This document shows, one piece after another, positions 1 to 64,000 of a DNA stretch of 64,000 nt. Under the pieces are notes generated by a model that was not told the DNA's origin, did no database searches, and worked only from the letters and a program-made list of their open reading frames with translations. This stretch comes from Pseudomonadota bacterium. Its GTDB lineage: Bacteria; Pseudomonadota; Alphaproteobacteria; Rhodobacterales; Rhodobacteraceae. A program made the translations under genes and the position numbers. Positions within the stretch are counted from its first letter, which is position 1; each line of letters starts with the position of its first letter. The stretch is from assembly GCA_038525015.1 (NCBI GenBank), contig JBCBID010000016.1, forward strand, positions 23,389-87,388. The letters are read 5' to 3'.

Positions 1-2
1 TC

Positions 3-1376
3 AAAGACGGCCTGATCCCCGAGGGCGAGATCGAGGACATGAAAGCAGCGTTCCAGGCCCAGATGAATGACGAGTTCGAGGCCGGCAAGGACTACAAACC
101 GAACAAAGCCGATTGGCTTGACGGTAAATGGTCCCACCTCGACAAGGAAAAAGACGACTACCAGCGCGGCAAGACGGCCATCGCGCCCGAAACCCTTGCC
201 GATGTGGGCAAGGCACTGACCACGGCGCCCGACGGGTTTCCGATGCACAAGACCGTGGGTCGGCTGATCGACGCCAAAAAGGCGATGTTTGACAGCGGTG
301 CAGGGTTTGACTGGGCCACGGGCGAGGCGCTGGCCTTTGGCTCGCTCTTGACCGAAGGGTTCCCCGTGCGCCTGGCCGGACAGGATTCGACCCGCGGCAC
401 GTTCAGCCAACGGCACTCAGGCTTCGTGAACCAGGAAACCGAAGAGCGGTTCTATCCGCTTAACAACATCCGCGCGGGCCAGGCCCAATACGAAGTGATC
501 GACTCGATGCTGTCGGAATATGCGGTATTGGGTTTCGAATACGGCTACTCCATGGCCGAACCCAACGCGCTGACATTGTGGGAAGCGCAATTCGGCGACT
601 TTGCCAACGGCGCGCAGATTATGTTCGACCAATTCATCTCATCCGGTGAGTCGAAATGGCTGCGGATGTCAGGGCTTGTGGTGCTGTTGCCCCACGGGTT
701 CGAGGGGCAAGGCCCTGAACATTCCTCGGCCCGGCTGGAACGGTTCTTGCAAATGTGCGGCCAGGACAACTGGATCGTGGCCAATTGCACCACACCTGCG
801 AATTACTTTCACATCCTGCGGCGCCAAATCCACCGCGACTTCCGCAAGCCACTGATCCTGATGACACCAAAATCCCTGCTGCGTCACAAGCTGGCCGTGT
901 CCAAGTCCGAGGAGTTCACTACCGGCTCCAGCTTCCACCGCGTCCTGTGGGACGATGCGGAACAGGGCAATTCGGACACCAAATTGGTGAAAGACGACAA
1001 AATCAAGCGCGTGGTCATGTGTTCGGGCAAGGTCTATTTCGACCTGCTTGAGGAGCGTGACGAACGTGGGATCGACGACGTGTACCTGATGCGTATTGAA
1101 CAATTCTATCCTTTCCCTGCAATCTCGCTGGTCAAGGAACTGGAACGCTTTAAAGGGGCCGAGATGGTCTGGTGCCAGGAAGAGCCCAAAAACCAGGGCG
1201 CCTGGACCTTTATCGAACCCAATATCGAATGGGTGCTGACCCGCATTGGGGCCAAGCATCAGCGCCCCGCCTATGTGGGCCGCGCCACGTCCGCTTCGCC
1301 CGCTACGGGCCTTGCCAGCCAGCACAAAGCCCAACAATCAGCACTCGTGAACGATGCGCTGACCATCGAAGGATAA
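3..1376 (+). CDS. sucA: 2-oxoglutarate dehydrogenase E1 component (5' partial; frame open from window edge)
   Basis: Motifs [64 protein letters not shown]; followed by sucB. Confidence 0.98.
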
Positions 1377-1380
1377 GACC

Positions 1381-2943
1381 ATGACCACCGAAGTTCGCGT
1401 TCCCACCTTGGGCGAAAGCGTCACAGAAGCCACAGTTGCAACCTGGTTCAAGCAACCCGGCGACACGGTCGCGGTTGACGAAATGCTCTGCGAGCTAGAA
1501 ACCGACAAGGTGACCGTCGAAGTCCCCTCGCCGGTTGCCGGCACGCTGGCCGATATCGTGGCCGCCGAGGGCGAGACAGTGGGCGTTGACGCGCTGCTTG
1601 CCAACATCTCCGAAGGAGATACCGGCTCTGATGCCGCGCCCAAAAGCAAGGAACCCGCGCAGGACGACACTCAGTCGTCTGCCGCGAGCACCGCTACGGC
1701 AGAGACGGAGGCGCCCGCCTCAGGCGGGGACGGTGTGGATGTGATGGTGCCCACCTTGGGCGAAAGCGTGACCGAGGCAACGGTATCTACCTGGTTCAAG
1801 GCGGTGGGCGACAGCGTGGTCCAAGACGAAATGCTGTGCGAGTTGGAAACCGACAAGGTCAGCGTCGAAGTGCCTGCACCTGCCGCTGGTGTGCTGGCCG
1901 AAATCACAGCGCCCGAGGGCACCACCGTGGATGCATCCGCCAAACTGGCCGTGATCTCGTCGTCGGGCGCGGCCCCCGCCGCGACCCAAGGAGACCCCGA
2001 ACCGACAAGCGATTATCAGACCCCTGCCGCAGGCAAGGATGGTCAACGCAGCGATGTGGAAAACGCGCCCTCCGCTCAAAAGGCGATGGCCGAAGCTGGT
2101 CTCAGTGCTGATCAGGTCACCGGCACGGGCCGCGATGGCCGCGTGATGAAGGACGACGTCGCCAAGGCTGTTGCCGCCGCCTCAAGTGCCCCCGCGCCAG
2201 CCCCTGCGGCCGCACCCCGCGCACCCGTGGCCGCCGACGACGCGGCACGCGAGGAACGGGTCAAGATGACGCGGCTCCGGCAAACCATCGCCAAGCGCCT
2301 CAAGGATAGCCAGAACACCGCCGCCATGCTCACCACCTATAACGAGGTGGACATGACCGAGGTGATGGCCCTGCGCAACGAATACAAAGACCTTTTCCTG
2401 AAGAAACACGGGGTCAAGCTGGGCTTTATGTCCTTCTTCACCAAGGCATGCTGCCACGCGCTGAAAGAGGTCCCCGAAGTCAATGCCGAGATCGACGGCA
2501 CCGACATCGTCTATAAAAACTTCGTTCACATGGGCATCGCCGCCGGAACGCCCACGGGCCTCGTGGTGCCGGTGATCCGCGACGCCGACGCCATGTCGTT
2601 CCACGCCATCGAACAGGCCATTGCCGAAAAAGGCGCCCGCGCCCGTGACGGCAAGCTGAGCATGGCCGAAATGCAAGGTGGCACGTTCACGATCTCGAAC
2701 GGCGGCGTCTACGGCTCGCTCATGTCCTCACCCATCCTGAACCCGCCGCAATCGGGCATTCTGGGGATGCACAAGATCCAGGACCGCCCTATGGTCGTCA
2801 ACGGAGAAATCAAGATCCGCCCTATGATGTACCTCGCCCTCAGCTACGACCACCGCATCGTGGACGGCAAAGGCGCGGTGACGTTCCTTGTGCGCGTGAA
2901 AGAAGCGCTGGAGGATCCACGGCGGTTGTTGATGGATTTGTAA
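1381..2943 (+). CDS. sucB: Dihydrolipoamide succinyltransferase E2 with two tandem lipoyl domains
   Basis: Two copies of [30 protein letters not shown]; E3-binding [13 protein letters not shown]; catalytic YDHRIVDG. Confidence 0.98.
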
Positions 2944-3010
2944 ATTGCGCAATCCGTTCCGAGCCATGCGATATACCCTGGGCACCAACTTGTCGAAACT
3001 TGGCGACTAT

Positions 3011-3436
3011 ATGATCAATGGTTCGTCATGGAATAATCCAGTTTATGCGGAGTGGATGGGCACAGATATTTCACATCGGCTTCATGGAATAAAAGACCGT
3101 GTTGGAGACGCGATAAACTCTAGGGCCGCCGTCAATAGCTTCACGCGTTTTGAATACGACGACCCCGACGATCATGAACACTGTGATGCCTGTTGGGCGA
3201 GGATTTCCAAAGACGGGGACAGCGGCCGGGCGACAAGCGTTTACTACTCGAACCATTCCTCAGACGATGAATATGTTGCGATGCTCTGCCCGGTTTGTTT
3301 CTCGCTTTTTTCTGCAGCGTGTCAGGGCATACTCAGAATTGAACTAAATGACCCAAGTGCACTGATGCCCTACCAACTGAAAGAGAAACACTGGCTCGAA
3401 GCAGTTGAGATGTCGAAACAGGAGCACAACAAATGA
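3011..3436 (+). CDS. Hypothetical protein with putative metal-binding motifs (HEHCDAC...CPVC)
   Basis: ORF 2945-3436; ATG 3011 chosen (ATG 3056 is an alternative); stop overlaps next start (ATGA); more AT-rich than neighbours by eye. Confidence 0.6.
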   Translation: MINGSSWNNPVYAEWMGTDISHRLHGIKDRVGDAINSRAAVNSFTRFEYDDPDDHEHCDACWARISKDGDSGRATSVYYSNHSSDDEYVAMLCPVCFSLFSAACQGILRIELNDPSALMPYQLKEKHWLEAVEMSKQEHNK

Positions 3437-3861
3437 GCCCAGAACTCCTCTACCTCACCTACGCCACCCTCCTCGTAATCGCTCACGTCCTGATACAAGC
3501 CACCCTGTCGGACCTGTCCAAAGGCATCGGCTGGGCTCTCGGCCCCCAGGACGAAAAGCGCGATCAGAACACAGTCGCCGCTCGCATCGAACGCGCGCTC
3601 TGGAACTACGTCACCTACTTCCCGGCCTTCGCCGCCATTGCCCTCGCCCTCACAATCACAAACCTCAACACCGAAACCACGGCCCTAGGCGCGGCCATCT
3701 GGTTCTGGGCCCGCGTGGCTTACGTCCCCGCCTACGCCTCGGGCATCCCACTCGTCCGCTCGGTCGCATGGATCGTGTCGATGGTGGGCCTGGTGATAAT
3801 GGTGCTGGGTATGTTCGGCACGCCACCCGACCCCGTTCTGCTGCAACCCGCCGACGGATGA
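3433..3861 (+). CDS. MAPEG family membrane protein
   Basis: Four hydrophobic segments; RIERALWNYVTYFPAF and FWARVAYVPAYASGIPLVRS typical of bacterial MAPEG. Confidence 0.85.
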   Translation: MSPELLYLTYATLLVIAHVLIQATLSDLSKGIGWALGPQDEKRDQNTVAARIERALWNYVTYFPAFAAIALALTITNLNTETTALGAAIWFWARVAYVPAYASGIPLVRSVAWIVSMVGLVIMVLGMFGTPPDPVLLQPADG

Positions 3862-4403
3862 CCCTGACCGCCGCATATCAACGCGCCATCGCGGCACGCC
3901 GGGCCTTCCGCTTGCCGGGCTACCCCACGCTGGCCGAAGCCGGGTTCGACGGCGATTACGTCTCGCCCATCCAGATGACCTCCGGCAACCTCACCGGACC
4001 ACTTCTGATGTCCAAGGACTGGCTCGACGCGCCCTCAGCCCGCCAGCACCAAGACCAACTCAAGCGCACCGGCTACCTGCCCACGAACCCGTTCAACCAA
4101 GTGATCGACCGAGTGCTCAAGATGCTGAATCTCACCCGCGCCGATATCTACATCACGCCAGTCTTCCACTTACTGACGCCGAAACGGTCCAGCACAATCC
4201 CTGTCACCCACGCCCGCGCCAGCTTTGATGCCATCGGACGTCACGAACTGATGGGCCGCCGCCCGGTTGCGCTTGGCATAGACAGCGCGCGGGTGCTCAC
4301 CCAATTCGGCATTGACCACGTGACCGCCCCTCACCCCTCGGCCCGGATCGGCAGCTATGACATGCGCGCCCAGCAAATTGCAAAGGCGGTACAGCAGGCA
4401 TGA
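3858..4403 (+). CDS. Uracil-DNA glycosylase-like fold protein (putative)
   Basis: ATG 3858 overlaps previous TGA; C-terminal PHPSAR, central DIYITPVFH and LLMSKDW resemble UDG-like superfamily motifs. Confidence 0.55.
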   Translation: MTLTAAYQRAIAARRAFRLPGYPTLAEAGFDGDYVSPIQMTSGNLTGPLLMSKDWLDAPSARQHQDQLKRTGYLPTNPFNQVIDRVLKMLNLTRADIYITPVFHLLTPKRSSTIPVTHARASFDAIGRHELMGRRPVALGIDSARVLTQFGIDHVTAPHPSARIGSYDMRAQQIAKAVQQA

Positions 4404-4819
4404 CCCCGGAACTTACCGCCCTCGCACTCGCCGCGCTGCTGCAGTTCGTGCAGTTCCTGCTGATGGCAATCCCCACGAACATCGAACTCCCGCAGGGCAA
4501 GACCCTCTCCCCCCGTGACCGGAACCGCCTGGGTGGCGACATTCAGGACCAGGTGTCGGCCAAAACCGCCCGCTTGATCCGCGCCTGGGAAAACCATTTC
4601 GAAAGCCTCGCGCTTTTCACCGTTGCCGTCATCGTGATCTCGCTGGCCGACGCAAACACGGGCTTCACCGCAATCTGCGCCTGGACCTACCTGATCGCCC
4701 GGAGTCTATACATCCCCGCCTACTATTTCGGCCTGACCCCGTGGCGGTCGCTGATCTGGCTCGTGGGCTTTCTCGCAGCACCCCTCATGCTCATCGCAAC
4801 CCTGTTTTCTTCTGGCTAA
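4400..4819 (+). CDS. MAPEG family membrane protein (second paralog)
   Basis: [16 protein letters not shown] and [24 protein letters not shown]; four TM segments. Confidence 0.88.
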
Positions 4820-4852
4820 AAATACTCCGGGGGTCTGGGGGCTGGCCCCCAG
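4807..4852 (+). repeat. REP-like intergenic element with GC hairpin
   Basis: TTCTTCTGGCTAAAAATACTCCGGGGG followed by hairpin CTGGGGGC-TG-GCCCCCAG (4835-4852); similar element at 18882-18938. Confidence 0.55.
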
Positions 4853-4880
4853 TCCGACCCTCCAAGAAAGGACCAAACCC

Positions 4881-6269
4881 ATGGCTTCTTACGACGTGAT
4901 CATCATCGGCTCGGGCCCCGGCGGCTATGTCTGCGCCATCCGCTGCGCACAACTGGGTCTGAAAACGGCTTGTGTCGAAGGGCGCGAAACTCTGGGCGGC
5001 ACCTGCCTGAACGTGGGCTGTATCCCGTCAAAGGCCCTGCTGCACGCCTCACACATGCTGCACGAGGCCGAACACAACTTTGCCGCCATGGGGCTGAAGG
5101 GCAAAAGCCCTTCGGTCGACTGGAAGCAGATGCTGCAATACAAGGCCGAGACAATTGGCCAAAACACCAAGGGCGTCGAATTCCTGTTCAAAAAGAACAA
5201 GGTGGACTGGCTCAAGGGCTGGGGGTCCATCCCCGAAGCGGGCAAGGTCAAGGTGGGCGACGAGGTGCATGAGGCCAAGTCCATAATCATCGCCACGGGA
5301 TCCGACGTCGCCACCCTGCCTGGCGTCGAGATTGACGAAAAGACCGTTGTCTCCTCCACCGGCGCGCTGGAATTGGGCAAAATCCCCAAGACGATGGTCG
5401 TGATCGGTGCAGGCGTGATCGGGCTTGAACTTGGGTCGGTCTACAGCCGCCTCGGATCAGAGGTGCAGGTCATCGAATTCCTCGACGCCGTCACCCCCGG
5501 CATGGACGCAGAGGTGCAGCGCCAATTCCAGAAGATCATGACGAAACAGGGCCTCAGCTTTACCATGGGCGCCGCTGTGCAGTCGGTCGAGACGGCCAAG
5601 GGCAAGGCCAAGGTCCACTACAAGCTGCGCAAGGATGACAGCGCGCACGAAGTTGGCGCTGACATCGTCCTCGTCGCAACAGGCCGTAAGCCTTATACAG
5701 ATGGGCTGGGCCTTGATGCTCTTGGCGTCAAGATGACGGATCGCGGCCAGATCGTCGTGGATGCGCATTGGCAAACGAACATCCCTGGCATCTATGCCAT
5801 TGGCGACGTCATCGAAGGACCGATGCTGGCGCACAAAGCCGAAGATGAAGGCATGGCCGCCGCCGATCAGATCGCGGGAAAGCATGGCCATGTGAACTAT
5901 GGCGTCATCCCCGGCGTGATCTACACGCACCCCGAAGTGGCCAATGTTGGCAAGACCGAAGAGCAACTGAAAGACGAGGGCCACAAGTACAAGGCGGGCA
6001 AGTTCAGCTTCATGGGCAATGGTCGGGCCAAGGCGAACTTTGCCGCAGATGGATTTGTAAAAATCCTCGCCGACGCTGACACCGACCGTATCTTGGGCGC
6101 ACACATTATCGGGCCCAGCGCAGGCGATCTGATCCACGAGATCTGCGTCGCAATGGAATTCGGCGCTTCTGCCGAGGACCTAGCGCTGACCTGCCACGCC
6201 CATCCCACCTATTCCGAAGCCGTGCGTGAGGCAGCCCTCGCCTGCGGATTGGGACCAATACACAGCTAG
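4881..6269 (+). CDS. lpdA: Dihydrolipoamide dehydrogenase E3
   Basis: GSGPGGY FAD motif, [13 protein letters not shown] redox disulfide, [16 protein letters not shown]. Confidence 0.98.
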
Positions 6270-6288
6270 GCTATCCAGAAATACCCCC

Positions 6289-6330
6289 AAAAGCCCCGGC
6301 GCGCGACCTAGCGTTTGTAGGGGCTTTTTT
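6289..6330 (+). terminator. Putative intrinsic terminator after lpdA
   Basis: AAAAGCCCC (6289-6297) ... GGGGCTTTT (6320-6328) plus T run; loop is unusually long (22 nt). Confidence 0.55.
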
Positions 6331-6552
6331 ATCCCGGTCGCATCGCGGCGCGTCCACAACCTGCCGCACTTGGTGGTGCGCCAGCACATTCTTGCCGATC
6401 CCGTCCATACGGAGGGGAACTTTTCTGCCGAGCGCTATGTTTTACCTCAGGGGACACCGTGCGGGTCATTGTTTTCGTTGAGACGCACACCCTTTGATAA
6501 ACGGGCCAGCCTTGGCTCAGGACGCATTTTGGAACGACAAAAGGACATCACA

Positions 6553-7053
6553 ATGGATCGTCGCAGCTCATTTAAACTGATTGGGGGCGGTGCCGCCCTG
6601 CTGACCCTCGCCGCCTGCGCGCAACCCCAGGACCCCGACATCGTGGATATCGCGTCGGGCGATCCAAATTTCTCGACACTTGTAGCCGCTGTTCAGGCCG
6701 CGGGTCTGGTCGACACTCTGAAAGGACCCGGCCCCTTTACGGTCTTTGCACCCACAAACGACGCTTTCGCTGCACTTCCCGCTGGCACCGTCGATAACTT
6801 GCTCTTGCCGGAAAACCGCGATCAACTGGTCGATATCCTGACTTACCATGTCGTACCGGGCCAGATTGCCGCCGGCGACGTGTTGGGCACACGTCAGAAT
6901 GTGACGACCGTTCAAGGGGGTACGCTGGACGTGAACGGTATCGTGGGCAAGTTTGGCTCGGGTGTAACGGTCAATGGTGCCAACGTCATTCAGGCCGACA
7001 TCTTTGCGTCGAACGGCGTGATTCATGCCATCGATCAGGTGTTGCTGCCCTGA
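6553..7053 (+). CDS. Fasciclin (FAS1) domain lipoprotein
   Basis: RR-containing signal with LAAC lipobox; [11 protein letters not shown]...[34 protein letters not shown]; AAGGA RBS before ATG 6553. Confidence 0.93.
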
Positions 7054-7054
7054 T

Positions 7055-7092
7055 TTAACATAATCTGTCCCCGCGGGGACAGATTATGTTAA
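7055..7092. repeat. Perfect 38-bp palindrome between convergent genes (likely bidirectional terminator/REP)
   Basis: TTAACATAATCTGTCCCCG|CGGGGACAGATTATGTTAA fills the spacer between stops at 7053 and 7094. Confidence 0.85.
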
Positions 7093-7093
7093 T

Positions 7094-7696
7094 TTACCAC
7101 ATGGTCCGGGCCGCGCGCTCGGGCCATGCCTCATCATAGGGTCTTCCGCCCTCTTCTCCCTTTGAAACCTCAGCCAGAATTTCACCGGGCGTGGGCAGAG
7201 CCTGCCCGTCATCTCGGGTCCAGAGCTCAGCACGGATCAAAGCACGTGCACATTGAGTATAGACCTCGCCAATCTTGACCACGATCACGGTGGCCGGATT
7301 GCGGCCTTTCTGCTCGAACCGCGCGCGCAGCCCGTCATTTGTCGTCAATCGCGCCTGTCCATTCACACGCACAACCGTGTTCGATCCGGGCACCATGAAC
7401 ATCAACGATACGCGCCCATCGACCACGATATTGCGCAGGCTATCGAGCCGTTGGTTGCCGCGCCAATCGGGCAGTGCGAGCGTCTTGGCGTCAAGCTGCA
7501 ACACAACAGGTCCGTCGTCCCCGCGGGGACTACCATCAGTCCCGTCCGGCCCCACAGTGGACAACACCAAGAAGCGGGAGCGGTCGATCCACTTGGCATA
7601 GAGCGGCGTCAGATGGTCAGCGACCTTGCGTATAGACGCCGCACCTGGCGTGCCGTAAAGCGCTTCGAGCGCCCGAATGTCCTTAATGAACTCCAT
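7094..7696 (-). CDS. Pyridoxamine 5'-phosphate oxidase family FMN-binding protein
   Basis: DGSPRGD, LALPDWRGNQRLDSLRNIV, VSLMFMVPG, VYTQCARAL.R..LW. Confidence 0.88.
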   Translation of the reverse strand: MEFIKDIRALEALYGTPGAASIRKVADHLTPLYAKWIDRSRFLVLSTVGPDGTDGSPRGDDGPVVLQLDAKTLALPDWRGNQRLDSLRNIVVDGRVSLMFMVPGSNTVVRVNGQARLTTNDGLRARFEQKGRNPATVIVVKIGEVYTQCARALIRAELWTRDDGQALPTPGEILAEVSKGEEGGRPYDEAWPERAARTMW

Positions 7697-8411
7697 GGGG
7701 ATCGAACCCTCCTTCGCGCATCAACGCGTTAGACCGCGCCTCGACCGTGTCTTCCAACTGCGCCATGAACGCCTCGCGCGGCATGCCCTCGGGCATAACC
7801 GGCAGAAACTCGACCACTGCCGTGCCGGGCGCGCGGCGAATGCCCTTGCGAGGCCAGAACAGGCCCGCATTGGTGGCTACGGGCACGCAGGGTTGACCAA
7901 GCTGGTCGTAAAGTACCGCGGTGCCGACCTTGTAAGGCACCTTGGCTCCCGGCGCCACGCGCGTGCCTTGGCTGTAGATGATCAACTGCCCCGGATGCGC
8001 ACGCCCGGCCTGAACGTCGCGCACCATCTTGGCGATGGCAGCGCCGCGCTTGCCACGGGCCACGGGCACGCAGCCCAGACGCTTCGCATAGATGCCGATG
8101 ATGGGGGTGAACAGCAACTCGCGCTTCATGATGAACTTTGCCGCGGGCAGCGCGTGAAAGATCAGCATGATATCTAGAAAGGACTGGTGTTTCGCCGCGA
8201 TCAAGACCTCGCCTTGGGGCACCTTGCCCCGCACCTCACCCTTGATCCCGACCATCCAGCCCATCGTCCAGAACACCCATTTGCAATAAGTCTTGCAGGC
8301 GGCATAGGCACCCTTGCGGCTGAAGATCGCATAAGGGGCAAAGATGATGCCAAGCACCAACATGGCGAGGTAAATCTGGCCGATAAAGAGCGCAGAGCGG
8401 ATCATTTGCAT
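7683..8411 (-). CDS. plsC: 1-acyl-sn-glycerol-3-phosphate acyltransferase
   Basis: AKHQSFLD (HX4D), FIMKREL, YSQGTR; ATG at 8411 overlaps ftsX TAA. Confidence 0.88.
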   Translation of the reverse strand: MQMIRSALFIGQIYLAMLVLGIIFAPYAIFSRKGAYAACKTYCKWVFWTMGWMVGIKGEVRGKVPQGEVLIAAKHQSFLDIMLIFHALPAAKFIMKRELLFTPIIGIYAKRLGCVPVARGKRGAAIAKMVRDVQAGRAHPGQLIIYSQGTRVAPGAKVPYKVGTAVLYDQLGQPCVPVATNAGLFWPRKGIRRAPGTAVVEFLPVMPEGMPREAFMAQLEDTVEARSNALMREGGFDPHGVH

Positions 8412-9316
8412 TAGGTGAGTGTCCTTAAGGCGCGGCGCGCGGCATAGGCTGTGGCAAAAAGCGCGACGGCGCCGCAGATGAGCGGGAGCAGCAGAGGCAC
8501 GAACCAACCTGCCCCCTGAAAGCCAAGACCGGTGAGAAAGCCGGGCGTCTCGCCAGCCGAAGGCAAAAGCAACACGACAAGCAGACCGATGACTACACCA
8601 ACAGCTGAGCCTGCAAGGGCGCGCAACGTGAAGCGGCGCACAAAGGCGTTGGCGATATAGCTGTCGGTGGCCCCCACAAGGCGGAGCACCGCTATCACCT
8701 GCGCGTTGGCGGCAAGCGCGGCATTTGCGGCCAATGTCACCATGGCAGCCACGGCGCCGATAATCAGAGCCGCCACGGACCAGCCCAACAGCCGCAAGCG
8801 CTGCGCGGCGGACACAAGGGGCGCACGCCAACGGCCATGGTCGTCCAGCACCGCGCCGGGCACTTCCGCTGCCAACCGCAAGCGCAGACCGGTGGGCTCG
8901 AAGCCTTGTGCGCTTGCCTCGATCTCGATCAGGCGCGGGACCGGTAGCGTGTCAAGCGGCAGATCCTGGCCAAACCAGGGGGCAAGCAGCGCTTGCTGTT
9001 CCTCATCACTGAGCGCACGGGCCGATATGATACCAGGCGTGGTCGAAAGTACCTCAAGCGCGGCAGCGGTCTGGATCGCATGCTGATCCGCCGGGGCGAC
9101 GATGCGGATGGTGGCCGTGCCGGTCAGTTCGTCCCCCCAGCGGTCGGCAAGCCGGCCTGACGCCAGAGATAATGCCAGTGCAAACACAGCCAGAAAGGCC
9201 ATCGCACCGGAGACAAACAGTGTAAGTTGAGCTGTAAAGCCCGTGGGCGGGACCACCCGGTCCGCCTGCCGGTCGCCTGCCAAGAGGCCACGCAGGTTGG
9301 CGAGCTTGAGCATCAT
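8411..9316 (-). CDS. ftsX: Cell division ABC permease FtsX
   Basis: Four TM segments, VLRLVGATDSYIA..FVRR; downstream of ftsE. GTG 9319 is an alternative start. Confidence 0.88.
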   Translation of the reverse strand: MMLKLANLRGLLAGDRQADRVVPPTGFTAQLTLFVSGAMAFLAVFALALSLASGRLADRWGDELTGTATIRIVAPADQHAIQTAAALEVLSTTPGIISARALSDEEQQALLAPWFGQDLPLDTLPVPRLIEIEASAQGFEPTGLRLRLAAEVPGAVLDDHGRWRAPLVSAAQRLRLLGWSVAALIIGAVAAMVTLAANAALAANAQVIAVLRLVGATDSYIANAFVRRFTLRALAGSAVGVVIGLLVVLLLPSAGETPGFLTGLGFQGAGWFVPLLLPLICGAVALFATAYAARRALRTLT

Positions 9317-9996
9317 CACAGGTCCGCCCCGGCCAATTGCACCCGCCGGTTAGAGATACGCAGCACGCGGGCCTGGACCTGTGCCTTGGCCGCGCGGATC
9401 AGTGACAGATCATGCGTCGCGATCAGCACCGTCTTGCCCATCTTGTTCAATTCGACCAGCAGGGTCAGCAAACGCTGCGACATATCCCAGTCGACATTGC
9501 CTGTGGGCTCGTCCGCCAGCACCACATCTGGCGAGACAATGATCGCCCGTGCAAGCGCGGCACGCTGGCGTTCACCGCCCGACAATTCGGGAGGCAACGC
9601 CTCTGCGCGGTTCGTCAAACCGACCCAAGCCATCAGTTCGATCAGGTCGTTGCCGGCCATCGTATGCGCATGGCGCCCCGACACCATCAACGGCAGGGCA
9701 ATGTTGTCAGAGACGGCCAAGTGATCAAGAAACTGCACGTCCTGATGCACCACGCCGACGCGCCTCCGCATCTTGGCGATGTCATCGCGTTCGAGGCTGC
9801 GCACATCGCGGTTGAATAGGCGCACCTGCCCCGCCGTGGGCAACAGCGCGCCGTAGCAAAGCTTGAGAAACGTGGTTTTCCCCGCGCCTGACGGTCCGGT
9901 CAGGAAATGGAACGATCCCGGTGCCAGCTTAACCGAGATATCGGACAAAAGCTCACCCCCGCCATAGCTGTAGGCTACATTTTCCAGCTCGATCAC
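9316..9996 (-). CDS. ftsE: Cell division ATP-binding protein FtsE
   Basis: GPSGAGKTT Walker A, LSGGERQR signature, LADEPTGNVD, IATHD. Confidence 0.92.
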   Translation of the reverse strand: MIELENVAYSYGGGELLSDISVKLAPGSFHFLTGPSGAGKTTFLKLCYGALLPTAGQVRLFNRDVRSLERDDIAKMRRRVGVVHQDVQFLDHLAVSDNIALPLMVSGRHAHTMAGNDLIELMAWVGLTNRAEALPPELSGGERQRAALARAIIVSPDVVLADEPTGNVDWDMSQRLLTLLVELNKMGKTVLIATHDLSLIRAAKAQVQARVLRISNRRVQLAGADL

Positions 9997-10142
9997 GCGT
10001 GCCCCCGCCCCTTTGGCACCTGTTGTGCCTCAGCACCATGCCGGATTCAATGTGTATGCTGTGGGCAGCGCCCAGGCACTTATGTCTTTTCTCAAACCAG
10101 CCCACAACATATGGTCGTGCCCAAAACGAGGCAGGACCCAAA

Positions 10143-10949
10143 ATGCGGCTGATATGTCCAAATTGCGATGCGCAATACGAGGTGGTGGATGATGTCATCC
10201 CCGTCGAAGGGCGCGATGTACAGTGTTCCAACTGCGGTCAGACGTGGTTTCAACACCATCCCGACCACATGCCCGAGCAAGAGGAAGAGGGTCCCGAGCT
10301 GGTCGATGTGGCGCCTGACGAAGACCAGCTGGCCGCCGATGAAGAGCCTGTCGAAGCGCCGGTGCCAAAGCGCCGCGAACTTGATCCAGACGTAGCGGAC
10401 ATTCTGCGGGAGGAGGCGGAACTGGAAAGCCAGGCACGTGCCACCGAGGTCGAAGCGTTGGAAAGCCAACCCGATCTCGGGCTCGACACAGCCGAGGCCG
10501 ATACCGACAAGCGGTCACGCGAGGCGCGCGAACGCATGGCCAAGATGCGTGGAGAAGAAACCGGTCCCGACCACGTCTCAGAAGAGGCGGCCACTGCGGC
10601 AGCCATTGCATCCCGCCGCGATCTGCTCCCCGATATCGACGAGATCAACTCTACCTTGCGCTCGACCAATGACCGCGAGGGAAACGAGAGCGCGCAATAC
10701 GATGAACTAAAAGAGACGGCCCAAGCCAAATCGGGTTTTCGGCGCGGATTTTTGCTGATGGTGCTGTTGGCCGTGATCCTGCTTGCCGTCTATGTGTTTG
10801 CGCCCGCCATAGCGCAATCGGTGCCGCAAGCCGATCCGTTCCTTAACGCCTATGTAGCCCAAGTCGACAATGCGCGCGTTTGGCTTGACGGCCAAGTGGC
10901 AGCGGGCCTGACATGGCTCGATAATCTGACGGCGACAGAGGGCGAGTAA
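10143..10949 (+). CDS. MJ0042-type zinc-ribbon bitopic membrane protein (ZitP-like)
   Basis: MRLICPNCDAQY...VQCSNCGQTW; acidic linker; one TM near C-terminus; divergent from ftsE. Confidence 0.85.
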   Translation: MRLICPNCDAQYEVVDDVIPVEGRDVQCSNCGQTWFQHHPDHMPEQEEEGPELVDVAPDEDQLAADEEPVEAPVPKRRELDPDVADILREEAELESQARATEVEALESQPDLGLDTAEADTDKRSREARERMAKMRGEETGPDHVSEEAATAAAIASRRDLLPDIDEINSTLRSTNDREGNESAQYDELKETAQAKSGFRRGFLLMVLLAVILLAVYVFAPAIAQSVPQADPFLNAYVAQVDNARVWLDGQVAAGLTWLDNLTATEGE

Positions 10950-10952
10950 CAC

Positions 10953-13556
10953 CTAGAAGCGGTCAAGCAATCGCTTGAGGTAGTCCAGTTCCACATCCGG
11001 GCGTTCTCCTTCGCCCGACCGACGCCGGATTTCATCCAGCAGATCGCGCGCCCGGCGATATACATCCTCGCCTTGTAACAGCCCTTCTTCGGTGCCGACG
11101 GACCCGTTTGAGCCAGGATCACGGCCCAGCGGGTCACGCGCCTCGGCGCGGCGATCGCTTTCGGACGTGCCCTGACCCTGTTGCGCGTTTTGCTGTTCCT
11201 GCTGCATCGCCTCGCCCAGCGCGCGCATCCCTTCGCGCAGCGCTTCCATGGCTTGAGACTGATTGTCGATGGCTTCTGCGAAATCCTCTTGGCGCAGCGC
11301 CTCTTCGGCACCGTCCATGGCGCGCCCCGCGCGGTCCAGAGCCTCACGAGCGGCGTCGCCCTCGGGCGTGCCCTCTCCGGGCAGGCTGCCTTGCTGGCGG
11401 CGCAATTCGTCACGCAGCGCCTGCTGCCGGTCAGCAAGTGAGCCTTCGCCCTGCCCTTGCCCCTCGGCCTGTTCGTTGCCTTCGCCACCCTGCTGATTGT
11501 CGCCCTGCTCACCCTGCCCCTCGCCACCTTGGGTGTGCTGGTTGCCCCGGCCCTGACCACCATCGCGACCCTCATTGCCTTGGCTTTCACCCGCATTGGC
11601 ACCAGGATTGAATTGTTCCTGTAAGTCGCGGAAGGCTTGGTCACTGAGCCCCTGCTGCTCGCGCAATGTTTCGGCCAGTCCCTCCATCGCCTGCTCGCCC
11701 GCGCTTTGACCCTCACCACCCTGGCCTTGGGTGATTTGCATGTTTTCCAGCATTTCCTGCAATTGTCGTAGCGCCTCTTCGGCCTCGGCCATGCGGCCCT
11801 GTTCCATCAGTTCCTGAATGCGGTCCATCATGCGCTGGATGTCATCCTGCGTCATCTGCATCTGGTTCTGGGACTGCTGCTGGTTCTCGTCGCTGTTTTG
11901 GCGGTCCAGTTCAGCCTGACGCGAGAGTTGGCGCATATAATCGTCAGTGGCGCGGCGCAACTCGCGCATCAGCTCTTCGATCTCGGCGGGGCTGGCGCCA
12001 TCACGCATGGCCTGTTCCAAGCGCTCGCGCGCACGGCGCAGACGTTCAAGCGCGTCAGATAGATCCCCTTCCTCGATCCCGAGCGCAAGGTCCCACATGT
12101 CGCGCGCGACGTCTTCCTGCTGCTCGTCCGTCAGCCCATAGCTGGCCAGCGTCTCAAGCTTGTCGATCACCCGCCGCAGGCGCAATTGATCCACTTCGCG
12201 CCGGAACACGTCATCGGGCAGGTGCGCCACAGCACGCAGAATCTGTGCCACGCGGGTGCTGTTTTGCTTGGACCAAAGTAGATCGCGGCGTTGTTCAATG
12301 ATGGATGCCGCGAGGGGGTCAAAAAAACGTCGACCCGGCAGGACCATCTTGAAGGGCTCCGTTTCCGATTGCTGTTCAGCCGCATCAAGAGCTGTCATAA
12401 CCACGGTGACGGGCAGGTTGGCCCACGGGTGTTCGGAAAAATCCTCGACCAGCGCTTCCTCGAAATCTTTGCGGTCGCCGGTAAAGGGCATGGGCAGCGA
12501 CGCGGCGATGTCCGGGCGTGGTTCGGGTGCGATGGCAAGGCCGTGACGGCGATCCACCTCGGTCAGATCAACAGCAAAACGTGCCTCGCCCGCCTCGACC
12601 CCATAGTCGTCGGACGCGGCAAAAGGCAGCGTCATCTCGCCCAGTGCAGTGGCCTCGGGGCGATCCAGTACGGCGATATTCGGAGCCACATCCGGCAACA
12701 CGGACACGGACCAGATGCGGCCACCAGGGCCGTTGATCGCAATCTCGCCGGATTGGATGACGGTAAAATCCTGTTCGGGGTCCGAAGCCGGGGGCACTTC
12801 GCCAACGCGGCCCGAGACTGTCTCAGCCACCGTCAGCGCACCTACCTCACCGTAGAGCCGCAATGTAATAAGCGACCCTGCAGGGACTTCCAGAGGTCCC
12901 TCGGCGATGTCATTCAGATAAATTGTCGGCCGCCCGGTGTAGCGCGGGCTTTCAGCCCACCCCTCCCAAACCGGTCCCGCGGCAAGGCTATCACCCGCGC
13001 CAGGTGCCATATCCGCGACTGAGCCAACGCGCCAAACCGAGCCAAAAACAAGCGCCACCCCAAAGATCAACGCCGCCACATAGCGTAGCGCATAAGGGTC
13101 GCGCCGCGCGATGCGAAGATCTGCGGGCACCGCCTGAGCTTGGGTCGCGCGTTCGGCCATGCGTGACTGGTGCGCACGCCACACGGCAGTTGATGCCGCG
13201 TCGTTGTCGCCGATGGCCTGTTCATCCATCAGTGCCTGAATCGGTCGACCGGGCAGTGTCTCATCCAGCCGGACGAGCGCCGCCTCGCGCGTGGGTATGC
13301 GGAACTTGCGCAGCGCATACACCAATGTAGCGACGGCGGCACCAGTGGCGACAACAGCCAGCGCCCAGACCAATTCCACCATAACGGTGTCTTGCAAACC
13401 CAACATGAGGAGGGCCAGAACGGCCAGAACAACCGTTGTCAGCGGCCACATGGCCTGCCAGAGCGCTTCGGCAAACATGCCTGCGCGCGTCCATGCCAAA
13501 GGCCAACGTAGAGCCTTCAGCCCACGCCGCACGTCATGTCTGGAGAAATTGGCCAT
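10953..13556 (-). CDS. TIGR02302/DUF4175 family protein
   Basis: N-terminal TMs, RDPYALR motif, long Q/G/E-rich coiled-coil tail, DPLGR and ELDYLKRLL end; position upstream context with lysA. Confidence 0.88.
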   Translation of the reverse strand: MANFSRHDVRRGLKALRWPLAWTRAGMFAEALWQAMWPLTTVVLAVLALLMLGLQDTVMVELVWALAVVATGAAVATLVYALRKFRIPTREAALVRLDETLPGRPIQALMDEQAIGDNDAASTAVWRAHQSRMAERATQAQAVPADLRIARRDPYALRYVAALIFGVALVFGSVWRVGSVADMAPGAGDSLAAGPVWEGWAESPRYTGRPTIYLNDIAEGPLEVPAGSLITLRLYGEVGALTVAETVSGRVGEVPPASDPEQDFTVIQSGEIAINGPGGRIWSVSVLPDVAPNIAVLDRPEATALGEMTLPFAASDDYGVEAGEARFAVDLTEVDRRHGLAIAPEPRPDIAASLPMPFTGDRKDFEEALVEDFSEHPWANLPVTVVMTALDAAEQQSETEPFKMVLPGRRFFDPLAASIIEQRRDLLWSKQNSTRVAQILRAVAHLPDDVFRREVDQLRLRRVIDKLETLASYGLTDEQQEDVARDMWDLALGIEEGDLSDALERLRRARERLEQAMRDGASPAEIEELMRELRRATDDYMRQLSRQAELDRQNSDENQQQSQNQMQMTQDDIQRMMDRIQELMEQGRMAEAEEALRQLQEMLENMQITQGQGGEGQSAGEQAMEGLAETLREQQGLSDQAFRDLQEQFNPGANAGESQGNEGRDGGQGRGNQHTQGGEGQGEQGDNQQGGEGNEQAEGQGQGEGSLADRQQALRDELRRQQGSLPGEGTPEGDAAREALDRAGRAMDGAEEALRQEDFAEAIDNQSQAMEALREGMRALGEAMQQEQQNAQQGQGTSESDRRAEARDPLGRDPGSNGSVGTEEGLLQGEDVYRRARDLLDEIRRRSGEGERPDVELDYLKRLLDRF

Positions 13557-13645
13557 TCATCGCGTCCCTTACCGGTGGCGGGGCCACTGCCTGTGGCGCG
13601 GGCCGCACCATAGCGCCCATACCCTTAACATAGGCGCTGATCGCA

Positions 13646-14911
13646 TCAGAGCCACCCTGGGATGCTATCGCGATTTATGATTTCGTCAAAGGTCGGGCGT
13701 GCGCGGATCACCGCGTATTGATCTTCATGCACCAGCACCTCGGGGATTAGAGGGCGGGTGTTGTACTCACTGCTCATCACCGCGCCATAGGCGCCCGCGG
13801 ACCGGAAGGCGACCAGGTCACCCGCGCCGAGCGGGGGCATCATCCGCTGCTTTGCAAAGGTATCACCCGATTCGCAGACCGGCCCCACGATGTCGTAGGG
13901 CAACTGATCTGTGCCGGGTGCGGGTTCGATGACCGGTACGATGTCGTGATAGGCTTCATACATGGCCGGGCGGATCAAGTCGTTCATGGCGCCATCAAGG
14001 ATCAGGAAGTCGCGACCTTCACCAGACTTCACGTAGATCACTTCGCTGACCATCAACCCGGCGTTGCCTGCGATCAGGCGGCCCGGTTCGATCTCGACCT
14101 CGCAGCCAAGATGCCCAACGGTCCGCTTGATGAGCGCACCGTAATCGGTGGGCAATGGCGGTGCGTCGTTCGACCGGGTGTAAGGGATACCCAGACCACC
14201 GCCCAAATCAAGGCGGCGGATGTCATGACCATCTTCGCGCAGTTGCACGGTCAGTTCGGCAACTTTCTGGTATGCGAGTTCGAATGGGGCAAGATCGGTC
14301 AGCTGCGAGCCGATATGGACGTCGATGCCAATCACGTCGAGGTGCTCCATAGTGCCTGCCATGGCGTAGACTGCGCGTGCACGGGTAATTGGAATACCAA
14401 ACTTGTTCTCGGACTTGCCGGTGGCGATCTTGGCATGCGTCTTGGCGTCCACGTCCGGGTTCACGCGAATGGTGATGGGGGCACGCACGCCCACCTCGCC
14501 CGCGATCCGATTCAACTCCGCCATCTCGGGCTCGGATTCGACGTTGAACTGGCGGATGCCCCCCTTCAGCGCCATGCGGATTTCATCCGCGGTCTTGCCC
14601 ACCCCGGAAAAGACGATCTTTTCGCCCGGCACCCCTGCGGCTTTGGCGCGCTGGTATTCGCCCCCTGACACCACATCCATACCGGCACCTGCCTGCGCCA
14701 ACGTCTTCAGGATCGCCTGATTGCTCGCCGCCTTCATGGCGTAGCACACCAGATGGTTCATACCGTCAAGCGCTTCGTCAAACAGCGTGAAATGGCGCAA
14801 CAACGTCGCGGTCGAATAAACGTAAAAGGGCGTGCCCACGGCAGCCGCAATCTCGGCGACGGGCACATCTTCGGCATGCAAGACACCGTGGCGATAGAGA
14901 AAGTGATCCAT
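13646..14911 (-). CDS. lysA: Diaminopimelate decarboxylase
   Basis: YAMKAASN, HIGSQ, LDLGGG, EPGR, GPVCESGD, GAYG. Confidence 0.97.
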   Translation of the reverse strand: MDHFLYRHGVLHAEDVPVAEIAAAVGTPFYVYSTATLLRHFTLFDEALDGMNHLVCYAMKAASNQAILKTLAQAGAGMDVVSGGEYQRAKAAGVPGEKIVFSGVGKTADEIRMALKGGIRQFNVESEPEMAELNRIAGEVGVRAPITIRVNPDVDAKTHAKIATGKSENKFGIPITRARAVYAMAGTMEHLDVIGIDVHIGSQLTDLAPFELAYQKVAELTVQLREDGHDIRRLDLGGGLGIPYTRSNDAPPLPTDYGALIKRTVGHLGCEVEIEPGRLIAGNAGLMVSEVIYVKSGEGRDFLILDGAMNDLIRPAMYEAYHDIVPVIEPAPGTDQLPYDIVGPVCESGDTFAKQRMMPPLGAGDLVAFRSAGAYGAVMSSEYNTRPLIPEVLVHEDQYAVIRARPTFDEIINRDSIPGWL

Positions 14912-14948
14912 AACCGTCGCGTTTATCGGGCGCGCGGCGAAGGATCAA

Positions 14949-15257
14949 TCAGGTGGAGGGGCGTGACCGCAAAAACAGGTACAGCGGCAGGCCGCAACTG
15001 ACCCCGATGCAGAACGTCGCTGGGATTGCAATCAGGTCAAGCCACGTCCGGCGCTTGATCACTTCGGCAATGATCCAGACGGTCAATGCCACGGCTGCGA
15101 CGGTCAGGTCCCAAACCAGCCCGCTGGTGGCCGCATTCACGTGCCACGCATCCACCATAGCCATGATGTCCCAGGTGTTGGCCTGAAACCAGCTGATGAA
15201 ATAGTACATCGGGTGAATGGCGCCCCAGATTGCAAGCGCCAGATAGATCATACGCAT
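14949..15257 (-). CDS. Small membrane protein (DUF2834-like)
   Basis: Three hydrophobic segments; WDLTVAA and GVSCGLPLYLFLR pattern. Confidence 0.75.
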   Translation of the reverse strand: MRMIYLALAIWGAIHPMYYFISWFQANTWDIMAMVDAWHVNAATSGLVWDLTVAAVALTVWIIAEVIKRRTWLDLIAIPATFCIGVSCGLPLYLFLRSRPST

Positions 15258-15260
15258 GGC

Positions 15261-15437
15261 TCAGAACAGGCTCACACCCACCGCAAGCGGACCACGGCTG
15301 ACACCGACAGTGCCCCCGGCATGAACACCACCTGAACCGACGCCGATGGTCACGCCGCCATGGGGCTGGACCGGCTCACCATCCGCCCCACAGGCGGCAA
15401 GCGCCAGCAGCGACAGCACACACAGAACTCGGATCAT
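15261..15437 (-). CDS. Small lipoprotein co-transcribed with argH
   Basis: [22 protein letters not shown] lipobox; ATGA overlap with argH stop. Confidence 0.75.
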
Positions 15438-16825
15438 GTGATATCCTTTCTCCACCGGGCAATCTGCGCACGAACCTGATCCGGCGCAGTGCCGCCATAA
15501 CTTGTACGCGATGCCACAGAATTTTCCACGCTCAAAACGGCAAAAACATCTTCGGTGATGCCGTCATGCGCCGATTTCATCTGATCCAACGTCAGATCGG
15601 GCAGGTCTTTGCCTTCCGCCTCGGCCAGCGCCACAAGGCTGCCGGTGATGTGGTGCGCATCGCGGAAGGGCAAGCCCAACACCCGGACTAACCAATCAGC
15701 AAGGTCCGTAGCGGTTGAAAACCCGGACCCGGCGGCCGAGGCCAGACTGTCACGGTTGGCGGTCATGTCCCGCACCATCCCGTCCATTGCCGCAAGCGCC
15801 AGCATCCAGTTGTCGGCAGCGTCGAACACCTGTTCCTTGTCTTCCTGCATGTCCTTGGAATAGGCCAGCGGCAGCCCCTTCATCACCATAATCAGCGCGG
15901 TATTGGCGCCAAAGACGCGGCCCACCTTGGCCCGGATTAGCTCGGCCGCGTCCGGGTTCTTCTTTTGCGGCATGATGGACGAGCCCGTCGAAAACCGGTC
16001 CGACAGGGTCACAAACCGGAACTGGGCCGAGGACCAGATCACCAATTCTTCAGCAAAGCGGCTCAGGTGCACCGCACAAATGCTCGCCGTGCTTAGAAAC
16101 TCCAGCGCAAAATCCCGGTCGCTCACCGCGTCCAGGGAGTTGGCGGCAGGCTGGTCAAAGCCCAAAGCCTCCGCCGTCATCTGCCGATCAATCGGGAATG
16201 AGGTACCTGCCAGCGCCGCAGCCCCCAAGGGCGATGTGTTCATCCGCGCCCGCGCATCGCGCACACGGGACAGGTCGCGGCCAAACATCTCGACATAGGC
16301 CATCATGTGATGGCCCCACGTCACTGGCTGTGCGGTCTGCAAATGGGTGAAACCGGGCATGACCCAATCGGCCCCTGCCTCTGCCTGATCCAAGAGCGCC
16401 GCGATCAGCGACAAGAGCGCCCCTTCAGCGGCATCGAACTGATCGCGCACCCACAGCTTGAAATCGGTCGCCACCTGATCGTTGCGCGACCGCCCGGTGT
16501 GCAAACGGCCCGCGGGTTCACCAATCACCTCTTTCAGCCGCGCCTCCACGTTCATGTGAATGTCTTCGAGCGCGGTCGAAAACTGAAACGTGCCCGCTTC
16601 AATTTCTGACAAGACCGTGAGCAGCCCTTCCCGGATGGCCTCCACGTCCTTATCACTCAGGATGCCGGTGGCGCCTAACATGGCGGCATGGGCCCGTGAA
16701 CCTGCGATGTCTTGGGACGCCATGCGCTGGTCAAATCCGATCGAGGCATTAATTGCCTCCATAATCGCATCTGGCCCGGCGGCAAAACGCCCCCCCCACA
16801 TTGCATTAGCGGATTTATCGGACAT
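15434..16825 (-). CDS. argH: Argininosuccinate lyase
   Basis: [37 protein letters not shown]. Confidence 0.97.
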
Positions 16826-16846
16826 GAACGTGCCACCTTGAGGAAG

Positions 16847-17416
16847 ATGATGAAAAAGCTTGTTACCGCAGCCCTCTACATGGCCCTGAGCGTGGGCGCA
16901 ATTCCTGCCCTGGCTGACACATCGGCGGCCGAGGCCCTGCGTGATGGCGATATGAAAAAGCTGATCTTCCACGGGATGCCCCAGGCGGTGTCGAACCAAG
17001 CCTTTGACTTGGCCGACGGGGCAGGCGAAGGGACACTTGCCGACTACGAAGGTAAACACGTCCTGGTTAACTTCTGGGCCACATGGTGCGCACCCTGCCG
17101 CCACGAAATGCCCATGTTGTCCGAATTGCAGGCCGAGTTTGGCGGTGATGACTTCGAGGTCGTGACCATCGCCACGGGCAGGAACAACCCTGCCGCAATC
17201 GTGAAATTCTTGGAAGAGATCGGCGCCACGAACCTGCCCCGCCATCAGGACCCCAAGCAAAAGCTGGCAGCGCAGATGGCGGTGTTCGGTCTGCCCATCA
17301 CCGTTCTGATCGACCCCGGCGGCCGTGAGATCGCACGCTTAAGGGGGGATGCAGATTGGTCCTCGGATAGCGCCAAAGCGATTATTGCATCGCTGATTGG
17401 CGCCGAAAGCAGCTAG
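16847..17416 (+). CDS. tlpA: TlpA-family thiol:disulfide oxidoreductase
   Basis: [16 protein letters not shown]; signal-like N-terminus; GLPITVLID; divergent from argH. Confidence 0.9.
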
Positions 17417-17562
17417 AACGCCAGCGCACCGACATCAAGCGTCAACATTGTGCTGCGTTTGTGCACACGCAAACAAAGCCCTTCTGCCGACTGGGTGACG
17501 CCACGCAAGGCTTGACGAACCGGTGCGCGTACCACTGGAATGCCAGCAAGGAGGAACGCGTT

Positions 17563-17952
17563 GTGCCCTTGCACATCCTGGTGGTCTTGGTGGTTTTTGG
17601 CATCGCGGGCATCACGCTCGCCTTGCACCTGCTTGGTCTGTCCCGCACAGCACCCTTCGCGGATGGGACAGCGCGCGCTGCTTGGCTGCGGGCGTACCCA
17701 GATGATGAAATCTTGAGCATTCAGATCACCCGCGAGGGACACGTGGCGCGGATCACCACCACGCAAGGCAAAGGCATTCTTTGGCAAATGGGCACACACG
17801 ACTGTGCCCGCCGTCTGAACGGTCAAGAAACGCTTACCTGCAAAGCCGGTGGCGCTGTGCTGCACCTGAACGACTATGCGGCACCCCGCGTCCGACTGGC
17901 GCTGTCCTCCTCCGAGCAAACAGAGTGGCAGACCTGGATCGTGTCAAGCTGA
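17563..17952 (+). CDS. Hypothetical membrane-anchored protein
   Basis: GGAGG RBS before GTG 17563; N-terminal TM; TGATG coupling to next gene. Confidence 0.7.
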   Translation: MPLHILVVLVVFGIAGITLALHLLGLSRTAPFADGTARAAWLRAYPDDEILSIQITREGHVARITTTQGKGILWQMGTHDCARRLNGQETLTCKAGGAVLHLNDYAAPRVRLALSSSEQTEWQTWIVSS

Positions 17953-18878
17953 TGGCAGACCTCACTTACCCGGATATTGTACAACTGGCCGTTCCTTTTT
18001 TCATCGCGGCCATCGGTATCGAACTAACGTGGATTGTAGTGAAAGGCCGCGGCGGGCAATACGAAACTCGCGATGCTGTCACCTCGCTGATCATGGGTGC
18101 GGGCAATGTCGCGTCCGGCATCTTGTTGGGCTTCATTGCCTGGGGCTTTTTCATGTGGCTTTGGGCCCTGACACCGTTCGACCTTGGCACCAGCGCCTGG
18201 GTGGTACTGGCTTGCTTTGTCCTCGATGACCTGCGCTACTACTGGGTGCACCGGTTCGGGCATCGTATCCGCTGGGTTTGGGCCAGCCATGTGAACCATC
18301 ACTCGTCACAACACTACAATCTGACCACCGCTTTACGACAATCCTGGACCGGCACCTTTACTTTCATGATGGTCGTCCGCGCACCCCTGATTCTGATTGG
18401 TTTCCATCCAGCGATGGTTCTGTTTGTCGGCGGCCTCAACCTGATCTACCAGTTCTGGATCCATACCGAAGCCATCGGGCGGCTACCGCGCTGGATCGAA
18501 AACATCATGAACACTCCAAGTCATCATCGGGTGCACCACGGACGCAACGCGCGCTATCTCGACGCAAACTATGCCGGCGTCTTCATCATCTGGGACAAGA
18601 TGTTCGGTACATTTGTGCCGGAACGCGACAGCGAAAAACCCGATTACGGGCTCGTACAGAACCTGGGGACCTTCAATCCGATCCGCGTGGCCTTCCATGA
18701 GTGGGTCAGCTTGTGGAAGGATGTCACGCAGCGGGGCCTCACAATGAAGGAACGCGCCAGATACGCAGTCGCCCCACCTGGCTGGAGCCACGATGACAGC
18801 CGGGACACATCCGAGCAGATCAAGGCCAAGCATCTTGCGCGCGCACCCGACGACAAGGGCACGCCAGGCTTCACCTGA
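17952..18878 (+). CDS. Sterol desaturase/fatty acid hydroxylase family protein
   Basis: His boxes YYWVHRFGH, HVNHHSS, QFWIHT, HHRVHH. Confidence 0.9.
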   Translation: MADLTYPDIVQLAVPFFIAAIGIELTWIVVKGRGGQYETRDAVTSLIMGAGNVASGILLGFIAWGFFMWLWALTPFDLGTSAWVVLACFVLDDLRYYWVHRFGHRIRWVWASHVNHHSSQHYNLTTALRQSWTGTFTFMMVVRAPLILIGFHPAMVLFVGGLNLIYQFWIHTEAIGRLPRWIENIMNTPSHHRVHHGRNARYLDANYAGVFIIWDKMFGTFVPERDSEKPDYGLVQNLGTFNPIRVAFHEWVSLWKDVTQRGLTMKERARYAVAPPGWSHDDSRDTSEQIKAKHLARAPDDKGTPGFT

Positions 18879-18881
18879 TTG

Positions 18882-18938
18882 TTCTTCTCTGTTTCCAAAA
18901 ATCCTGGGGGCGCGCGATAGCGGCGAGGGCAAAGCCCC
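18882..18938 (+). repeat. REP-like intergenic element
   Basis: TTCTTCTCTGTTTCCAAAAATCCTGGGGG...GGGC-AAA-GCCC directly after a stop codon; same architecture as 4807-4852. Confidence 0.5.
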
Positions 18939-18974
18939 TTGAAAACTGGCGTCGCGCGCAGCGCGCCCTTGGGA

Positions 18975-20039
18975 TCAGGCGGCGTAGTGCAAAACCGCAG
19001 CTTCACTTGCGCTCAGGCTTCGACGCGCGTGATTGCCATATGCGTTCGGATCAGCCTCTAACATCGGCATCTGTGCCAACAAACGGGTACGATCCCCCTC
19101 GGTCAGCAAAGACAACGCGGCATTTGCAGGATGGAAGCTCTCGGTCTCGACCCCGTTTGCGCGCAGGATTTCATGGCGTGGCAAGAGTAGATGTACGTAA
19201 GTGACCTCGCGCTGCCGTTGCGCCACGGTGATTGACTGGCCATTGACCAGGTCCTTGGCGGCAACCAGCACTTCAGGTGTGTTGAACAGTTCGCGGGCCA
19301 CGGCACCCTTGACCAAGATGCGATGATCCGGCGACACGACAAGCGGATGGCGTGGATGTTCCCCGCCCAAGGCACCACGCTCAAGGCGCACAGGGCGCAA
19401 GTGCGGCATTGCAAATAGCCGCGCGCCCGTCATACGTCTACTTCCCACCCACAATATCTCTTGCGCGCCGCTGTCTTGCGTTTGAACGCTGTCACCCTCA
19501 CGCAGGTCCTCAATAGCGCGTGGCCCATTTGGCGTATCGATCAGCGTGCCAGGTGTGAAGCATATGACACCTCCACGCTGTTCGTCCTGATCCCTTTCTT
19601 CATCCTGGCGAAAGGCGTGGTGCACCACCCAAAGGTCCACGCCCCGCGGCGGAATATCGTCAAGGAACATCAATAGGGGCTGGCGGTGCTTACCAAGATC
19701 GATCACCGTTACAGTAAAGCTCTTTGTGCCATCGGTGACGACAAAGCTGCTGTCGGTCATAAACGCTGGGCCCTCGCCGGTCGCCGGGGGCGGAGATCGC
19801 CGTTCAAGTGCGGTGCCAACCAGATTGTGCACCGACCGCGCCGCCTGCCGCCGCATCTCCTCTTGCCCATCTGCCCCGTCCAGTCGCAACACATTCTGCG
19901 GACCGTCTACGCGCACCACCTCGCCGCGCCACATCCACGAAGCCCCTACGACCAAAGCCGACAGCGGTGCGCCCCTAAGGCCGTCCAGTTCTGTTTGCGT
20001 CCAGGAGATGACAAACGTGCCACGAAAGCCCGCGTTCAT
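18975..20039 (-). CDS. Hint (bacterial intein-like) domain protein
   Basis: GGVICFTPGTLIDTPNG.R.IEDL..GD.V.T.D.G.Q.I.W; VSPDHRIL; YVHLLL.RHEIL.ANG..TESF. Confidence 0.9.
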   Translation of the reverse strand: MNAGFRGTFVISWTQTELDGLRGAPLSALVVGASWMWRGEVVRVDGPQNVLRLDGADGQEEMRRQAARSVHNLVGTALERRSPPPATGEGPAFMTDSSFVVTDGTKSFTVTVIDLGKHRQPLLMFLDDIPPRGVDLWVVHHAFRQDEERDQDEQRGGVICFTPGTLIDTPNGPRAIEDLREGDSVQTQDSGAQEILWVGSRRMTGARLFAMPHLRPVRLERGALGGEHPRHPLVVSPDHRILVKGAVARELFNTPEVLVAAKDLVNGQSITVAQRQREVTYVHLLLPRHEILRANGVETESFHPANAALSLLTEGDRTRLLAQMPMLEADPNAYGNHARRSLSASEAAVLHYAA

Positions 20040-20209
20040 TGCCTGTTTACCTGCCTTTTGTTTCTTGTTGCCGAAAGATTAGCAAACCAGACCACTCCTG
20101 TGAAGCGGGGCTCTTCAAACAGTTCCAATGTGTTGCATGGCGCAACTGATGTTGATGGATTGATGCAACCGCGCGTGTTTGGAATTCTGCATTGTGCTCA
20201 CCCTTATAG

Positions 20210-20233
20210 TTCTATAATTCGCAAATTATGGAA
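20210..20233 (+). promoter_or_regulatory. Putative ArsR operator overlapping a TATAAT -10 box and the start codon
   Basis: TTCTATAATT-CGCA-AATTATGGAA (10-4-10, one mismatch); TATAAT at 20213-20218, ATG at 20228. Confidence 0.6.
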
Positions 20234-21073
20234 ATACTGATTTCAACGTGCCTAGCGACCCTAGGCCATCCTCAAAGACTGGCGTTATTCAGGTTGCTGA
20301 TGCGCCGCTACCCGGACCGTGTTCCGGCTACTGAGCTTGCGGATGCCCTTGATCTGAAGCCCAGCACTTTATCCGCTTACGTTAACGCGTTGATGAGGGT
20401 CGGACTTATCAGAAAAGAGCGGGTTGGAACCTCGCTGCGATATTCTGTTCAGATGGAAACCGCGCGCGAAACCTTCGACTATCTGCTGCGCGATTGCTGT
20501 CGTGGTCGACCAGAGATGTGTTTGCCACTCACCGGCTCAACCATGCTTGAGGACAATCCCGCGACCGACCGGAAGTACAATGTGCTGTTCATATGTAGGG
20601 GCAACTTCGCTCGGTCAATTTTTGCTGAAGCGATCCTGCGCAACGAGGCAGGGGATCGTTTTGTTGCTTACTCGGCGGGAACCATGTCCCGATCCGAACC
20701 GAACCCTCTTGCCTTGGATGTGCTGGACCTAAACGGTCACGATATTTCTGATCTAAAGTCAAAAACCATTGCAGTCTTTCAGCGCGATGATGCACCCCGT
20801 TTCGATTTCGTCTTTACCGTCTGCAACGCTGCTGCGAACCAGGATTGCGCAGCGTGGACGGGTCAACCGATAAGCGCGCATTGGGGGGTGCCCGATCCAG
20901 TTCGGGTCAAGGGCAGCGCTGCCGAAAAAACGCTAGCGTTTCATCAGACCTACAGCACGCTTTCGAACCGCGTAGCAGCGTTCGCAGCCCTGCCAATTCA
21001 ATCACTGGATCGGGTCGCCTTGCAAAGCGCAGTTGATGACATTGCCAAAAAGGACAAAGGAATGCCGTCGTGA
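20228..21073 (+). CDS. arsRC: ArsR-type regulator fused to LMW-PTP-type arsenate reductase
   Basis: [16 protein letters not shown] with C-terminal [10 protein letters not shown]; second domain CRGNFARS (CX5R), TVC...QDC, HWGVPDP. Confidence 0.9.
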
Positions 21074-22068
21074 CCACCTATGCACTGAACGGTCTTGGCC
21101 GTATCGGGAAACTGGCTTTGAAGCCGCTGCTGGAACGGGGAGCGAAGATCGCTTGGATCAATGATGCGGTCGGTAATCCCGAAATGCACGCGCATCTTCT
21201 TGAATTCGACACGGTACACGGCCGGTGGAATGCTGAGTTTTCGCATGATCCTGAGAGTGTCACTGTTAACGGCACGCGGCTGCCGTTCATTGGAACCGGA
21301 AGCATCGCCAAGCTTCCGCTGGACGGGGTCGATGTAATGATCGACTGTACCGGCGTTTTCAAGACTGAAGCAAAGATTACCCCCTATTTTGACGCAGGGG
21401 TGAAAAAGGTTGTCGTGTCGGCGCCGGTCAAAGACGGCGGTGCAGCAAACATTGTCTATGGCGTTAACGAAGGTATCTATAACCCGAGCCAGCACCGTAT
21501 TGTGACGGCCGCAAGTTGCACGACAAACTGCCTTGCGCCGGTGGTGAAAGTCATTCACGAAAACATAGGTATCAAGCATGGGTCAATCACAACGGTCCAC
21601 GACGTCACCAACACCCAAACCATTGTGGACCGACCTGCAAAAGATCTGCGCCGGGCACGTTCGGCGCTTAATTCGCTGATACCCACGACAACGGGTAGCG
21701 CAACAGCTATCACACTGATTTACCCTGATCTCGCCGGGCGCCTGAACGGACATGCCGTCCGCGTACCCTTATTGAATGCCTCGCTGACAGACTGCGTCTT
21801 TGAGGTCGAGCGCAGCACCACAGCCGAAGAGGTCAACGCACTTTTCAAAACTGCCGCCGACGGGCACCTCAAGGGCATCCTCGGCTATGAGGAGCGCCCA
21901 TTGGTATCGACTGACTATACCAACGACACACGCTCAACCATCGTGGACGCACCTTCGACGATGGTGGTGAACGAAACGCAAGTGAAAGTGTACGCGTGGT
22001 ACGATAACGAAATGGGCTATGCCAATAGATTGGTGGATGTCGCCCTTCTGGTCGGGGCGTCGGTTTGA
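21070..22068 (+). CDS. gap: ArsJ-associated glyceraldehyde-3-phosphate dehydrogenase
   Basis: [25 protein letters not shown]; coupled between arsRC and arsJ. Confidence 0.92.
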
Positions 22069-23321
22069 TGGAAACCTCTGCACGACCCGAGGGACTATCC
22101 GCATACATGGCCGTTACGGCCGCCTATTGGGGGTTCATGCTCACCGACGGCGCGCTTAGAATGCTGGTGCTTTTGCATTTTCACACTTTGGGCTTCTCGT
22201 CGGTCCAACTTGCTTACCTCTTCGTTCTGTACGAAATCGCCGGAATGGTGACGAACCTCTGCGCCGGTTGGCTTGCGGCACGGTTTGGGCTGACGTCCAC
22301 CCTTTATGCAGGTTTGGGGCTGCAGGTTCTTGCGTTGTTGGCGTTGGCACAGCTTGATCCCGGTTGGGCGATAGGCATCTCAGTTGCCTATGTGATGATT
22401 GTGCAGGGTGCGAGCGGAGTGGCCAAAGACCTTGCCAAGATGTCATCCAAATCCGCGGTAAAGCTGCTCGCTCCGACCGAAGGCGGTGGGTTGTTTCGGT
22501 GGGTCGCGCTTTTGACAGGGTCCAAAAATGCGGTGAAGGGCCTTGGCTTTCTTCTCGGGGCAGCACTTTTGGCCACTCTCGGGTTTACGTGGTCGGTGTT
22601 GGGTATGGCCACGTTCCTGACCATCGTTCTGTTTGCTGTTCTCACCTTGATGCCATCCGGGCTACCAGCCGGACGCAAGAGCGCCAAGTTCGCCGAGGTC
22701 TTTTCCAAATCGGCAAACGTGAATTGGCTCTCCATTGCGCGGGTTTTTCTGTTTGGGGCGAGGGATGTCTGGTTCGTGGTTGGGATACCGATCTACTTCT
22801 ATGCGGTCCTGTCCGATGGTAGCGAAGCCGGCAATCGAGCCGCATTCTTCATGATCGGAACATTTATGGCAGGATGGGTGATCCTTTATGGATTTATGCA
22901 AGCCGCTACGCCACGCTTGATGAACGTAGCACAGCGCCCCACGACCGACGTTGTGCGGTCCGCCCGCGGTTGGGCTTGGCTGCTGGCGGTCATTCCTGCG
23001 CTGCTTACATTTGCGGCTTTGGCTTCCGCAGAACCGCAGACCTGGTTGTCGATCGCCCTCATTGTCGGTCTGCTTGCCTTTGGCGCCGTATTCGCGATCA
23101 ACTCGGCCCTACACTCCTACCTTATCCTTGCCTTCACCAAGGCTGAGCGCGTCACCATGGATGTTGGTTTCTATTATATGGCGAATGCAGGTGGTAGGTT
23201 GTCGGGCACAATATTGTCCGGTTTGACCTATCAGGTGGGAGGCTTGCCGCTCATGCTTGGGACGGCGACACTAATGGTCGCATCAGCGGCGATCGCTGCC
23301 GGTTACTTAAAAGAAGTCTAA
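22068..23321 (+). CDS. arsJ: Organoarsenical efflux MFS transporter ArsJ
   Basis: YWGFMLTDGALRMLVLLHF, KDLAKMSSKSAVK, LTGSKNAVKG, DVGFYYMANA.GR; downstream of gapdh. Confidence 0.92.
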   Translation: METSARPEGLSAYMAVTAAYWGFMLTDGALRMLVLLHFHTLGFSSVQLAYLFVLYEIAGMVTNLCAGWLAARFGLTSTLYAGLGLQVLALLALAQLDPGWAIGISVAYVMIVQGASGVAKDLAKMSSKSAVKLLAPTEGGGLFRWVALLTGSKNAVKGLGFLLGAALLATLGFTWSVLGMATFLTIVLFAVLTLMPSGLPAGRKSAKFAEVFSKSANVNWLSIARVFLFGARDVWFVVGIPIYFYAVLSDGSEAGNRAAFFMIGTFMAGWVILYGFMQAATPRLMNVAQRPTTDVVRSARGWAWLLAVIPALLTFAALASAEPQTWLSIALIVGLLAFGAVFAINSALHSYLILAFTKAERVTMDVGFYYMANAGGRLSGTILSGLTYQVGGLPLMLGTATLMVASAAIAAGYLKEV

Positions 23322-23331
23322 GCCCAGTCGA

Positions 23332-23664
23332 TCAGCTCTGTAGCTGCTTCGACGTGAGCCATTTTTTGATGTCTTCGATCGGAGCGCCGACAAACTCGCT
23401 TGGCGTTTTATCATCAAAGACGTGCTTGCGCGGGTCAAATATGCTTGGACCACGGGCATTTCTTTTTCGTATCCAAACCGCAGCTATGCGCTTATCTTCG
23501 TCTAACTCTGCGACGTAGCAATCCATGTCCCCGCCCCCAGTAAAGCGTACCACCTCCGTCACGCTAGATGCCTCCATGCGATTCGAAAAGGTAAACGGCT
23601 TGGTCGGACCAGGGTGCGAGGTGTAACGCCCCGGTGAGTTGCTCATCGGCGCGTTCATGAACAC
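23332..23664 (-). CDS. Hypothetical protein
   Basis: 110-aa ORF filling the gap between arsJ and the phosphatase gene; no motif recognised; start uncertain. Confidence 0.45.
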   Translation of the reverse strand: MFMNAPMSNSPGRYTSHPGPTKPFTFSNRMEASSVTEVVRFTGGGDMDCYVAELDEDKRIAAVWIRKRNARGPSIFDPRKHVFDDKTPSEFVGAPIEDIKKWLTSKQLQS

Positions 23665-23676
23665 GTATTTTGGTTG

Positions 23677-25833
23677 TTAAAATTTGCCGGGCGACCAGAA
23701 GTACGTCTCGCCCGAACTGTCATCGACCCCGTCATTGTCGGTGCTGATCCAGGCCGTGCCATCTTCGAAAATGGCCAGTCCCTCGACCTTGTCGACGACG
23801 AACCCGCTCAGCGACTGAAGATCAGGTATCAGGTCGCGGACTTCTTCTTTGCGCACCACTGGCAATTCACTGCCCAATGGTGCTGGCACCATATCGACGG
23901 CGGGAATACGATAAATCTTCTTCGTTACCGCAGCGCCACCGATTTGGTTATCACGCTCGATAACGTATACAAAATCGCCATGAGCCACGATTTCTGAGAG
24001 ACCGACCCAGCCCGTTTGAGGCTCTGCCTTGGGATAATGAACGGCGCCCCATTCTTCGGTTACAAGGTCGTAAGCCACCAGCTTCACATGGTTGGCCGGA
24101 TCATCCGCCCACTCACGCTGCACTGCCAGCCACAGGGTATTGCCAATTCTGGTAATGCCTTCGAACCCAAAGCGGCGTTCAACCGCCATCAATTCGCGCG
24201 GCAGGCCGATTTCGCCGGTGCGGAACTGTATCTGACCATTGGCATCCACGTGATAGATCGCATGAGGGATTGCCCGGTCGGTGCGCCCTTCTGAGGCGAT
24301 AAAAAAGCCACCCGCGCCGTCCAGTGCAATGCCCTCAATATCAATCTGTTGCGCCGGGTCCCCGTTCTGACGCGTCACAAGGAGATGATCCACGATGGTC
24401 GCGGGTGTCGTTTTGGTATCAATTTTGAAGATCGTGGGCTGAAAGCCGTAGAAGCTATCGTTTACCGCCCAAAGGATACCGTCAGCGTCCGCCACCATGC
24501 CCGATATCGCCCCCCAACCGATTAAGTGGTCCGCACCGGCTGAGGTCAGCTGAGGATAGATCGGTTCGGCATCCTGCAGTTCGTAGATCATGACATGGCT
24601 GCGTACGCCTCCGTCTTCGATCAGATCTACTTCGTTCGCCGTCACAAATAGGTTGCGGGAAGGGATTGCGACTGCACCTTCAGGCCCAATTCCGCTTGGC
24701 AGAAGCTGCGACAGAACTGGCGCTGCCGGATCGCTAAGGTCGTAAACACCGACGACAGAGGACCGTTCCGCCAGAATAAAGGCCATGGGAATGCCACCGA
24801 AGACCGCGAACTCCATACCCTCCGGCTCGACCCCCTTGGCGTCCGAGCGCTTGTCTGGATAGTGGCCGATTTCAACGATGGCGTGTTCAAATTCGGTGCC
24901 GTTCTCGTAAACCTCAGTTCCGTCCTGATGGAAAATCGTCCAGCCACGCGCGCCCCCGTCCATATCGCCTTCGTTCGCTATGGCGAAATGATCATTATCG
25001 ATCCACTGCACAGCATCAGGTTCGCGCAGACGTCCAGGTTGGCTTTCGTCAAAGATCAACGCGGCGCGTTCGTCGGTCGCGTCGATATTTTCCAGATCGA
25101 CTCTACCAGCCGAGAAATGGCTGATCACGCCGTCTTTGTTCGCCACGACGATGTGGTTGTTTTCCTGCAATGTGACAACGATTTCACCCTCGTCGTTGAT
25201 ATCCACGAATTCCGGCTCCGGGTCTAAAGGTGCAATGTCTGCTAGGCCTGCGACGTCGATCACATTCAATGTTGAGCAATCCAGTGTGCCCCCTGCCACA
25301 TCTACGGTGACGACGAAGCCGCCAGGCATCTGACCAACGCGCCCATCGCCAAGGTCTTCATCCCGCTCATTCTCTATCGCGATTGCAAGAAATGAACCGT
25401 CAGGGCTTGCTGCAGTTGAGTCGGGCTGCCCCCCTAATTCGCAGGCAGTAACCTCAACCATATTTTCAAGGTCAAATGCCTTCACCACACCCGAAGGGTC
25501 TGTGAAGCTCTCCGATGTGTTCACGCCGACAAAGGCCGTATTGCCAATGATCGAAACCGCTGTTGGTTCGCCGCCGATAGCGATGTTGCCTTTTGCCTTC
25601 GGTTGGGTGGGATCGGCAATGTCGATCAAGCCGATCACTTCCAATGGGCTGTCGGTATAAACGAGTGTTAGGCCATCCGCTGTTGCACTAATGATCTCGG
25701 CCGAACTTTCAGCCGCTGCATCGGCGTTGTTTAGAAAGGTTGGAAAGCTCGCTATACGGTTGAACGCATCCGCGTTCACCATGCTGGCTGATATCGCAAT
25801 GACGGATGTGGTCGTAACGGTTTTCCAGGTCAT
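23677..25833 (-). CDS. Secreted phosphatase-like protein (alkaline-phosphatase-like N-terminal region plus esterase-like-activity-of-phytase domain)
   Basis: Signal-like MTWKTVTTTSVIAISASMVNA after GGAAGG RBS; GQPDS, EPEFV, KGVEPEG, GIGPEG, GFEGIT, DKVEGL...STDNDGVDDSSGET. Confidence 0.8.
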   Translation of the reverse strand: MTWKTVTTTSVIAISASMVNADAFNRIASFPTFLNNADAAAESSAEIISATADGLTLVYTDSPLEVIGLIDIADPTQPKAKGNIAIGGEPTAVSIIGNTAFVGVNTSESFTDPSGVVKAFDLENMVEVTACELGGQPDSTAASPDGSFLAIAIENERDEDLGDGRVGQMPGGFVVTVDVAGGTLDCSTLNVIDVAGLADIAPLDPEPEFVDINDEGEIVVTLQENNHIVVANKDGVISHFSAGRVDLENIDATDERAALIFDESQPGRLREPDAVQWIDNDHFAIANEGDMDGGARGWTIFHQDGTEVYENGTEFEHAIVEIGHYPDKRSDAKGVEPEGMEFAVFGGIPMAFILAERSSVVGVYDLSDPAAPVLSQLLPSGIGPEGAVAIPSRNLFVTANEVDLIEDGGVRSHVMIYELQDAEPIYPQLTSAGADHLIGWGAISGMVADADGILWAVNDSFYGFQPTIFKIDTKTTPATIVDHLLVTRQNGDPAQQIDIEGIALDGAGGFFIASEGRTDRAIPHAIYHVDANGQIQFRTGEIGLPRELMAVERRFGFEGITRIGNTLWLAVQREWADDPANHVKLVAYDLVTEEWGAVHYPKAEPQTGWVGLSEIVAHGDFVYVIERDNQIGGAAVTKKIYRIPAVDMVPAPLGSELPVVRKEEVRDLIPDLQSLSGFVVDKVEGLAIFEDGTAWISTDNDGVDDSSGETYFWSPGKF

Positions 25834-25877
25834 ATCGCCTTCCCCATGTGTATCGGAGCATTGCGTGCACAGGGAAA

Positions 25878-25917
25878 GCGACAACTTCGTAACAAACGAA
25901 CAACGGTTTTGTGAAAG
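25878..25917 (-). promoter_or_regulatory. Putative tandem Pho box
   Basis: Minus strand CTTTCAC-AAAA-CCGTTGT-TCGT-TTGTTAC-GAAG-TTGTCGC: four heptamers at exact 11-bp phase, resembling CTGTCAT, 45 bp upstream of a phosphatase start. Confidence 0.5.
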
Positions 25918-26315
25918 GTGACCTTGTGCATTCCCTTTAACAGTGAACAGTTTAGGGCCTTGGTTTGAGTATGTCGGCCAGCTCACCGAATTATATGAAC
26001 CTTACAGACTTCATTGTCCTGGATAATCGGCGCCGATCCGGTCGCGGCACACGTCCTATTCCAACCAGAGACTGGCTGTTGCCGATAGCATTTTGGCTGA
26101 GCCGCGCAGTTCGCTGCACCCCGTTCAGGGCCGGTCCTTTTCCGCAAAAGGAGCACCACCCCTCGGACTCTCGCCTTCGTCGCATGCCCCGATCAAGATA
26201 CCGAGTGTGCCCGACCTATGCTTTCCACAAATACTTGTTCGGCGCTCATCGCTGTGCGTTGTGACAGACGGCGTACCCAGCGTGACAGAATCTCGGCCAT
26301 CTCCGCCCGTGAGGT

Positions 26316-26800
26316 GGGTGATCTTATCGTGATCCGGGCGCGTACGTTTGCACAAAAAGTACAGCATGCGATCCTGCGCGACATTCTGGTGGACGAAGCC
26401 CCGCGCCGTCTTGAATGGTAGCTATTGTTTTTGATCGCGCGCTTTGGCAGTTGTCATTTCTGCCCGCACTATAACCAAGATATCCATTGATCTAATCCAT
26501 GGCAGCCGCGTCGCCGTCACCCTTGAGAATAAGGGGCTGATCGGAATGGCAAAAGACCCGACAAGCATTCGCCGCAAGCTGATCTCTTTAACGACGGAGA
26601 GCAAGAAGACTGCTGATCGTATCTCACCCCCCGCCAAAGCTCACGTTCAAAGAGTGACGGCGCAACTGGACGATCAAGAACTCAAAGAACTCAAACGACT
26701 ACTTGGGCTGATTACCACGTTCGCCAAAGCGCTTCATGATGACAAGGCGACCTATTTAACCAGCCAAGATACAAAAGAGGTTACCCGCATACCCGTCTAA
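26316..26800 (+). pseudogene. MarR-family regulator pseudogene
   Basis: DLIVIRARTFAQK...LEW*LL (TAG 26419-26421), then a different frame gives ISIDLIHGSRVAVTLENKGLI..KDPTSIRRKLISLT (HTH and wing). Confidence 0.65.
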
Positions 26801-26883
26801 GCAGGACAACAAATAGCGACCAAGGACAGAATAGCGCACCCAAACGCTAAAGGAGTAGATGGTCTCTAATTCAGGGGGATCGC

Positions 26884-27400
26884 ATGAAACAGATTAAAGT
26901 GATCGCTGCCACAGGAGTGATGATGCTGATGTCAACCGGGGCATTTGCGCAAGCCAACTTAGCGGCTGAAACCGCGAGCTCAGGCGGTGCCGTGCACCTG
27001 TTCCCCGGCCCACTTGACCGAAGTGGCGTGTACACAAGGGATCGCCAGCATCCCGTTGGCTTATGGTCAGACTCTCACCAACTCGATCCAAAACGTCGCC
27101 AAGCGCAAAACGGATATCGCAGGAACGCCTCAAATCTTGCCGTTCCTAATGAGCCGCAACGTCGGGCCATATGGCTCGCCTGGTCCTGAGAAAGGTGCCG
27201 AACGTGCTGGAAAACTTCGCGCAATCACTCCTGTTAAGTTTGGTGTGTTTTTCATGTTCGCCTATGACGCCAAAGGCATTGGAGGCTGAGACGATCTGAA
27301 GGGTCGTAAGACCTATAAGGGGCCGCACCTTGGGGCGCGCTGACCATGCCAGCAGCATGATCCAGATCGTGATGGTCCCGAAAGATAGCGAAGGCTGCGA
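26884..27400 (+). pseudogene. TAXI-family TRAP solute-binding protein pseudogene
   Basis: Signal peptide and AQANLAAETASSGGAVHL, frameshift to GQTLTNSIQNVA..KTDIAGTP.ILPFLMSR.VGPY; far shorter than an intact receptor. Confidence 0.65.
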
Positions 27401-27408
27401 AGGCATGT

Positions 27409-28900
27409 TTGGTGCCAATCCGGCCGAGCACACTGCTCTACAGCACGGCACTCGTTTTTGTCGCCGTTGGCCCGGTCAACAGCGTGCCCTCAATCCCTGG
27501 AAGGGAGGATATGTGGCGCTGCATCGCCGGTATCGAAAAGCTGAAGGTTCGCCCCCATGCGACCGAGCGGCTTTATCCAATCGACGTTGCTATCATGATG
27601 TTGATTATTGCGCTCAAACATTCAGTGTGGCGCGCGTGGACAGGCACAAGCCGCGCATGGTTCGGGTCTTCATCGACATGGCGTTGGTGGTCGCAGCGGC
27701 CACGATCTCACTGGCGTCCCTGATTGAGAGTGACAGCTCGCGCTTGATTGCTTCGATCAAAGGCAAGCGCGTCCGCATCATGGCCGCGACGCTTGAAGCC
27801 GAAATCATCTTTGCCGAGAGGATGAGCCTGCCCGTGCCAGATGCGGTCCAAAACCCGAAATGCGTGGCGACAAACAGCGTCTGGCTGGTCGCAATCATGG
27901 GCAGCTACCCCCTGATATTTCTAGGTTACAACATCAAGGCCTGGGGCCTCCCGCTGGTCGCCATCTCGATTGTGGTAGCGATCTAAACCATCGACACGGT
28001 GCGCGTGTGGTATTTCCAAGGGCCCGATGACATCAACACATATCCGATGAACAATCCGGGGGAGAGCCGCGCACATTCCTTGAAAGTGTTCCCAACAAGC
28101 ATGACGCGCGGGTGAAGAATGCCGCAGGCATTCTTGGGAAGTTTATGAAAGTGATCTTGAATGTCGTGTTTGCCTACATTGTCCTTGGCGCACTGTTCGG
28201 TACGATTACAGGCGGGCCTGTTGTCAACGTCCTATCAAAAGGCGTTCTGACCATTCCGATGATGACCAGGCGCGAATTTTCCAAGGTTTTACCCGTGGGA
28301 TGGAGGCCTCGTCCCCGGCTCGATCATGCCGCGCGTTATGGGCATGGCTGCGTTCATTCTGGCGGCGATGACATGTGTGCCTTATCGCGACGTAATCATC
28401 GCTGCGACTTTGCCCGCCGTTGTCTATTTCCTGAGCCTGTTTCTGATCGCATCGTTTCAATCTCGCAAAAAGGGAATCGAGGCGATTAGTAATCTGACCA
28501 AGGATATGGGGACCACGCGCACAGACGTGCTGCATCTCAGCCAAGTCTTCCTATCTATTCTGCTGATCATTGGCCTGTTCCAGTTCTTTGCGATGACCGT
28601 AAAGATGCTGCTGGGTATGGGGATGACCGCGGTTCCGGCCCATATCAATGTCGCGTTGCTGATGGGCCTATGCTGATCGAACTTGGCATCGCGACCTTTA
28701 TGGCGCACATGTTCATCTTCTATTTCGCAATCGCCTCGGCGATAGCGCCGCCCGTCGCCCTTGCCGCGTCCACAATTTACTGAAGCTGAGCCGATCGCCA
28801 AGGGTTTCAGCGCCGTGCGGTATGACATTGTGATGTTCGTGATCCCCCCTTTGTCTTTACGTTCTATCCAGAGCATTCACTGATCGATCAAGCCGTCATC
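27409..28900 (+). pseudogene. TRAP fused (4TM/12TM) permease pseudogene
   Basis: Fragments in different frames: MALVVAAATISL, FAYIVLGALFG, MPRVMGMAAFILAA..VPYRDVIIAATLPAVVYFLSLF, AHMFIFYFAIASAIAPPVALAA. Confidence 0.7.
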
Positions 28901-29257
28901 GATCCGTTGAGCCCGTTCAGAGCCCCCTTGCCTGCATCTGAACGGGCGTTACCAAGCGCACCACCCCGGCGGAAAATCAAATACAGCAGCCTGTAAAGCA
29001 TCAAAGCCCATCAATTGGATCGCGCGTTGGCGGGTCGCAGTGCGCGGACAAGTCACTTAGCTCTATACCCTGAATCGTCGTGACTTTGGTTTTCCTGCTA
29101 GCGCACTCATAGCTGCCACCGTCGGTCAATGTAGGCGCCACAGCATTGCTTTTGAGTCTCAAAAACGCAGTAAAACTTTGCAAGTTTGACCAATGGCATC
29201 CACAAGATCGGTCTTGTCAGCATTGAACCTGTGCAGACACTGAGTAGTCTGAACTGC

Positions 29258-31258
29258 ATGATGAACGAACGCGCCTCTGACTTGTATGTGCCGTCATTTG
29301 TTTCGGTCAACTACGCAGGACTGAACAAAGGTGACGCGGAATACACTGTGTCAAATGAGGCAAGCGGCCGACATTTTTCGGCGAACGGACCGACCGTGGA
29401 ATTTATAGAAGCCATTCGGTCTTTGGGGTCACTTCAGCACGCTGCGGCGCAGTCACGGATGCCGACAGAGGCTGCGCAAGCACTTTTAGTACAGCTTATG
29501 CGGTTCGGTGTGGTCGTTCAGCGCGGCCAAACAAATCAAGAGACCACCAAGGCGAAAGCCCCATTTGAAGCCCGCGCCGTTATGATCCGGTTCGACCTGA
29601 TTGACGCCACCCCTGTCGTGAAACACTTTGCCGGGGTTGGTCGGGTGCTGTTTTCGCGCTTCGGCCTTGCACTTTGGATCAGTCAGGCGATCCTTAGCCT
29701 CTCGGCATTGCTGTTGAACCAGGACAAGGTGGCGCTGGCGCTATCGCGTGTCCCAGATACGGGCTTCAGCGGTGTTTTGGCATTTGCAGTCCTGCTGATC
29801 CTGCTCAAAGCGCTGCACGAAATGGGCCACGCCCTGGCGTATCAAGAGATGTGTCGCCGGGCGGCTATCGCACCGGGCCCGATCCGCATGGGCATCTCGA
29901 TATTCGCACTTACCCCTTTTCCCTTTACCGATGTCACCGGTGCATGGCGGCTCAGAAGCCGTAAGGCGCGCGCCATTATTGGTGCGGGTGGGTTATATCT
30001 CGAGTTCTTTTTGATCTTCGTTGCCACACTTTTCTGGACCATGACCGGCGATGGCTGGTTGCAGACAGCCATCTTTCACGTGGTCATGTTCTCGGCCCTC
30101 ACAAGCCTGATCTTCAACCTCAATCCGGCGGTCAAGCTGGATGGGTACTACATCTTGTCGGATCTGCTCGCCTTTCCCAATCTTGCCGGTCGGGCCTCTC
30201 AGAGCGCCCAGGCTTGGTTGGGAAGGCAGCTTGGTGCGGACATGCCAACACCCAGTCCGGGCCTTCTTGCGTACTGGGTCATAAGTTATCTTTACCGCTG
30301 GGTGATTTTCGCCGGAATATTCTGGCTGGCTTATCAGCTTGATCCTCGCCTTGCGGCCCCGGTCTTTGGTATCGTCATCTTAATGCTCGTCATTCGTCCA
30401 CTCCTGCGCAGCGTGCAGCACGCCATTAAACGCTCGGCCCGTCCTAGGCGGCTGGTGTCAGCGGGCGTCTTATTGGTCGTCTTGGTTATTGCGGGACTTG
30501 TTCCATTCACTGATCGGGTCTTGTTGAACGGCTACCTGAACCGTTTTGAAACCACATTTATCCGCGTGCCGGAACCTGCGCGTCTGTTGATCACAGAAAC
30601 AGACCTGCCACAACTACACAGCCCGGAACTGGCGCACGAGCAAACAGATCTCGGCCTGCAGCGTGAGATCATTCAGAACGCCAATCGCGCCGTTGCTCAA
30701 TCGCAGTCGGGGGTTGAGCGCGCGCGGCTTGAAACGGACCTCGCGCAGATCGCCGAAATGCAAGAAAACCTCGCCGTGCGTGCACGGACGCTGACAATAG
30801 CGGCGCAAATCAGTGACATTTGGACCCCGCTCCACGCCGACAGCTACGCCGGTTCATGGGTCAAACCAGGTCAAGAAATCTTGGGCGCGCTCTCAACACC
30901 TGTCACCCCGCATCTTGTCCTCTGGATGGATCAAGCCGATTTCGAGGTGGGCCTGCTGGCAGACGAAAATCGACTTCTTAAGGTGCGAATGAGCCATGAC
31001 CCCGCTTGCGAATTTAATGCAACACTTGACCGCACCGAAGAAGACGTTCTTCTGCGACAAGGCGCGATACAGATGCTTGCCGCCTTGCCAGACCCGCGTC
31101 CTCCGTGTCTTGATGAGGTTCCAAGCGGCGCAGCGGTGGTGGCCCGACATCCTGCAAGGCCGAAATCCATGATGGAGCGCGGCTGGAGAACAATGCAACG
31201 GGCCCTTCAGGACCGCCTTCCGGTGGAACTCCTGTTGGAGAATGAACAAAGGAATTGA
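29258..31258 (+). CDS. M50 (site-2) metallopeptidase membrane protein with N-terminal soluble domain and C-terminal adaptor-like domain
   Basis: LHEMGH (HEXXH), FNLNPAVKLDGYYILSD, TDVTGAWRL, several TMs, then hairpin-like region and GSWVKPGQEIL. Confidence 0.85.
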   Translation: MMNERASDLYVPSFVSVNYAGLNKGDAEYTVSNEASGRHFSANGPTVEFIEAIRSLGSLQHAAAQSRMPTEAAQALLVQLMRFGVVVQRGQTNQETTKAKAPFEARAVMIRFDLIDATPVVKHFAGVGRVLFSRFGLALWISQAILSLSALLLNQDKVALALSRVPDTGFSGVLAFAVLLILLKALHEMGHALAYQEMCRRAAIAPGPIRMGISIFALTPFPFTDVTGAWRLRSRKARAIIGAGGLYLEFFLIFVATLFWTMTGDGWLQTAIFHVVMFSALTSLIFNLNPAVKLDGYYILSDLLAFPNLAGRASQSAQAWLGRQLGADMPTPSPGLLAYWVISYLYRWVIFAGIFWLAYQLDPRLAAPVFGIVILMLVIRPLLRSVQHAIKRSARPRRLVSAGVLLVVLVIAGLVPFTDRVLLNGYLNRFETTFIRVPEPARLLITETDLPQLHSPELAHEQTDLGLQREIIQNANRAVAQSQSGVERARLETDLAQIAEMQENLAVRARTLTIAAQISDIWTPLHADSYAGSWVKPGQEILGALSTPVTPHLVLWMDQADFEVGLLADENRLLKVRMSHDPACEFNATLDRTEEDVLLRQGAIQMLAALPDPRPPCLDEVPSGAAVVARHPARPKSMMERGWRTMQRALQDRLPVELLLENEQRN

Positions 31259-31265
31259 GGGCGGA

Positions 31266-32027
31266 ATGGCGAGACGACGCGCAGTTGACAAAAATCAGAC
31301 GGTGGATGTGAAAGGGCGCCTGCCGCTGCTATACAAATCTCTCGCGCCCCTGACCCATGAGCAGCACAGCGATTTGATGGTGAAAGACGCACGCAACTTT
31401 GACTTTGCGCGTCATGCCAATGCAATCCCGCTGTCTTGTGACGAATTTGGTCAGGCAATGCGAGACTACCCTATCGTATTCACCGGAGCCAGCCAGCCTA
31501 CCCCGCTTGCACTCGTTGGTTTGACAAATGGCGTAAACGACCAAACCAATAAAGACGGAGCATGGGCCGAAGGGGCGTATGTACCTGCCTACCTGAGGCG
31601 GTACCCGTTCCTTTTGGTCAAAGAGAACACAGAAACAGACCGCCAAATCCTCTGCGCGGATATGTCCTCGGTCCTTTTCACATCGAAGGCCGATGGTGGT
31701 AGCGCCCTATTCACCGAAACAGGGGAAATGACAGAGCGGCTGTCCGATATTCTGGAATTTGCCAAGCGTTACGATGCGGCCATGCGACGGACCGAGGATG
31801 TGATGGAAGAGGTCACCAGGCTTGACCTGATGCAAGCATCCACCGTCAGCCTTCGGAAGGAAGGCAAGACTGCCAAAATCGAAGGGTTTTCAGTCATTGC
31901 CGAGGAGCGCGTGCGAGAGTTAGACGATGCGACGCTCGCAGACTTGGCCAGGCGTGGCTTGCTTGGCCTTTTCACAGCACATCAATTGTCATTGTCTAAT
32001 TTTTCAATGATGGGTGCGCTCAAGTGA
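31266..32027 (+). CDS. SapC family protein
   Basis: LLYKSLAPL..EQH, AIPL..DEF......YPIVF, ALVGL..G.N, YVPAYLRRYPF, GLLGLFTAHQLSLSNF. Confidence 0.85.
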   Translation: MARRRAVDKNQTVDVKGRLPLLYKSLAPLTHEQHSDLMVKDARNFDFARHANAIPLSCDEFGQAMRDYPIVFTGASQPTPLALVGLTNGVNDQTNKDGAWAEGAYVPAYLRRYPFLLVKENTETDRQILCADMSSVLFTSKADGGSALFTETGEMTERLSDILEFAKRYDAAMRRTEDVMEEVTRLDLMQASTVSLRKEGKTAKIEGFSVIAEERVRELDDATLADLARRGLLGLFTAHQLSLSNFSMMGALK

Positions 32028-32827
32028 AACGCATTCAGAGGTTCACCGCCTTATGTGCATTGATGTGTCTTTTGCCGGCCGCAACTCTCGCGCAAAGTCT
32101 GACGGCCATCCTTGAACCCGCTGACTTGGTCGAAGTCAGATCGACTGTCGCCGGCATTCTGACAGTGATTGCGGTCACCGAAGGGCAGACAGTGGAAAGG
32201 GGCGCATTGCTGGCGCAAATTGATGATCGCAGCCAAGCCGAGAGGGTGGCCCTTGCCCAAGCAGTTGCCGGCGCCGACGGGCGCATCCAACGTGCCGATG
32301 CTCAGATTGCCCAGGCGGAATCGCTGGTCGCTCGGATGGAAAAGGCGCGCGGCCGCGGGGCGGCACAAGAGTGGGAGGTTGAGCAGGCACAGCAAGCGCT
32401 GGCGCTCGCTGTGGCAGACAAGCAAATCGCTCTGGATGGGCAAGCGCAAGCACAGGCACAATTGAAGCTCGAAAAGGCCGTTCTCGAGACTTACAGGCTA
32501 CGTGCCCCCTTTTCGGGGATCGTTCTTGAGGTCAAACAGAACATCGGTGCCAATGTCGATATGCAAACGGTGGTCATGACTGTCGCCCAACTCGAGGCTT
32601 TGGAGGCAACAGCCTTCATCCCATTGACATGGCTGAATATTATTTCGCAGGGCGATGCGCTTCGCGCCAGTTTCGATGACCAGACCAAACGACCCGTCGA
32701 TGTCGTCGTGACATCGATTGACCCAAGGATTGATCCCGCAAGTCAAACCGTGCGCATTCGCGTCTCGCTCGACAATGCCGAGGGCATGCATCGCCCCGGC
32801 GCTACCCTTGTGCTTCAGGCACCATGA
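32024..32827 (+). CDS. Periplasmic adaptor (membrane fusion protein) with cleavable signal peptide
   Basis: GTG overlapping sapC stop; VTEGQTVERGALLAQID, coiled hairpin, LRAPFSGIV, IDPRIDPASQTVRIR, HRPG. Confidence 0.88.
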   Translation: MKRIQRFTALCALMCLLPAATLAQSLTAILEPADLVEVRSTVAGILTVIAVTEGQTVERGALLAQIDDRSQAERVALAQAVAGADGRIQRADAQIAQAESLVARMEKARGRGAAQEWEVEQAQQALALAVADKQIALDGQAQAQAQLKLEKAVLETYRLRAPFSGIVLEVKQNIGANVDMQTVVMTVAQLEALEATAFIPLTWLNIISQGDALRASFDDQTKRPVDVVVTSIDPRIDPASQTVRIRVSLDNAEGMHRPGATLVLQAP

Positions 32828-34437
32828 ACGACGTGTCCAACGAGCCAAAGCGTCAGTCGCTTGGCGATGCGTTGCAGTCGCTCTTTTCAAGCGCTGTTGC
32901 AACACCATTTCCCAAACGCCTGATCACATTCACACAAGCGCTTATTCCCGGTGCGCGAACTTGGGTGCTGGCCCCAACATCGGACGACACTTGGCTATCC
33001 TGGCCAGACGGACCGATGCCGGATCACATTGAGCCATTAGCCACAAAGTCGCTCAAGGATACAGACCAATGCGTACAAGCGGATGGCCGCTGCCTTGGGG
33101 TTCCAATCTGCCTGGAAACCGGCGCCAGTGCAGCACTTGTCGTTGAATTGCAACAAGGAGGACAAGCCGCGCTCGCACTTGCCTTTGAACGGCTGAGCTT
33201 GCTGTCACAACTTACATTTGCCCGCCACAGGCCCGACGCTGTGGTTCAATTGCAAAGGGTTCTCTCTTTACTGCCGCAATTGAACAAACGGTCACCCGAA
33301 CCTGTGCAAGAGCTTGCCGATGCTCTGGCACAGTTCATGTCCGCGGACTATGCTGCGGTTGCAAGGTTTGATGACTCTAGAATATCGGACCTGCACATCT
33401 CCGGCCAGGTATCGGGCAAGCGCAACGCAATCCTACCTGCCACCTTGCGCGACACGCTAGCCGAAACGGCGCGTCTGAGGCTTTGCACATCTCATCGCGC
33501 TTTTTCGGGCGGCGCAAACCAAAGCAATGGCATCGTCTTCCATCTCGAAAACCCGTCACGCAATAAAGACATATTGCCACTGATCGCTGCAGCAGCGGAC
33601 AAGATGGCCCCATCCGAGGCATATCAACGCGTCAGGTGGAAACGCCTCGGGCGGCGTGCCGCAATGCTCTTGGTCGTGATCGGATTGTCCTTTATCCCAA
33701 TCCCAGACGGGGTCGACCTGTCAGCCACGGTTGCAGCCATCTCCCAGCGGGTGATCACCAGCCCACTGGACGCACCCATCCAGCACATTAACGTGCGCGA
33801 GGGGGACAGCGTGATTGCAGGCGAAACCATCCTTGCTCAATTCGATACGCGCGAGATCGACCTCGAACTCATCGCCGCGCAGGCATCGTATACCAAAGCG
33901 CTGCTTGATCGTGAGCGCGCACGTGCCAGCCGCCTGGCCGCCGATCTGCGTACCGCCGAGATTGAGGCTGACCGTCTTTCAGCCGATATCGAACTTCTAC
34001 AGGCTCGCAAGGAAATGGCACAATTGATTGCCCCGATCACCGGCATTGTCCTTGGCGAGGGTCTTGCCGATCTAAAGGGGACGATCCTGCGCCGTGGTGA
34101 CCAGTTGCTAGAGATTGCCAACCCCACCTCGCTTGAACTTGATATCTCTGTCCCGCAGTCGCAAATCGCTCGGGTCAGCGTCGGCGCCAATGGGGTCTTT
34201 CGACCCGACTTCGACCCCTCCCTACGCTTGGATGCCACGCTCGCAGTGATCTCACCCGCCGCCTCCAGCGCCGAACGCAACCCACTCTACCCGGCCAAGG
34301 CCAAATTCGCGGCTGACACTGCAAGACTGAAACCGGGCATGACCGGGGTTGTTGCGGTCAATCGGACTTGGCGCCCAACGTGGCAAGTGGTCTGGCGCGA
34401 ATTGAGAAACTGGGTCCTGCTGCGTCTCTGGGTCTAG
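32824..34437 (+). CDS. HlyD-type adaptor with large N-terminal cytoplasmic (GAF-like) region
   Basis: About 275 aa soluble N-terminus, TM RRAAMLLVVIGLSFIPIP, then VREGDSV, LIAPITGIV, LKPGMTG. Confidence 0.8.
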   Translation: MNDVSNEPKRQSLGDALQSLFSSAVATPFPKRLITFTQALIPGARTWVLAPTSDDTWLSWPDGPMPDHIEPLATKSLKDTDQCVQADGRCLGVPICLETGASAALVVELQQGGQAALALAFERLSLLSQLTFARHRPDAVVQLQRVLSLLPQLNKRSPEPVQELADALAQFMSADYAAVARFDDSRISDLHISGQVSGKRNAILPATLRDTLAETARLRLCTSHRAFSGGANQSNGIVFHLENPSRNKDILPLIAAAADKMAPSEAYQRVRWKRLGRRAAMLLVVIGLSFIPIPDGVDLSATVAAISQRVITSPLDAPIQHINVREGDSVIAGETILAQFDTREIDLELIAAQASYTKALLDRERARASRLAADLRTAEIEADRLSADIELLQARKEMAQLIAPITGIVLGEGLADLKGTILRRGDQLLEIANPTSLELDISVPQSQIARVSVGANGVFRPDFDPSLRLDATLAVISPAASSAERNPLYPAKAKFAADTARLKPGMTGVVAVNRTWRPTWQVVWRELRNWVLLRLWV

Positions 34438-37400
34438 TACGCGCTGCCCGGCGTCGCCGTTGCGCCTGTCAGAAATTCGTAGTTGAACCTATTCAGGCTG
34501 TCGCCCAGAGGATTGAGCGACGCTTCATACAGGCTTTGTACGGTCAGACCGGCAACATTCTCGAATACTTCATCCACCCGGAGCGTGTCGCCGACTGAGA
34601 ATGCCTGCTGGTTAAAGGCAGAAGCATAGAATGTGCGCGCGTTGAACGCTCCGTTATCCTGAGGCAGTGTCGACGGCCGGTCGACGGATATAGAGACATA
34701 GTAGCTTTCGGTGTTCAGGTCAGTACCCACCTCCGCAAAGCGTACCTCGCCAAGCGAGGCGCTTTCCTGGATTGGCTGTCGATCCAACAATTCAACGGGC
34801 AAATCAAAGACCTCGCTGCCCTTAAATTCGGAGAAGAAGTCGTCATATACAGTTTCAACCGATGATGTCGGGAAGATCGCGATCCAATGCCCTCCGGCAT
34901 CGGCCAGGACATGTCTGATACCCGTCAACTGCCCCTGCTCACCGAAAAGACGGATCGTCACGTTTGAGCCCGGCTCCGCGGTACCGGAATAGATCGGATC
35001 AATCGCAAGAACTGGCAGGAACTGGGCATCGTCAATTCCAAGGGTCGGAAAGAAGTCTCCTTCCTCTTCATCGCCGGGGATGGGCTGTGCGATGATGAAC
35101 GCGTCGTCTTGTGTCGTTGTCTCCCGATTGAACGGGTTCGTTGGGTCAGGGCTCGACGTGCCGGTTACAGAAGCAACGTTGGTCACACCGGTCAATACGT
35201 CAGTCTGGAAGCCGACAAAGACGTCATACGTGATCGTCACGCTCTCACCCGGCAAAAGGCGCGGGATCGAGATTGTCAGCACCGTTTCTCCAGCGGCAGA
35301 GCCCGAGGTTACGGTAGCCAGTGCCGGGTCGCTTACAACGGTCCCTCCGGTCACGGACAATTGGAAAGGCAAAGCATCGGTCACAACCGCGTTGTAGATA
35401 GGCGCAGTGGCGGTGGCGGCATTTGTGACAACGACCGTATAAGTAATTGTGTCGCCGACCAGCGGATCAAGGTCATTCACCGTCTTGTCGATACTCAATT
35501 CCGGCTCAACAACCTCGATTGTGGCCGTGTCTTGCTGCGTGTCGAGTGGCGCTTCACCCTGTGGCGTCACTGTGAGAGCACCGGTATTGGTCAGCGTCGC
35601 ACCGGCAAAGGCTGCCGGATCATCTGTCACCACAGACACGACCTCGACACGGATTTCGTCATCCTGACCTATGCTGCCGTCAAATGGGTTTGAAATGGAA
35701 CCCAGATCAATTGTGACGAAGCCACCCACCTCGGAAATGATCGGTGCACCCGCGACGATACCTGTACCAACCGATGTCACGCTGGCCGATACAAAAGCCA
35801 ATCCCGGCGGCAACGCATCGGTCAGCACGACACTGTCCATGTCAATCTCAGGTAGCGTGAGGACCAGTTCATAAGTGACCTGTTCGCCAATAGTCAGGTC
35901 AAGAAGGGCCGGATCAAACGCATCAGTCCCGGTATCGGGGTTCTCGCCGTCGATTGCGGTCTTGCTCAGGGCCGGTATCGTCGCGACGCCGTGGTCATCC
36001 ATCTCTGTCAGCGTGCGCCCGGTTGGTGTCTCGGGATCGCCGTCGGGCACGGTATCAAACAGGATCGATGCGGTGTTGAGCGTCGTGCTCGCCGGGTCGA
36101 CCGAGATGCCCAATATCGCTTCGTAAGACACAGTGGCTTCCTGACCGGGCAGCAATTCAGGCAAGAGCAAACTAAAGCCGGTTGTCTCATCCACGGTCAC
36201 CGCCTGCGTCACACCGTCGATGACGACGCTCACAGACCCGGACACAAGCGTCAGGTTGGAATCGGTCAGCGTATCGATGACCTGAATGTCGTATGCCGGT
36301 CCAGACCCTGTGTTTTCAAAGGTCAGTGTGTAAGGGACCACATCGCCGGGATTGGCGGCAAGCGGACCCGACTTCTCAAAATCAATCTCCGGCTCCACGA
36401 CTTCTACTGTGGCACTTGCATTCACGGGGTCAAACGCTGCCGCGCCTGCAGGATCCACATTGAGTTCAGCGGCATTTGTCAGCGCCACGCCCGCCGTATT
36501 TGCGGGATCGTCAGCGACCACCGCGGTCACCTCAACCGTGATCCGATCATCGGTGCCGATGTCGCCGTTTGGCGCATTGTTGACAGAGCCAAAGTCAAAA
36601 AGGATGTCCTGCCCGACATTGCTGATCGTCGGTGTGTCAGCACCGGTCAGATTGGCACCGGTCGACACCAGATTGGCAGACACAAAGGTCAACCCATCAG
36701 GCAGCGTGTCTGTCAGAACCACGCTGTCCAACAGAATTTCAGGCAGGAAAATATCAAGCGTATAGGTCACTTCTTCGCCAATCGACAGATCGAACGTGTC
36801 GGCGTCGAATTGCTCCGCGCCCGTCGCGGCCTGACTGGTGAACGCGGTGTTCTTGAACAAGAAGGGGACGGTGGCGACGGAATGATCATCTTCATCTGTG
36901 CCGGTGCGCGCACCCGGCGTCGCAGGGTCACCATCGGGAACAGTGTCGAATTCGATCGTAGCTGTGTTCGGGAAGCTTTCGGCATTGGGCGCGCCCGGCA
37001 GCAGATCGACATCATAGGTGATCAACAGAGTCTCACCCGGCTGCAAGGCATCCACGAGTGTTTCAAATCCGGTACCGTTGGGCGTAATCGTCAACGATCC
37101 CAAAACATCCGACCCGTTGATCGTAGCGCCGGTCACGGCGTTCAGAACAAGATTTGGATCGCCCAAGACATCCGTCACAACGATGTCAAAGGCTGGACCA
37201 GTTCCTGAATTGACCACTTCAATCGTGTAGGTCACCGTATCGCCTGGATCGGCAGCAATTTCGCCGTCTTTCTCAATCGACAGGTCAGGCTCTACAACCT
37301 CGACATCCGCCGTATCGGTCTGCGTCTCCAGCGGGGCCTCACCCTCGGGTGTGATTGTCAGTGTTGAGGTGTTGGTCAACAACGCGCCGTCGGCCGCCGC

Positions 37401-40400
37401 CGCGACATCGGCCACGACCGCAACAATCTCTATGACAACCTGATCTTCGGTGTTGATCGTACCGTCACCCAGCGACGTCGAGGCCCCAAGGCTGATGGTC
37501 GTTGTTGCCCCGCTGTTGTTGATAATCGCGGGGCTTGCCAGCGCTATATCTGCGCCAACGCTGTCGACGCTCGCGGACACGAAACTCAACCCTGGCGGCA
37601 ACGTATCCGTGATCTCAATCGCACTCAGGTCAATCTCTGGCAGTGTCAGAGTGAGTTGATACGTTACCGTCTCACCAACCGACAAATCGAATATTGCGCC
37701 ATCACCCTGCCCGGTTCCCGTGCTGGCCTCGCCGGTGTCGACAGCAAGCTTTTCCAACACAGGTATGGTCGCGATCTCGAACTCGTCGGTGATGACGTCG
37801 GAACGCCCGGTCGGGCTGTCTGGGTCACCATCGGGCACAGTGTCAAAACTTGCGGTGGCCGTATTGCCAAAGCTTTCTGCCGCGGGCGCAGTGTCGGACA
37901 GCAATGCGTCATAGGTCACGACAAGGGTTTGACCCGGCAGGATCACCGGTACAAGCACATCGAACCCAGTGCCTGTTTCGCTGGGTGTTATGCTCACAGG
38001 CATACCATCCAAACTCAGACTGACCGATCCAGACACCAGTGACAGGTTGCCATCCGCCAATTGGTCTTCGATCAGAACATCATATGCAGGACCGTCACCG
38101 GTATTGTTCAAGGTCAGCGTATAGGTTGCCGTCTCGCCCGGGTTCACCGCCAGCGGGCCAGCCTTGTCCAGCGTCAGATTGGGGTCAACAATTTCGACTT
38201 GCGCGGTGTCAGTCGCCGGAGCCAGCGGTCCAGCGGGCCCGGCAGGATCAACATTGACCGTCACCGTATTGTCGACCACCTGTCCCGAGGCCGCTGTGGG
38301 CACATCAAGCACACGTGCCTGAACCTCAAGCACAATGACATCGTCAGGCCCAATCGTGCCGTCGGCAGGGTTGTTGACTGCACCGAAATCAATGCTGAAA
38401 TTCTGCGGGTCCACAGACGTTACAATCGGATCGGTGTTGGCGGCGGAAATGCCCGCGCCGAATGACACAACGTCTACCGCGATCAGCTCAAGTTCTGGTC
38501 CAAGCACATCCGTGAGAACCACACTGTCCATCGCGATTTCCGGCAGGAACACCTCGTAACGATAGGTGACCGTTTCGCCCACGGTCAGATCAAACAGATC
38601 GGCATCGCCTTGATCGCTTGTCGTATCGCCAAAATCCGTCGCAATAGGGGACTTGACGATAAACGGCACCGTCGCAACCGAGAAATCGTCATCATCGCTG
38701 TCCCCACGCCCCGTGGGACTATTGGGGTCGCCATCCGGTACCGTGTCAAAGCTGATGGACGCCAGATTCGGGAAGCTTTGTGCTTCGGGTGCTGACGCAT
38801 CCAAAAGAGCGGAATAGCCAATTTCAAGTGTCTCACCGGGCTGGAGCGCGGGGATGATCACTTCAAAGCCAGTGGCGGTTTCAACCAAGCTCAGGCTGCC
38901 GGTGATATCCGTGCCATCAATCGACGCGATCAACGAACCGCTGTTGAAGCTCAGGAATGTATTGTCCAGTTCATCTTCAACTAGGATATCATAGGCAGGA
39001 CCGGTCCCGGAATTGGTGATCGACAGAGTATAGTCAACGTCATCGCCCGGGTTTACCGCGATGCTACCGTCTTTGGTAATCTCAAGGTCCGGCTCGACAA
39101 TCTCAACATCGGTGGTCGCGGTCACAGGATCAAGCGGGGCCTGTCCTTCCGGTGTAAGCGTCAATGTCGCGGAATTGGTCAGCACCGCGCCGTCAGCGTT
39201 GGTGGCGATATCCTCGACCAGCGCTGTGACCAGAACAACCACCTCGTCATCTGCACCCAAAGAACCATCAAATGGGTTCTCGATTGCGCCAAATTCAATG
39301 GTCACCGTCTGCCCGGCCCCGCTGATCGCAGGTGCATCCGCCCCCACAAGGCCAACCCCCACGCTGTCGACACTGGCCGACACAAAGCTCAATCCGTCGG
39401 GCAAGGTATCTACCAGCGTTGCCCCATCAATCGAAATCTCGGGTAGCGTCACTGTCAAAGCAAAGGTGACCGTCTCGCCCACCACCAGATCAGGGACACC
39501 CGAGGTGAATGCACCGTCGCCCGTATCGGTGTTGCCGCTATCCACCGTGGTCTTTGTCAGAAGCGGACCAGCACCGACAACGTGATCGTCCTCGACCGTG
39601 TCTGTGCGCCCATCCGGGCTGGACGGATCGCCATCCGGCACGGTATCGAATTCGGCCGTTGCTGTGTTCTCGATGATGTCTCCCGCAGCAAAACCAGCAG
39701 CCACATCCGCATCGTAGGTCACGACTAAAATATCGTTGGGTAAAAGCTGCCCGAAGGTGAAACTGAACCCGTCACCGGTTTCATCAACCGTAAGCGCCGT
39801 CGCCGTCCCGTTCAGCGTCGCCACCACTGAGCCCGAGGTAAGCGAGATATTGGGGTCACTCAGCGTGTCGGCGACAAAGATGTCAAAGGCTGGCCCGGTG
39901 CCCGTATTTTCAATCTCGATCTGGTAGCTGATCTGGTCACCGGCGTCCGCCGCCTCCGACCCGGATTTCTCAAATGCCAATTCCGGCTCGACAATATCGA
40001 CCGCGGCAGTGTCACTCGCCTGATCCAGAACGATGCCACCCGCGGCAATCACGTCAAGGGTCGACGTGTTGATCAGACTGGCGCCGTCGATAGCCGCTGC
40101 CACATCCACGACAACCGCTGTCAACTCAACGATGACTTGATCATCGGTGTTCAAAGCGCCATCTGCAGTGTTATCGACTGTTCCGAAATCGAATGTCGTC
40201 ACCGCGCCGGAATTGTTGATTACCACATCGTCAGCGCCAGAGACTTGTCCACCTTGCGATACAAATCCCGCAGAAACGAATGCCAAACCGTCGGGCAATG
40301 TGTCTTGCAACACCACGCTATCCATCGACACTTCCGGCAGAACAAGCGTCAGCGTATACGTCACCTCTTCACCGACCACTAGATCGAAATCGGTGCCGTC

Positions 40401-43400
40401 GAACTCGCCAGACCCGGTTGGTGTCAAGCTGGAACCAGTCGCTTCCTTGGACACGACCGGTACCGTTGCAACGGCGTGGTCATCCTGATCTGTAAAGCTG
40501 CGGGCGCCGGGCGTATCAGGATCGCCATCCGGCACCGTATCGTATTCAATCAATGCAATGTTCGGAAAGCTCTGCGCTTCGGGGGCCGTCGTCGCCAGGA
40601 CCGCGTCGTAGGTGACGGTCAAGGTCTCACCCGGCTGCAGCGATCCGATCAGTGCCGAAAACCCGTCACCGACCAATGTGACCGCAGGCGTGATCGTGGT
40701 GCTATCGATCTCAAAAGACGGTGTGCCCGTCAACGCCAACTCTGGATCGCTCAGCAGATCCTCGAAAAAGACGTCATGCGCAGGGCCCGTTCCGGTGTTC
40801 GTGATTGTCACGACATAGGGCACTACATCGCCGGGATTCGCTGCAATCGGGCCTGATTTGTCGATTGTCAGGTCCGGCTCCACAATCTCGACCACTGCAG
40901 AGGCCGTTGGGTCCGGCTGCAGGGGTGCTCCTGTCGTCGGATCATTGACATCCAGCGACGCATCATTTTCGAGCGTGGCGCCATCTGCATTGGAGGCAAT
41001 GTCGTCAACCTGCGCCACAACCCGAACCACAATCGTCTCATCTACCGCAGCGGCATCATCTGTCGCAGCCAGCTGAACGGTGCCAAAATCAAAACTGACC
41101 GACGATGACGTCAACACGATAGAGCCCGAGGCATCGGTGTCGCCTGCGTTGATATTGTCCGTCGTAATGTTGCCGCCACTGCCAAGGCTGATGACTTCGG
41201 CTGAAATTGCCGTCAAACCTGACGGCAACGCGTCACTCAGAACCAGGTCCGCAGTTCCCTCAGGCACGGTGATCGTCAGTTCATAGGTGACAGTTTCGCC
41301 GATGCCCACATCCGTTCCTGTGGTGTCACTATCACTCGTCGCCACCACCACTTTTGCCAATGTCGCATCCGGCGTGGTCACGACGGCACCGTCTTCGGGA
41401 ACGACATATCCCGCAAGCGTGTCATCGAAAACGCGTCCGTCATCTCCGTCCGTACCGTCGCCGGCGGGGTCCGTATCAAATCTTGTCACTTCGGCGGTAT
41501 TCACCACGTCAGTCGAAAATGTAACCGCGTCAGCCACGACAGCTTCGAACGCAATTTCAATGGTTTGGCCGGGCAGCAAAACCGGGATCGTGGCCTGCAA
41601 CCCACCCGCGCCGGTCGGATAGACCAGCACCGGTGCATCGGTCCCAATGGGTGTGACATCTGCGCCGCCGTCAAGAATGCGGATACTGCCGACCGCAGGC
41701 GTCGGAATAGTCAGCCCCGCATCGCTGAGCGGGTCGTTCAGGACAACATCATAGGCAGGCCCAGACCCAATATTCTGGGACAGGATTGTATACGCCACCG
41801 TATCCCCGGCATCCGCCGTCGTGGGCAAAACTGTTTTGTCGATATCCAGTTCTGGCTCGACCACGTTTGCTGAAGCGTCGTCACTGAACGATTGCGGCGC
41901 GCCCGTATCCGGGTCGATCAAAACAGCACCACTTAGCGGATCAATCAGACTGATCGTTGCCTCGTTCGTCAACGTCACACCATCAGAAACTGTAACAACA
42001 TCAGCCACTTGCGCCGTCACAGTCAGGACAATCGCATCGTTCGCCGCAAGGTTGTCGCCGGGGTTTGTCACGGTCCCGAAGTCAAATTCGAACCCGCCGT
42101 CCGAGCCTACGCTGATAAAGCCGGACGAGATATCGCTGTCGCCCTGTGCAAGATTGTCCGAGGTAATCGACGCATCCATCGTGGTGATCACGGCGCTGAT
42201 CGGCGTTAAGCCCTCTGGCAAGTCGTCAACCACCAGAATGTCCGACGTCCCCTCAGGCAGCGTCAGCTCGATCTCGTATGTCAGTGTCTCTGAGACGCCA
42301 ACATCAGCACCCAACGTGTTCGGATCATCGGTGCCGACAAGCGTTTTTTCGATACCGGGAGGCGGGGTGTCGATCTCAACACTGTCGCTTGGCCCCGTGA
42401 ACACCCGTCCATCATCCGGGTCGGTGGTGTCACCAGCCGGGTCAGTGTCGAACCGCGTGATGGTCGCCTCGTTCGAAAAGGTGCTGTCAAACGCTACGGC
42501 ATCCACCACGACGGTTTCGAACACCACTTCTATAGTTTGTCCGGGCAGCAAAACCGGTACAATCGCTTGTAGCCCACCCGTTCCGGTCGGGAAGGTCACG
42601 CTTGGTGCATCCGCACCCAACGACGGTGTTACGTCTGTTGCGCCATCCAGAATGCGAATACTCGCCACCGGCGGCGTGCCTGCAACAATGCTGGGATCAA
42701 CCACGCCATCGTCCAGCACGATGTCATAGGCCGGGCCATTGCCCGAATTGCTCGAGGTGATGGTGTAAGTCACCGTATCACCCGCATCCGCCTCGCTCAC
42801 ATCGGCAACCTTGTCGATGCCGAGGACCGGTTCGACCACCTCAACTACAGCGGTATCAGATACATCCGTGTTGTCGGTGATAAAGCGCGCCGTGTTGACC
42901 AGCGTGTCACCAGACATGTTGTCGGGCAGATCGTTCAGTTGCGCGACGATCCGAACAACAATCTCGTCATCGCCATTTTGCACAAGATCGTTGACGTTGC
43001 TCAGCGTACCGAACTCAAACACCACGTCATCGCCCACAACGGTGCCCGCCGCTCCCGCCGCAAGAAGCGAACCCGTGATGTTATCCCCAATCGAAATCAC
43101 CTCGCTTGATACCAGCGTCAGCGTACCCGGCGTGGTCGGCAACGTATCAACCAGCGTGGCATTGCTGTTGGTTCCTTCGGGAAGCACAATGGTGATGTCG
43201 TAGGTAACGGTTTCACCGATGGACAGATCACCGCCATCGGTATCTGCGTTCGATGTATCCGTAATGCTCTTGTCGATGGAGGCGGCCGCCGTCGCCACCT
43301 CGGCATCATCGCTGATGCTAAAGTCACGCTCGTCATCCGCGTCGTCAGTGGGCAGACTGTCAAATGTCACATTCGCCGTGTTGTCGATAATAATACCGGA

Positions 43401-46400
43401 CTCGACGCTGGCCAGAACAGTCGCCTCATAGGTGATAGTTAGCGTGTCATTGACGCCCAGTTCATCAGCGGTGATCTCGATATCTGTGTCGCCGGTGCCG
43501 TTGCCATTGACGATGGACACCCCGGTTCCGCCGACCACGTTCACAGACCCGGCAACCAGCACCACATTTGGATCAAGAAGATCAGTCAGTTCCAAGTCAA
43601 AGGCCGGAGCATCACGCGATGCAATCGGGTTGTCGACGACGATCTGATACGACACCGTCTCTCCGGCCTGCACGATGTTTGGGCTTGCGGACTTGTCGAT
43701 GGTCAGTTGCGGCTCGATCAAGTTCACGCCATTGGAAGCAGCAGACGATACGCCGTCAGCCTGAAAACGCCCCGTATTGGCCAGCCGGTCGCCAGCGCCC
43801 TCATCCTGACTGCCCAGCGATCTGGCCGTGACCTCAAAGGTGATGACGTCGTCGGAGACGTCGTTATTCCCGAGATTTACCAGCGTCCCAAGATCGAAAC
43901 TTACGCTGTTGCCGTCCGCAGCGACTGCGCCTGCGCTTCCAAGGGTGATACCGTTAGACGAAGTCAGGACAGATGTATCCCAACCTGTGATCTCAGCAGA
44001 TAGTATCTCGAAATCACCAAATGCGCCCCCAGATCGCACCGTGTCTGACAGCACAGCGTTCTCATAGGTCGCTTCCTGCAGATCAATTTCCACCTCAAAG
44101 GTGAATTCTTCACCGACCAAAACCTCAGAGTTACCCTGAACACCAAACTCGCGATCAACCAATCGCTTGGAAACCTGCACATCCTCTACAGATGCAGACG
44201 CGTCATCAGTCAGATCGGGTGTCGCGCGGTTGATGGCAGTGTTTGAGGGCGTACTCTCAAAGGCGGCAAAATTGGCAACCGTTGCTGTGTTTTCAATAAC
44301 GTCGTTCGAAGTAACGCTCTGCGCTGCCTCAAGATCGTACGTGATCACAACGAGGTTGTCGCCCGCAGTAGGGTCGAAGGCCGACAACGCGCCTTCGCTG
44401 CCGCGATCATCCAGAAGAATACCGCCGGAAAACAGATCGCCCGTAAAGCCGATGACCCGGCTGCCGGTCCCGTCCGTGACCGTCAGGTTCAGCCCGGACG
44501 CAGGTATGACAAAACCGGGCGGTAGCGTATCTTCAATCTGCACATCAAATGCGCCATTCGGGGCTTGTCCGGTGTTCTCGACCACGATGGCAAAACTGAC
44601 AATGTCGCCCGCATCAATGTTCTCAACATTGGCATCGACCGGCGTTGTCCCAAGCGAATCTGAACTGATTGTATCCGAAAACCGCGCTCCGGCGCTGCCT
44701 GGGGCAGAAAACGACACCGGCCCGACAGGATCAGTAAACGACGTAGACGGGTCAACACTGTCTGTCGCGATCACACCTTTCGTGATCTCCAGATCGGGCT
44801 GCGAGAATATGAAATTCGCGATGGCGGTCGTATCAACACTGCTTGAGGTCGAATTGCTTTCAAACGCCGTGGCCTGGTTGGTCAACAAAAGACCGTCTTC
44901 AAACACCGCATCAATAACGGTGGTCGTAAACAGGATTTCAATCTGCACTTCACCGCGCGGATCGCTTGTGAACGTCCCAAAGTCAAAGTCGATCTGGTTG
45001 TCCGCAGGCACATTTGAAAGGGCAGGAATGCCGCCACCCGCATCGATATAGGCCTGAGAGGCCAGCCCGAACTGCGCCTCTCCGGGTGCGGGCGGCCCCG
45101 CGCTCACCACGTTGTTGAAAACCGTCAACTCTGCGGCATCAAACACGTTCTGAGGCAGGTTGTCGGTTATATTCAGCTGTTCGAATGCCCCAAGCGGCGC
45201 GTTGTAAATAATGCTGAATGTAACCTGGTCACCCGCTGCAATCGGCACATCGGGATCAGGGGCCACGCCGTTCAAAAAGGCAACGCTCTTGCTCTCGATA
45301 AAACCAAAAGGCGTCTGAATACCGGCACCGGTCTCATCGCTCTCAGTGCCTAGAACCGTCGTGGGGGTGTCGTTGTCGCGCACCGTCGCGGTGATCTGAG
45401 CATTGTTTTGCAACAGATCGCCCTGATTAAACGCAATGTCCCCCACGTCGCCATCATCGACAAATTCATCCAGAACGCGCGCGAAATAGCTGATCGTCGC
45501 AGTGGTGCTTTGCAAATTGACGGTGCCGTCCGCATCGTCACCAGTCAAAAACGCGTCCTGCCCCGCATCCAGCAACGCTTGCGAGATGTCCCAAACCACC
45601 GTGGTCTCGCCAGTAGCGGTGTCAAAGGATGTGCTTTCGTTCGGCGTTAACACCTCAGATGTCAGCGACCCGCCATTGGACTCCACCGTTGTCAACGTGG
45701 GCGTAAATCCCGGGGCATTCAGGTACTCCCACCCATTGCCCAATATGTCGGTGATCACCAGATCGCCGTAAGTAAAATAGTCGGATACCTGGATGTCCAA
45801 GGTGAACTCGTAGACATCGCCGGGGCTGACCACGCCGGGCAGATCGGTATCTTCGAAAACAGCCACACCCTTTTGAACCGCCAGCGACACGGCCTCGATC
45901 TCGTTGAGCGCGGAATCCGAAACGCTTTGTGTGGCGTCATCCTCATCCAACGGGTCCCACGTTCCCGATCCTTGCACGCCATTTTGAACAGGTGCCGGGT
46001 CGCCGCTTGAGTCATTCAGCGTCGGATCAGTCTCATTCGCAGCAAACTCATCGATGAAATAGTCGAAGGTGACAACCGCCGTCCCTGTGATCGAAGCAAA
46101 GGTGAGATCCAACAGGTCGTTGCCGGGCCCGGCGATCTGTCCCGCTGTTGGCTCGACATTCACGTCAGCTGCGGGCGAAACACTCAGGTTGCCTAGATAA
46201 ACAATCTCCGGTGGCAGATTGTCGACCAGATTAAAGTCGGTCAGTGTCTGACCAGGGGCGACGTCCACCAAAATTTGATAAGTGTAGACATAGCTCGGAC
46301 CCGTCGCTGCTTCGTTTTCCGCCAGCACCCCACCTCCAGACAACGTCTGTTTCTGGATGTCGAAAAGCGTCTGACCCACCGTTGTGGTCCCAAATGCACT

Positions 46401-46940
46401 GACGGTGGACGGATCAGTTTGCGGATTGTTCAACGGGTCGCCACCAAAAGCGAACCCGCCGCGGGTCTGAATAACAAACTCCTCGTCCAAATCTGCTTGA
46501 TCAGAGAAATCAAGCGTCATCACAACATCCACGGGCGGGTTACCCGCCGAGAATGAACCAAAAGGCAGTTCAAACACCAACAGCGTGTCGCCAGGTGTTC
46601 CGGTCACCACCAGCGGATCACCAAAGCTGTCAAGCGCAATCGGATGCAACGCTTCTCCGGCGGCATCAAAGACGATCTCGGTCGTGACGACGCTGCCACC
46701 CAAAAAGGTTGCGCCATCAAAGGTGACACCGTCATCCCCGTCAGGCCCAAGCGTAGGCAGGATCACATCAATGAACGGCACAAAGCCGGTGTCCGTCGGA
46801 TCGACGTTATCAAACGTCAGGGTGAACTCTACGTCCTGCGCGCCAATCTCGACATCCGCAGGCGCGTCAACAGTAACCTGCGCCTCGCCATCCAGAACAA
46901 TCCGATCCTCAAGCAGCTCGAACTTTGGCAACACAGTCAT
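34434..46940 (-). CDS. Giant (4168 aa) acidic surface protein with ~24 isopeptide-forming/DUF11-like Ig domains
   Basis: Uninterrupted ORF; alternating repeats K...IGE.VTY.L...LPE...TD.LP.GL...N.A and EP.L.I.K...GD.V.Y...N.G.GPA.D...N.A; N-terminal LEDRIVLD motif; no Sec signal. Confidence 0.92.
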   Translation of the reverse strand: MTVLPKFELLEDRIVLDGEAQVTVDAPADVEIGAQDVEFTLTFDNVDPTDTGFVPFIDVILPTLGPDGDDGVTFDGATFLGGSVVTTEIVFDAAGEALHPIALDSFGDPLVVTGTPGDTLLVFELPFGSFSAGNPPVDVVMTLDFSDQADLDEEFVIQTRGGFAFGGDPLNNPQTDPSTVSAFGTTTVGQTLFDIQKQTLSGGGVLAENEAATGPSYVYTYQILVDVAPGQTLTDFNLVDNLPPEIVYLGNLSVSPAADVNVEPTAGQIAGPGNDLLDLTFASITGTAVVTFDYFIDEFAANETDPTLNDSSGDPAPVQNGVQGSGTWDPLDEDDATQSVSDSALNEIEAVSLAVQKGVAVFEDTDLPGVVSPGDVYEFTLDIQVSDYFTYGDLVITDILGNGWEYLNAPGFTPTLTTVESNGGSLTSEVLTPNESTSFDTATGETTVVWDISQALLDAGQDAFLTGDDADGTVNLQSTTATISYFARVLDEFVDDGDVGDIAFNQGDLLQNNAQITATVRDNDTPTTVLGTESDETGAGIQTPFGFIESKSVAFLNGVAPDPDVPIAAGDQVTFSIIYNAPLGAFEQLNITDNLPQNVFDAAELTVFNNVVSAGPPAPGEAQFGLASQAYIDAGGGIPALSNVPADNQIDFDFGTFTSDPRGEVQIEILFTTTVIDAVFEDGLLLTNQATAFESNSTSSSVDTTAIANFIFSQPDLEITKGVIATDSVDPSTSFTDPVGPVSFSAPGSAGARFSDTISSDSLGTTPVDANVENIDAGDIVSFAIVVENTGQAPNGAFDVQIEDTLPPGFVIPASGLNLTVTDGTGSRVIGFTGDLFSGGILLDDRGSEGALSAFDPTAGDNLVVITYDLEAAQSVTSNDVIENTATVANFAAFESTPSNTAINRATPDLTDDASASVEDVQVSKRLVDREFGVQGNSEVLVGEEFTFEVEIDLQEATYENAVLSDTVRSGGAFGDFEILSAEITGWDTSVLTSSNGITLGSAGAVAADGNSVSFDLGTLVNLGNNDVSDDVITFEVTARSLGSQDEGAGDRLANTGRFQADGVSSAASNGVNLIEPQLTIDKSASPNIVQAGETVSYQIVVDNPIASRDAPAFDLELTDLLDPNVVLVAGSVNVVGGTGVSIVNGNGTGDTDIEITADELGVNDTLTITYEATVLASVESGIIIDNTANVTFDSLPTDDADDERDFSISDDAEVATAAASIDKSITDTSNADTDGGDLSIGETVTYDITIVLPEGTNSNATLVDTLPTTPGTLTLVSSEVISIGDNITGSLLAAGAAGTVVGDDVVFEFGTLSNVNDLVQNGDDEIVVRIVAQLNDLPDNMSGDTLVNTARFITDNTDVSDTAVVEVVEPVLGIDKVADVSEADAGDTVTYTITSSNSGNGPAYDIVLDDGVVDPSIVAGTPPVASIRILDGATDVTPSLGADAPSVTFPTGTGGLQAIVPVLLPGQTIEVVFETVVVDAVAFDSTFSNEATITRFDTDPAGDTTDPDDGRVFTGPSDSVEIDTPPPGIEKTLVGTDDPNTLGADVGVSETLTYEIELTLPEGTSDILVVDDLPEGLTPISAVITTMDASITSDNLAQGDSDISSGFISVGSDGGFEFDFGTVTNPGDNLAANDAIVLTVTAQVADVVTVSDGVTLTNEATISLIDPLSGAVLIDPDTGAPQSFSDDASANVVEPELDIDKTVLPTTADAGDTVAYTILSQNIGSGPAYDVVLNDPLSDAGLTIPTPAVGSIRILDGGADVTPIGTDAPVLVYPTGAGGLQATIPVLLPGQTIEIAFEAVVADAVTFSTDVVNTAEVTRFDTDPAGDGTDGDDGRVFDDTLAGYVVPEDGAVVTTPDATLAKVVVATSDSDTTGTDVGIGETVTYELTITVPEGTADLVLSDALPSGLTAISAEVISLGSGGNITTDNINAGDTDASGSIVLTSSSVSFDFGTVQLAATDDAAAVDETIVVRVVAQVDDIASNADGATLENDASLDVNDPTTGAPLQPDPTASAVVEIVEPDLTIDKSGPIAANPGDVVPYVVTITNTGTGPAHDVFFEDLLSDPELALTGTPSFEIDSTTITPAVTLVGDGFSALIGSLQPGETLTVTYDAVLATTAPEAQSFPNIALIEYDTVPDGDPDTPGARSFTDQDDHAVATVPVVSKEATGSSLTPTGSGEFDGTDFDLVVGEEVTYTLTLVLPEVSMDSVVLQDTLPDGLAFVSAGFVSQGGQVSGADDVVINNSGAVTTFDFGTVDNTADGALNTDDQVIVELTAVVVDVAAAIDGASLINTSTLDVIAAGGIVLDQASDTAAVDIVEPELAFEKSGSEAADAGDQISYQIEIENTGTGPAFDIFVADTLSDPNISLTSGSVVATLNGTATALTVDETGDGFSFTFGQLLPNDILVVTYDADVAAGFAAGDIIENTATAEFDTVPDGDPSSPDGRTDTVEDDHVVGAGPLLTKTTVDSGNTDTGDGAFTSGVPDLVVGETVTFALTVTLPEISIDGATLVDTLPDGLSFVSASVDSVGVGLVGADAPAISGAGQTVTIEFGAIENPFDGSLGADDEVVVLVTALVEDIATNADGAVLTNSATLTLTPEGQAPLDPVTATTDVEIVEPDLEITKDGSIAVNPGDDVDYTLSITNSGTGPAYDILVEDELDNTFLSFNSGSLIASIDGTDITGSLSLVETATGFEVIIPALQPGETLEIGYSALLDASAPEAQSFPNLASISFDTVPDGDPNSPTGRGDSDDDDFSVATVPFIVKSPIATDFGDTTSDQGDADLFDLTVGETVTYRYEVFLPEIAMDSVVLTDVLGPELELIAVDVVSFGAGISAANTDPIVTSVDPQNFSIDFGAVNNPADGTIGPDDVIVLEVQARVLDVPTAASGQVVDNTVTVNVDPAGPAGPLAPATDTAQVEIVDPNLTLDKAGPLAVNPGETATYTLTLNNTGDGPAYDVLIEDQLADGNLSLVSGSVSLSLDGMPVSITPSETGTGFDVLVPVILPGQTLVVTYDALLSDTAPAAESFGNTATASFDTVPDGDPDSPTGRSDVITDEFEIATIPVLEKLAVDTGEASTGTGQGDGAIFDLSVGETVTYQLTLTLPEIDLSAIEITDTLPPGLSFVSASVDSVGADIALASPAIINNSGATTTISLGASTSLGDGTINTEDQVVIEIVAVVADVAAAADGALLTNTSTLTITPEGEAPLETQTDTADVEVVEPDLSIEKDGEIAADPGDTVTYTIEVVNSGTGPAFDIVVTDVLGDPNLVLNAVTGATINGSDVLGSLTITPNGTGFETLVDALQPGETLLITYDVDLLPGAPNAESFPNTATIEFDTVPDGDPATPGARTGTDEDDHSVATVPFLFKNTAFTSQAATGAEQFDADTFDLSIGEEVTYTLDIFLPEILLDSVVLTDTLPDGLTFVSANLVSTGANLTGADTPTISNVGQDILFDFGSVNNAPNGDIGTDDRITVEVTAVVADDPANTAGVALTNAAELNVDPAGAAAFDPVNASATVEVVEPEIDFEKSGPLAANPGDVVPYTLTFENTGSGPAYDIQVIDTLTDSNLTLVSGSVSVVIDGVTQAVTVDETTGFSLLLPELLPGQEATVSYEAILGISVDPASTTLNTASILFDTVPDGDPETPTGRTLTEMDDHGVATIPALSKTAIDGENPDTGTDAFDPALLDLTIGEQVTYELVLTLPEIDMDSVVLTDALPPGLAFVSASVTSVGTGIVAGAPIISEVGGFVTIDLGSISNPFDGSIGQDDEIRVEVVSVVTDDPAAFAGATLTNTGALTVTPQGEAPLDTQQDTATIEVVEPELSIDKTVNDLDPLVGDTITYTVVVTNAATATAPIYNAVVTDALPFQLSVTGGTVVSDPALATVTSGSAAGETVLTISIPRLLPGESVTITYDVFVGFQTDVLTGVTNVASVTGTSSPDPTNPFNRETTTQDDAFIIAQPIPGDEEEGDFFPTLGIDDAQFLPVLAIDPIYSGTAEPGSNVTIRLFGEQGQLTGIRHVLADAGGHWIAIFPTSSVETVYDDFFSEFKGSEVFDLPVELLDRQPIQESASLGEVRFAEVGTDLNTESYYVSISVDRPSTLPQDNGAFNARTFYASAFNQQAFSVGDTLRVDEVFENVAGLTVQSLYEASLNPLGDSLNRFNYEFLTGATATPGSAY

Positions 46941-46993
46941 TTATCTACCCTATCACATATCACGCTCTTACAGGTCGCCTTGGATCCTCCGAC

Positions 46994-48961
46994 CTAATTA
47001 CTGCGTCCAGCGCGTCGCAACTTATACGTCTTCTCGCCTCGAATTTCTTCCGTCAGGTTCATCGACAGCCCCCAACGGTTCAACAAAAGCCCGCGCGCCC
47101 GGGCCAGATTGGCCGCAGACACCTCGCGCGTCGCGCGCGCCTGTGCTACCGCCTGCTCGGTCGTCTGAAGGTTCTGATAGCTAGACAGCAGCGCCGACAG
47201 GAATTCGATCCCTTGGTCGCCCACACCTTCATTCCAGCGCGCCTGAATAGCATTCGTGTCAGCCTGTGCAGCCTGCAGCGCGCGCCGTTGCGCGATCAGG
47301 TCATTGCAGGCCACGATGTATTCATTCGCTGCAACATCCACTTCCAGCAGGACGGTCGCAATGGTCGACAACACCTGACGCTCCTGCTGAACCGTCTCGA
47401 TCCGCCGGCGATGATAACGCGCATCCCGCTCATCAAAACCTAGGGGAACCGAAAATTTCAAGCCAACAAGCGACCCGGAATTGCCCGACTGATTGTCAAA
47501 CGAGTCACTCAGGCTGCGCCCCGCTGCGCCGCCCTGCGACCGCGCCTCAAGCACCAGGTCAAGCTCAGGCAAACTCTCATTCGCAGCTTGCCCCTCCCGC
47601 AGAAGGGCAGCCTCGTATTGCAAAATGGCCTGTTGCAACTCGGGCCGGTTCAAAAAGATGGCCTCGATTGTGTCTTCGGCCGACAGCAGCGCCAGCGCCC
47701 CATTCGGCGACGATGTCGGCAGCACCTCCACCGCAGCTGGCCCAAGCCGCTTGTCATTCACCAAAGCGGCCAGGCGGAACTCCGCATTTTCCAAAGCGGC
47801 CTTGGCCCGCACGGTGTCAGCGCGCCACTGTGCGGCCAGCGACCGCGCGCGATTTACCAGCACCGGATCCGCGTCAATACCAACGCGGTTGTCGATCTGG
47901 TTGGCGATCTGAGCACCGTGCCCCGCCAGATGCTGACGCTGCACAAACACAGCGCGCGCAACATATAGGTTCCAATAGGCACGTTCGACTTCAAGCAAAT
48001 GCGCCGACGCCTGGCGATGGAACTCCTCTACAGCAATTTGCGTATCCATGTTGGCGATGCGGCGCGGAATGTCGTTGTAGGTGACACCTCCTCCGCGCAA
48101 GAGCGGCTGAACATAGGTCAGCGCGGTCTCGGAGGTGGATTGCTTGCCCGGAATGAACGACGTGTCGTTTGTATCGATTGTGGTAAAGCGCTGCGACAAC
48201 GATATCTCGCCACCCGTCTTCAAGCGGCTCCGCACCCCGAACTCGACATCCGTTTCATCGCGGATCAGCCGCTCAGACCCGCCCGCATCGGCTGGGCTCG
48301 TTGCAAATTCATTTGTGCGCTCAGCGCTTGCATCCGCAAAAATCTCAGGGACAAAGCGTCCCTTGGCTTCTTGAATCGCTGTCCCGCGGATCGCGGGCAA
48401 GTCCCCAAACGCGGCAATTTGATACGAGTTCTGAACGGTTGAATAGACCGTGTCGGGCAAAGAAATCGCGCGGCCACGTTCACCGGGCAAAAGATCACCT
48501 CGATGCGCGCGGCCCACCCACCACTCGCCAGCGGTGGACGGGGCGGTCGAACGCGCCGCACTGCGCACGCGCGTCAGCGATGTCCCAAGGCCACGTTCCT
48601 TGGCCTCGATAAACGCATGCCGTCCAAGAGCGCGCCGAATGTAGATGGCCCGGTCCGCCGTGTTGCGAAACGCTTTATAAGTGATCGTGTCGACGGGCCA
48701 GTTTTCGTTGCTCAGGTCCGCGCTGGACAGGTTGAACTCACCATTGCCCTCCGCTTCAGGGTTTCCGAAGCGATCAACTCGCTGCCGCGACTGCTCGCCC
48801 GATAGCCGTTCGCCTTGCTGATTGGCTTCTATTTCTTCACCCACAGACGGGCTGAAACCGCGCTCGCGCGGAAGATCACTTGCTCCCGGCGTGATAGGTC
48901 CTTCGGCGCAACCAGCCAAAACGAAGCCTAGCGCTACCGCGCCGAGTTTGATCTGTCCCAT
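46994..48961 (-). CDS. TolC-family outer membrane channel, lipoprotein with N-terminal extension
   Basis: MGQIKLGAVALGFVLAGC lipobox after GGGGA RBS; YVQPLLRGGG, LLEVERAYWNL, RPELQQA, ESLPELDL, GLKFSVPLG, two helical/barrel repeats. Confidence 0.88.
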   Translation of the reverse strand: MGQIKLGAVALGFVLAGCAEGPITPGASDLPRERGFSPSVGEEIEANQQGERLSGEQSRQRVDRFGNPEAEGNGEFNLSSADLSNENWPVDTITYKAFRNTADRAIYIRRALGRHAFIEAKERGLGTSLTRVRSAARSTAPSTAGEWWVGRAHRGDLLPGERGRAISLPDTVYSTVQNSYQIAAFGDLPAIRGTAIQEAKGRFVPEIFADASAERTNEFATSPADAGGSERLIRDETDVEFGVRSRLKTGGEISLSQRFTTIDTNDTSFIPGKQSTSETALTYVQPLLRGGGVTYNDIPRRIANMDTQIAVEEFHRQASAHLLEVERAYWNLYVARAVFVQRQHLAGHGAQIANQIDNRVGIDADPVLVNRARSLAAQWRADTVRAKAALENAEFRLAALVNDKRLGPAAVEVLPTSSPNGALALLSAEDTIEAIFLNRPELQQAILQYEAALLREGQAANESLPELDLVLEARSQGGAAGRSLSDSFDNQSGNSGSLVGLKFSVPLGFDERDARYHRRRIETVQQERQVLSTIATVLLEVDVAANEYIVACNDLIAQRRALQAAQADTNAIQARWNEGVGDQGIEFLSALLSSYQNLQTTEQAVAQARATREVSAANLARARGLLLNRWGLSMNLTEEIRGEKTYKLRRAGRSN

Positions 48962-49149
48962 ATGTCCCCCGTCGTGTTCAAACCCACGTTCTTGTTGTCG
49001 AAACTTGCCCGCAAAAACGACTCCAACGCAATCTCTGAAAGTGCAGCCGGCGTAGTTTCGCTTGATATGTGTTTTTGCTGCAAGACGCCGCAAGTATTAA
49101 AGCCAGCGCGACATTCGCACGCCGGGACTTTTTGACGCGTTTTCCCCCT

Positions 49150-49167
49150 TGACGCTGCGCAGCGTCA
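49150..49167. promoter_or_regulatory. Perfect 18-bp palindrome in the tolC/omp85 divergent spacer
   Basis: TGACGCTGCGCAGCGTCA; overlaps TTGACG (49149-49154), about 40 bp upstream of ATG 49207. Confidence 0.45.
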
Positions 49168-49206
49168 TCTGAAATCACCACGATATCTTGCCCGGGGGTA
49201 ACGCGC

Positions 49207-50508
49207 ATGACGCCAAGATTGCTGGTCTCTATCGTCGCATTTTGCGCAGCTTTGTCCGCGCCAACCTTTGCGCTGAGCGCGACCCCAAGGGTGTTCAACG
49301 AAATTATCGTTGAAGGGAACAGCCGCTTCAGTGACCGCGACATCTTGGCCACCGCCGGACTGCGGCGCGGCGAAACCTACGGGCAACAGGACCTGCTGGA
49401 AGCGATCGAAGATCTTGAATTTACAGGAGAGTTTAACGAAGTCCGCATTCGGTCAGAAGGTGATCGACTGATCATAACGGTAGATGAAACACCCCGCTTC
49501 GAGGGTCAGCTTGTGTTCGGAGGCGGTTTCGACACCGACACCGGTTTTTTTGTTGGCGGCGCATTGCAAATCGAAAATGCCCTGGGCATCGACGCCCGGA
49601 TCAATGCCGAACTGACCCTGGCAGAAGAAATCCAGACCGCCCGCTTTGCGGTATTTGATCCCGATGCTTTATCCGAGACTATCGGTCTCGGCATCCGGTT
49701 TTCGTACAGCAACACCGAATTCGACAACGTATTGTTCTCCTACGAAGACATTTCACTCAGCCCTTTCGTAACATTTGACCTTGGCCGAAATCGCGAACTT
49801 GAAACGCGCCTCGTCTTTTTCGAAACCGATTTGCGCGATGTGGACCCGTCCGCCTCTGCCATCTTGCAATCCGAAGTCGGCAGCGAAAGCTCTATCGCGC
49901 TCGGAGCAACCTACAGGTTCGGCGAGATCGACCCGTCTGCCGGGCGGTTCACTTGGGGTCTTCTGCTTGACGCGGAATACGCCTTTGCGGGTGACGCTGA
50001 TTACATTCGCGCGCAGGTTCGCGGCAACTTCTTCCTGCCTATGGCTCGCGGCTTTGCACTGCGCTCCACAGCCGAGTTTGGGCACATCTCGGGGCTTAAT
50101 GACTACGTGGTGCGCGCAACGGACCGCTTTGTGCTGGGCGGGGCCAGCTTGCGCGGGTTCGAGCGGGGCACCGTCACCGTCCGCGATATTGATGGCAATG
50201 TGGACACCAACCTGGGCGGCAACAGCTTCGCCGTGATCCGCACCGATCTCCTTGTTCCTCTGTTTCCAGAAAACGAGGATGTTGGCACATTTGTATTTGC
50301 AGATATTGGCAGCGTCTGGGACCTTGAAACTGACACCGGGGAAAGCGGGCAACTCTTCGATGGGTTTGACCTGCGCGCCTCGGTTGGCATCGGCGCATCC
50401 TATGATTTCAATTTTGGGCGGCTCGAAGCCTACCTCGCAGCACCTGTTGAAGAGGGCGTGGGCGACGACGACCAGATTTTCGGCATCGCTTTTCGAACCA
50501 ATTTCTAA
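49207..50508 (+). CDS. Omp85/BamA-TamA family protein with a single POTRA domain
   Basis: Signal peptide; EIIVEGNSRFS...LEFTGEFNEVRI...LIITVDE POTRA; FVLGGASLRGF loop-6 motif; LGGNSF; C-terminal FGIAFRTNF. Confidence 0.85.
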   Translation: MTPRLLVSIVAFCAALSAPTFALSATPRVFNEIIVEGNSRFSDRDILATAGLRRGETYGQQDLLEAIEDLEFTGEFNEVRIRSEGDRLIITVDETPRFEGQLVFGGGFDTDTGFFVGGALQIENALGIDARINAELTLAEEIQTARFAVFDPDALSETIGLGIRFSYSNTEFDNVLFSYEDISLSPFVTFDLGRNRELETRLVFFETDLRDVDPSASAILQSEVGSESSIALGATYRFGEIDPSAGRFTWGLLLDAEYAFAGDADYIRAQVRGNFFLPMARGFALRSTAEFGHISGLNDYVVRATDRFVLGGASLRGFERGTVTVRDIDGNVDTNLGGNSFAVIRTDLLVPLFPENEDVGTFVFADIGSVWDLETDTGESGQLFDGFDLRASVGIGASYDFNFGRLEAYLAAPVEEGVGDDDQIFGIAFRTNF

Positions 50509-50533
50509 CCTGCCGGCTTTCGCAAGTTAAGGG

Positions 50534-50561
50534 GCTCCGATTACCACAGGGTAATCGAAGC
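50534..50561. terminator. Hairpin between convergent omp85 and hpr
   Basis: CGATTACC-ACAG-GGTAATCG with flanking GCT/AGC; no U-tract. Confidence 0.4.
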
Positions 50562-50682
50562 CGTCGCGCATAACAATCTCAACTCGGATGCCGTGTGTCC
50601 GCTGCCCGTCAACGCTTTCGCATATACCAGTCGATTACTCCCACCGGGCTGCATTCAGCGCTATGCCCACCATAGCAGCCAC

Positions 50683-51654
50683 TCATGCAACGCGGTCGCG
50701 CGGCGCCTTGCCACCAAAAAAGTCGTTCAGGTTGTCGAGCACGCGAAAGCCCATGGCCTGACGGGCCTCGCGGGTCGCACTGCCAAGATGCGGCAACATC
50801 ACCAGGTTGTCGCATTGGGCCAGCATCGGGTTGACGGCCGGCTCTCGCTCGAACACATCAAGTGCGGCGCCGCCAATCGTGTCGAACATCAGCGCTTGGG
50901 CAAGGGCTGCTTCGTCCACAACCTCACCACGGGCCGTGTTGATCAGAAACGCGTCTGGCTTCATCATGTCCAACCGGCGCGAATTGATCATCTTGGCGTT
51001 GCCCGCACCGCCCGGGCAATGCAGCGAGACGAAATCGCATTGTGGCAGCAATTCCTCAATACTCGCACTCTGAGTAGCATTGAACCGCGCCAGAACATCC
51101 CGGCGCACCTCCGACCGATTGTAGACCACGATGTCCATGCCGAACCCGAAATGCGCGCGCTTCGCCAGTTCCTGGCCGATGCGTCCAAAGCCTACGATGC
51201 CCAGCGTTTTGCCTGACACTTTGGTGCCGATCAAATGCGTCGGTCGCCAACCCTCCCAATGGCCCGCACGCAATTCACGTTCACCATCTCCGGCGCGACG
51301 CGCCACCATCAGCATCAGCGTCATGGCAAGGTCAGCTGTACATTCCGACAACACATCGGGGGTGTTGGTGATCGCAATACCGTGCGTCTTGGCCTTTTCG
51401 ACGTCGATATGCGTATAGCCGACACCGTAATTCGCAAAGATCTTGGTTTGTGCCCGGGCCACGTCCAGGGCCTCGGCGCTGATCTTGTCCGTGACGGTTG
51501 GCAACACCGCATCATAGCGCTGGATCGCCTCACGGAACTCCGCCGACGTCAACGGTCTGTCGCTTCGGTTCAGTTCGACGTTGTAGCGGTCGGCAAGCTG
51601 CGCCTCGACCGCAGCAGGCCAACGACGAGTGACCAGAACACTTGGTTTCACCAT
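50683..51654 (-). CDS. D-2-hydroxyacid dehydrogenase (hydroxypyruvate/glyoxylate reductase by context)
   Basis: NTPDVLSECTAD, GFGRIG, SLHCPG, INTARG, LDVFEREP, LPHLGSAT; TGATG coupled to mtkB. Confidence 0.88.
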   Translation of the reverse strand: MVKPSVLVTRRWPAAVEAQLADRYNVELNRSDRPLTSAEFREAIQRYDAVLPTVTDKISAEALDVARAQTKIFANYGVGYTHIDVEKAKTHGIAITNTPDVLSECTADLAMTLMLMVARRAGDGERELRAGHWEGWRPTHLIGTKVSGKTLGIVGFGRIGQELAKRAHFGFGMDIVVYNRSEVRRDVLARFNATQSASIEELLPQCDFVSLHCPGGAGNAKMINSRRLDMMKPDAFLINTARGEVVDEAALAQALMFDTIGGAALDVFEREPAVNPMLAQCDNLVMLPHLGSATREARQAMGFRVLDNLNDFFGGKAPRDRVA

Positions 51655-52541
51655 CACGCAGCCTCCATCACTTTTGCAATTGTCGCGCCAATCACCGCCG
51701 GATTGTCGGCAACCGTCACACCCGCAGCAGACAATATTTCCACCTTCTCCGACGCACTTTCGCCAAAGGCCGAGATGATCGCGCCCGCGTGCCCCATCGT
51801 CCGGCCCTTGGGTGCGGTCAGACCGGCAACATAGGCAACGACAGGCTTCGATACGTGATCACGAATGTACTCTGCGGCTTCGGCTTCCTGTGGGCCACCA
51901 ATCTCGCCAATCAAGGCGATGACATGGGTATCGTCATCCTTCTCGAACCGTTCAAGGATGTCCTTGAACGACGATCCATTGATCGGATCACCACCAATCC
52001 CGACGGACGTGGATACACCGATGCCAAGTTCCTTCAACTGGCTGGCGGCCTCATAGCCCAGCGTGCCCGACCGGCCCACGATCCCCACGTGACCCTTTTT
52101 GTAGATGTGGCCCGGCATGATCCCCAGCAGCGCCTTGCCCGGGCTGATCGTGCCCGCGCAGTTCGGGCCTGTCAGCACCATCCGGCGCTCCTTGGGATAG
52201 CGGTACATGTAGCGTTTCACGCGGATCATATCCTGCGCCGGGATGCCATCGGTGATGCAGACGCAATAGCGAATGCCCGCGTCCGCAGCCTCCATGATGC
52301 TATCGGCAGCGAAAGGCGGCGGCACAAAGACCAGCGATGCTTCGGCCTCGGTTTCGGCCACCGCCTCTTCGACCGTGTCGAAAACCGGTAGCCCCTCAAC
52401 CATTTCGCCACCCTTTCCGGGCACGACGCCGCCAACCACGTTTGTGCCGTAGTCCAGCATATCCTTGGTGTGAAATCGCGCCATCTTGCCGGTGATGCCC
52501 TGGACAATAACGCGGGTGTTCTTGTCGAGAAGAATGCTCAT
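51654..52541 (-). CDS. mtkB: Malate-CoA ligase (malate thiokinase) alpha subunit
   Basis: SucD-like [33 protein letters not shown]; DMIRVKRYM segment and serine-cycle context. Confidence 0.85.
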
Positions 52542-53737
52542 GACACAGCCCTCAGATTGACCGCTTGAGAGAGGTCGTTTCTCCAAGCCCCCACTGCACG
52601 TTCGGCGGCTTCATTCAGCGTTTTCGCCCGGATGATCGGCAGGCCGGACTTGGCCAGAATCTTCTGCCCTTCCTCCACATTGGTCCCGGCAAGGCGCACA
52701 ATCACGGGCACCTCAACGCCTACGTCCTTCATGGCCTGCACAACGCCCTCCGCCACCCAATCGCAGCGGTTGATGCCGGCAAAGATGTTGACGAGGATCG
52801 CCTGCACGTTCTTGTCCGAAAGCACGAGCCGGAACGCCTTGGCGACCCGGTCAGGCGTTGCGCCACCGCCAATGTCCAAGAAATTCGCAGGCTCGCCACC
52901 CGCCAGCTTGATGGTGTCCATGGTCGCCATGGCCAGGCCCGCACCATTGACGATACAGCCGATGTTTCCATCAAGGCCGACATAGTTCAGGCCCCGGTCT
53001 GCCGCGCGGCTTTCGCGGGGGTCTTCCTGGCTCTTGTCGCGCAGCTCTGAAATCTGCGGGTGCCGGAACAGGGCGTTCCCGTCGAATGTCATCTTGGCGT
53101 CCAGTGCGATGACGCGGCTGTCTTCGGTGATGACCAGCGGATTGATTTCGACCATCGTGGCGTCAAGTTCCGTAAACGCGCGGTAGCAGCCCTGCAACGT
53201 GCGCACCATCTGTTGAACCAACGCCGGATCAATGCCCAGCTTGAACGCAATCTGACGGCACTGGAATTCGCGCAAGCCAACCGCAGGTTCAACCACCGCC
53301 CGCACGATGCTGTCGGGCTTTTGCTCTGAAATCTCCTCGATCTCCATGCCACCCTCTGCCGACGCGACAATCATGACCCGCTGCGTGGTACGGTCCAGCA
53401 CAAAGCCTAGGTAAATCTCTCTCTCGATGGGCACTGCGGCTTCGACATAGACGCGATAGACGCCCTTGCCTTCAGGGCCGGTCTGGTGCGTGACCAGCTT
53501 CATGCCGAACATGGCTTCGCTGGCGTCCTGTATCTCTGTATCGCTGCTACAGATTTTCACGCCGCCTGCCTTGCCGCGCCCACCTGCGTGGACCTGCGCC
53601 TTGACGACCCAGCGCTCGCCGCCCAGTTCGCGGGCACGATAGGCGGCCTGCTCGGGGCTGTAGGCCAGCGCACCGTCCGGGACGGTGACACCAAATCCGG
53701 CAAGGATTTCTTTCGCCTGATATTCATGGATGTCCAT
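52538..53737 (-). CDS. mtkA: Malate-CoA ligase beta subunit
   Basis: [61 protein letters not shown]. Confidence 0.87.
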
Positions 53738-53751
53738 AGTGCTCCTCCCGT

Positions 53752-54999
53752 TTATTCGGCTGCGATGGCCGTGCCATAATGCCCTTGCAGCACCGCATCG
53801 ATTTGCGTCTGGTCGACATCCGCCCCCAGGTCCCGCAGCGCCGTGGCAAAGCGGTTCACGATGTCGGTGATGGCCGCCTCGGACAGCAGGTTCAGAATGC
53901 CGATGCGCACCTGAACGGGTTCGGACAGCGTCGGCCAGATGCCAAAGTTCTGTGCCCGGCAGTGCTGCACCAGCTCCATTTCGCGACCGGCCAGCGCCTC
54001 AGGCAAGTTCAGCACCACGAGCGATGGCATGTTCGACGTCACATGGCAGCCCATCGCCTCGACACATTGGCGCAGTGCGGCTTCGTGGAACGTATAATCC
54101 GCCGCGCGCTGCGCGATGGTCTGCTGCAGGCAAATGCGCAGCGCCTCGTGAAACGCCGATACCGCATAGGCCGAATGCGTCCGGTGATAGGTGCCCCGCT
54201 CCACATCCTGCCCGTCGATTATGCCCCAATGACGGGCCTCAAGGATGGGGTGGTGGCAGAACGTCCGCGTACCCGTCGCCCTCAGCGTTTCGATGTACCG
54301 ATCGCTGAACGACACGGGTGCGTAGGTCAGCGGCAAGCAGCAGATACCCTTCTGAGGGCAGGACGCCCAGCCGTGCACACCAGGAAAATCGTCAATCCGA
54401 AAATCACCAACGCCCAGGCTCGACACAGCATCAACCAGCCCCATAGCGTCGTGCCGCACGCACGCATCGCTGAACCCCTTGATATCATTGACCCGGCCCG
54501 ACCCGGTTTCCCAATGCGCCATCGCCGCCCATTTGGGCTTATGCTCAGCCAATGCTACCTCGACAATCTCGCCAGTGACGCTTTCACCATGCGGCACATC
54601 AACGATCACCACGTTGCTTGTCTGCGGATCAAGCGGGTTTGCCGCCAACTCTTCGGGTGAGGCCGCCTTCATACGCACCGTCAAACCGTCGATGCCCGAA
54701 AACGTCCCATTGACAAACATGACAACTTTGTCGCCCGGCATCACAGCCGAAAACATCATGTCCAGCCCGCTCCAGCCGGTGCCTGCAACACCAAACGTGT
54801 GCGTATTGTCGGTCCCCATGACCGCGCGCAGCATCTCTTTGCACTCTACCATCCCGCGCAGCACGTCAGCATGCATATGGTCAGCGAGACCCGCGCCCGC
54901 ATAGCGCGCCAAAACGCGGGCGTCGGTGTTGCCCGGCCCCGGACCAGCGGCAATAGTGTTTGGAATATCAAGCTGCGGAAAAACGGCAGTGTCGGTCAT
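53752..54999 (-). CDS. sga: Class V PLP aminotransferase (serine-glyoxylate aminotransferase by context)
   Basis: [32 protein letters not shown] (PLP Lys); AGGAG RBS; heads the mtkAB-hpr operon. Confidence 0.75.
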
Positions 55000-55097
55000 A
55001 ATGTCTCCTGTCACGCTGTTCCGCGTAATTTCATTGCGGAAAATTTTGGCACGATGATTGATAAATACGTTGCGGGCGAAGAAAACGCCCCTTAGTC

Positions 55098-55190
55098 CTA
55101 CTTATGGGTATCTAAATGGGTAGGAAAATTACTACCCAAAGATCGAAATATACCGCTGTATGCTGAATAATGACCCACCTGAATAGGTAG
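55098..55190. promoter_or_regulatory. Cluster of CTACC/GGTAG half-sites in the sga/regulator divergent promoter
   Basis: GTATCT-AAAT-GGGTAG (55108-55123), GGGTAG-N8-CTACCC (55118-55137), CCACCT-GAAT-AGGTAG (55175-55190). Confidence 0.45.
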
Positions 55191-55209
55191 TTTGTTGGAA
55201 ATACCGACT

Positions 55210-55875
55210 ATGAATCAAAGCCTTGATAAATCAGACACGCCGATCGAGATCATGCTCGCCGACAGCAATCCGCTAGTGCTGTCCGCGTTGTCCGAGATCA
55301 TCGACCGCGATCCGCGATTCTCCCTGGTGGCCACCGCCGCCACCGCCGAAGGGTTTCTTGGCACCGTCATGCGTGTGCCGGTTCAAGTAGGCGTGATCGA
55401 CTGGAACCTGCCCGCGCTTGGCGGTGCAAAGCTGATCGAAGTGCTGCGAGATCAGGAAAAGGCACCGCGCATCGTGGTCTATGCCGAAGACACGGGCGAC
55501 CTGCCCCGCCTGGCCATGACGGCAGGCGCCGCCGCCTATGCGCCCCGCTCCAGCGAGGCGGAAACGCTTCTCGACACCTGCATCGACGTGGCGGCGGGCA
55601 AGATGGTCTTCCCATTCCTCGACGTTCGTGACCTGCAAAGCGACCCGATCCACCAATTGTCCCGCAAAGAACGCGGTATGCTCGAAGCACTGTCAAAAGG
55701 ACTGACCAACCGCGAATTGTCAAAAGAGCTTGGGATCACCGTCAACACGGTGAAATTCCACCTGTCGAACCTCTACGAAAAACTCAGCGTTAAGAACCGC
55801 GCCCAGGCCATCGCATTCTACTATTCGTCCCGGCTCGCACTCGAACGCGATGACGCTGACAGTATACCCAAATAG
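55210..55875 (+). CDS. NarL/LuxR-family response regulator (atypical receiver)
   Basis: REC domain plus LSRKERGML..LSKGLTNRELS..LGITVNTVKFHLSNLYEKL HTH. Confidence 0.9.
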   Translation: MNQSLDKSDTPIEIMLADSNPLVLSALSEIIDRDPRFSLVATAATAEGFLGTVMRVPVQVGVIDWNLPALGGAKLIEVLRDQEKAPRIVVYAEDTGDLPRLAMTAGAAAYAPRSSEAETLLDTCIDVAAGKMVFPFLDVRDLQSDPIHQLSRKERGMLEALSKGLTNRELSKELGITVNTVKFHLSNLYEKLSVKNRAQAIAFYYSSRLALERDDADSIPK

Positions 55876-55951
55876 ACTGAAACTCTGCTTGACAGAATCT
55901 TACGCCGTTGACCTTTCTCGCGCAATTTTACGTCGCAAGAAAGGCTGCGCC

Positions 55952-56929
55952 ATGTCGTTTCATCCGGTCACCCAAGCCCCCGGTCGTCTCAATCGATCCG
56001 AGCTCGCCGTCCCTGGCAGCCAGCCGCAAATGTTTGAAAAGGCGGCGGAATCAGACGTCGACGTGATCTTCCTCGACCTCGAAGATGCGGTGGCACCTGA
56101 CGAAAAGGAACAGGCCCGCAAGAACATCATCAAGGCACTGAACGAGATCGACTGGGGCAGCAAATCCATGTCGGTGCGCATCAATGGGCTGGACACCCAC
56201 TACATGTATCGCGACGTCGTGGACGTCGTCGAACAGGCGGGCGAGCGGCTGGATCTGATCATGATCCCAAAAGTTGGCACTGCCGCCGATGTCTATGCCG
56301 TCGACATGATGGTGACCCAGATCGAAGATGCGAAAGGCCTGAAAAAGCGCATCGGGTTCGAGCACATCATCGAAACCGCCCTTGGCATGCAGAACGTCAC
56401 CGAAATCGCAGGTGCCTCGCCCCGCAACGAAAGCCTGCACTTCGGTGTCGCCGACTACGCCGCTTCCACCCGTGCGCGCACCACGATCATCGGCGGCGTG
56501 AACAAGGATTATGCCGTCTTGACCGACCCGGACGAGGCTGGACACCGCGACACCCATTGGGGCGACATGTGGCACTATGCACTTGCCCGTATGGTGGTCG
56601 CCGCACGCGCTAATGGTTTGCGCCCAATTGACGGCCCGTTCGGAGATTTCAAGGACCCCGAAGGCTACCGCGCCGCCGCCTATCGCGCTGCCGTGCTCGG
56701 CTGCGAAGGCAAGTGGGCCATCCACCCCAGTCAAATTGCACTCGCCAACGAAGTGATGAGCCCCTCCGACGCCGAAATTGACAAGGCGCAGCGCATCCTC
56801 GCCGCCATGGCCGAGGCTGAAGCAGCAGGCAAAGGCGCGGTCAGCTTGGATGGCCGATTGATCGACTACGCGTCCATCCGGCAGGCAGAAGTTTTGGTTG
56901 AAAAGGCAAAACAGATATCGGGCGGGTAA
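55952..56929 (+). CDS. mcl: L-malyl-CoA/beta-methylmalyl-CoA lyase
   Basis: RLNRSELAVPGS, LDLEDAVAP, VRINGLDTHYMYRDV, LHFGVADYAAS, GCEGKWAIHPSQ. Confidence 0.93.
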   Translation: MSFHPVTQAPGRLNRSELAVPGSQPQMFEKAAESDVDVIFLDLEDAVAPDEKEQARKNIIKALNEIDWGSKSMSVRINGLDTHYMYRDVVDVVEQAGERLDLIMIPKVGTAADVYAVDMMVTQIEDAKGLKKRIGFEHIIETALGMQNVTEIAGASPRNESLHFGVADYAASTRARTTIIGGVNKDYAVLTDPDEAGHRDTHWGDMWHYALARMVVAARANGLRPIDGPFGDFKDPEGYRAAAYRAAVLGCEGKWAIHPSQIALANEVMSPSDAEIDKAQRILAAMAEAEAAGKGAVSLDGRLIDYASIRQAEVLVEKAKQISGG

Positions 56930-57157
56930 GGCGCTATGGCCACTTCGCTAAAGGATCGAGATCAACCGCCAGGTCGCGCAAGCAAGACTTCCGGCATCTC
57001 GATGGCTGGGCATCTCTAAACAGTGCCTACACGGCCGTCGCGCCATCAGGGTCGGCGAAAACCCATCAATCGACCCGGTGGTCTTGCCGCGCGAACCTCA
57101 CCGTGATCAAAGCCCAAAAGGGGCACGCCTCGATCGCGATACGTGGATCGACGTCAT

Positions 57158-57214
57158 CCATCGCCATCGCCATCGCCATCGCCATCGCCATCGCCATCGC
57201 CATCGCCATCGCCA
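57158..57214. repeat. Hexanucleotide microsatellite (CCATCG)x9 plus CCA
   Basis: Direct count of perfect units 57158-57211. Confidence 0.97.
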
Positions 57215-58048
57215 AAAACTCAGGTCTTTTCCCCACCGCGTAAAGCCGCGTCCTTTGTCGACGATAGCCCGTACGCCTGCGTACTGAGCTGATCCATCTT
57301 GCCATATGCATGGCCGGTACGCCAAGATCGTTTCCCACGACATGTCAGCGACCGGCACCATATCGCGATCCCTCTGGCGCGAGACAAAAATAGTCGCGCC
57401 CCCTTTAGGAAGCCCCAACCACCATCCTCATCGTCTGGCCTGATTGCCGAAACACGCTTGGCACCACTGATTGGGCATGAAACGCGATGTATTTGGATTT
57501 CATCGGGTTTGCATCAGGGATCGGCTCCGAACGTGACCCAAGCCTATCTCAGTATCTGGATATCGTTGGCTTGGGTCTTGCGTGGAACCTGACCAGATGC
57601 TTGACCAATCCCACTCAGATTGGCGCTGACACCGTCGGTCACATACCAGAACTCCACCAGCGGGTGTTACGGCCCACTCACTCCACATACTCGTCACTTG
57701 GCCGTCTTTGACTGCGCGCTTGGCGGTGTCCGCTTTCGTCCGCGTCGTCACAGGTCAACACAAGCGATCCTGTTCTCTCAGTTCTCAATTGCCTTGGCGT
57801 TCACTCGACTTTAGCAGCACGGCATGCTGCCCAATCCCCACCCTGCTTTGCTCGGGGGCGCGCTCGCTTTTAGCATGCAACAATCGCGTCGCGCATAGGC
57901 TGGGATATGTGCAGACCCCGCGACCGCCTGTCTCCGGCGTCAGTGTGCCGAAAATCGGGTTAAGGTTGGATAAACGCAGCGCGCGCATCCAACCAATTGA
58001 TCTTGCTGTAAAAATAAACAGCCTCTTCAATCATGCCAGCGCACCCCA

Positions 58049-58071
58049 ACCTGTCCCCGCGGGGACAAGTT
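58049..58071. terminator. Palindromic hairpin downstream of gmaS
   Basis: TGTCCCCGCGGGGACA (58052-58067), identical to the core of the 7055-7092 palindrome, 3 bp after the stop codon. Confidence 0.65.
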
Positions 58072-59405
58072 CAGATATCAAGCGTATTGTCCTTTTCCCA
58101 CTGCGAGAAATGCGCCGTGAAATCGTTCCATTCCTGCGTTTTCATCTTGATGTAAGAGGCCGAGAAGTCTTCGCCCATCGCCGCCTTAAGGCGCTTGTCC
58201 TTGTCGAACTCTCGCAGCGCGTCCAGCATGTTCAGCGGCAGCTTCGCCGCTCCCCGTACTTTGTGTCCTTCCGCGTACATATCAATGTCGTATCGCTTCC
58301 CCGGATCAGCTTTGTTGCGGATGCCATCAAGCCCTGCGGCAATGATCACCGCCTGCAAAAGATAGGGGTTTGTTGCCCCGTCTGGCAGACGAAGTTCGAA
58401 CCGTCCTGGACCGGGAACGCGCACCATGTGCGTGCGGTTATTCCCCGTCCACGTCACCGTGTTCGGTGCCCATGTGGCGCCCGACATTGTGCGCGGCGCG
58501 TTGATGCGTTTGTAGCTGTTGACGGTCGGGTTCGTGATCGCGGCGAGCGCCGAGGCATGCTTCATAATGCCGCCCAGGAAGTGGCGGCCCTTTTCGGACA
58601 GGCCAAGCTCTGCCGTCTGGCTGCTGTCATTGGGTTCGATGGCGAACACGTTGGTCGTCGCGTCCCCGCCGGGCGCATCCCAGACCGAGATGTGCGCGTG
58701 GCAGCCGTTGCCGGTAAGGCCCTCGACCGGTTTGGGCATGAAGGTCGCGCGGAAGCCATGTTTTTCGGCTACAGATTTCGTCATGAACTTGAAGAAGGAG
58801 TGCTTGTCCGCCGTACGCAGCGCATCATCGAACTCCCAGTTCATCTCAAATTGACCATTCGCGTCTTCGTGGTCGTTCTGATACGGCCCCCACCCCAGAT
58901 CGAGCATGTAATCACAGATCTCGCGCACCACGTCATAGCGGCGCATCACCGCCTGCTGGTCGTAGCAGGGCTTGGCCGCCGTATCATATTCGTCACTGAT
59001 CTGTGCACCGTCCGGTGTCATAAGAAAATATTCAGCTTCAATCCCGGTCTTGATATGCAACCCTTCTGCGGCGGCCTCGTCGATCAGGCGGCGCAGCACG
59101 TTGCGGGGAGCCTGGGCCACGTCTTCGCCCTCCATCACGCAGTTGGCTGCAACCCAGGCCACTTCGGGCTTCCAAGGCAGTTGGATGACCGAGGACGCGT
59201 CGGGCACAGCCAGCATGTCGGGATGTGCGGGCGTCATATCGAGCCAGGTGGCAAAGCCCGCAAAGCCTGCGCCCTCTTTCTGCATGTCGGCGATGGCCTG
59301 CGCAGGCACCAGTTTGGCCCGCTGCCCGCCAAAGAGGTCGGTGAAGGAAATCATGAAATATGTCACGCCGTTGTCGGCGGCGAACTTTGCTAGATCAGTG
59401 GTCAT
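58071..59405 (-). CDS. gmaS: Gamma-glutamylmethylamide synthetase (GlnT-type glutamate-ammonia ligase family)
   Basis: FMISFTDLFGGQRAKLVPA, DHEDANGQFEMN, FMPKP..GLTGNGCH, GNNRTHMVR, ELRLPDG; follows mgsABC. Confidence 0.9.
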   Translation of the reverse strand: MTTDLAKFAADNGVTYFMISFTDLFGGQRAKLVPAQAIADMQKEGAGFAGFATWLDMTPAHPDMLAVPDASSVIQLPWKPEVAWVAANCVMEGEDVAQAPRNVLRRLIDEAAAEGLHIKTGIEAEYFLMTPDGAQISDEYDTAAKPCYDQQAVMRRYDVVREICDYMLDLGWGPYQNDHEDANGQFEMNWEFDDALRTADKHSFFKFMTKSVAEKHGFRATFMPKPVEGLTGNGCHAHISVWDAPGGDATTNVFAIEPNDSSQTAELGLSEKGRHFLGGIMKHASALAAITNPTVNSYKRINAPRTMSGATWAPNTVTWTGNNRTHMVRVPGPGRFELRLPDGATNPYLLQAVIIAAGLDGIRNKADPGKRYDIDMYAEGHKVRGAAKLPLNMLDALREFDKDKRLKAAMGEDFSASYIKMKTQEWNDFTAHFSQWEKDNTLDI

Positions 59406-59476
59406 CTATCTGTTCCTGTTGGTCTTTTATGTGATGAGGGCGCGTGCTCTGGTGGCCGCGCCCTTCGGTTTGACAA

Positions 59477-60874
59477 TCAGTAGGAAGTGCCGGGCTTGCC
59501 CGGATACCAATCTGTTCCGGCGAGAGGAATTTTCGCCATCGCCGCCGCTTCCAGCGTCAGCGCACAAAGGTCTTCGGGTTCAAGATTGTGCAGGTGGTTC
59601 TTGCCACAGGCCCGCGCGATGGTTTGCGCCTCAAGGGTCATGACCTTGAGATAGTTGTTTAGCCGTCGCCCGCCTTCGATGGGATCGAAGCGAGCGATCA
59701 GCGCGGGGTCTTGCGTGGTGATGCCAGCGGGGTCCTGCCCCTCGTGCCAATCGTCATAGGCTCCGGCGGTGGTGCCGAGGGTGTTGTACTCGGCCTCCCA
59801 TTTCGGATCATTGTCCCCAAGCGCGATCAGGGCGGCGGTTCCGATCGCCACTGCGTCTGCGCCAAGGGCCATGGCTTTGGCAACATCCGCACCCGTACGG
59901 ATACCGCCCGAGACGACCAGCTGAACCTCGCGATGCGTATCGAGATCTTGCAGCGCGCGCACCGCTTCGCGGATGCAGGCAAGGATGGGCTGACCGACAT
60001 GTTCAATGAACACGTCCTGCGTCGCGGCTGTACCGCCTTGCATACCGTCCAACACAACCACATCAGCCCCCGCTTTGACGGCAAGCGTGGTGTCGAAATA
60101 GGGCCGCGCGCCGCCGACCTTGATGTAGATCGGCTTTTCCCAATTGGTGATCTCGCGCAACTCAAGGATCTTAATCTCCAGATCATCGGGGCCGGTCCAA
60201 TCCGGGTGACGGCAGGCCGAGCGCTGGTCAATCCCCTTGGGCAAGTTGCGCATCTCGGCCACACGGTCGCTGATCTTTTGGCCCAACAACATGCCGCCGC
60301 CGCCAGGCTTGGCCCCCTGCCCTACGACAATCTCAATGGCATCGGCGCGGCGCAGATCGTCAGGGTTCATACCATAACGTGACGGCAGGTATTGATAGAC
60401 CAGCTTGTCGGAATGGCCGCGTTCTTCGTGGGTCATGCCGCCATCGCCGGTGGTTGTTGACGTGCCCGCCATGGTGGCCCCACGGCCCAGCGCCTCTTTG
60501 GCCCCGCCGGACAGCGCACCAAAAGACATGCCCGCGATTGTCACCGGGATGTCGAGGTGGATAGGGTTCTTGGCAAAGCGTGTACCAAGGGTCACATTGG
60601 TGTCGCAGCGTTCGCGGTACCCTTCGAGCGGGTAGCGCGACATGGACGCCCCCAAAAACAGCAGGTCGTCAAACTGAGGCAGCTTGCGCTTGGCCCCGCC
60701 GCCGCGGATGTCATAGATACCAGTTGCCGCCGCGCGCCGGATTTCCGCGTTCACGGTATTCGAGAAGGTGGCCGACTGGACCGGCATCGTGCGCGGGGCG
60801 CCGTCAGGATCAGGTTTGCGCGGGGCACCGTCAGGATCAGGTTTGCGCGGGGCACCGGTTTGATCATCTTTCAT
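59477..60874 (-). CDS. mgsC: N-methylglutamate synthase FMN-binding subunit
   Basis: GMSFGALS, TTTGDGG, GQGAKPGGGG, SACRHPDWTGPDDL, SGGIRTGADVAK; GAGG before ATG 60874. Confidence 0.88.
   Translation of the reverse strand: MKDDQTGAPRKPDPDGAPRKPDPDGAPRTMPVQSATFSNTVNAEIRRAAATGIYDIRGGGAKRKLPQFDDLLFLGASMSRYPLEGYRERCDTNVTLGTRFAKNPIHLDIPVTIAGMSFGALSGGAKEALGRGATMAGTSTTTGDGGMTHEERGHSDKLVYQYLPSRYGMNPDDLRRADAIEIVVGQGAKPGGGGMLLGQKISDRVAEMRNLPKGIDQRSACRHPDWTGPDDLEIKILELREITNWEKPIYIKVGGARPYFDTTLAVKAGADVVVLDGMQGGTAATQDVFIEHVGQPILACIREAVRALQDLDTHREVQLVVSGGIRTGADVAKAMALGADAVAIGTAALIALGDNDPKWEAEYNTLGTTAGAYDDWHEGQDPAGITTQDPALIARFDPIEGGRRLNNYLKVMTLEAQTIARACGKNHLHNLEPEDLCALTLEAAAMAKIPLAGTDWYPGKPGTSY
60791..60857 (-). 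repeat. 27-bp in-frame tandem repeat (about 2.5 copies) in mgsC 5' end
   Basis: Unit GCGCGGGGC(G/A)CCGTCAGGATCAGGTTT at 60791, 60818, partial 60845; encodes GAPRKPDPD GAPRKPDPD GAPR. Confidence 0.95.
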
Positions 60875-60884
60875 CCTCTGCCCC

Positions 60885-61562
60885 CTAATACGCGTTGTCG
60901 ATGTCAAAATTATAGAGTTTGCGGGCCGAGCCATATCGTTTGAACTCGGACGCCTTGGCGTCGCACTGCCCGCGTTCCAGCAACTCTTCGAGAATGGCGA
61001 TATGCTCGGGCCGCATCTCTTTCTCGATGCAATCAGCCCCCAGCGATTTGACAGAGCCGCGCACAAACAGCCGCGCCTCGTAAATTGAATCGCCCAATGC
61101 GTCGCCTGCATCCCCGCACACAACAAGGTTGCCCGATTGCGCCATGAAAGCAGACATGTGCCCGATATTTCCGTGCACAATGATGTCGATCCCTTTCATC
61201 GAGATGCCGCAACGGGACGACGCATTGCCCTTGATCACGAGCGTCCCACCGTTGCCCGTGGCCCCCGCATATTGCGACGCGTCCCCTTCAACCACGACCA
61301 AGCCGGACATCATGTTTTCCGCCGTACCCGGGCCGACAGAGCCGTGTACATGCACGGTTGCCTGCTTGTTCATACCGGCGCAGTAATACCCGGTAGAGCC
61401 CTTGATGTTGACTTCGATAGGTGCGTCGAGTCCTACAGCGATGGCATGGCTGCCCTTGGGATTAACGATTTCCCAATGGGTCTGGTTGGTGTTGGCGGCT
61501 TGAGCGTGCAGCGTCGCATTCAGCGCACGCAGCCCCTCGGCCTCAAGATCGAATGTCTGCAT
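60885..61562 (-). CDS. mgsB: N-methylglutamate synthase GXGXG-domain subunit
   Basis: GSTGYYCAGMN, GPGTAENMMSG, GNASSRCGISMKG, ARKLYNF. Confidence 0.88.
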   Translation of the reverse strand: MQTFDLEAEGLRALNATLHAQAANTNQTHWEIVNPKGSHAIAVGLDAPIEVNIKGSTGYYCAGMNKQATVHVHGSVGPGTAENMMSGLVVVEGDASQYAGATGNGGTLVIKGNASSRCGISMKGIDIIVHGNIGHMSAFMAQSGNLVVCGDAGDALGDSIYEARLFVRGSVKSLGADCIEKEMRPEHIAILEELLERGQCDAKASEFKRYGSARKLYNFDIDNAY

Positions 61563-61563
61563 G

Positions 61564-62487
61564 TCAGGCGGCCTTGGCCGTGGGGCTATTGTCGTGGGAC
61601 CAGAAATAGACGGTCGCGGGCTCGGGTTCCCACACCTTGGCGTTGTCGATACCGGGCAGGTTCACCAGCGCGCGGTATTCCGATCCGAAGGCCACATATT
61701 GGTCCGTTTCAGCCATCACCGCGGGTTTGCAGGCGATGGGGTCGCGCACAACGCCGAACCCGTCTTTGGTGCCGACAACGAAGGTGAAAAAGCCGTCAAG
61801 ATCATCGAGGCTGGAGGTCAGCGCCTCGCCCAAGGTGGCGCCGGTCTGCATTTTCCAGGTCAGGTAGGCCGCGCCCACCTCGGTGTCATTGTCGGTTTCG
61901 ATATGCACGCCAAGGCGGCGCAATTTGCGGCGCAGCGAGTTGTGGTTCGACAGCGATCCGTTGTGCACGAGGCACTGGTCGATGCCGGTATTGAACGGGT
62001 GTGCGCCCATGGTGGTTACTGCTGACTCGGTCGCCATGCGGGTGTGGCCGATACCGTGCGTGCCGGACATTTTGCGGATGTCAAAGCGCTGTGCCACATC
62101 TTTGGGCAGTCCGACCTCTTTGTAGATTTCGAGGGTGGAGCCATGGCTCATCACGCGCAGATCGGGGCGGATATCAGTCAGGGTTTCGCGGGCGATGGCC
62201 ACTTGGTCGGAAGGCAAGGAGAGGACGGCGTGGGTGTCTTTGACGGCCATCAACACTGTGCCGTTGATGCGTTTGCTCAAGGCGTTGTCGAGCGCATCGA
62301 AGTCTGCTTTTGGTTTGTTTGATTGTACCGTGAGCTTGGCACTTCCCTTTGTTTCTTGGCCATAAATCGCGATCCCAGCACTGTCGGGTCCACGGTCGGT
62401 CATGGTGATCAGCATATCGGCCAGCATGTCACCAAGTTTGGGCTGCAAGGCCGCGTCTTTCAGAAAAAGTCCGACAATCCCGCACAT
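61564..62487 (-). CDS. mgsA: N-methylglutamate synthase class II glutamine amidotransferase subunit
   Basis: MCGIVG N-terminal nucleophile, RGPDSAG, GHTRMATES, HNGSLSNH, NDTEV, RDPIACKP. Confidence 0.9.
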   Translation of the reverse strand: MCGIVGLFLKDAALQPKLGDMLADMLITMTDRGPDSAGIAIYGQETKGSAKLTVQSNKPKADFDALDNALSKRINGTVLMAVKDTHAVLSLPSDQVAIARETLTDIRPDLRVMSHGSTLEIYKEVGLPKDVAQRFDIRKMSGTHGIGHTRMATESAVTTMGAHPFNTGIDQCLVHNGSLSNHNSLRRKLRRLGVHIETDNDTEVGAAYLTWKMQTGATLGEALTSSLDDLDGFFTFVVGTKDGFGVVRDPIACKPAVMAETDQYVAFGSEYRALVNLPGIDNAKVWEPEPATVYFWSHDNSPTAKAA

Positions 62488-62610
62488 GGCAAAGGCACTC
62501 CTAATCATGATCCGGTGTGTGAATCGAAGGCTAGCACCAATCCGCTGCCCGCTCAACCAAAGGGAAACTAAGTTTCACTGCAGTTAAGTCGAGCGTGTTC
62601 GATCAGAGTG

Positions 62611-63240
62611 TCATGTGTTCTGTGGGTAGCTGATGACTGACAGGTAGCGCGCAGGCAATAGAACGAGTTTCTCCGGCCCGTGGGGCGCATCCGCATCAAA
62701 GAACAGAGTGTCACCCGGTTTGAGCGGGAACACGGTGTCGCCGTGGCGATAATCCACCTCGCCTTCGAGCATGTAGATGGTTTCGATCCCGCCGTGCTGA
62801 AAGGTCGGAAAAACGTCGGATTCATCTGTCAGCGTGATCAGGTAAGGTTCGACAATCACACCGGATGCATTTGATCCGACATGGCCGAGCAAATTGTACT
62901 GGTGGTGGGCGCGTGTCCCTTCGCGGTCGATGGAGACACCTTGGCCAGATTTCGTGTGTACCGCTTGTCGGCTTTCCTCGAACCGGCGGAAGAAGCTGGT
63001 CAGGGGCACTGACAGCGCGTTAGCGAGCAGCTGCAACGTAGTGAGAGAGGGAGAGGTATTGCCGTTCTCGATCTTTGACAGCATTCCAATCGACAGGCCG
63101 GTGATCTGGGCCAGTTCGGCCACGGTGATCTCCTGCTGGCGCCGAAACGCCCGTACCTCGCGCCCGATGGCGACCTCGAGCTTCTTTTCGCGTTCGCCCT
63201 CGCGTGTGCGATGAGGATCCTGTGTAAGCTTGCTGGTCAT
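62611..63240 (-). CDS. XRE-family HTH plus cupin transcriptional regulator
   Basis: IGREVRAFR...LAQITGLSIGMLSKIENGNTSPSLTTL; cupin FQHGG.E.IYMLEG...GDTLFFDADAPH. Confidence 0.9.
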   Translation of the reverse strand: MTSKLTQDPHRTREGEREKKLEVAIGREVRAFRRQQEITVAELAQITGLSIGMLSKIENGNTSPSLTTLQLLANALSVPLTSFFRRFEESRQAVHTKSGQGVSIDREGTRAHHQYNLLGHVGSNASGVIVEPYLITLTDESDVFPTFQHGGIETIYMLEGEVDYRHGDTVFPLKPGDTLFFDADAPHGPEKLVLLPARYLSVISYPQNT

Positions 63241-63480
63241 TTCCGTGTCGACTTTCTTTGTGTTCAGGACATCCGCCTTTCAGGCAAGGTGCGCCCAACA
63301 CTTCTGTTCTGGGTAGTTCGATGCAGGTTATAGGTCAGAACTTTCACGAACGAGCGCAAAGGTTGACCGACAGTAAAATAAATCGGGTCTTTGCTGTTCT
63401 AAGATCATCGCCACCGGAACAGCTTAGGTCTGTATGATAGGGGAGGATTTCTGGCACATCGTAACCGCCAAGTCGTGGAG

Positions 63481-63973
63481 ATGAGACAGAAATCCGGAAC
63501 CAGGCGGAGGAGCCACGGCGAGAAGGTCTCCTCAACATCCGCCGCGCCACGCGCAAACGCTACGCGGCTGAAGAGAAGAGACGGATCGTGCTTGATGGTC
63601 TGAAGGGCGAGGACAGTATTGCGGAGTTGTGCCGGTGCGAGAGCATTGCCCAGGGTTTTTATGACAATTGGTCCAAGGAAGTCCTGGAAGCCGGCAAGAA
63701 ACGCCGCGCGGGGGATACTGCACCTGCGGCGATTTCGACTAAGATGACAGACCTGCGTCGTGACCCCGCGATCTCATGGAGGGTATGGCCGAGCAGGCGC
63801 TGGAACTGCGGCTGCTCAAAAAAGCAGGATCGCATCCTCAAGTCCTGCAACCTCGTGACCAGCCCGGCCTATATGGGTCTGTCGGTTGCCGACGCGTTCC
63901 GAGACAAGACAACCCGGCCAAAGCAGCTTTGGCAGACCGACTTCACCGACCTGAAGGTCATCGCCCTGACCTG
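63481..63973 (+). mobile_element. IS3-family insertion sequence remnant (frameshifted orfA fused to an orfB fragment)
   Basis: MRQKSG.. then shifted IRRATRKRYAAEEKRRIVLDGLKGEDSIAELCR; jumps to LVTSPAY....DAFRDKTTRPKQLWQTDFT then stop; DDE core missing. Confidence 0.88.
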
Positions 63974-64000
63974 ACATTTGCTGTGCAAATGCCCGACCGG

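Follow-up and report, generated by a model that had tools for sequence, protein, structure and literature searches.

How could a giant surface protein be exported from a locus that offers a TolC-like duct and several adaptor domains and has no recognisable pump? The question is raised by seven genes in a window of 64,000 nucleotides, the whole stretch of DNA analysed here. The original prediction had placed an M50, adaptor, TolC and giant gene set at this site, and inspection of the locus confirmed all seven genes as open reading frames spanning 29258-50508:

29258..31258 (+): M50-adaptor fusion protein, 666 aa (motifs, profile matches, AlphaFold model)
31242..32027 (+): SapC-family protein, 261 aa (Pfam SapC, E 5.2e-59)
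32024..32827 (+): small periplasmic adaptor, 267 aa (HlyD_D23, E 3e-21; HlyD_3)
32824..34437 (+): GAF-like sensor-adaptor, 537 aa (HlyD_3 and HlyD_D23)
34434..46940 (-): giant cargo, 4168 aa (12 DUF11/CLIPPER stretches and 18 isopeptide-domain stretches)
34437..35141 (-): C-terminal module of the cargo, last 235 aa, IDDAQFLPVLAIDPIYSGTAEPGSNVTI ... NPLG..LNRFN.EFL (conservation)
46860..46925 (-): N-terminal leader motif of the cargo, residues 6-27, KFELLEDRIVLDGEAQ... (LEPR-XLL-type tag)
46994..48961 (-): TolC-like outer-membrane factor, 655 aa (Pfam OEP, two stretches, E 3.5e-21)
49207..50508 (+): single-POTRA Omp85-family barrel, 433 aa (Omp85, E 1e-31; one POTRA domain)

The four plus-strand genes (order M50-SapC-MFP-GAF-MFP) are translationally coupled by overlapping reading frames: the start of the SapC gene overlaps the M50 gene by 17 nt, and the small adaptor gene overlaps each of its neighbours by 4 nt. 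The giant gene converges on them, its stop overlapping that of the GAF-like adaptor gene (CTAG). The TolC-like and giant genes share a strand, the former 53 nt upstream of the latter, and the Omp85 gene is divergent from the TolC-like one. This gene set recurs in 13 other genomes with different flanking genes in each, and the comparison indicates that the arrangement of the seven genes is not chance. An MFS gene near the locus is part of an ArsR/GAPDH/ArsJ-like cluster. A motif scan for Walker A, the LSGGQ signature, a P-loop and the GGxGxD repeat was negative in all seven proteins (0/7), in agreement with the claimed lack of Walker A and LSGGQ, and no ABC or RND genes were found about 19 kb to either side.

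Comparative analysis assigns the locus to group B, an uncommon lineage from marine Rhodobacterales within a large family of M50-adaptor modules, which are paired family-wide with giant proteins bearing an N-terminal LE(P/D)R-type leader. The giants beside the M50-adaptor genes of clades A, B and C are acidic, nearly cysteine-free and carry N-terminal LE[PDEQ]R-hydrophobic motifs, and the adjacency is conserved across the three clades in over 30 loci. In the M50 phylogeny group B is monophyletic (support 100) and stands together with group C (support 94) against group A; since B is not nested in A, the tree does not point to a simple, recent loss and substitution. [quoted passage not shown] The initial reading of a non-canonical exporter therefore stands in its anatomy (adaptors, TolC-like duct and no ATPase at the locus) but needs revision in its class: because most relatives pair M50 with a SecA-like protein, the gene set is not simply an "ABC-less T1SS" but part of the Kamneva module, and the SecA-less form seen here may be classed as a variant of a module already described from genomes.

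Components of the locus

The M50-adaptor protein has a multi-pass membrane domain with at least six hydrophobic segments and intact HEMGH (187-191) and NLNPxxxLDG (287-296) motifs, and its catalytic residues H187, E188, H191, N287, P290 and D295 are invariant across 69 homologues. The family scores are 15.8 bits for Peptidase_M50 (Pfam; weak, under cut-off), 108.7 bits for daptide_HExxH (NCBIfam; E 3.5e-31, equivalog cut-off of 300 not reached) and, for the M50 domain, 22.3 bits for YydH/LiaK (NCBIfam; E 9e-5, cut-off 225). The predicted combination of a multi-TM M50 protein with an adaptor was borne out, since the C-terminus is a true periplasmic membrane-fusion domain (residues 417-636, short alpha-hairpin 456-510): the C-terminal third matches EmrA (E 3.6e-5) and also MacA in profile searches, and Foldseek matched the AlphaFold model (pLDDT 92.1) to MexA, AcrA and MacA with E down to 3e-10. 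The N-terminus is a cytoplasmic beta3-alpha3 domain (residues about 15-82) of RRE/PqqD-like character. The PqqD family matches the equivalent domain in group-A relatives only and did not match the one here (hhalign 11%), and its assignment as an RRE is weak. The M50 protein is the candidate inner-membrane passage of the proposed exporter; to our knowledge, no S2P/M50 protease forms a protein-conducting channel.

SapC, conserved in groups A and B, has no detected signal peptide and no TM or hydrophobic segment and is therefore presumably cytoplasmic, the location proposed for it before. Its model (pLDDT 87) has no fold relative in the PDB (Foldseek, best E 0.2), and we know of no role for SapC in any system. 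The sole GK[ST] triplet among the seven proteins lies in SapC, on a non-conserved beta-strand.

Two further proteins with HlyD-family matches bring the adaptor-type domains to three, as had been claimed. The small adaptor carries an N-terminal signal peptide (hydrophobic stretch, residues 12-30) and scores above the cut-off of TIGR01730 RND_mfp (119.9 bits). The GAF-like adaptor starts with a cytoplasmic domain (1-270), crosses the membrane once (TM segment 275-293) and continues as a periplasmic adaptor domain (300-515). Its former label, "GAF-adaptor", holds for the adaptor half, but GAF is recognised by profile homology only: a direct Pfam match to GAF was not found in this protein, its N-terminal 250 residues align with GAF-bearing group-A proteins (hhalign 92%, E 6e-7), and GAF is directly detected in the Bradyrhizobium homologue only.

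The TolC-like protein is, as described at the outset, a lipoprotein, with a conserved VLAGC lipobox besides its OEP match and about 190 extra residues at its N-terminus. Among eight group-B genomes searched, seven encode it at 45-86% identity, and in four of those seven its gene stands beside the giant gene with the M50 gene on the same contig. The divergent single-POTRA Omp85 likewise proved correct; its barrel is BamA-like and scores under the BamA cut-off, and the true BamA and TamA of the source genome are encoded elsewhere. The gene adjoins the TolC-like gene at six of the seven group-B loci where this side is visible (own window counted), with the copy in L063 split over two reading frames, and was not found at the Limibaculum locus or in groups A and C.

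The cargo contains no cysteine and 16.3% Asp+Glu versus 1.7% Lys+Arg, giving a net charge of about -608. Scans found neither a hydrophobic N-terminal segment or Sec signal nor RTX repeats, in line with the prediction of a 4168-aa cargo lacking a Sec signal and GGxGxD repeats. The match of its leader to the LEPR-XLL model NF012209 is marginal, scoring 17.6 bits (cut-off 17) when only the first 30 residues are scanned and 11.7 bits within 300 aa of sequence. Group-B cargo conserves the motif, and the cargo of groups A and C bears related LE[PEQ]R motifs. The C-terminal module is 38-84% identical over all group-B cargo, was not found in group-A or group-C cargo nor elsewhere in the source genome, and is a candidate anchor, tip or export signal. 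The median net charge per 100 residues is -12.9 in group-B cargo versus -8.9 in group A overall. Loci that lack an active ATPase have the more acidic cargo (Mann-Whitney p about 0.001, uncorrected for phylogeny), a trend confounded by habitat, phylogeny and 5'-truncated group-A cargo genes.

Search for a motor

The source genome encodes one SecA only by Pfam search, and a custom SecA-like HMM run on all six-frame ORFs found no second one even at E<=10. The assembly is 95.9% complete in 100 contigs, so the absence of a gene from it is not strict, though 13 other genomes agree: eight further group-B genomes have one SecA each (SecA_DEAD model), and in five more from a 401-genome order survey, in which two candidates were scored per genome, no second locus matched the short SecA-like protein at E<=1e-30. 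Thus 14 of 14 group-B genomes, the source genome counted, hold the housekeeping SecA only, and the short SecA-like gene is also missing in all seven group-C genomes tested. Group-A genomes have one or two extra short SecA-like genes adjoining M50; the adjacency was found at 17/17 loci with readable sequence just downstream and, in the order survey, in about 23 genomes. At two of these 17 group-A loci the Walker A and DEAD motifs of the SecA-like protein are destroyed, an indication that the protein can serve as a structural part instead of a motor.

The neighbourhood survey, a check suggested with the original prediction, revealed no conserved ABC transporter near group-B loci. Groups B and C thus have neither a SecA-like ATPase nor an ABC transporter at the locus, and in group A a SecA-like gene sits beside M50. 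Elsewhere, the source genome encodes 11 ABC_membrane-type exporters, among them one classical T1SS on another contig, with an ABC transporter, an OEP and a BapA-type adhesin as its own cargo.

Export route and alternative explanations

On balance, we favour the hypothesis that all seven genes belong to a single dedicated system of type-I-like character spanning the envelope, the SecA-less group-B form, which would export, process and display a giant CLIPPER fibre. To the extent that comparative genomics can show, the idea of a pump-less, type-I-like exporter holds. The unfolded, cysteine-free and polyanionic precursor would be recognised in the cytoplasm via its N-terminal LEDRIVLD leader by the RRE-like domain of the M50-adaptor protein, with SapC possibly holding the chain. 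M50-adaptor and GAF-like-adaptor subunits would assemble in the inner membrane, and the three periplasmic adaptor parts, the small soluble one included, would dock on the TolC-like lipoprotein to give a continuous duct; its adaptor folds and OEP domain are observed, and we infer the assembly. The M50 domain, whose zinc site is intact, would remove the leader, and the Omp85 may insert the unusual TolC-like protein or anchor the fibre. Since group B has no dedicated ATPase, we propose the membrane potential as the main driving force of translocation, pulling on a chain whose net charge is about -600. CLIPPER domains that fold irreversibly and lock through isopeptide bonds once outside would serve as a ratchet, with housekeeping SecA as a possible helper. 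Candidate energy sources are the membrane potential with outside folding, housekeeping SecA or an unlinked ABC transporter. We know of no TolC-dependent protein exporter that works without an ABC transporter, and the absence from both locus and genome of a dedicated ABC pump or short SecA-like motor, such as all comparable systems carry, makes the power source of the putative giant-fibre export a testable question.

A possible but rather unlikely alternative is that housekeeping SecA powers the inner-membrane step, recruited by the complex of M50-adaptor and GAF-like adaptor in place of the short SecA-like paralogue. In group A the module is naturally paired with a SecA-type motor, the short paralogue is 37% identical to the SecA of the source genome, and exactly one full-length SecA is kept in every group-B genome. 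However, group B is not nested within A, the two SecA-like proteins without ATPase motifs weaken the argument from group A, and the cargo lacks the hydrophobic signal normally handled by SecA/SecYEG.

We consider it improbable that an unlinked conventional ABC-type type I system exports the giant and that the locus supplies the TolC-like duct, leader processing and regulation only. The genome does offer ABC exporters and a complete T1SS, and the cargo is acidic and cysteine-free like T1SS substrates, but it has neither RTX repeats nor a C-terminal region common to known T1SS cargo, and a foreign ABC/MFP pair would make the three adaptor-domain proteins of the locus redundant. The one classical T1SS that was found already comes with a cargo and an OEP of its own, no conserved ABC gene lies near any group-B locus, and the ABC-less architecture recurs in three clades.

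Very little credence is given to the M50, adaptor and TolC genes being a RiPP-type system for small-peptide maturation and efflux, or a signalling module, with the giant adjacent by coincidence or for regulation: RRE/PqqD domains are typical of RiPP pathways and the M50 domain finds its best NCBIfam matches among RiPP intramembrane proteases, but both scores fall far under their cut-offs, precursor-peptide or modification genes were not found in the locus, and the adjacent giants, kept in all three clades, themselves bear the leader motif. Equally hard to credit is a two-partner (type Vb)-like pair of Omp85 and giant with the TolC and adaptor genes serving another purpose, a reading prompted by the Omp85 at most group-B loci but contradicted by a cargo without Sec signal or TPS (haemagglutination activity) domain, by one POTRA versus two in TpsB and by the lack of Omp85 at the Limibaculum locus and in groups A and C.

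Comparison with known systems

With the tripartite efflux pumps (MexAB-OprM/AcrAB-TolC, MacAB-TolC and EmrAB-TolC) the proposed dedicated system shares its adaptors, as the M50-fusion domain superposes on MexA, AcrA, MacA and EmrA and the small adaptor passes the RND_mfp cut-off, but it has no RND, ABC or MFS pump partner and its presumed substrate is a protein. The RiPP leader peptidases (daptide HExxH, YydH/LiaK) resemble it in the HExxH intramembrane metalloprotease that follows a PqqD/RRE-type domain in group-A relatives and, together with peptidase-containing ABC exporters, in the coupling of leader recognition and cleavage to export. They differ in that the M50 scores here are far under the family cut-offs and the substrate has several thousand residues rather than being a peptide; the partner to which the protease is joined here is a TolC-docking adaptor and not an ABC transporter. 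In the C. fetus SapC system a SapC-family gene likewise adjoins a TolC-type gene and very large secreted or surface proteins without classical signals, whereas an ABC transporter (SapD) is present there; the predicted SapC fold has no solved relative.

Type I secretion of giant adhesins (LapBCE-LapA, SiiCDF-SiiE) combines an ABC transporter, a HlyD-type adaptor and TolC. Common to both are a duct of the TolC family, proteins with the adaptor fold and a repetitive giant surface protein that is acidic, free of cysteine and without a Sec signal. The present locus, however, lacks an ABC transporter, and its cargo has neither RTX repeats nor a recognisable C-terminal signal and bears its conserved tag at the N-terminus; three distinct adaptor-domain proteins are present, one fused to a metalloprotease.

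The Kamneva locus differs in its defining SecA-like ATPase, absent here from both locus and whole genome, in gene order (M50-SapC-MFP-GAF-MFP here) and in its RTX cargo versus the CLIPPER/isopeptide stalk; the Omp85 is an addition here, and the M50 proteins form a separate clade. The M50-adaptor, GAF-like adaptor and small adaptor proteins of the two are nevertheless homologous, and most loci of the Kamneva type also have SapC, a TolC-like gene and a giant neighbour with an N-terminal LEPR-type motif.

Gene content and surroundings of the locus

The original prediction placed seven genes, centred on an M50 peptidase and a giant adhesin, at 29258-50508, and ORF listing together with domain scans verified this set. 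The four genes that lead it on the + strand overlap their neighbours by 4-17 nt.

29258-31258 (+): M50-type protein (M50-adaptor), 666 aa, with HEMGH and NLNP..LDG motifs
31242-32027 (+): SapC, E 5e-59
32024-32827 (+): small adaptor, 267 aa, matching HlyD_D23 and HlyD_3, and RND_mfp above cut-off
32824-34437 (+): GAF-like adaptor, 537 aa, its C-terminal half the adaptor
34434-46940 (-): giant protein, 4168 aa, CLIPPER/DUF11 and isopeptide-type domains, 53 nt downstream of the TolC-like gene
46994-48961 (-): OEP/TolC-like lipoprotein, 655 aa, with an OEP domain and the lipobox VLAGC
49207-50508 (+): Omp85 protein, 433 aa, one POTRA, divergently transcribed

The giant gene and the last adaptor gene converge on a shared CTAG, in which their stop codons overlap. 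The seven proteins are free of Walker A, LSGGQ and GGxGxD motifs and of any GK[ST] set in a P-loop. The giant has no HemolysinCabind match and 0 GGxGxD motifs, and lacks a hydrophobic N-terminal segment, a signal peptide and a TPS domain. Motif and domain scans thereby bear out the earlier claims that the locus genes carry no ABC signature and that the cargo has neither a Sec signal nor RTX repeats.

The flanks are unrelated to the locus. Upstream lie a Hint_2-domain protein (18975-20039, -, E 2e-57), a cluster encoding, in this order, a fusion of an ArsR-type HTH with a low-molecular-weight phosphatase, a GAPDH paralogue and an MFS transporter (20228-23321, +), and a 769-aa phytase-like/choice-of-anchor-I protein (23677-25986, -). 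The second of these looks like an ArsJ-type arsenate-resistance set, and since the MFS gene (22065-23321) belongs to it, this gene was rejected as a pump partner. The gene-poor 3.2 kb at 25986-29186 is probably decayed DNA bordering the locus, since it holds only short ORFs, one of which (28326-28676) is a TRAP DctM permease fragment. Directly after the Omp85 gene, 50683-56929 carries serine-cycle genes (a hydroxypyruvate reductase-type dehydrogenase, malate thiokinase-like CoA ligase subunits and a malyl-CoA lyase-type HpcH) and a LuxR-type response regulator. The GC content is 0.54-0.58 over 20 to 50 kb of the window and about 0.60 in the flanks, and a tRNA scan found no tRNA as an island border. 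Scans for promoters and terminators in both control regions of the locus returned nothing and are uninformative.

Relatives of the locus and the distribution of ATPases

M50-adaptor homologues were fetched with their surroundings, and their loci form three well-supported clades, here groups A, B and C. Group A spans Alpha-, Beta- and Gammaproteobacteria, Desulfobacterales and Planctomycetota, and encodes a giant RTX-type protein, SapC, a GAF-adaptor, the M50-adaptor, a small adaptor and a SecA-like protein of 660-700 aa with SecA_DEAD, PPXD and a P-loop. This module was described from genomes by Kamneva, Poudel and Ward, 2015 (PMC4452313). Group B, to which the window belongs, is so far confined to marine Rhodobacterales (Thalassobacter, Litoreibacter, Limibaculum, Pikeienuella and several MAGs besides the window). 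Its gene set is conserved: M50-adaptor, SapC, small adaptor, GAF-like adaptor, a CLIPPER giant of 3000-4200 aa and the TolC-like lipoprotein, joined by Omp85 in 6 of the 7 loci with that side visible (one copy is split over two frames). Group-B loci have no SecA-like gene, and their flanking genes are different in every genome. Group C (loci L008:933-11554, L032:2511-11680 and L053-L058), from Nitrosomonadaceae, Comamonadaceae and further Rhodobacterales, encodes a DUF4347-type large protein with an LEPR/LEER leader, a TolC-like protein, two adaptors and the M50-adaptor, without SapC and SecA-like genes. One genome, G249, holds one group-B and two group-C modules.

In the tree, B and C stand together (support 94) against A (support 94), and one gain or one loss would explain the distribution of the ATPase. 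Group B is a rare variant, since only about 19 of the 5,980 representative clusters of the family (E<=1e-30) score like it. Among three other genomes of the window's genus (G321, G243 and G357), one carries the locus (L062, in G321), and this congener's M50 protein is only 40% identical to that of the window while the TolC-like protein is 66% identical. Based on these observations the locus is patchy and was probably horizontally transferred.

The genome of the window encodes one SecA of 904 aa (PF07517). A custom SecA-like HMM, built from twelve SecA-like proteins and run on all six-frame ORFs, detected no second SecA-like gene in this genome even at E<=10. A hidden or decayed copy was also sought in the gene-poor 3.2 kb upstream and in the whole genome by tblastn, PF07517 and the HMM, and only the housekeeping SecA was recovered. 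A single SecA was likewise found in each of 8 other group-B genomes, and a short SecA paralogue adjoining the M50 gene is absent from the window genome and 13 other group-B genomes. Seven group-C genomes have the housekeeping SecA only. Three group-A genomes have, in addition to it, one or two short paralogues, and for one group-A locus apparently without a SecA-like gene the copy sits on another contig. In a survey of 401 genomes of the order, the M50-adaptor gene is present in 44, and in about 23 of these a short SecA-like gene directly adjoins it; a second SecA-like match (two candidates scored per genome, E<=1e-30) occurs in none of the 7 that belong to group B, window included. No ATPase dedicated to the locus is thus encoded in the genome as a SecA paralogue. 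One main rival to export without a dedicated ATPase is that the housekeeping SecA was recruited as the motor, and the retention of one such SecA in all group-B genomes speaks for it.

In two modules that are otherwise complete group A, one from a Planctomycetota MAG (L036:11683-13635) and one from a genome of the window's own family (L052:11682-13484), the SecA-like protein has lost its DEAD box as well as its Walker A (GEGKT) and is therefore probably catalytically dead; the two have separate origins within group A in the M50 tree. Together, group B, its sister lineage without the ATPase and these two loci with dead motors suggest that what stays constant in the machine is the M50-adaptor/TolC core, and that the motor is what varies. 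What is new here is that the motor appears dispensable or replaceable in whole lineages.

An ABC gene was not found within about 19 kb of the locus, and 13 related loci share no conserved one either. The ABC/RND search near the locus and these relatives returned just three genes: an import-type ATPase in one MAG, an ABC-2 polysaccharide exporter 8 kb from the Litoreibacter locus and, in the window, a small ABC ATPase lying 19 kb upstream. All three are unconserved. Elsewhere in the window genome, two proteins of about 1020-1044 aa (G000:C13:86579-89713 and G000:C2:214909-217968, loci L067 and L068) combine ABC_membrane with a C-terminal cyclic-nucleotide-binding domain and have no ABC_tran match at E<=1e-4; one adjoins TamA/TamB genes. 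The other main rival, an unlinked ABC transporter as the motor, gains from a further large ABC_membrane protein of this genome, which is part of a classical T1SS, but that system has its own BapA-type cargo and OEP. The proposed neighbourhood survey for SecA-like or ABC ATPases agreed with the original prediction in groups B and C, from which the SecA-like gene is missing (near group-B loci no ABC gene is conserved either), and departed from it in group A, where a SecA-like gene adjoins the M50 gene.

Predicted folds of the conduit proteins and features of the cargo

The catalytic site of the M50-adaptor is intact. Residues H187, E188, H191, N287, P290 and D295 of the catalytic motifs are invariant in 69 homologues, and the protease is therefore probably active. 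Despite the HExxH and NxxPxxxxDG motifs, the match to Peptidase_M50 (PF02163) is weak (15.8 bits against a cut-off of 27.2), that to the MjS2P structure 3b4r reaches only E 0.64 by profile search, and NCBIfam daptide_HExxH matches under its cut-off (108.7 bits). The profile of the 69 homologues relates the C-terminal third to EmrA (E 3.6e-5) and MacA. A single-chain AlphaFold model (pLDDT 92.1) divides into a beta3-alpha3 domain at the N-terminus, a membrane region of helices in which at least 6 segments are strongly hydrophobic, a beta-rich domain bearing an alpha-hairpin (2 x 25 residues) and, as fourth part, a beta-barrel. The last two match MexA, AcrA, MacA and EmrA (Foldseek, E down to 3e-10), and profile and model together bear out the fusion of the M50 protein to an adaptor.

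The N-terminal domain of the group-A proteins is, judged by profile matches, a PqqD/RRE domain: PqqD (PF05402) matches 7 of 20 aligned M50-protein N-termini, all of them group A, with a best E of 5e-6. The window's protein is unmatched, and hhalign of the group-B against the group-A domain gives 11% probability, in the right register. Its three strands followed by three helices (pLDDT >90 in the model) and its position point to a possible RRE-like identity here.

The 537-aa protein has one TM segment and a cytoplasmic N-terminal domain, which by profile evidence aligns to the GAF-bearing region of relatives (hhalign 92%); direct Pfam searches detected neither GAF nor PqqD in the proteins of the window. 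SapC has neither a TM segment nor a signal peptide (model pLDDT 87). Since Foldseek found no related structure in the PDB (best E 0.2), the SapC family appears to be without a solved relative, at least by this method; a sequence-profile search likewise found none.

The giant carries PF01345 in 12 stretches (E 8e-82) and TIGR04226 in 18 (E 6e-147). These tandem domains place it among the CLIPPER/DUF11 fibrillar adhesins, which are marked by PF01345/PF24346 in tandem and by isopeptide-forming signatures (the bonds being predicted), a family described in bioRxiv 10.1101/2025.04.25.650565. It is a tagged cargo of the unfolded type, with 0 Cys, 16.3% Asp+Glu against 1.7% Lys+Arg, and a net charge of about -608. 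Group-B giants start with (K/R)FExLEDRI(V/L)L, and the LEDRIVL motif of the window is conserved among them; cargo of group-A and group-C modules has LEPR/LEER/LEQR and hydrophobic residues at the same N-terminal place. The LEPR-XLL model NF012209 matches residues 6-27 with 17.6 bits (cut-off 17) if 30 aa are scanned alone and with 11.7 within 300 aa. The last 235 residues (34437-35141, -) form a module that all group-B cargo has (38-84% identical) and that occurs neither in group-A or group-C cargo nor elsewhere in the window's genome. Median net charges per 100 residues are -12.9 in B, -10.3 in C and -8.9 in A, where genes are 5'-truncated. Cargo is more acidic in loci without an active ATPase (Mann-Whitney p ~0.001, a test that ignores phylogeny and habitat), and owing to these two limits a link between acidity and motor state is a lead only.

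Proposed mechanism and comparison with known systems

The original prediction read the locus as a non-canonical exporter. This reading is supported to the extent that sequence comparison allows. In the most likely scheme, the leader of the cargo would be recognised in the cytoplasm, the chain would cross the inner membrane via an assembly of M50-adaptor and GAF-like-adaptor subunits and then go through the adaptor/TolC duct, and the M50 site would remove the leader. As driving force we favour the membrane potential, which would act on the chain with its net charge of about -600; once outside the cell, the CLIPPER domains would fold irreversibly and so rectify the movement. To our knowledge, no TolC-dependent system has been characterised that lacks a recognised partner in the inner membrane for energy coupling (ABC, RND or MFS). 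In its boldest form we regard the membrane-potential reading as improbable: group B, and probably C, would move a multi-thousand-residue polypeptide through both Gram-negative membranes with no dedicated ATPase at all; the RRE-M50-adaptor ring would provide a leader-gated inner-membrane passage; the potential would pull the polyanionic, lysine-poor chain electrophoretically; isopeptide-locked folding outside would rectify it; and group A's SecA-like protein would be accessory to the machine, not its core.

Export without a dedicated ATPase, if it proves true, would mean that protein secretion can be energised in a new way; use of the housekeeping SecA or of an unlinked ABC transporter would instead be an unexpected recruitment of general machinery to a TolC duct. 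The sole published account of the module family centred on its SecA-like ATPase, and here a stable, conserved lineage has a giant cargo and no such ATPase. The export of LEPR-XLL-tagged giant proteins, an old question, also becomes experimentally addressable, as carriers include the harmless and culturable marine Thalassobacter, Litoreibacter and Actibacterium. Literature searches, which extended to LEPR-XLL proteins and, for the years after 2015, to the secondary SecA, turned up no experiments on members of the module family; the one related experimental study among the results deals with a green sulfur epibiont, in which SapC/TolC genes neighbour giant proteins.

Two-partner secretion (type Vb) was rejected, as TpsB has two POTRA and the Omp85 of the window one, and the cargo lacks a Sec signal peptide and a TPS domain; a reading as a RiPP exporter was rejected as well. 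With the Kamneva module the locus shares the M50-HlyD, GAF-HlyD and small HlyD proteins, all homologous to those of Bradyrhizobium and other group-A members (tblastn E 1e-15 to 1e-30). Its short SecA_DEAD paralogue, which lacks the C-terminal wing/scaffold and lies beside the M50 gene, is however missing in the window genome, and without a secondary SecA the locus is outside that module as defined. With the T1SS the locus shares T1SS-type adaptors and a TolC-family factor, in the form of three adaptor-domain proteins and one OEP-domain lipoprotein. It has no ABC transporter (Walker A, LSGGQ, ABC_membrane), and its cargo has neither RTX repeats nor a recognisable C-terminal signal, the C-terminal 235 aa being found in group B only; it is consequently outside the T1SS as defined. 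The system of the window would function most like a T1SS and is a member of the wider M50-adaptor module family.

Follow-up and report, generated by a model that had tools for sequence, protein, structure and literature searches.

The window analysed here (the whole stretch of 64,000 nucleotides) carries on its forward strand, at 29258..31258, a gene that begins with an ATG at 29258, reaches its stop at 31258 and encodes a protein of 666 amino acids, designated P0001. Its product, assigned from the sequence and an AlphaFold2 (AF2) model with a mean pLDDT of 89.8 for the whole protein, is shown here to be a single chain of three modules: a cytoplasmic PqqD-type RRE, a seven-helix site-2-protease (S2P) core of the M50 type and a periplasmic MexA-like adaptor (membrane-fusion, MFP) domain. 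The protein family comprises 4127 clusters at E<=1e-30. The preliminary description of this DNA had placed the gene at 29258-30200; the end at 30200 truncates it after 314 of the 666 codons. The three sequence elements on which that description was built, namely the pattern of the N-terminal domain, the M50 site and the start of the neighbouring cargo protein, are all present. No matches were returned by Pfam and NCBIfam for the isolated N-terminal domain or for the C-terminal half of P0001.

The N-terminal domain (residues about 10-90; 29285..29527, forward strand) was assigned to the cytoplasmic PqqD/RRE fold using AF2, Foldseek and hhalign. It consists of three strands (residues 15-23, 26-33 and 38-43) followed by three helices (44-56, 59-65 and 70-82), modelled by AF2 with pLDDT above 90, which reproduces the arrangement of three strands and then helices over about 90 residues described earlier. 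Since matches to the adaptor domain prevailed when the whole model was submitted to Foldseek, the N-terminal domain was modelled separately (mean pLDDT 86.7). The best fold matches in the PDB were the RREs TbiB1 (5v1v) and TfuB1 (6jx3), followed by TigE and MccB; the comparison with leader-bound RREs yielded a Foldseek probability of 1.0 and TM values of 0.56-0.67. The structures of TbiB1 and TfuB1 (lasso-peptide RREs) contain their leader peptides, and that of MccB contains the peptide MccA. Regarding profile comparisons, a profile of N-terminal domains of the window type (A2) gave directly only weak winged-helix matches to PDB sequences (E >= 0.035). The same profile matched the N-terminal domains of distant family members (A4) at 95% in hhalign (E 4e-8), and A4 matched PqqD 3g2b (E 1.3e-8) and TfuB1 (E 5.7e-5). 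Since the link to PqqD needed this chain through distant family members, homology to PqqD and known RREs is met only indirectly; the earlier RRE-like call is nevertheless upheld by the leader-bound RREs found with Foldseek and by the hhalign chain to PqqD 3g2b. The best conserved segment of the domain is the beta2-beta3 stretch SNEATGxYFxAN.

The second module is a seven-TM S2P-like core (residues about 130-417; 29645..30508, forward strand), identified by hydropathy, AF2 and the match to NF041824 (E 2e-31). Hydropathy and positive-inside analysis placed its seven TM segments in an N-in, C-out topology with inside loops rich in K and R. Sequence, conservation and topology identify a HEMGH zinc site (residues 187-191; 29816..29830, forward strand) at the cytoplasmic end of TM2 and the motif NLNPAVKLDG (residues 287-296; 30116..30145, forward strand), with Asp295 as third zinc ligand, at the cytoplasmic end of TM4. 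Across 57 homologues, with identities down to 29%, the residues H187, E188, H191, N287, N289, P290, D295 and G296 show no variation, so both motifs of the HEMGH...NLNP..LDG site, earlier called intact, were recovered. The zinc site is thereby shown to be intact and to lie at the cytoplasmic side of the membrane, where the RRE is also located.

Among curated families, P0001 matched NF041824 (daptide MpaP type) over residues 26-379 (E 2e-31, 109.5 bits), covering most of the N-terminal region of this profile, as the match begins at profile position 15, and YydH/LiaK (NF058609) with an E-value of 8e-5. The nearest curated families of the core are RiPP leader-removing S2Ps, not RseP or SpoIVFB. 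The score of 109.5 bits lies below the equivalog cut-off of NF041824 (300 bits), and the neighbours encode SapC, adaptors and a giant protein; P0001 is related to daptide proteases but is not a daptide protease. It likewise stays below the gathering score of Pfam M50 PF02163 (15.9 vs 27.2 bits), which a homologue from Achromobacter passes with 32.1 bits. P0001 is a divergent member of the M50 superfamily.

Residues about 418-650 (30509..31207, forward strand) form the third module, recognised with Foldseek and AF2 as an adaptor domain of the membrane-fusion type that lies in the periplasm and contains an alpha-hairpin. Its fold matches are MexA, AcrA and MacA (Foldseek, E 1e-9 to 1e-6), the hairpin helices span residues 456-479 and 485-510 in the AF2 model, and the C-terminus of P0001 is predicted outside. 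The Achromobacter homologue passes Pfam HlyD_3. The architecture given in the preliminary description, an N-terminal domain plus an M50 site, was correct as far as it went but overlooked this HlyD/MexA-like module.

Three further genes follow on the forward strand. The first (31242..32027) encodes a SapC-family protein of 261 amino acids without signal peptide or TM segment (PF07277, 5e-59), which is kept at the same position in the homologous loci L001-L016 and absent from L017-L021 and L081. The second (32024..32827) encodes a short periplasmic adaptor of the HlyD/RND-MFP type with an N-terminal signal peptide (profile matches, topology, synteny), and the third (32824..34437) a second inner-membrane adaptor with a 270-aa cytoplasmic domain, a TM segment at residues 275-293 and a periplasmic HlyD domain (profile matches, topology). 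The 270-aa domain gave no Pfam match to a GAF domain, and its best PDB profile matches, to phytochrome and CitA, were weak (E about 0.6). The operon, with its tightly overlapping genes, converges on the stop codon of the cargo gene. A TolC-like outer-membrane factor of 699 amino acids (46994..49093, reverse strand; PF02321 OEP, 3.5e-21) is encoded directly upstream of the cargo gene on the same strand and is syntenic in L014-L021 and L081. The same operon was observed in the cultured relative Thalassobacter stenotrophicus CECT 5294 (locus L001).

An adaptor and a TolC-family outer-membrane factor are both present, as in type I secretion. No ABC transporter was found within about 10 kb of the operon (operon and neighbours scanned, 15 to 50 kb), and those homologous loci that were examined have none. 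The present locus also lacks a C39 peptidase. The window contains no SecA remnant and the genome (95.9% complete) no second SecA; the single SecA_DEAD match sits in an open frame of 904 amino acids, consistent with the housekeeping SecA. A secondary SecA is absent from L001-L021 and L081 and present in the Burkholderiales loci L022, L023 and L028. Neither an anti-sigma nor a sigma gene was seen in or adjoining the operon, and no conserved small precursor ORF or RNA was found in the 3.3 kb upstream of the P0001 gene.

The convergent cargo gene (34434..46940, reverse strand) encodes P0002, a DUF11/isopeptide-domain repeat protein of 4168 amino acids (ORF and domain matches), which starts with MTVLPKFELLEDRIVLDG. 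Residues 7-18 form a leader motif, FELLEDRIVLDG (46887..46922, reverse strand), of the LEPR-XLL / ExLExRxLL class, which abuts the first domain. The segment ELLEDRIVLD fits the consensus ExLExRxLL, and the leader can be written as LExR, three hydrophobic residues, D and G; it departs from LEPR-XLL in that Asp replaces Pro and IVLDG replaces LLFxA. Against NF012209 (LEPR-8K) the N-terminus scored 15.0 bits (E 0.015; cut-off 17), and 15.9 bits in the genome scan; the LEDRIVLD-type motif reported earlier is present, matching the consensus and falling just under the LEPR-8K cut-off. By visual inspection alone, without a predictor, the start of the cargo shows no evident Sec signal. Among the 120 best homologues of the first domain of the cargo, about 85 begin with an LExR leader and about 25 with a classical Sec signal; about 8 have no leader. 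In the Sec-type homologues the signal ends where the first domain starts, and the LExR leader occupies the same slot. Given the LEPR-8K score and the roughly 85 of 120 homologues with the same type of motif in the same place, the leader motif, on the evidence of sequence comparison, is not a chance feature.

Between the conserved leader motif and the first folded domain there are only 0-4 residues. As this leaves little room for a spacer from a recognition strand to a scissile bond, the cut may be made at another place or not at all, and removal of the leader by the S2P site of P0001 is inferred. The RRE might instead bind the leader while the M50 core leaves the tag on the mature cargo, the protease serving as a checkpoint or regulator or cutting elsewhere, for example to free cargo that is stalled or plugged, in a LapG-like fashion, or to process another partner. 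The short spacer would suit this explanation, as would the classical role of S2Ps, which is regulated intramembrane proteolysis. A further point in its favour is that deletion of the M50 protease EpeP does not abolish maturation of its peptide (PMC10885120). The explanation is nonetheless regarded as improbable: the curated relatives closest to the core remove RiPP leaders, the active site faces the side on which the RRE lies, the catalytic residues do not vary across the family, and the operon and its borders showed no gene for a sigma or anti-sigma factor.

Regarding the link between P0001 and the leader, the operon is conserved together with the cargo in L001-L021, and the synteny of system and giant protein spans Alpha- and Betaproteobacteria; homologues in Achromobacter, Ramlibacter and other Burkholderiales adjoin giants that pass LEPR-8K (20.4, 28.1 and 18.1 bits). 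Of 61 genomes of the genus, 4 contain the P0001 orthologue; exactly these 4 also contain the cargo, and in each the two share a contig. The P0001 family is present in 17 of 201 alphaproteobacterial genomes; LEPR-8K was above cut-off in 12 of these 17, compared with 6 of the 184 others (Fisher p = 1.5e-11, genomes not being phylogenetically independent). In 11 genomes the motif opens the giant ORF that adjoins the M50 gene. Conversely, the RRE-M50 system is absent from the four loci examined with Sec-type or leaderless cargo, and no member of the P0001 family was found in two genomes with leaderless cargo (the genome-wide search covered 2 of 7 metagenome-derived loci). Two LExR-tagged homologues on contigs with planctomycete-like neighbours have no adjacent system, as judged from the neighbourhood only. 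One genome contains three paralogous systems, each with its own giant neighbour; as their leaders are nearly identical, they give no signal of specificity between RRE and leader.

Adjacency of the two sets of genes could in principle be without function, the M50-adaptor-TolC set exporting or processing some other substrate, such as a small peptide, while the giant leaves by an unlinked route. The lack of an ATPase in the locus, the action of the relatives of the M50 core on small RiPPs and the distant family members in Acidobacteria and Zixibacteria, which adjoin kinase-like genes and not giants, are compatible with this. It is nevertheless considered highly improbable in view of the synteny across two proteobacterial classes, the tight gene overlaps in an operon that converges on the cargo stop codon, the exact co-occurrence within the genus, the association across genomes and the three paralogous systems that each have a giant beside them; a small-peptide substrate is also disfavoured because the upstream 3.3 kb hold no conserved small ORF or RNA.

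A second candidate address lies at the other end of the cargo. Its last about 238 residues (34437..35150, reverse strand) include a conserved C-terminal domain, detected by homologue comparison; the domain, of about 200 amino acids and ending exactly at the stop, recurs in 71 of 119 homologues, every one of which has an LExR (LEPR-type) leader. Being common to the cargo of this alphaproteobacterial group, it could be the recognised element. Substrates of type I secretion systems (T1SS) use C-terminal signals, which also speaks for an apparatus that exports the giant by way of this domain, or alternatively by way of SapC or the 270-aa domain of the second adaptor, both conserved and unexplained, while the RRE binds something else or is merely structural. 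The body of the Achromobacter cargo is, however, unrelated (DUF4347, cadherin-like repeats) and lacks the C-terminal domain, yet this cargo lies beside the same system and keeps the N-terminal motif, which is therefore the sole feature common to the cargos. The beta2-beta3 edge of the RRE is in addition the best conserved part of its domain, and SapC is missing from some of the loci (L017-L021 and L081). An address elsewhere than in the leader is on balance unlikely.

The comparisons suggest that the short N-terminal tag of the adjacent surface protein of 4168 residues is recognised, and may also be trimmed, by P0001 as that protein leaves through a TolC-type channel without the usual ATP-driven pump. 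The favoured interpretation, held with moderate confidence, is that P0001 forms the inner-membrane core of a TolC-linked apparatus without an ABC transporter, by which the giant protein encoded next to it is exported and probably also processed. In such an apparatus the RRE would act like those of RiPP systems and bind the cytoplasmic leader by taking it up as an extra beta-strand, possibly before synthesis of the 4168-residue chain is complete; the chain would enter the protease/adaptor assembly N-terminus first and leave through TolC, and the S2P site would remove the leader. To our knowledge, S2P cores have not been found to conduct chains of 4000 residues. A precedent is EpeP, which is believed to export its peptide as well as cleave it (PMC10885120). 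The preliminary description had proposed a leader-binding, leader-cleaving exporter built around an S2P, and this proposal is supported in every part that could be tested (fold, M50 site, synteny, phyletic pattern, association and leader swaps); binding and cleavage are inferred, and for binding by the RRE, including physical contact with the LEDRIVLD segment, the evidence is associative only. Counting against a role as export core are the lack of an identified motor or pore and the scores of P0001 and cargo below curated cut-offs. A more far-reaching interpretation is possible but tentative, namely a distinct route for giant proteins in diderms, in which the LExR leader replaces a signal peptide, the RRE reads it in the cytoplasm (possibly co-translationally), the translocon S2P clips it and a conduit of three adaptors and TolC carries the chain, with no dedicated ATPase in this lineage. 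If this held, the absence of such an ATPase (whether ABC transporter or second SecA) would leave the housekeeping SecA, or a ratchet driven by proton-motive force or folding, as motor.

Peptidase-containing ABC transporters (PCATs) such as CvaB couple leader recognition and cleavage to export. The analogy with them that had been drawn earlier holds for the logic but not for the components, the locus having neither an ABC transporter nor a C39 peptidase. It resembles type I secretion of giant adhesins (HlyBD-TolC, LapBCE) in its adaptors and TolC-family duct beside a giant repeat protein; it differs from T1SS and PCATs in lacking, besides these two components, RTX and a GG leader, and from T1SS in that the putative signal is N-terminal, not C-terminal, and three adaptor modules replace one. 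LEPR-XLL-type giants are among the largest bacterial proteins. A conserved locus of secondary SecA_DEAD, Peptidase_M50/HlyD, HlyD and GAF/HlyD, with or without OEP, was described by Kamneva, Poudel and Ward in 2015 (PLoS One, PMC4452313); a secretion-related role was suggested, with the M50 protein as possible pore, the role was called 'completely unknown', and no cargo, leader or RRE was named. Common to that locus and the present one are an M50-HlyD fusion, a short HlyD, a long HlyD with a cytoplasmic N-terminal domain, an OEP and the lack of an ABC transporter. The 2015 locus has a secondary SecA, whereas the present one has none in operon, window or genome and carries SapC instead; the present locus is a SecA-less, SapC-bearing variant of the 2015 gene row. 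The MpaP family of the daptide paper (bioRxiv 10.1101/2023.03.08.531785) is an RRE fused to a site-2 protease and is credited with leader removal. MpaP (NF041824) and EpeP/YydH (NF058609) share with P0001 the N-terminal RRE fused to an intramembrane HExxH protease; P0001 differs in its extra periplasmic adaptor domain and TolC coupling, in having no daptide or epipeptide gene nearby and in a presumed substrate of 4168 residues in place of a peptide. The planctomycete motif RRLxxExLExRxLLA (Pfam PF07595), to judge from the citation of Studholme et al. 2004 in PMC8567305, was proposed as a novel export signal; like LEPR-XLL (NF012209) and the leader described here, it stands at the N-terminus of a giant protein of surface type.

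No receptor or machine for the LEPR-XLL motif was found in print, nor any link between the 2015 gene row, the 2004 motif and the RRE-S2P fusions of the daptides (2023). Literature searches on M50 with HlyD and TolC, and on SapC with type I secretion and HlyD, returned nothing; those for 'LEPR-XLL' and 'DUF4347' returned incidental mentions only. The present locus represents a minimal version without a SecA paralogue, for which homologous cargos with a Sec signal or without a leader provide natural controls. If the RRE-S2P-adaptor fusion is the receptor of the motif, then the motif, the 2015 gene row and the RRE-fused S2Ps would join into one testable pathway, and leader recognition in the style of RiPPs would extend from peptides to proteins of 4000 residues.

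The fusion gene, an open reading frame of 666 codons at 29258-31258 on the forward strand, encodes P0001, a protein composed of RRE-like, M50 (S2P) and adaptor modules. The preliminary description had placed its end at 30200, which falls mid-gene; the stop codon of the frame is at 31258. The AlphaFold2 model (57-sequence alignment, mean pLDDT 89.8) consists of three modules: residues ~10-90 fold into three strands and then three helices, reproducing the pattern that had been noted from the sequence, residues ~130-417 contain seven hydrophobic helices, and residues ~418-650 are beta-rich with a helical hairpin and matched MexA, AcrA and MacA in Foldseek (E-values 1e-9 to 1e-6). The protease motifs HEMGH (residues 187-191) and NLNPAVKLDG (residues 287-296) are present as first noted and are both invariant across 57 homologues with identities down to 29%. 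The earlier account of an RRE-like domain joined to an M50 site stands, although it missed the third, adaptor module. Hydropathy and the positive-inside rule predict a cytoplasmic N-terminus and an outside C-terminus, with HEMGH at the cytoplasmic end of TM2, NLNP..LDG at that of TM4 and the K/R-rich loops 187-239 and 384-398 inside. From this predicted topology it follows that the RRE-like domain and the protease site are on the cytoplasmic side, with the adaptor domain directed towards TolC.

The isolated N-domain was modelled with a pLDDT of 86.7. Its best PDB fold matches in Foldseek were TbiB1 with leader peptide (5v1v) and the lasso B1 protein TfuB1 with leader (6jx3), followed by TigE (8vpo) and MccB in entries with its peptide MccA (e.g., 3h9q, 3h9g); the probability was 1.0 and TM-scores were 0.56-0.67, but E-values were modest (2e-3 and above). 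By sequence, the route to PqqD is indirect: the profile of window-type N-domains (A2) matched that of N-domains from remote members of the family (A4; probability 95%, E-value 4e-8), and A4 in turn matched PqqD 3g2b (1.3e-8), TfuB1 (5.7e-5) and PqqCD (9.5e-5). Both structure prediction and this profile chain bear out the proposed RRE/PqqD-like nature of the domain. Separately from the A2/A4 route, residues 26-379 of P0001 matched NCBIfam NF041824, the family of RRE-fused site-2 proteases from daptide pathways (profile positions 15-361 of 379, E-value 2e-31). Second among curated matches came YydH/LiaK, a family of epipeptide proteases, rather than RseP. Conservation of the N-domain peaks in the beta2-turn-beta3 stretch SNEATGxYFxAN, which, by analogy with known RREs, would be the edge strand that a leader peptide pairs with.

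The fusion gene is followed on the same strand by SapC (31242-32027; PF07277, 5e-59), an adaptor of 267 aa that has a signal peptide (32024-32827) and, last in the row, a 537-aa adaptor (32824-34437); stops and starts overlap throughout. The cargo, a 4168-aa DUF11/isopeptide-repeat protein (46940-34434, minus strand), converges on this operon with a 4-nt overlap with the last adaptor gene, and immediately 5' of it, in the same orientation, lies a TolC-like gene of 699 aa (49093-46994, minus strand). The cytoplasmic N-domain of the long adaptor (32824-33645) is 270 aa long, with 16 positions invariant among 10 orthologues; it had no Pfam match, and at the profile level only faint similarity to phytochrome GAF and CitA PAS (E-value ~0.6). 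The TolC-like protein has its best OEP match at residues 474-656 and no Pfam match in its first 250 residues.

The cargo starts with MTVLPKFELLEDRIVLDG, which scored 15.0 bits against NF012209 (LEPR-8K; cut-off 17). With cargo residues 1-160 as query, 237 giant proteins with the same first domain were found, and leaders were sorted in the best 120. A LExR leader occurs in ~85 of these; ~25 have a classical Sec signal peptide ending exactly at the domain start (e.g., ...AQAQ|PVATATV), and in ~8 the domain is directly at the N-terminus. Since these three kinds of start are found on one homologous domain, the leader is a detachable N-terminal module in the signal-peptide slot. Three leaderless homologues (P0211, P0214, P0237) carry RTX repeats (PF00353). 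The median distance from the motif Arg to the TFDN anchor is 32 residues, and in leaderless proteins the anchor is at residue 24-31. Only 0-4 residues separate the motif from the first domain, which counts against a simple leader-peptidase picture. So does a conserved C-terminal domain of ~200 aa (34437-35150, minus strand, residues ~3931-4168), which ends exactly at the stop codon and may serve as an anchor or as a second signal. Of 119 first-domain homologues, the 71 that have it are all LExR-tagged, and Sec-type and leaderless homologues lack it. The Achromobacter cargo lacks it too, which leaves the N-terminal motif as the common denominator of the cargos.

Fusion gene, SapC, both adaptors and convergent cargo recur in Paracoccaceae loci L001-L012, and Limibaculum, Hyphomicrobiaceae, Acetobacteraceae and Bosea show the order cargo-TolC-fusion-(SapC)-adaptor-adaptor; these cargos start with LEKLEDRILLTAEP, VRLEERLLLTAEP or FALEERLLLAAQP. 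In another bacterial class, the Achromobacter giant (DUF4347/cadherin-type) starts with LALEPRLLFDAAG and matches LEPR-8K above the cut-off (20.4 bits); after it come OEP, two adaptors and an M50+HlyD_3 protein of 698 aa with 28% identity to P0001. Ramlibacter and two other Burkholderiales loci share this arrangement (28.1 and 18.1 bits) plus a SecA-like gene. In the Burkholderiales loci L022, L023 and L028 that gene (~650 aa or more) lies right 3' of the M50 gene and shows 33-35% identity to housekeeping SecA; it is absent in the lineage of the window and in Achromobacter.

Among 61 related genomes, a P0001 orthologue (E-value below 1e-250) was found in four, and the cargo N-domain in exactly the same four, on the same contigs. 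In a wider sample of 201 alphaproteobacterial genomes (184 genera), 17 have the P0001 family; LEPR-8K exceeded the cut-off in 12 of these 17 versus 6 of the 184 others (Fisher 1.5e-11), and opened frames of at least 1000 aa in 12/17 versus 1/184 (1.2e-14). The genomes are not phylogenetically independent. A motif-opened giant frame adjoins the fusion gene in 11 of the 201. One genome (G083) holds three paralogous RRE-M50-adaptor genes (L092, L093, L094), each beside its own tagged giant, starting with LELEPRLMFDGAA, ALEQRVMLDAAL or RLEPRIMFDGAA; the leaders are nearly identical, the RREs differ. System genes were not found within 10 kb of two Sec-type and two leaderless homologues, and the two searchable genomes with leaderless cargo lacked any P0001 family member in a genome-wide search that recovers it in the genome of the window. 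As a caveat to the linkage, two LExR-tagged proteins on contigs with planctomycete-like neighbour genes have no adjacent system.

No motor is visible for the export system, which again counts against a simple leader peptidase: no ABC transporter or other ATPase lies within ~10 kb of the operon, the locus has no ABC gene, the window no SecA remnant, and the 95.9%-complete genome a single SecA_DEAD match. A small peptide as the substrate of P0001 is a rival explanation, weakened by the absence of any conserved ORF or RNA from the 3.3 kb before the fusion gene (25987-29257; no ORF >218 aa, no tblastx match to 24 related loci, no Rfam match; GC ordinary at 0.51-0.57). For the reading of the cargo leader by P0001, the preliminary observation was confirmed (domain, intact M50 site and cargo motif are all present) and every testable part is supported; binding, cleavage and energy source are outside that support. 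That the RRE binds the leader and that the S2P core cleaves it are inferences, without binding or cleavage data. On balance we lean, with some reserve, towards a mechanism in which the RRE would capture the leader, the S2P core would clip it and the chain would exit via the adaptors and TolC without an ABC transporter.

The locus is flanked by a Hint_2-domain protein (18975-20039, minus strand; 2.4e-57) and a 769-aa phytase-like/choice-of-anchor-I protein (23677-25986, minus strand). The gene at 49207-50508, which diverges from that of the TolC-like protein, encodes a member of the Omp85 family with one POTRA domain (Pfam Omp85 1e-31, POTRA 4e-7). Three genes in a row at 20228-23321 encode an ArsR-type HTH fused to a low-molecular-weight phosphatase, a GAPDH homologue and an MFS transporter; by resemblance only, we presume a GAPDH/ArsJ-type arsenate resistance module.

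At E≤1e-10 the P0001 family comprises 8304 clusters, and at E≤1e-30 it comprises 4127; of the 150 top-scoring members listed, most are ~650-750 aa long, and in many the match spans the RRE into the adaptor domain. Distant members in Zixibacteria, Ignavibacteria and one unclassified MAG (L031, L036, L040, L043, L050, L062, L079) adjoin frames of ~1000 aa with a protein-kinase-like N-terminus (GxGGTAEV), not giant LExR proteins, and there the RRE-M50 scaffold may be put to different use.

Kamneva, Poudel and Ward (2015; PMC4452313) reported a gene row of secondary SecA_DEAD, Peptidase_M50/HlyD, HlyD, GAF/HlyD and sometimes OEP, whose role they called unknown. An export-signal role for the N-terminal motif was put forward in 2004, as cited in PMC8567305; RRE-S2P fusions are known from daptides (bioRxiv 10.1101/2023.03.08.531785), and EpeP, an M50 protease, is presumed both to cleave its peptide and to export it (PMC10885120). 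A literature search found nothing uniting these four. The module belongs to a known, functionally unassigned kind, of which the window locus is a variant. Compared with the 2015 row this variant is SecA-less and SapC-bearing, and it adds a natural series in which one homologous domain carries the leader, a Sec signal or no leader, the exact co-occurrence of fusion gene and cargo within the genus, and a topology argument that puts RRE and active site together on one side of the membrane.
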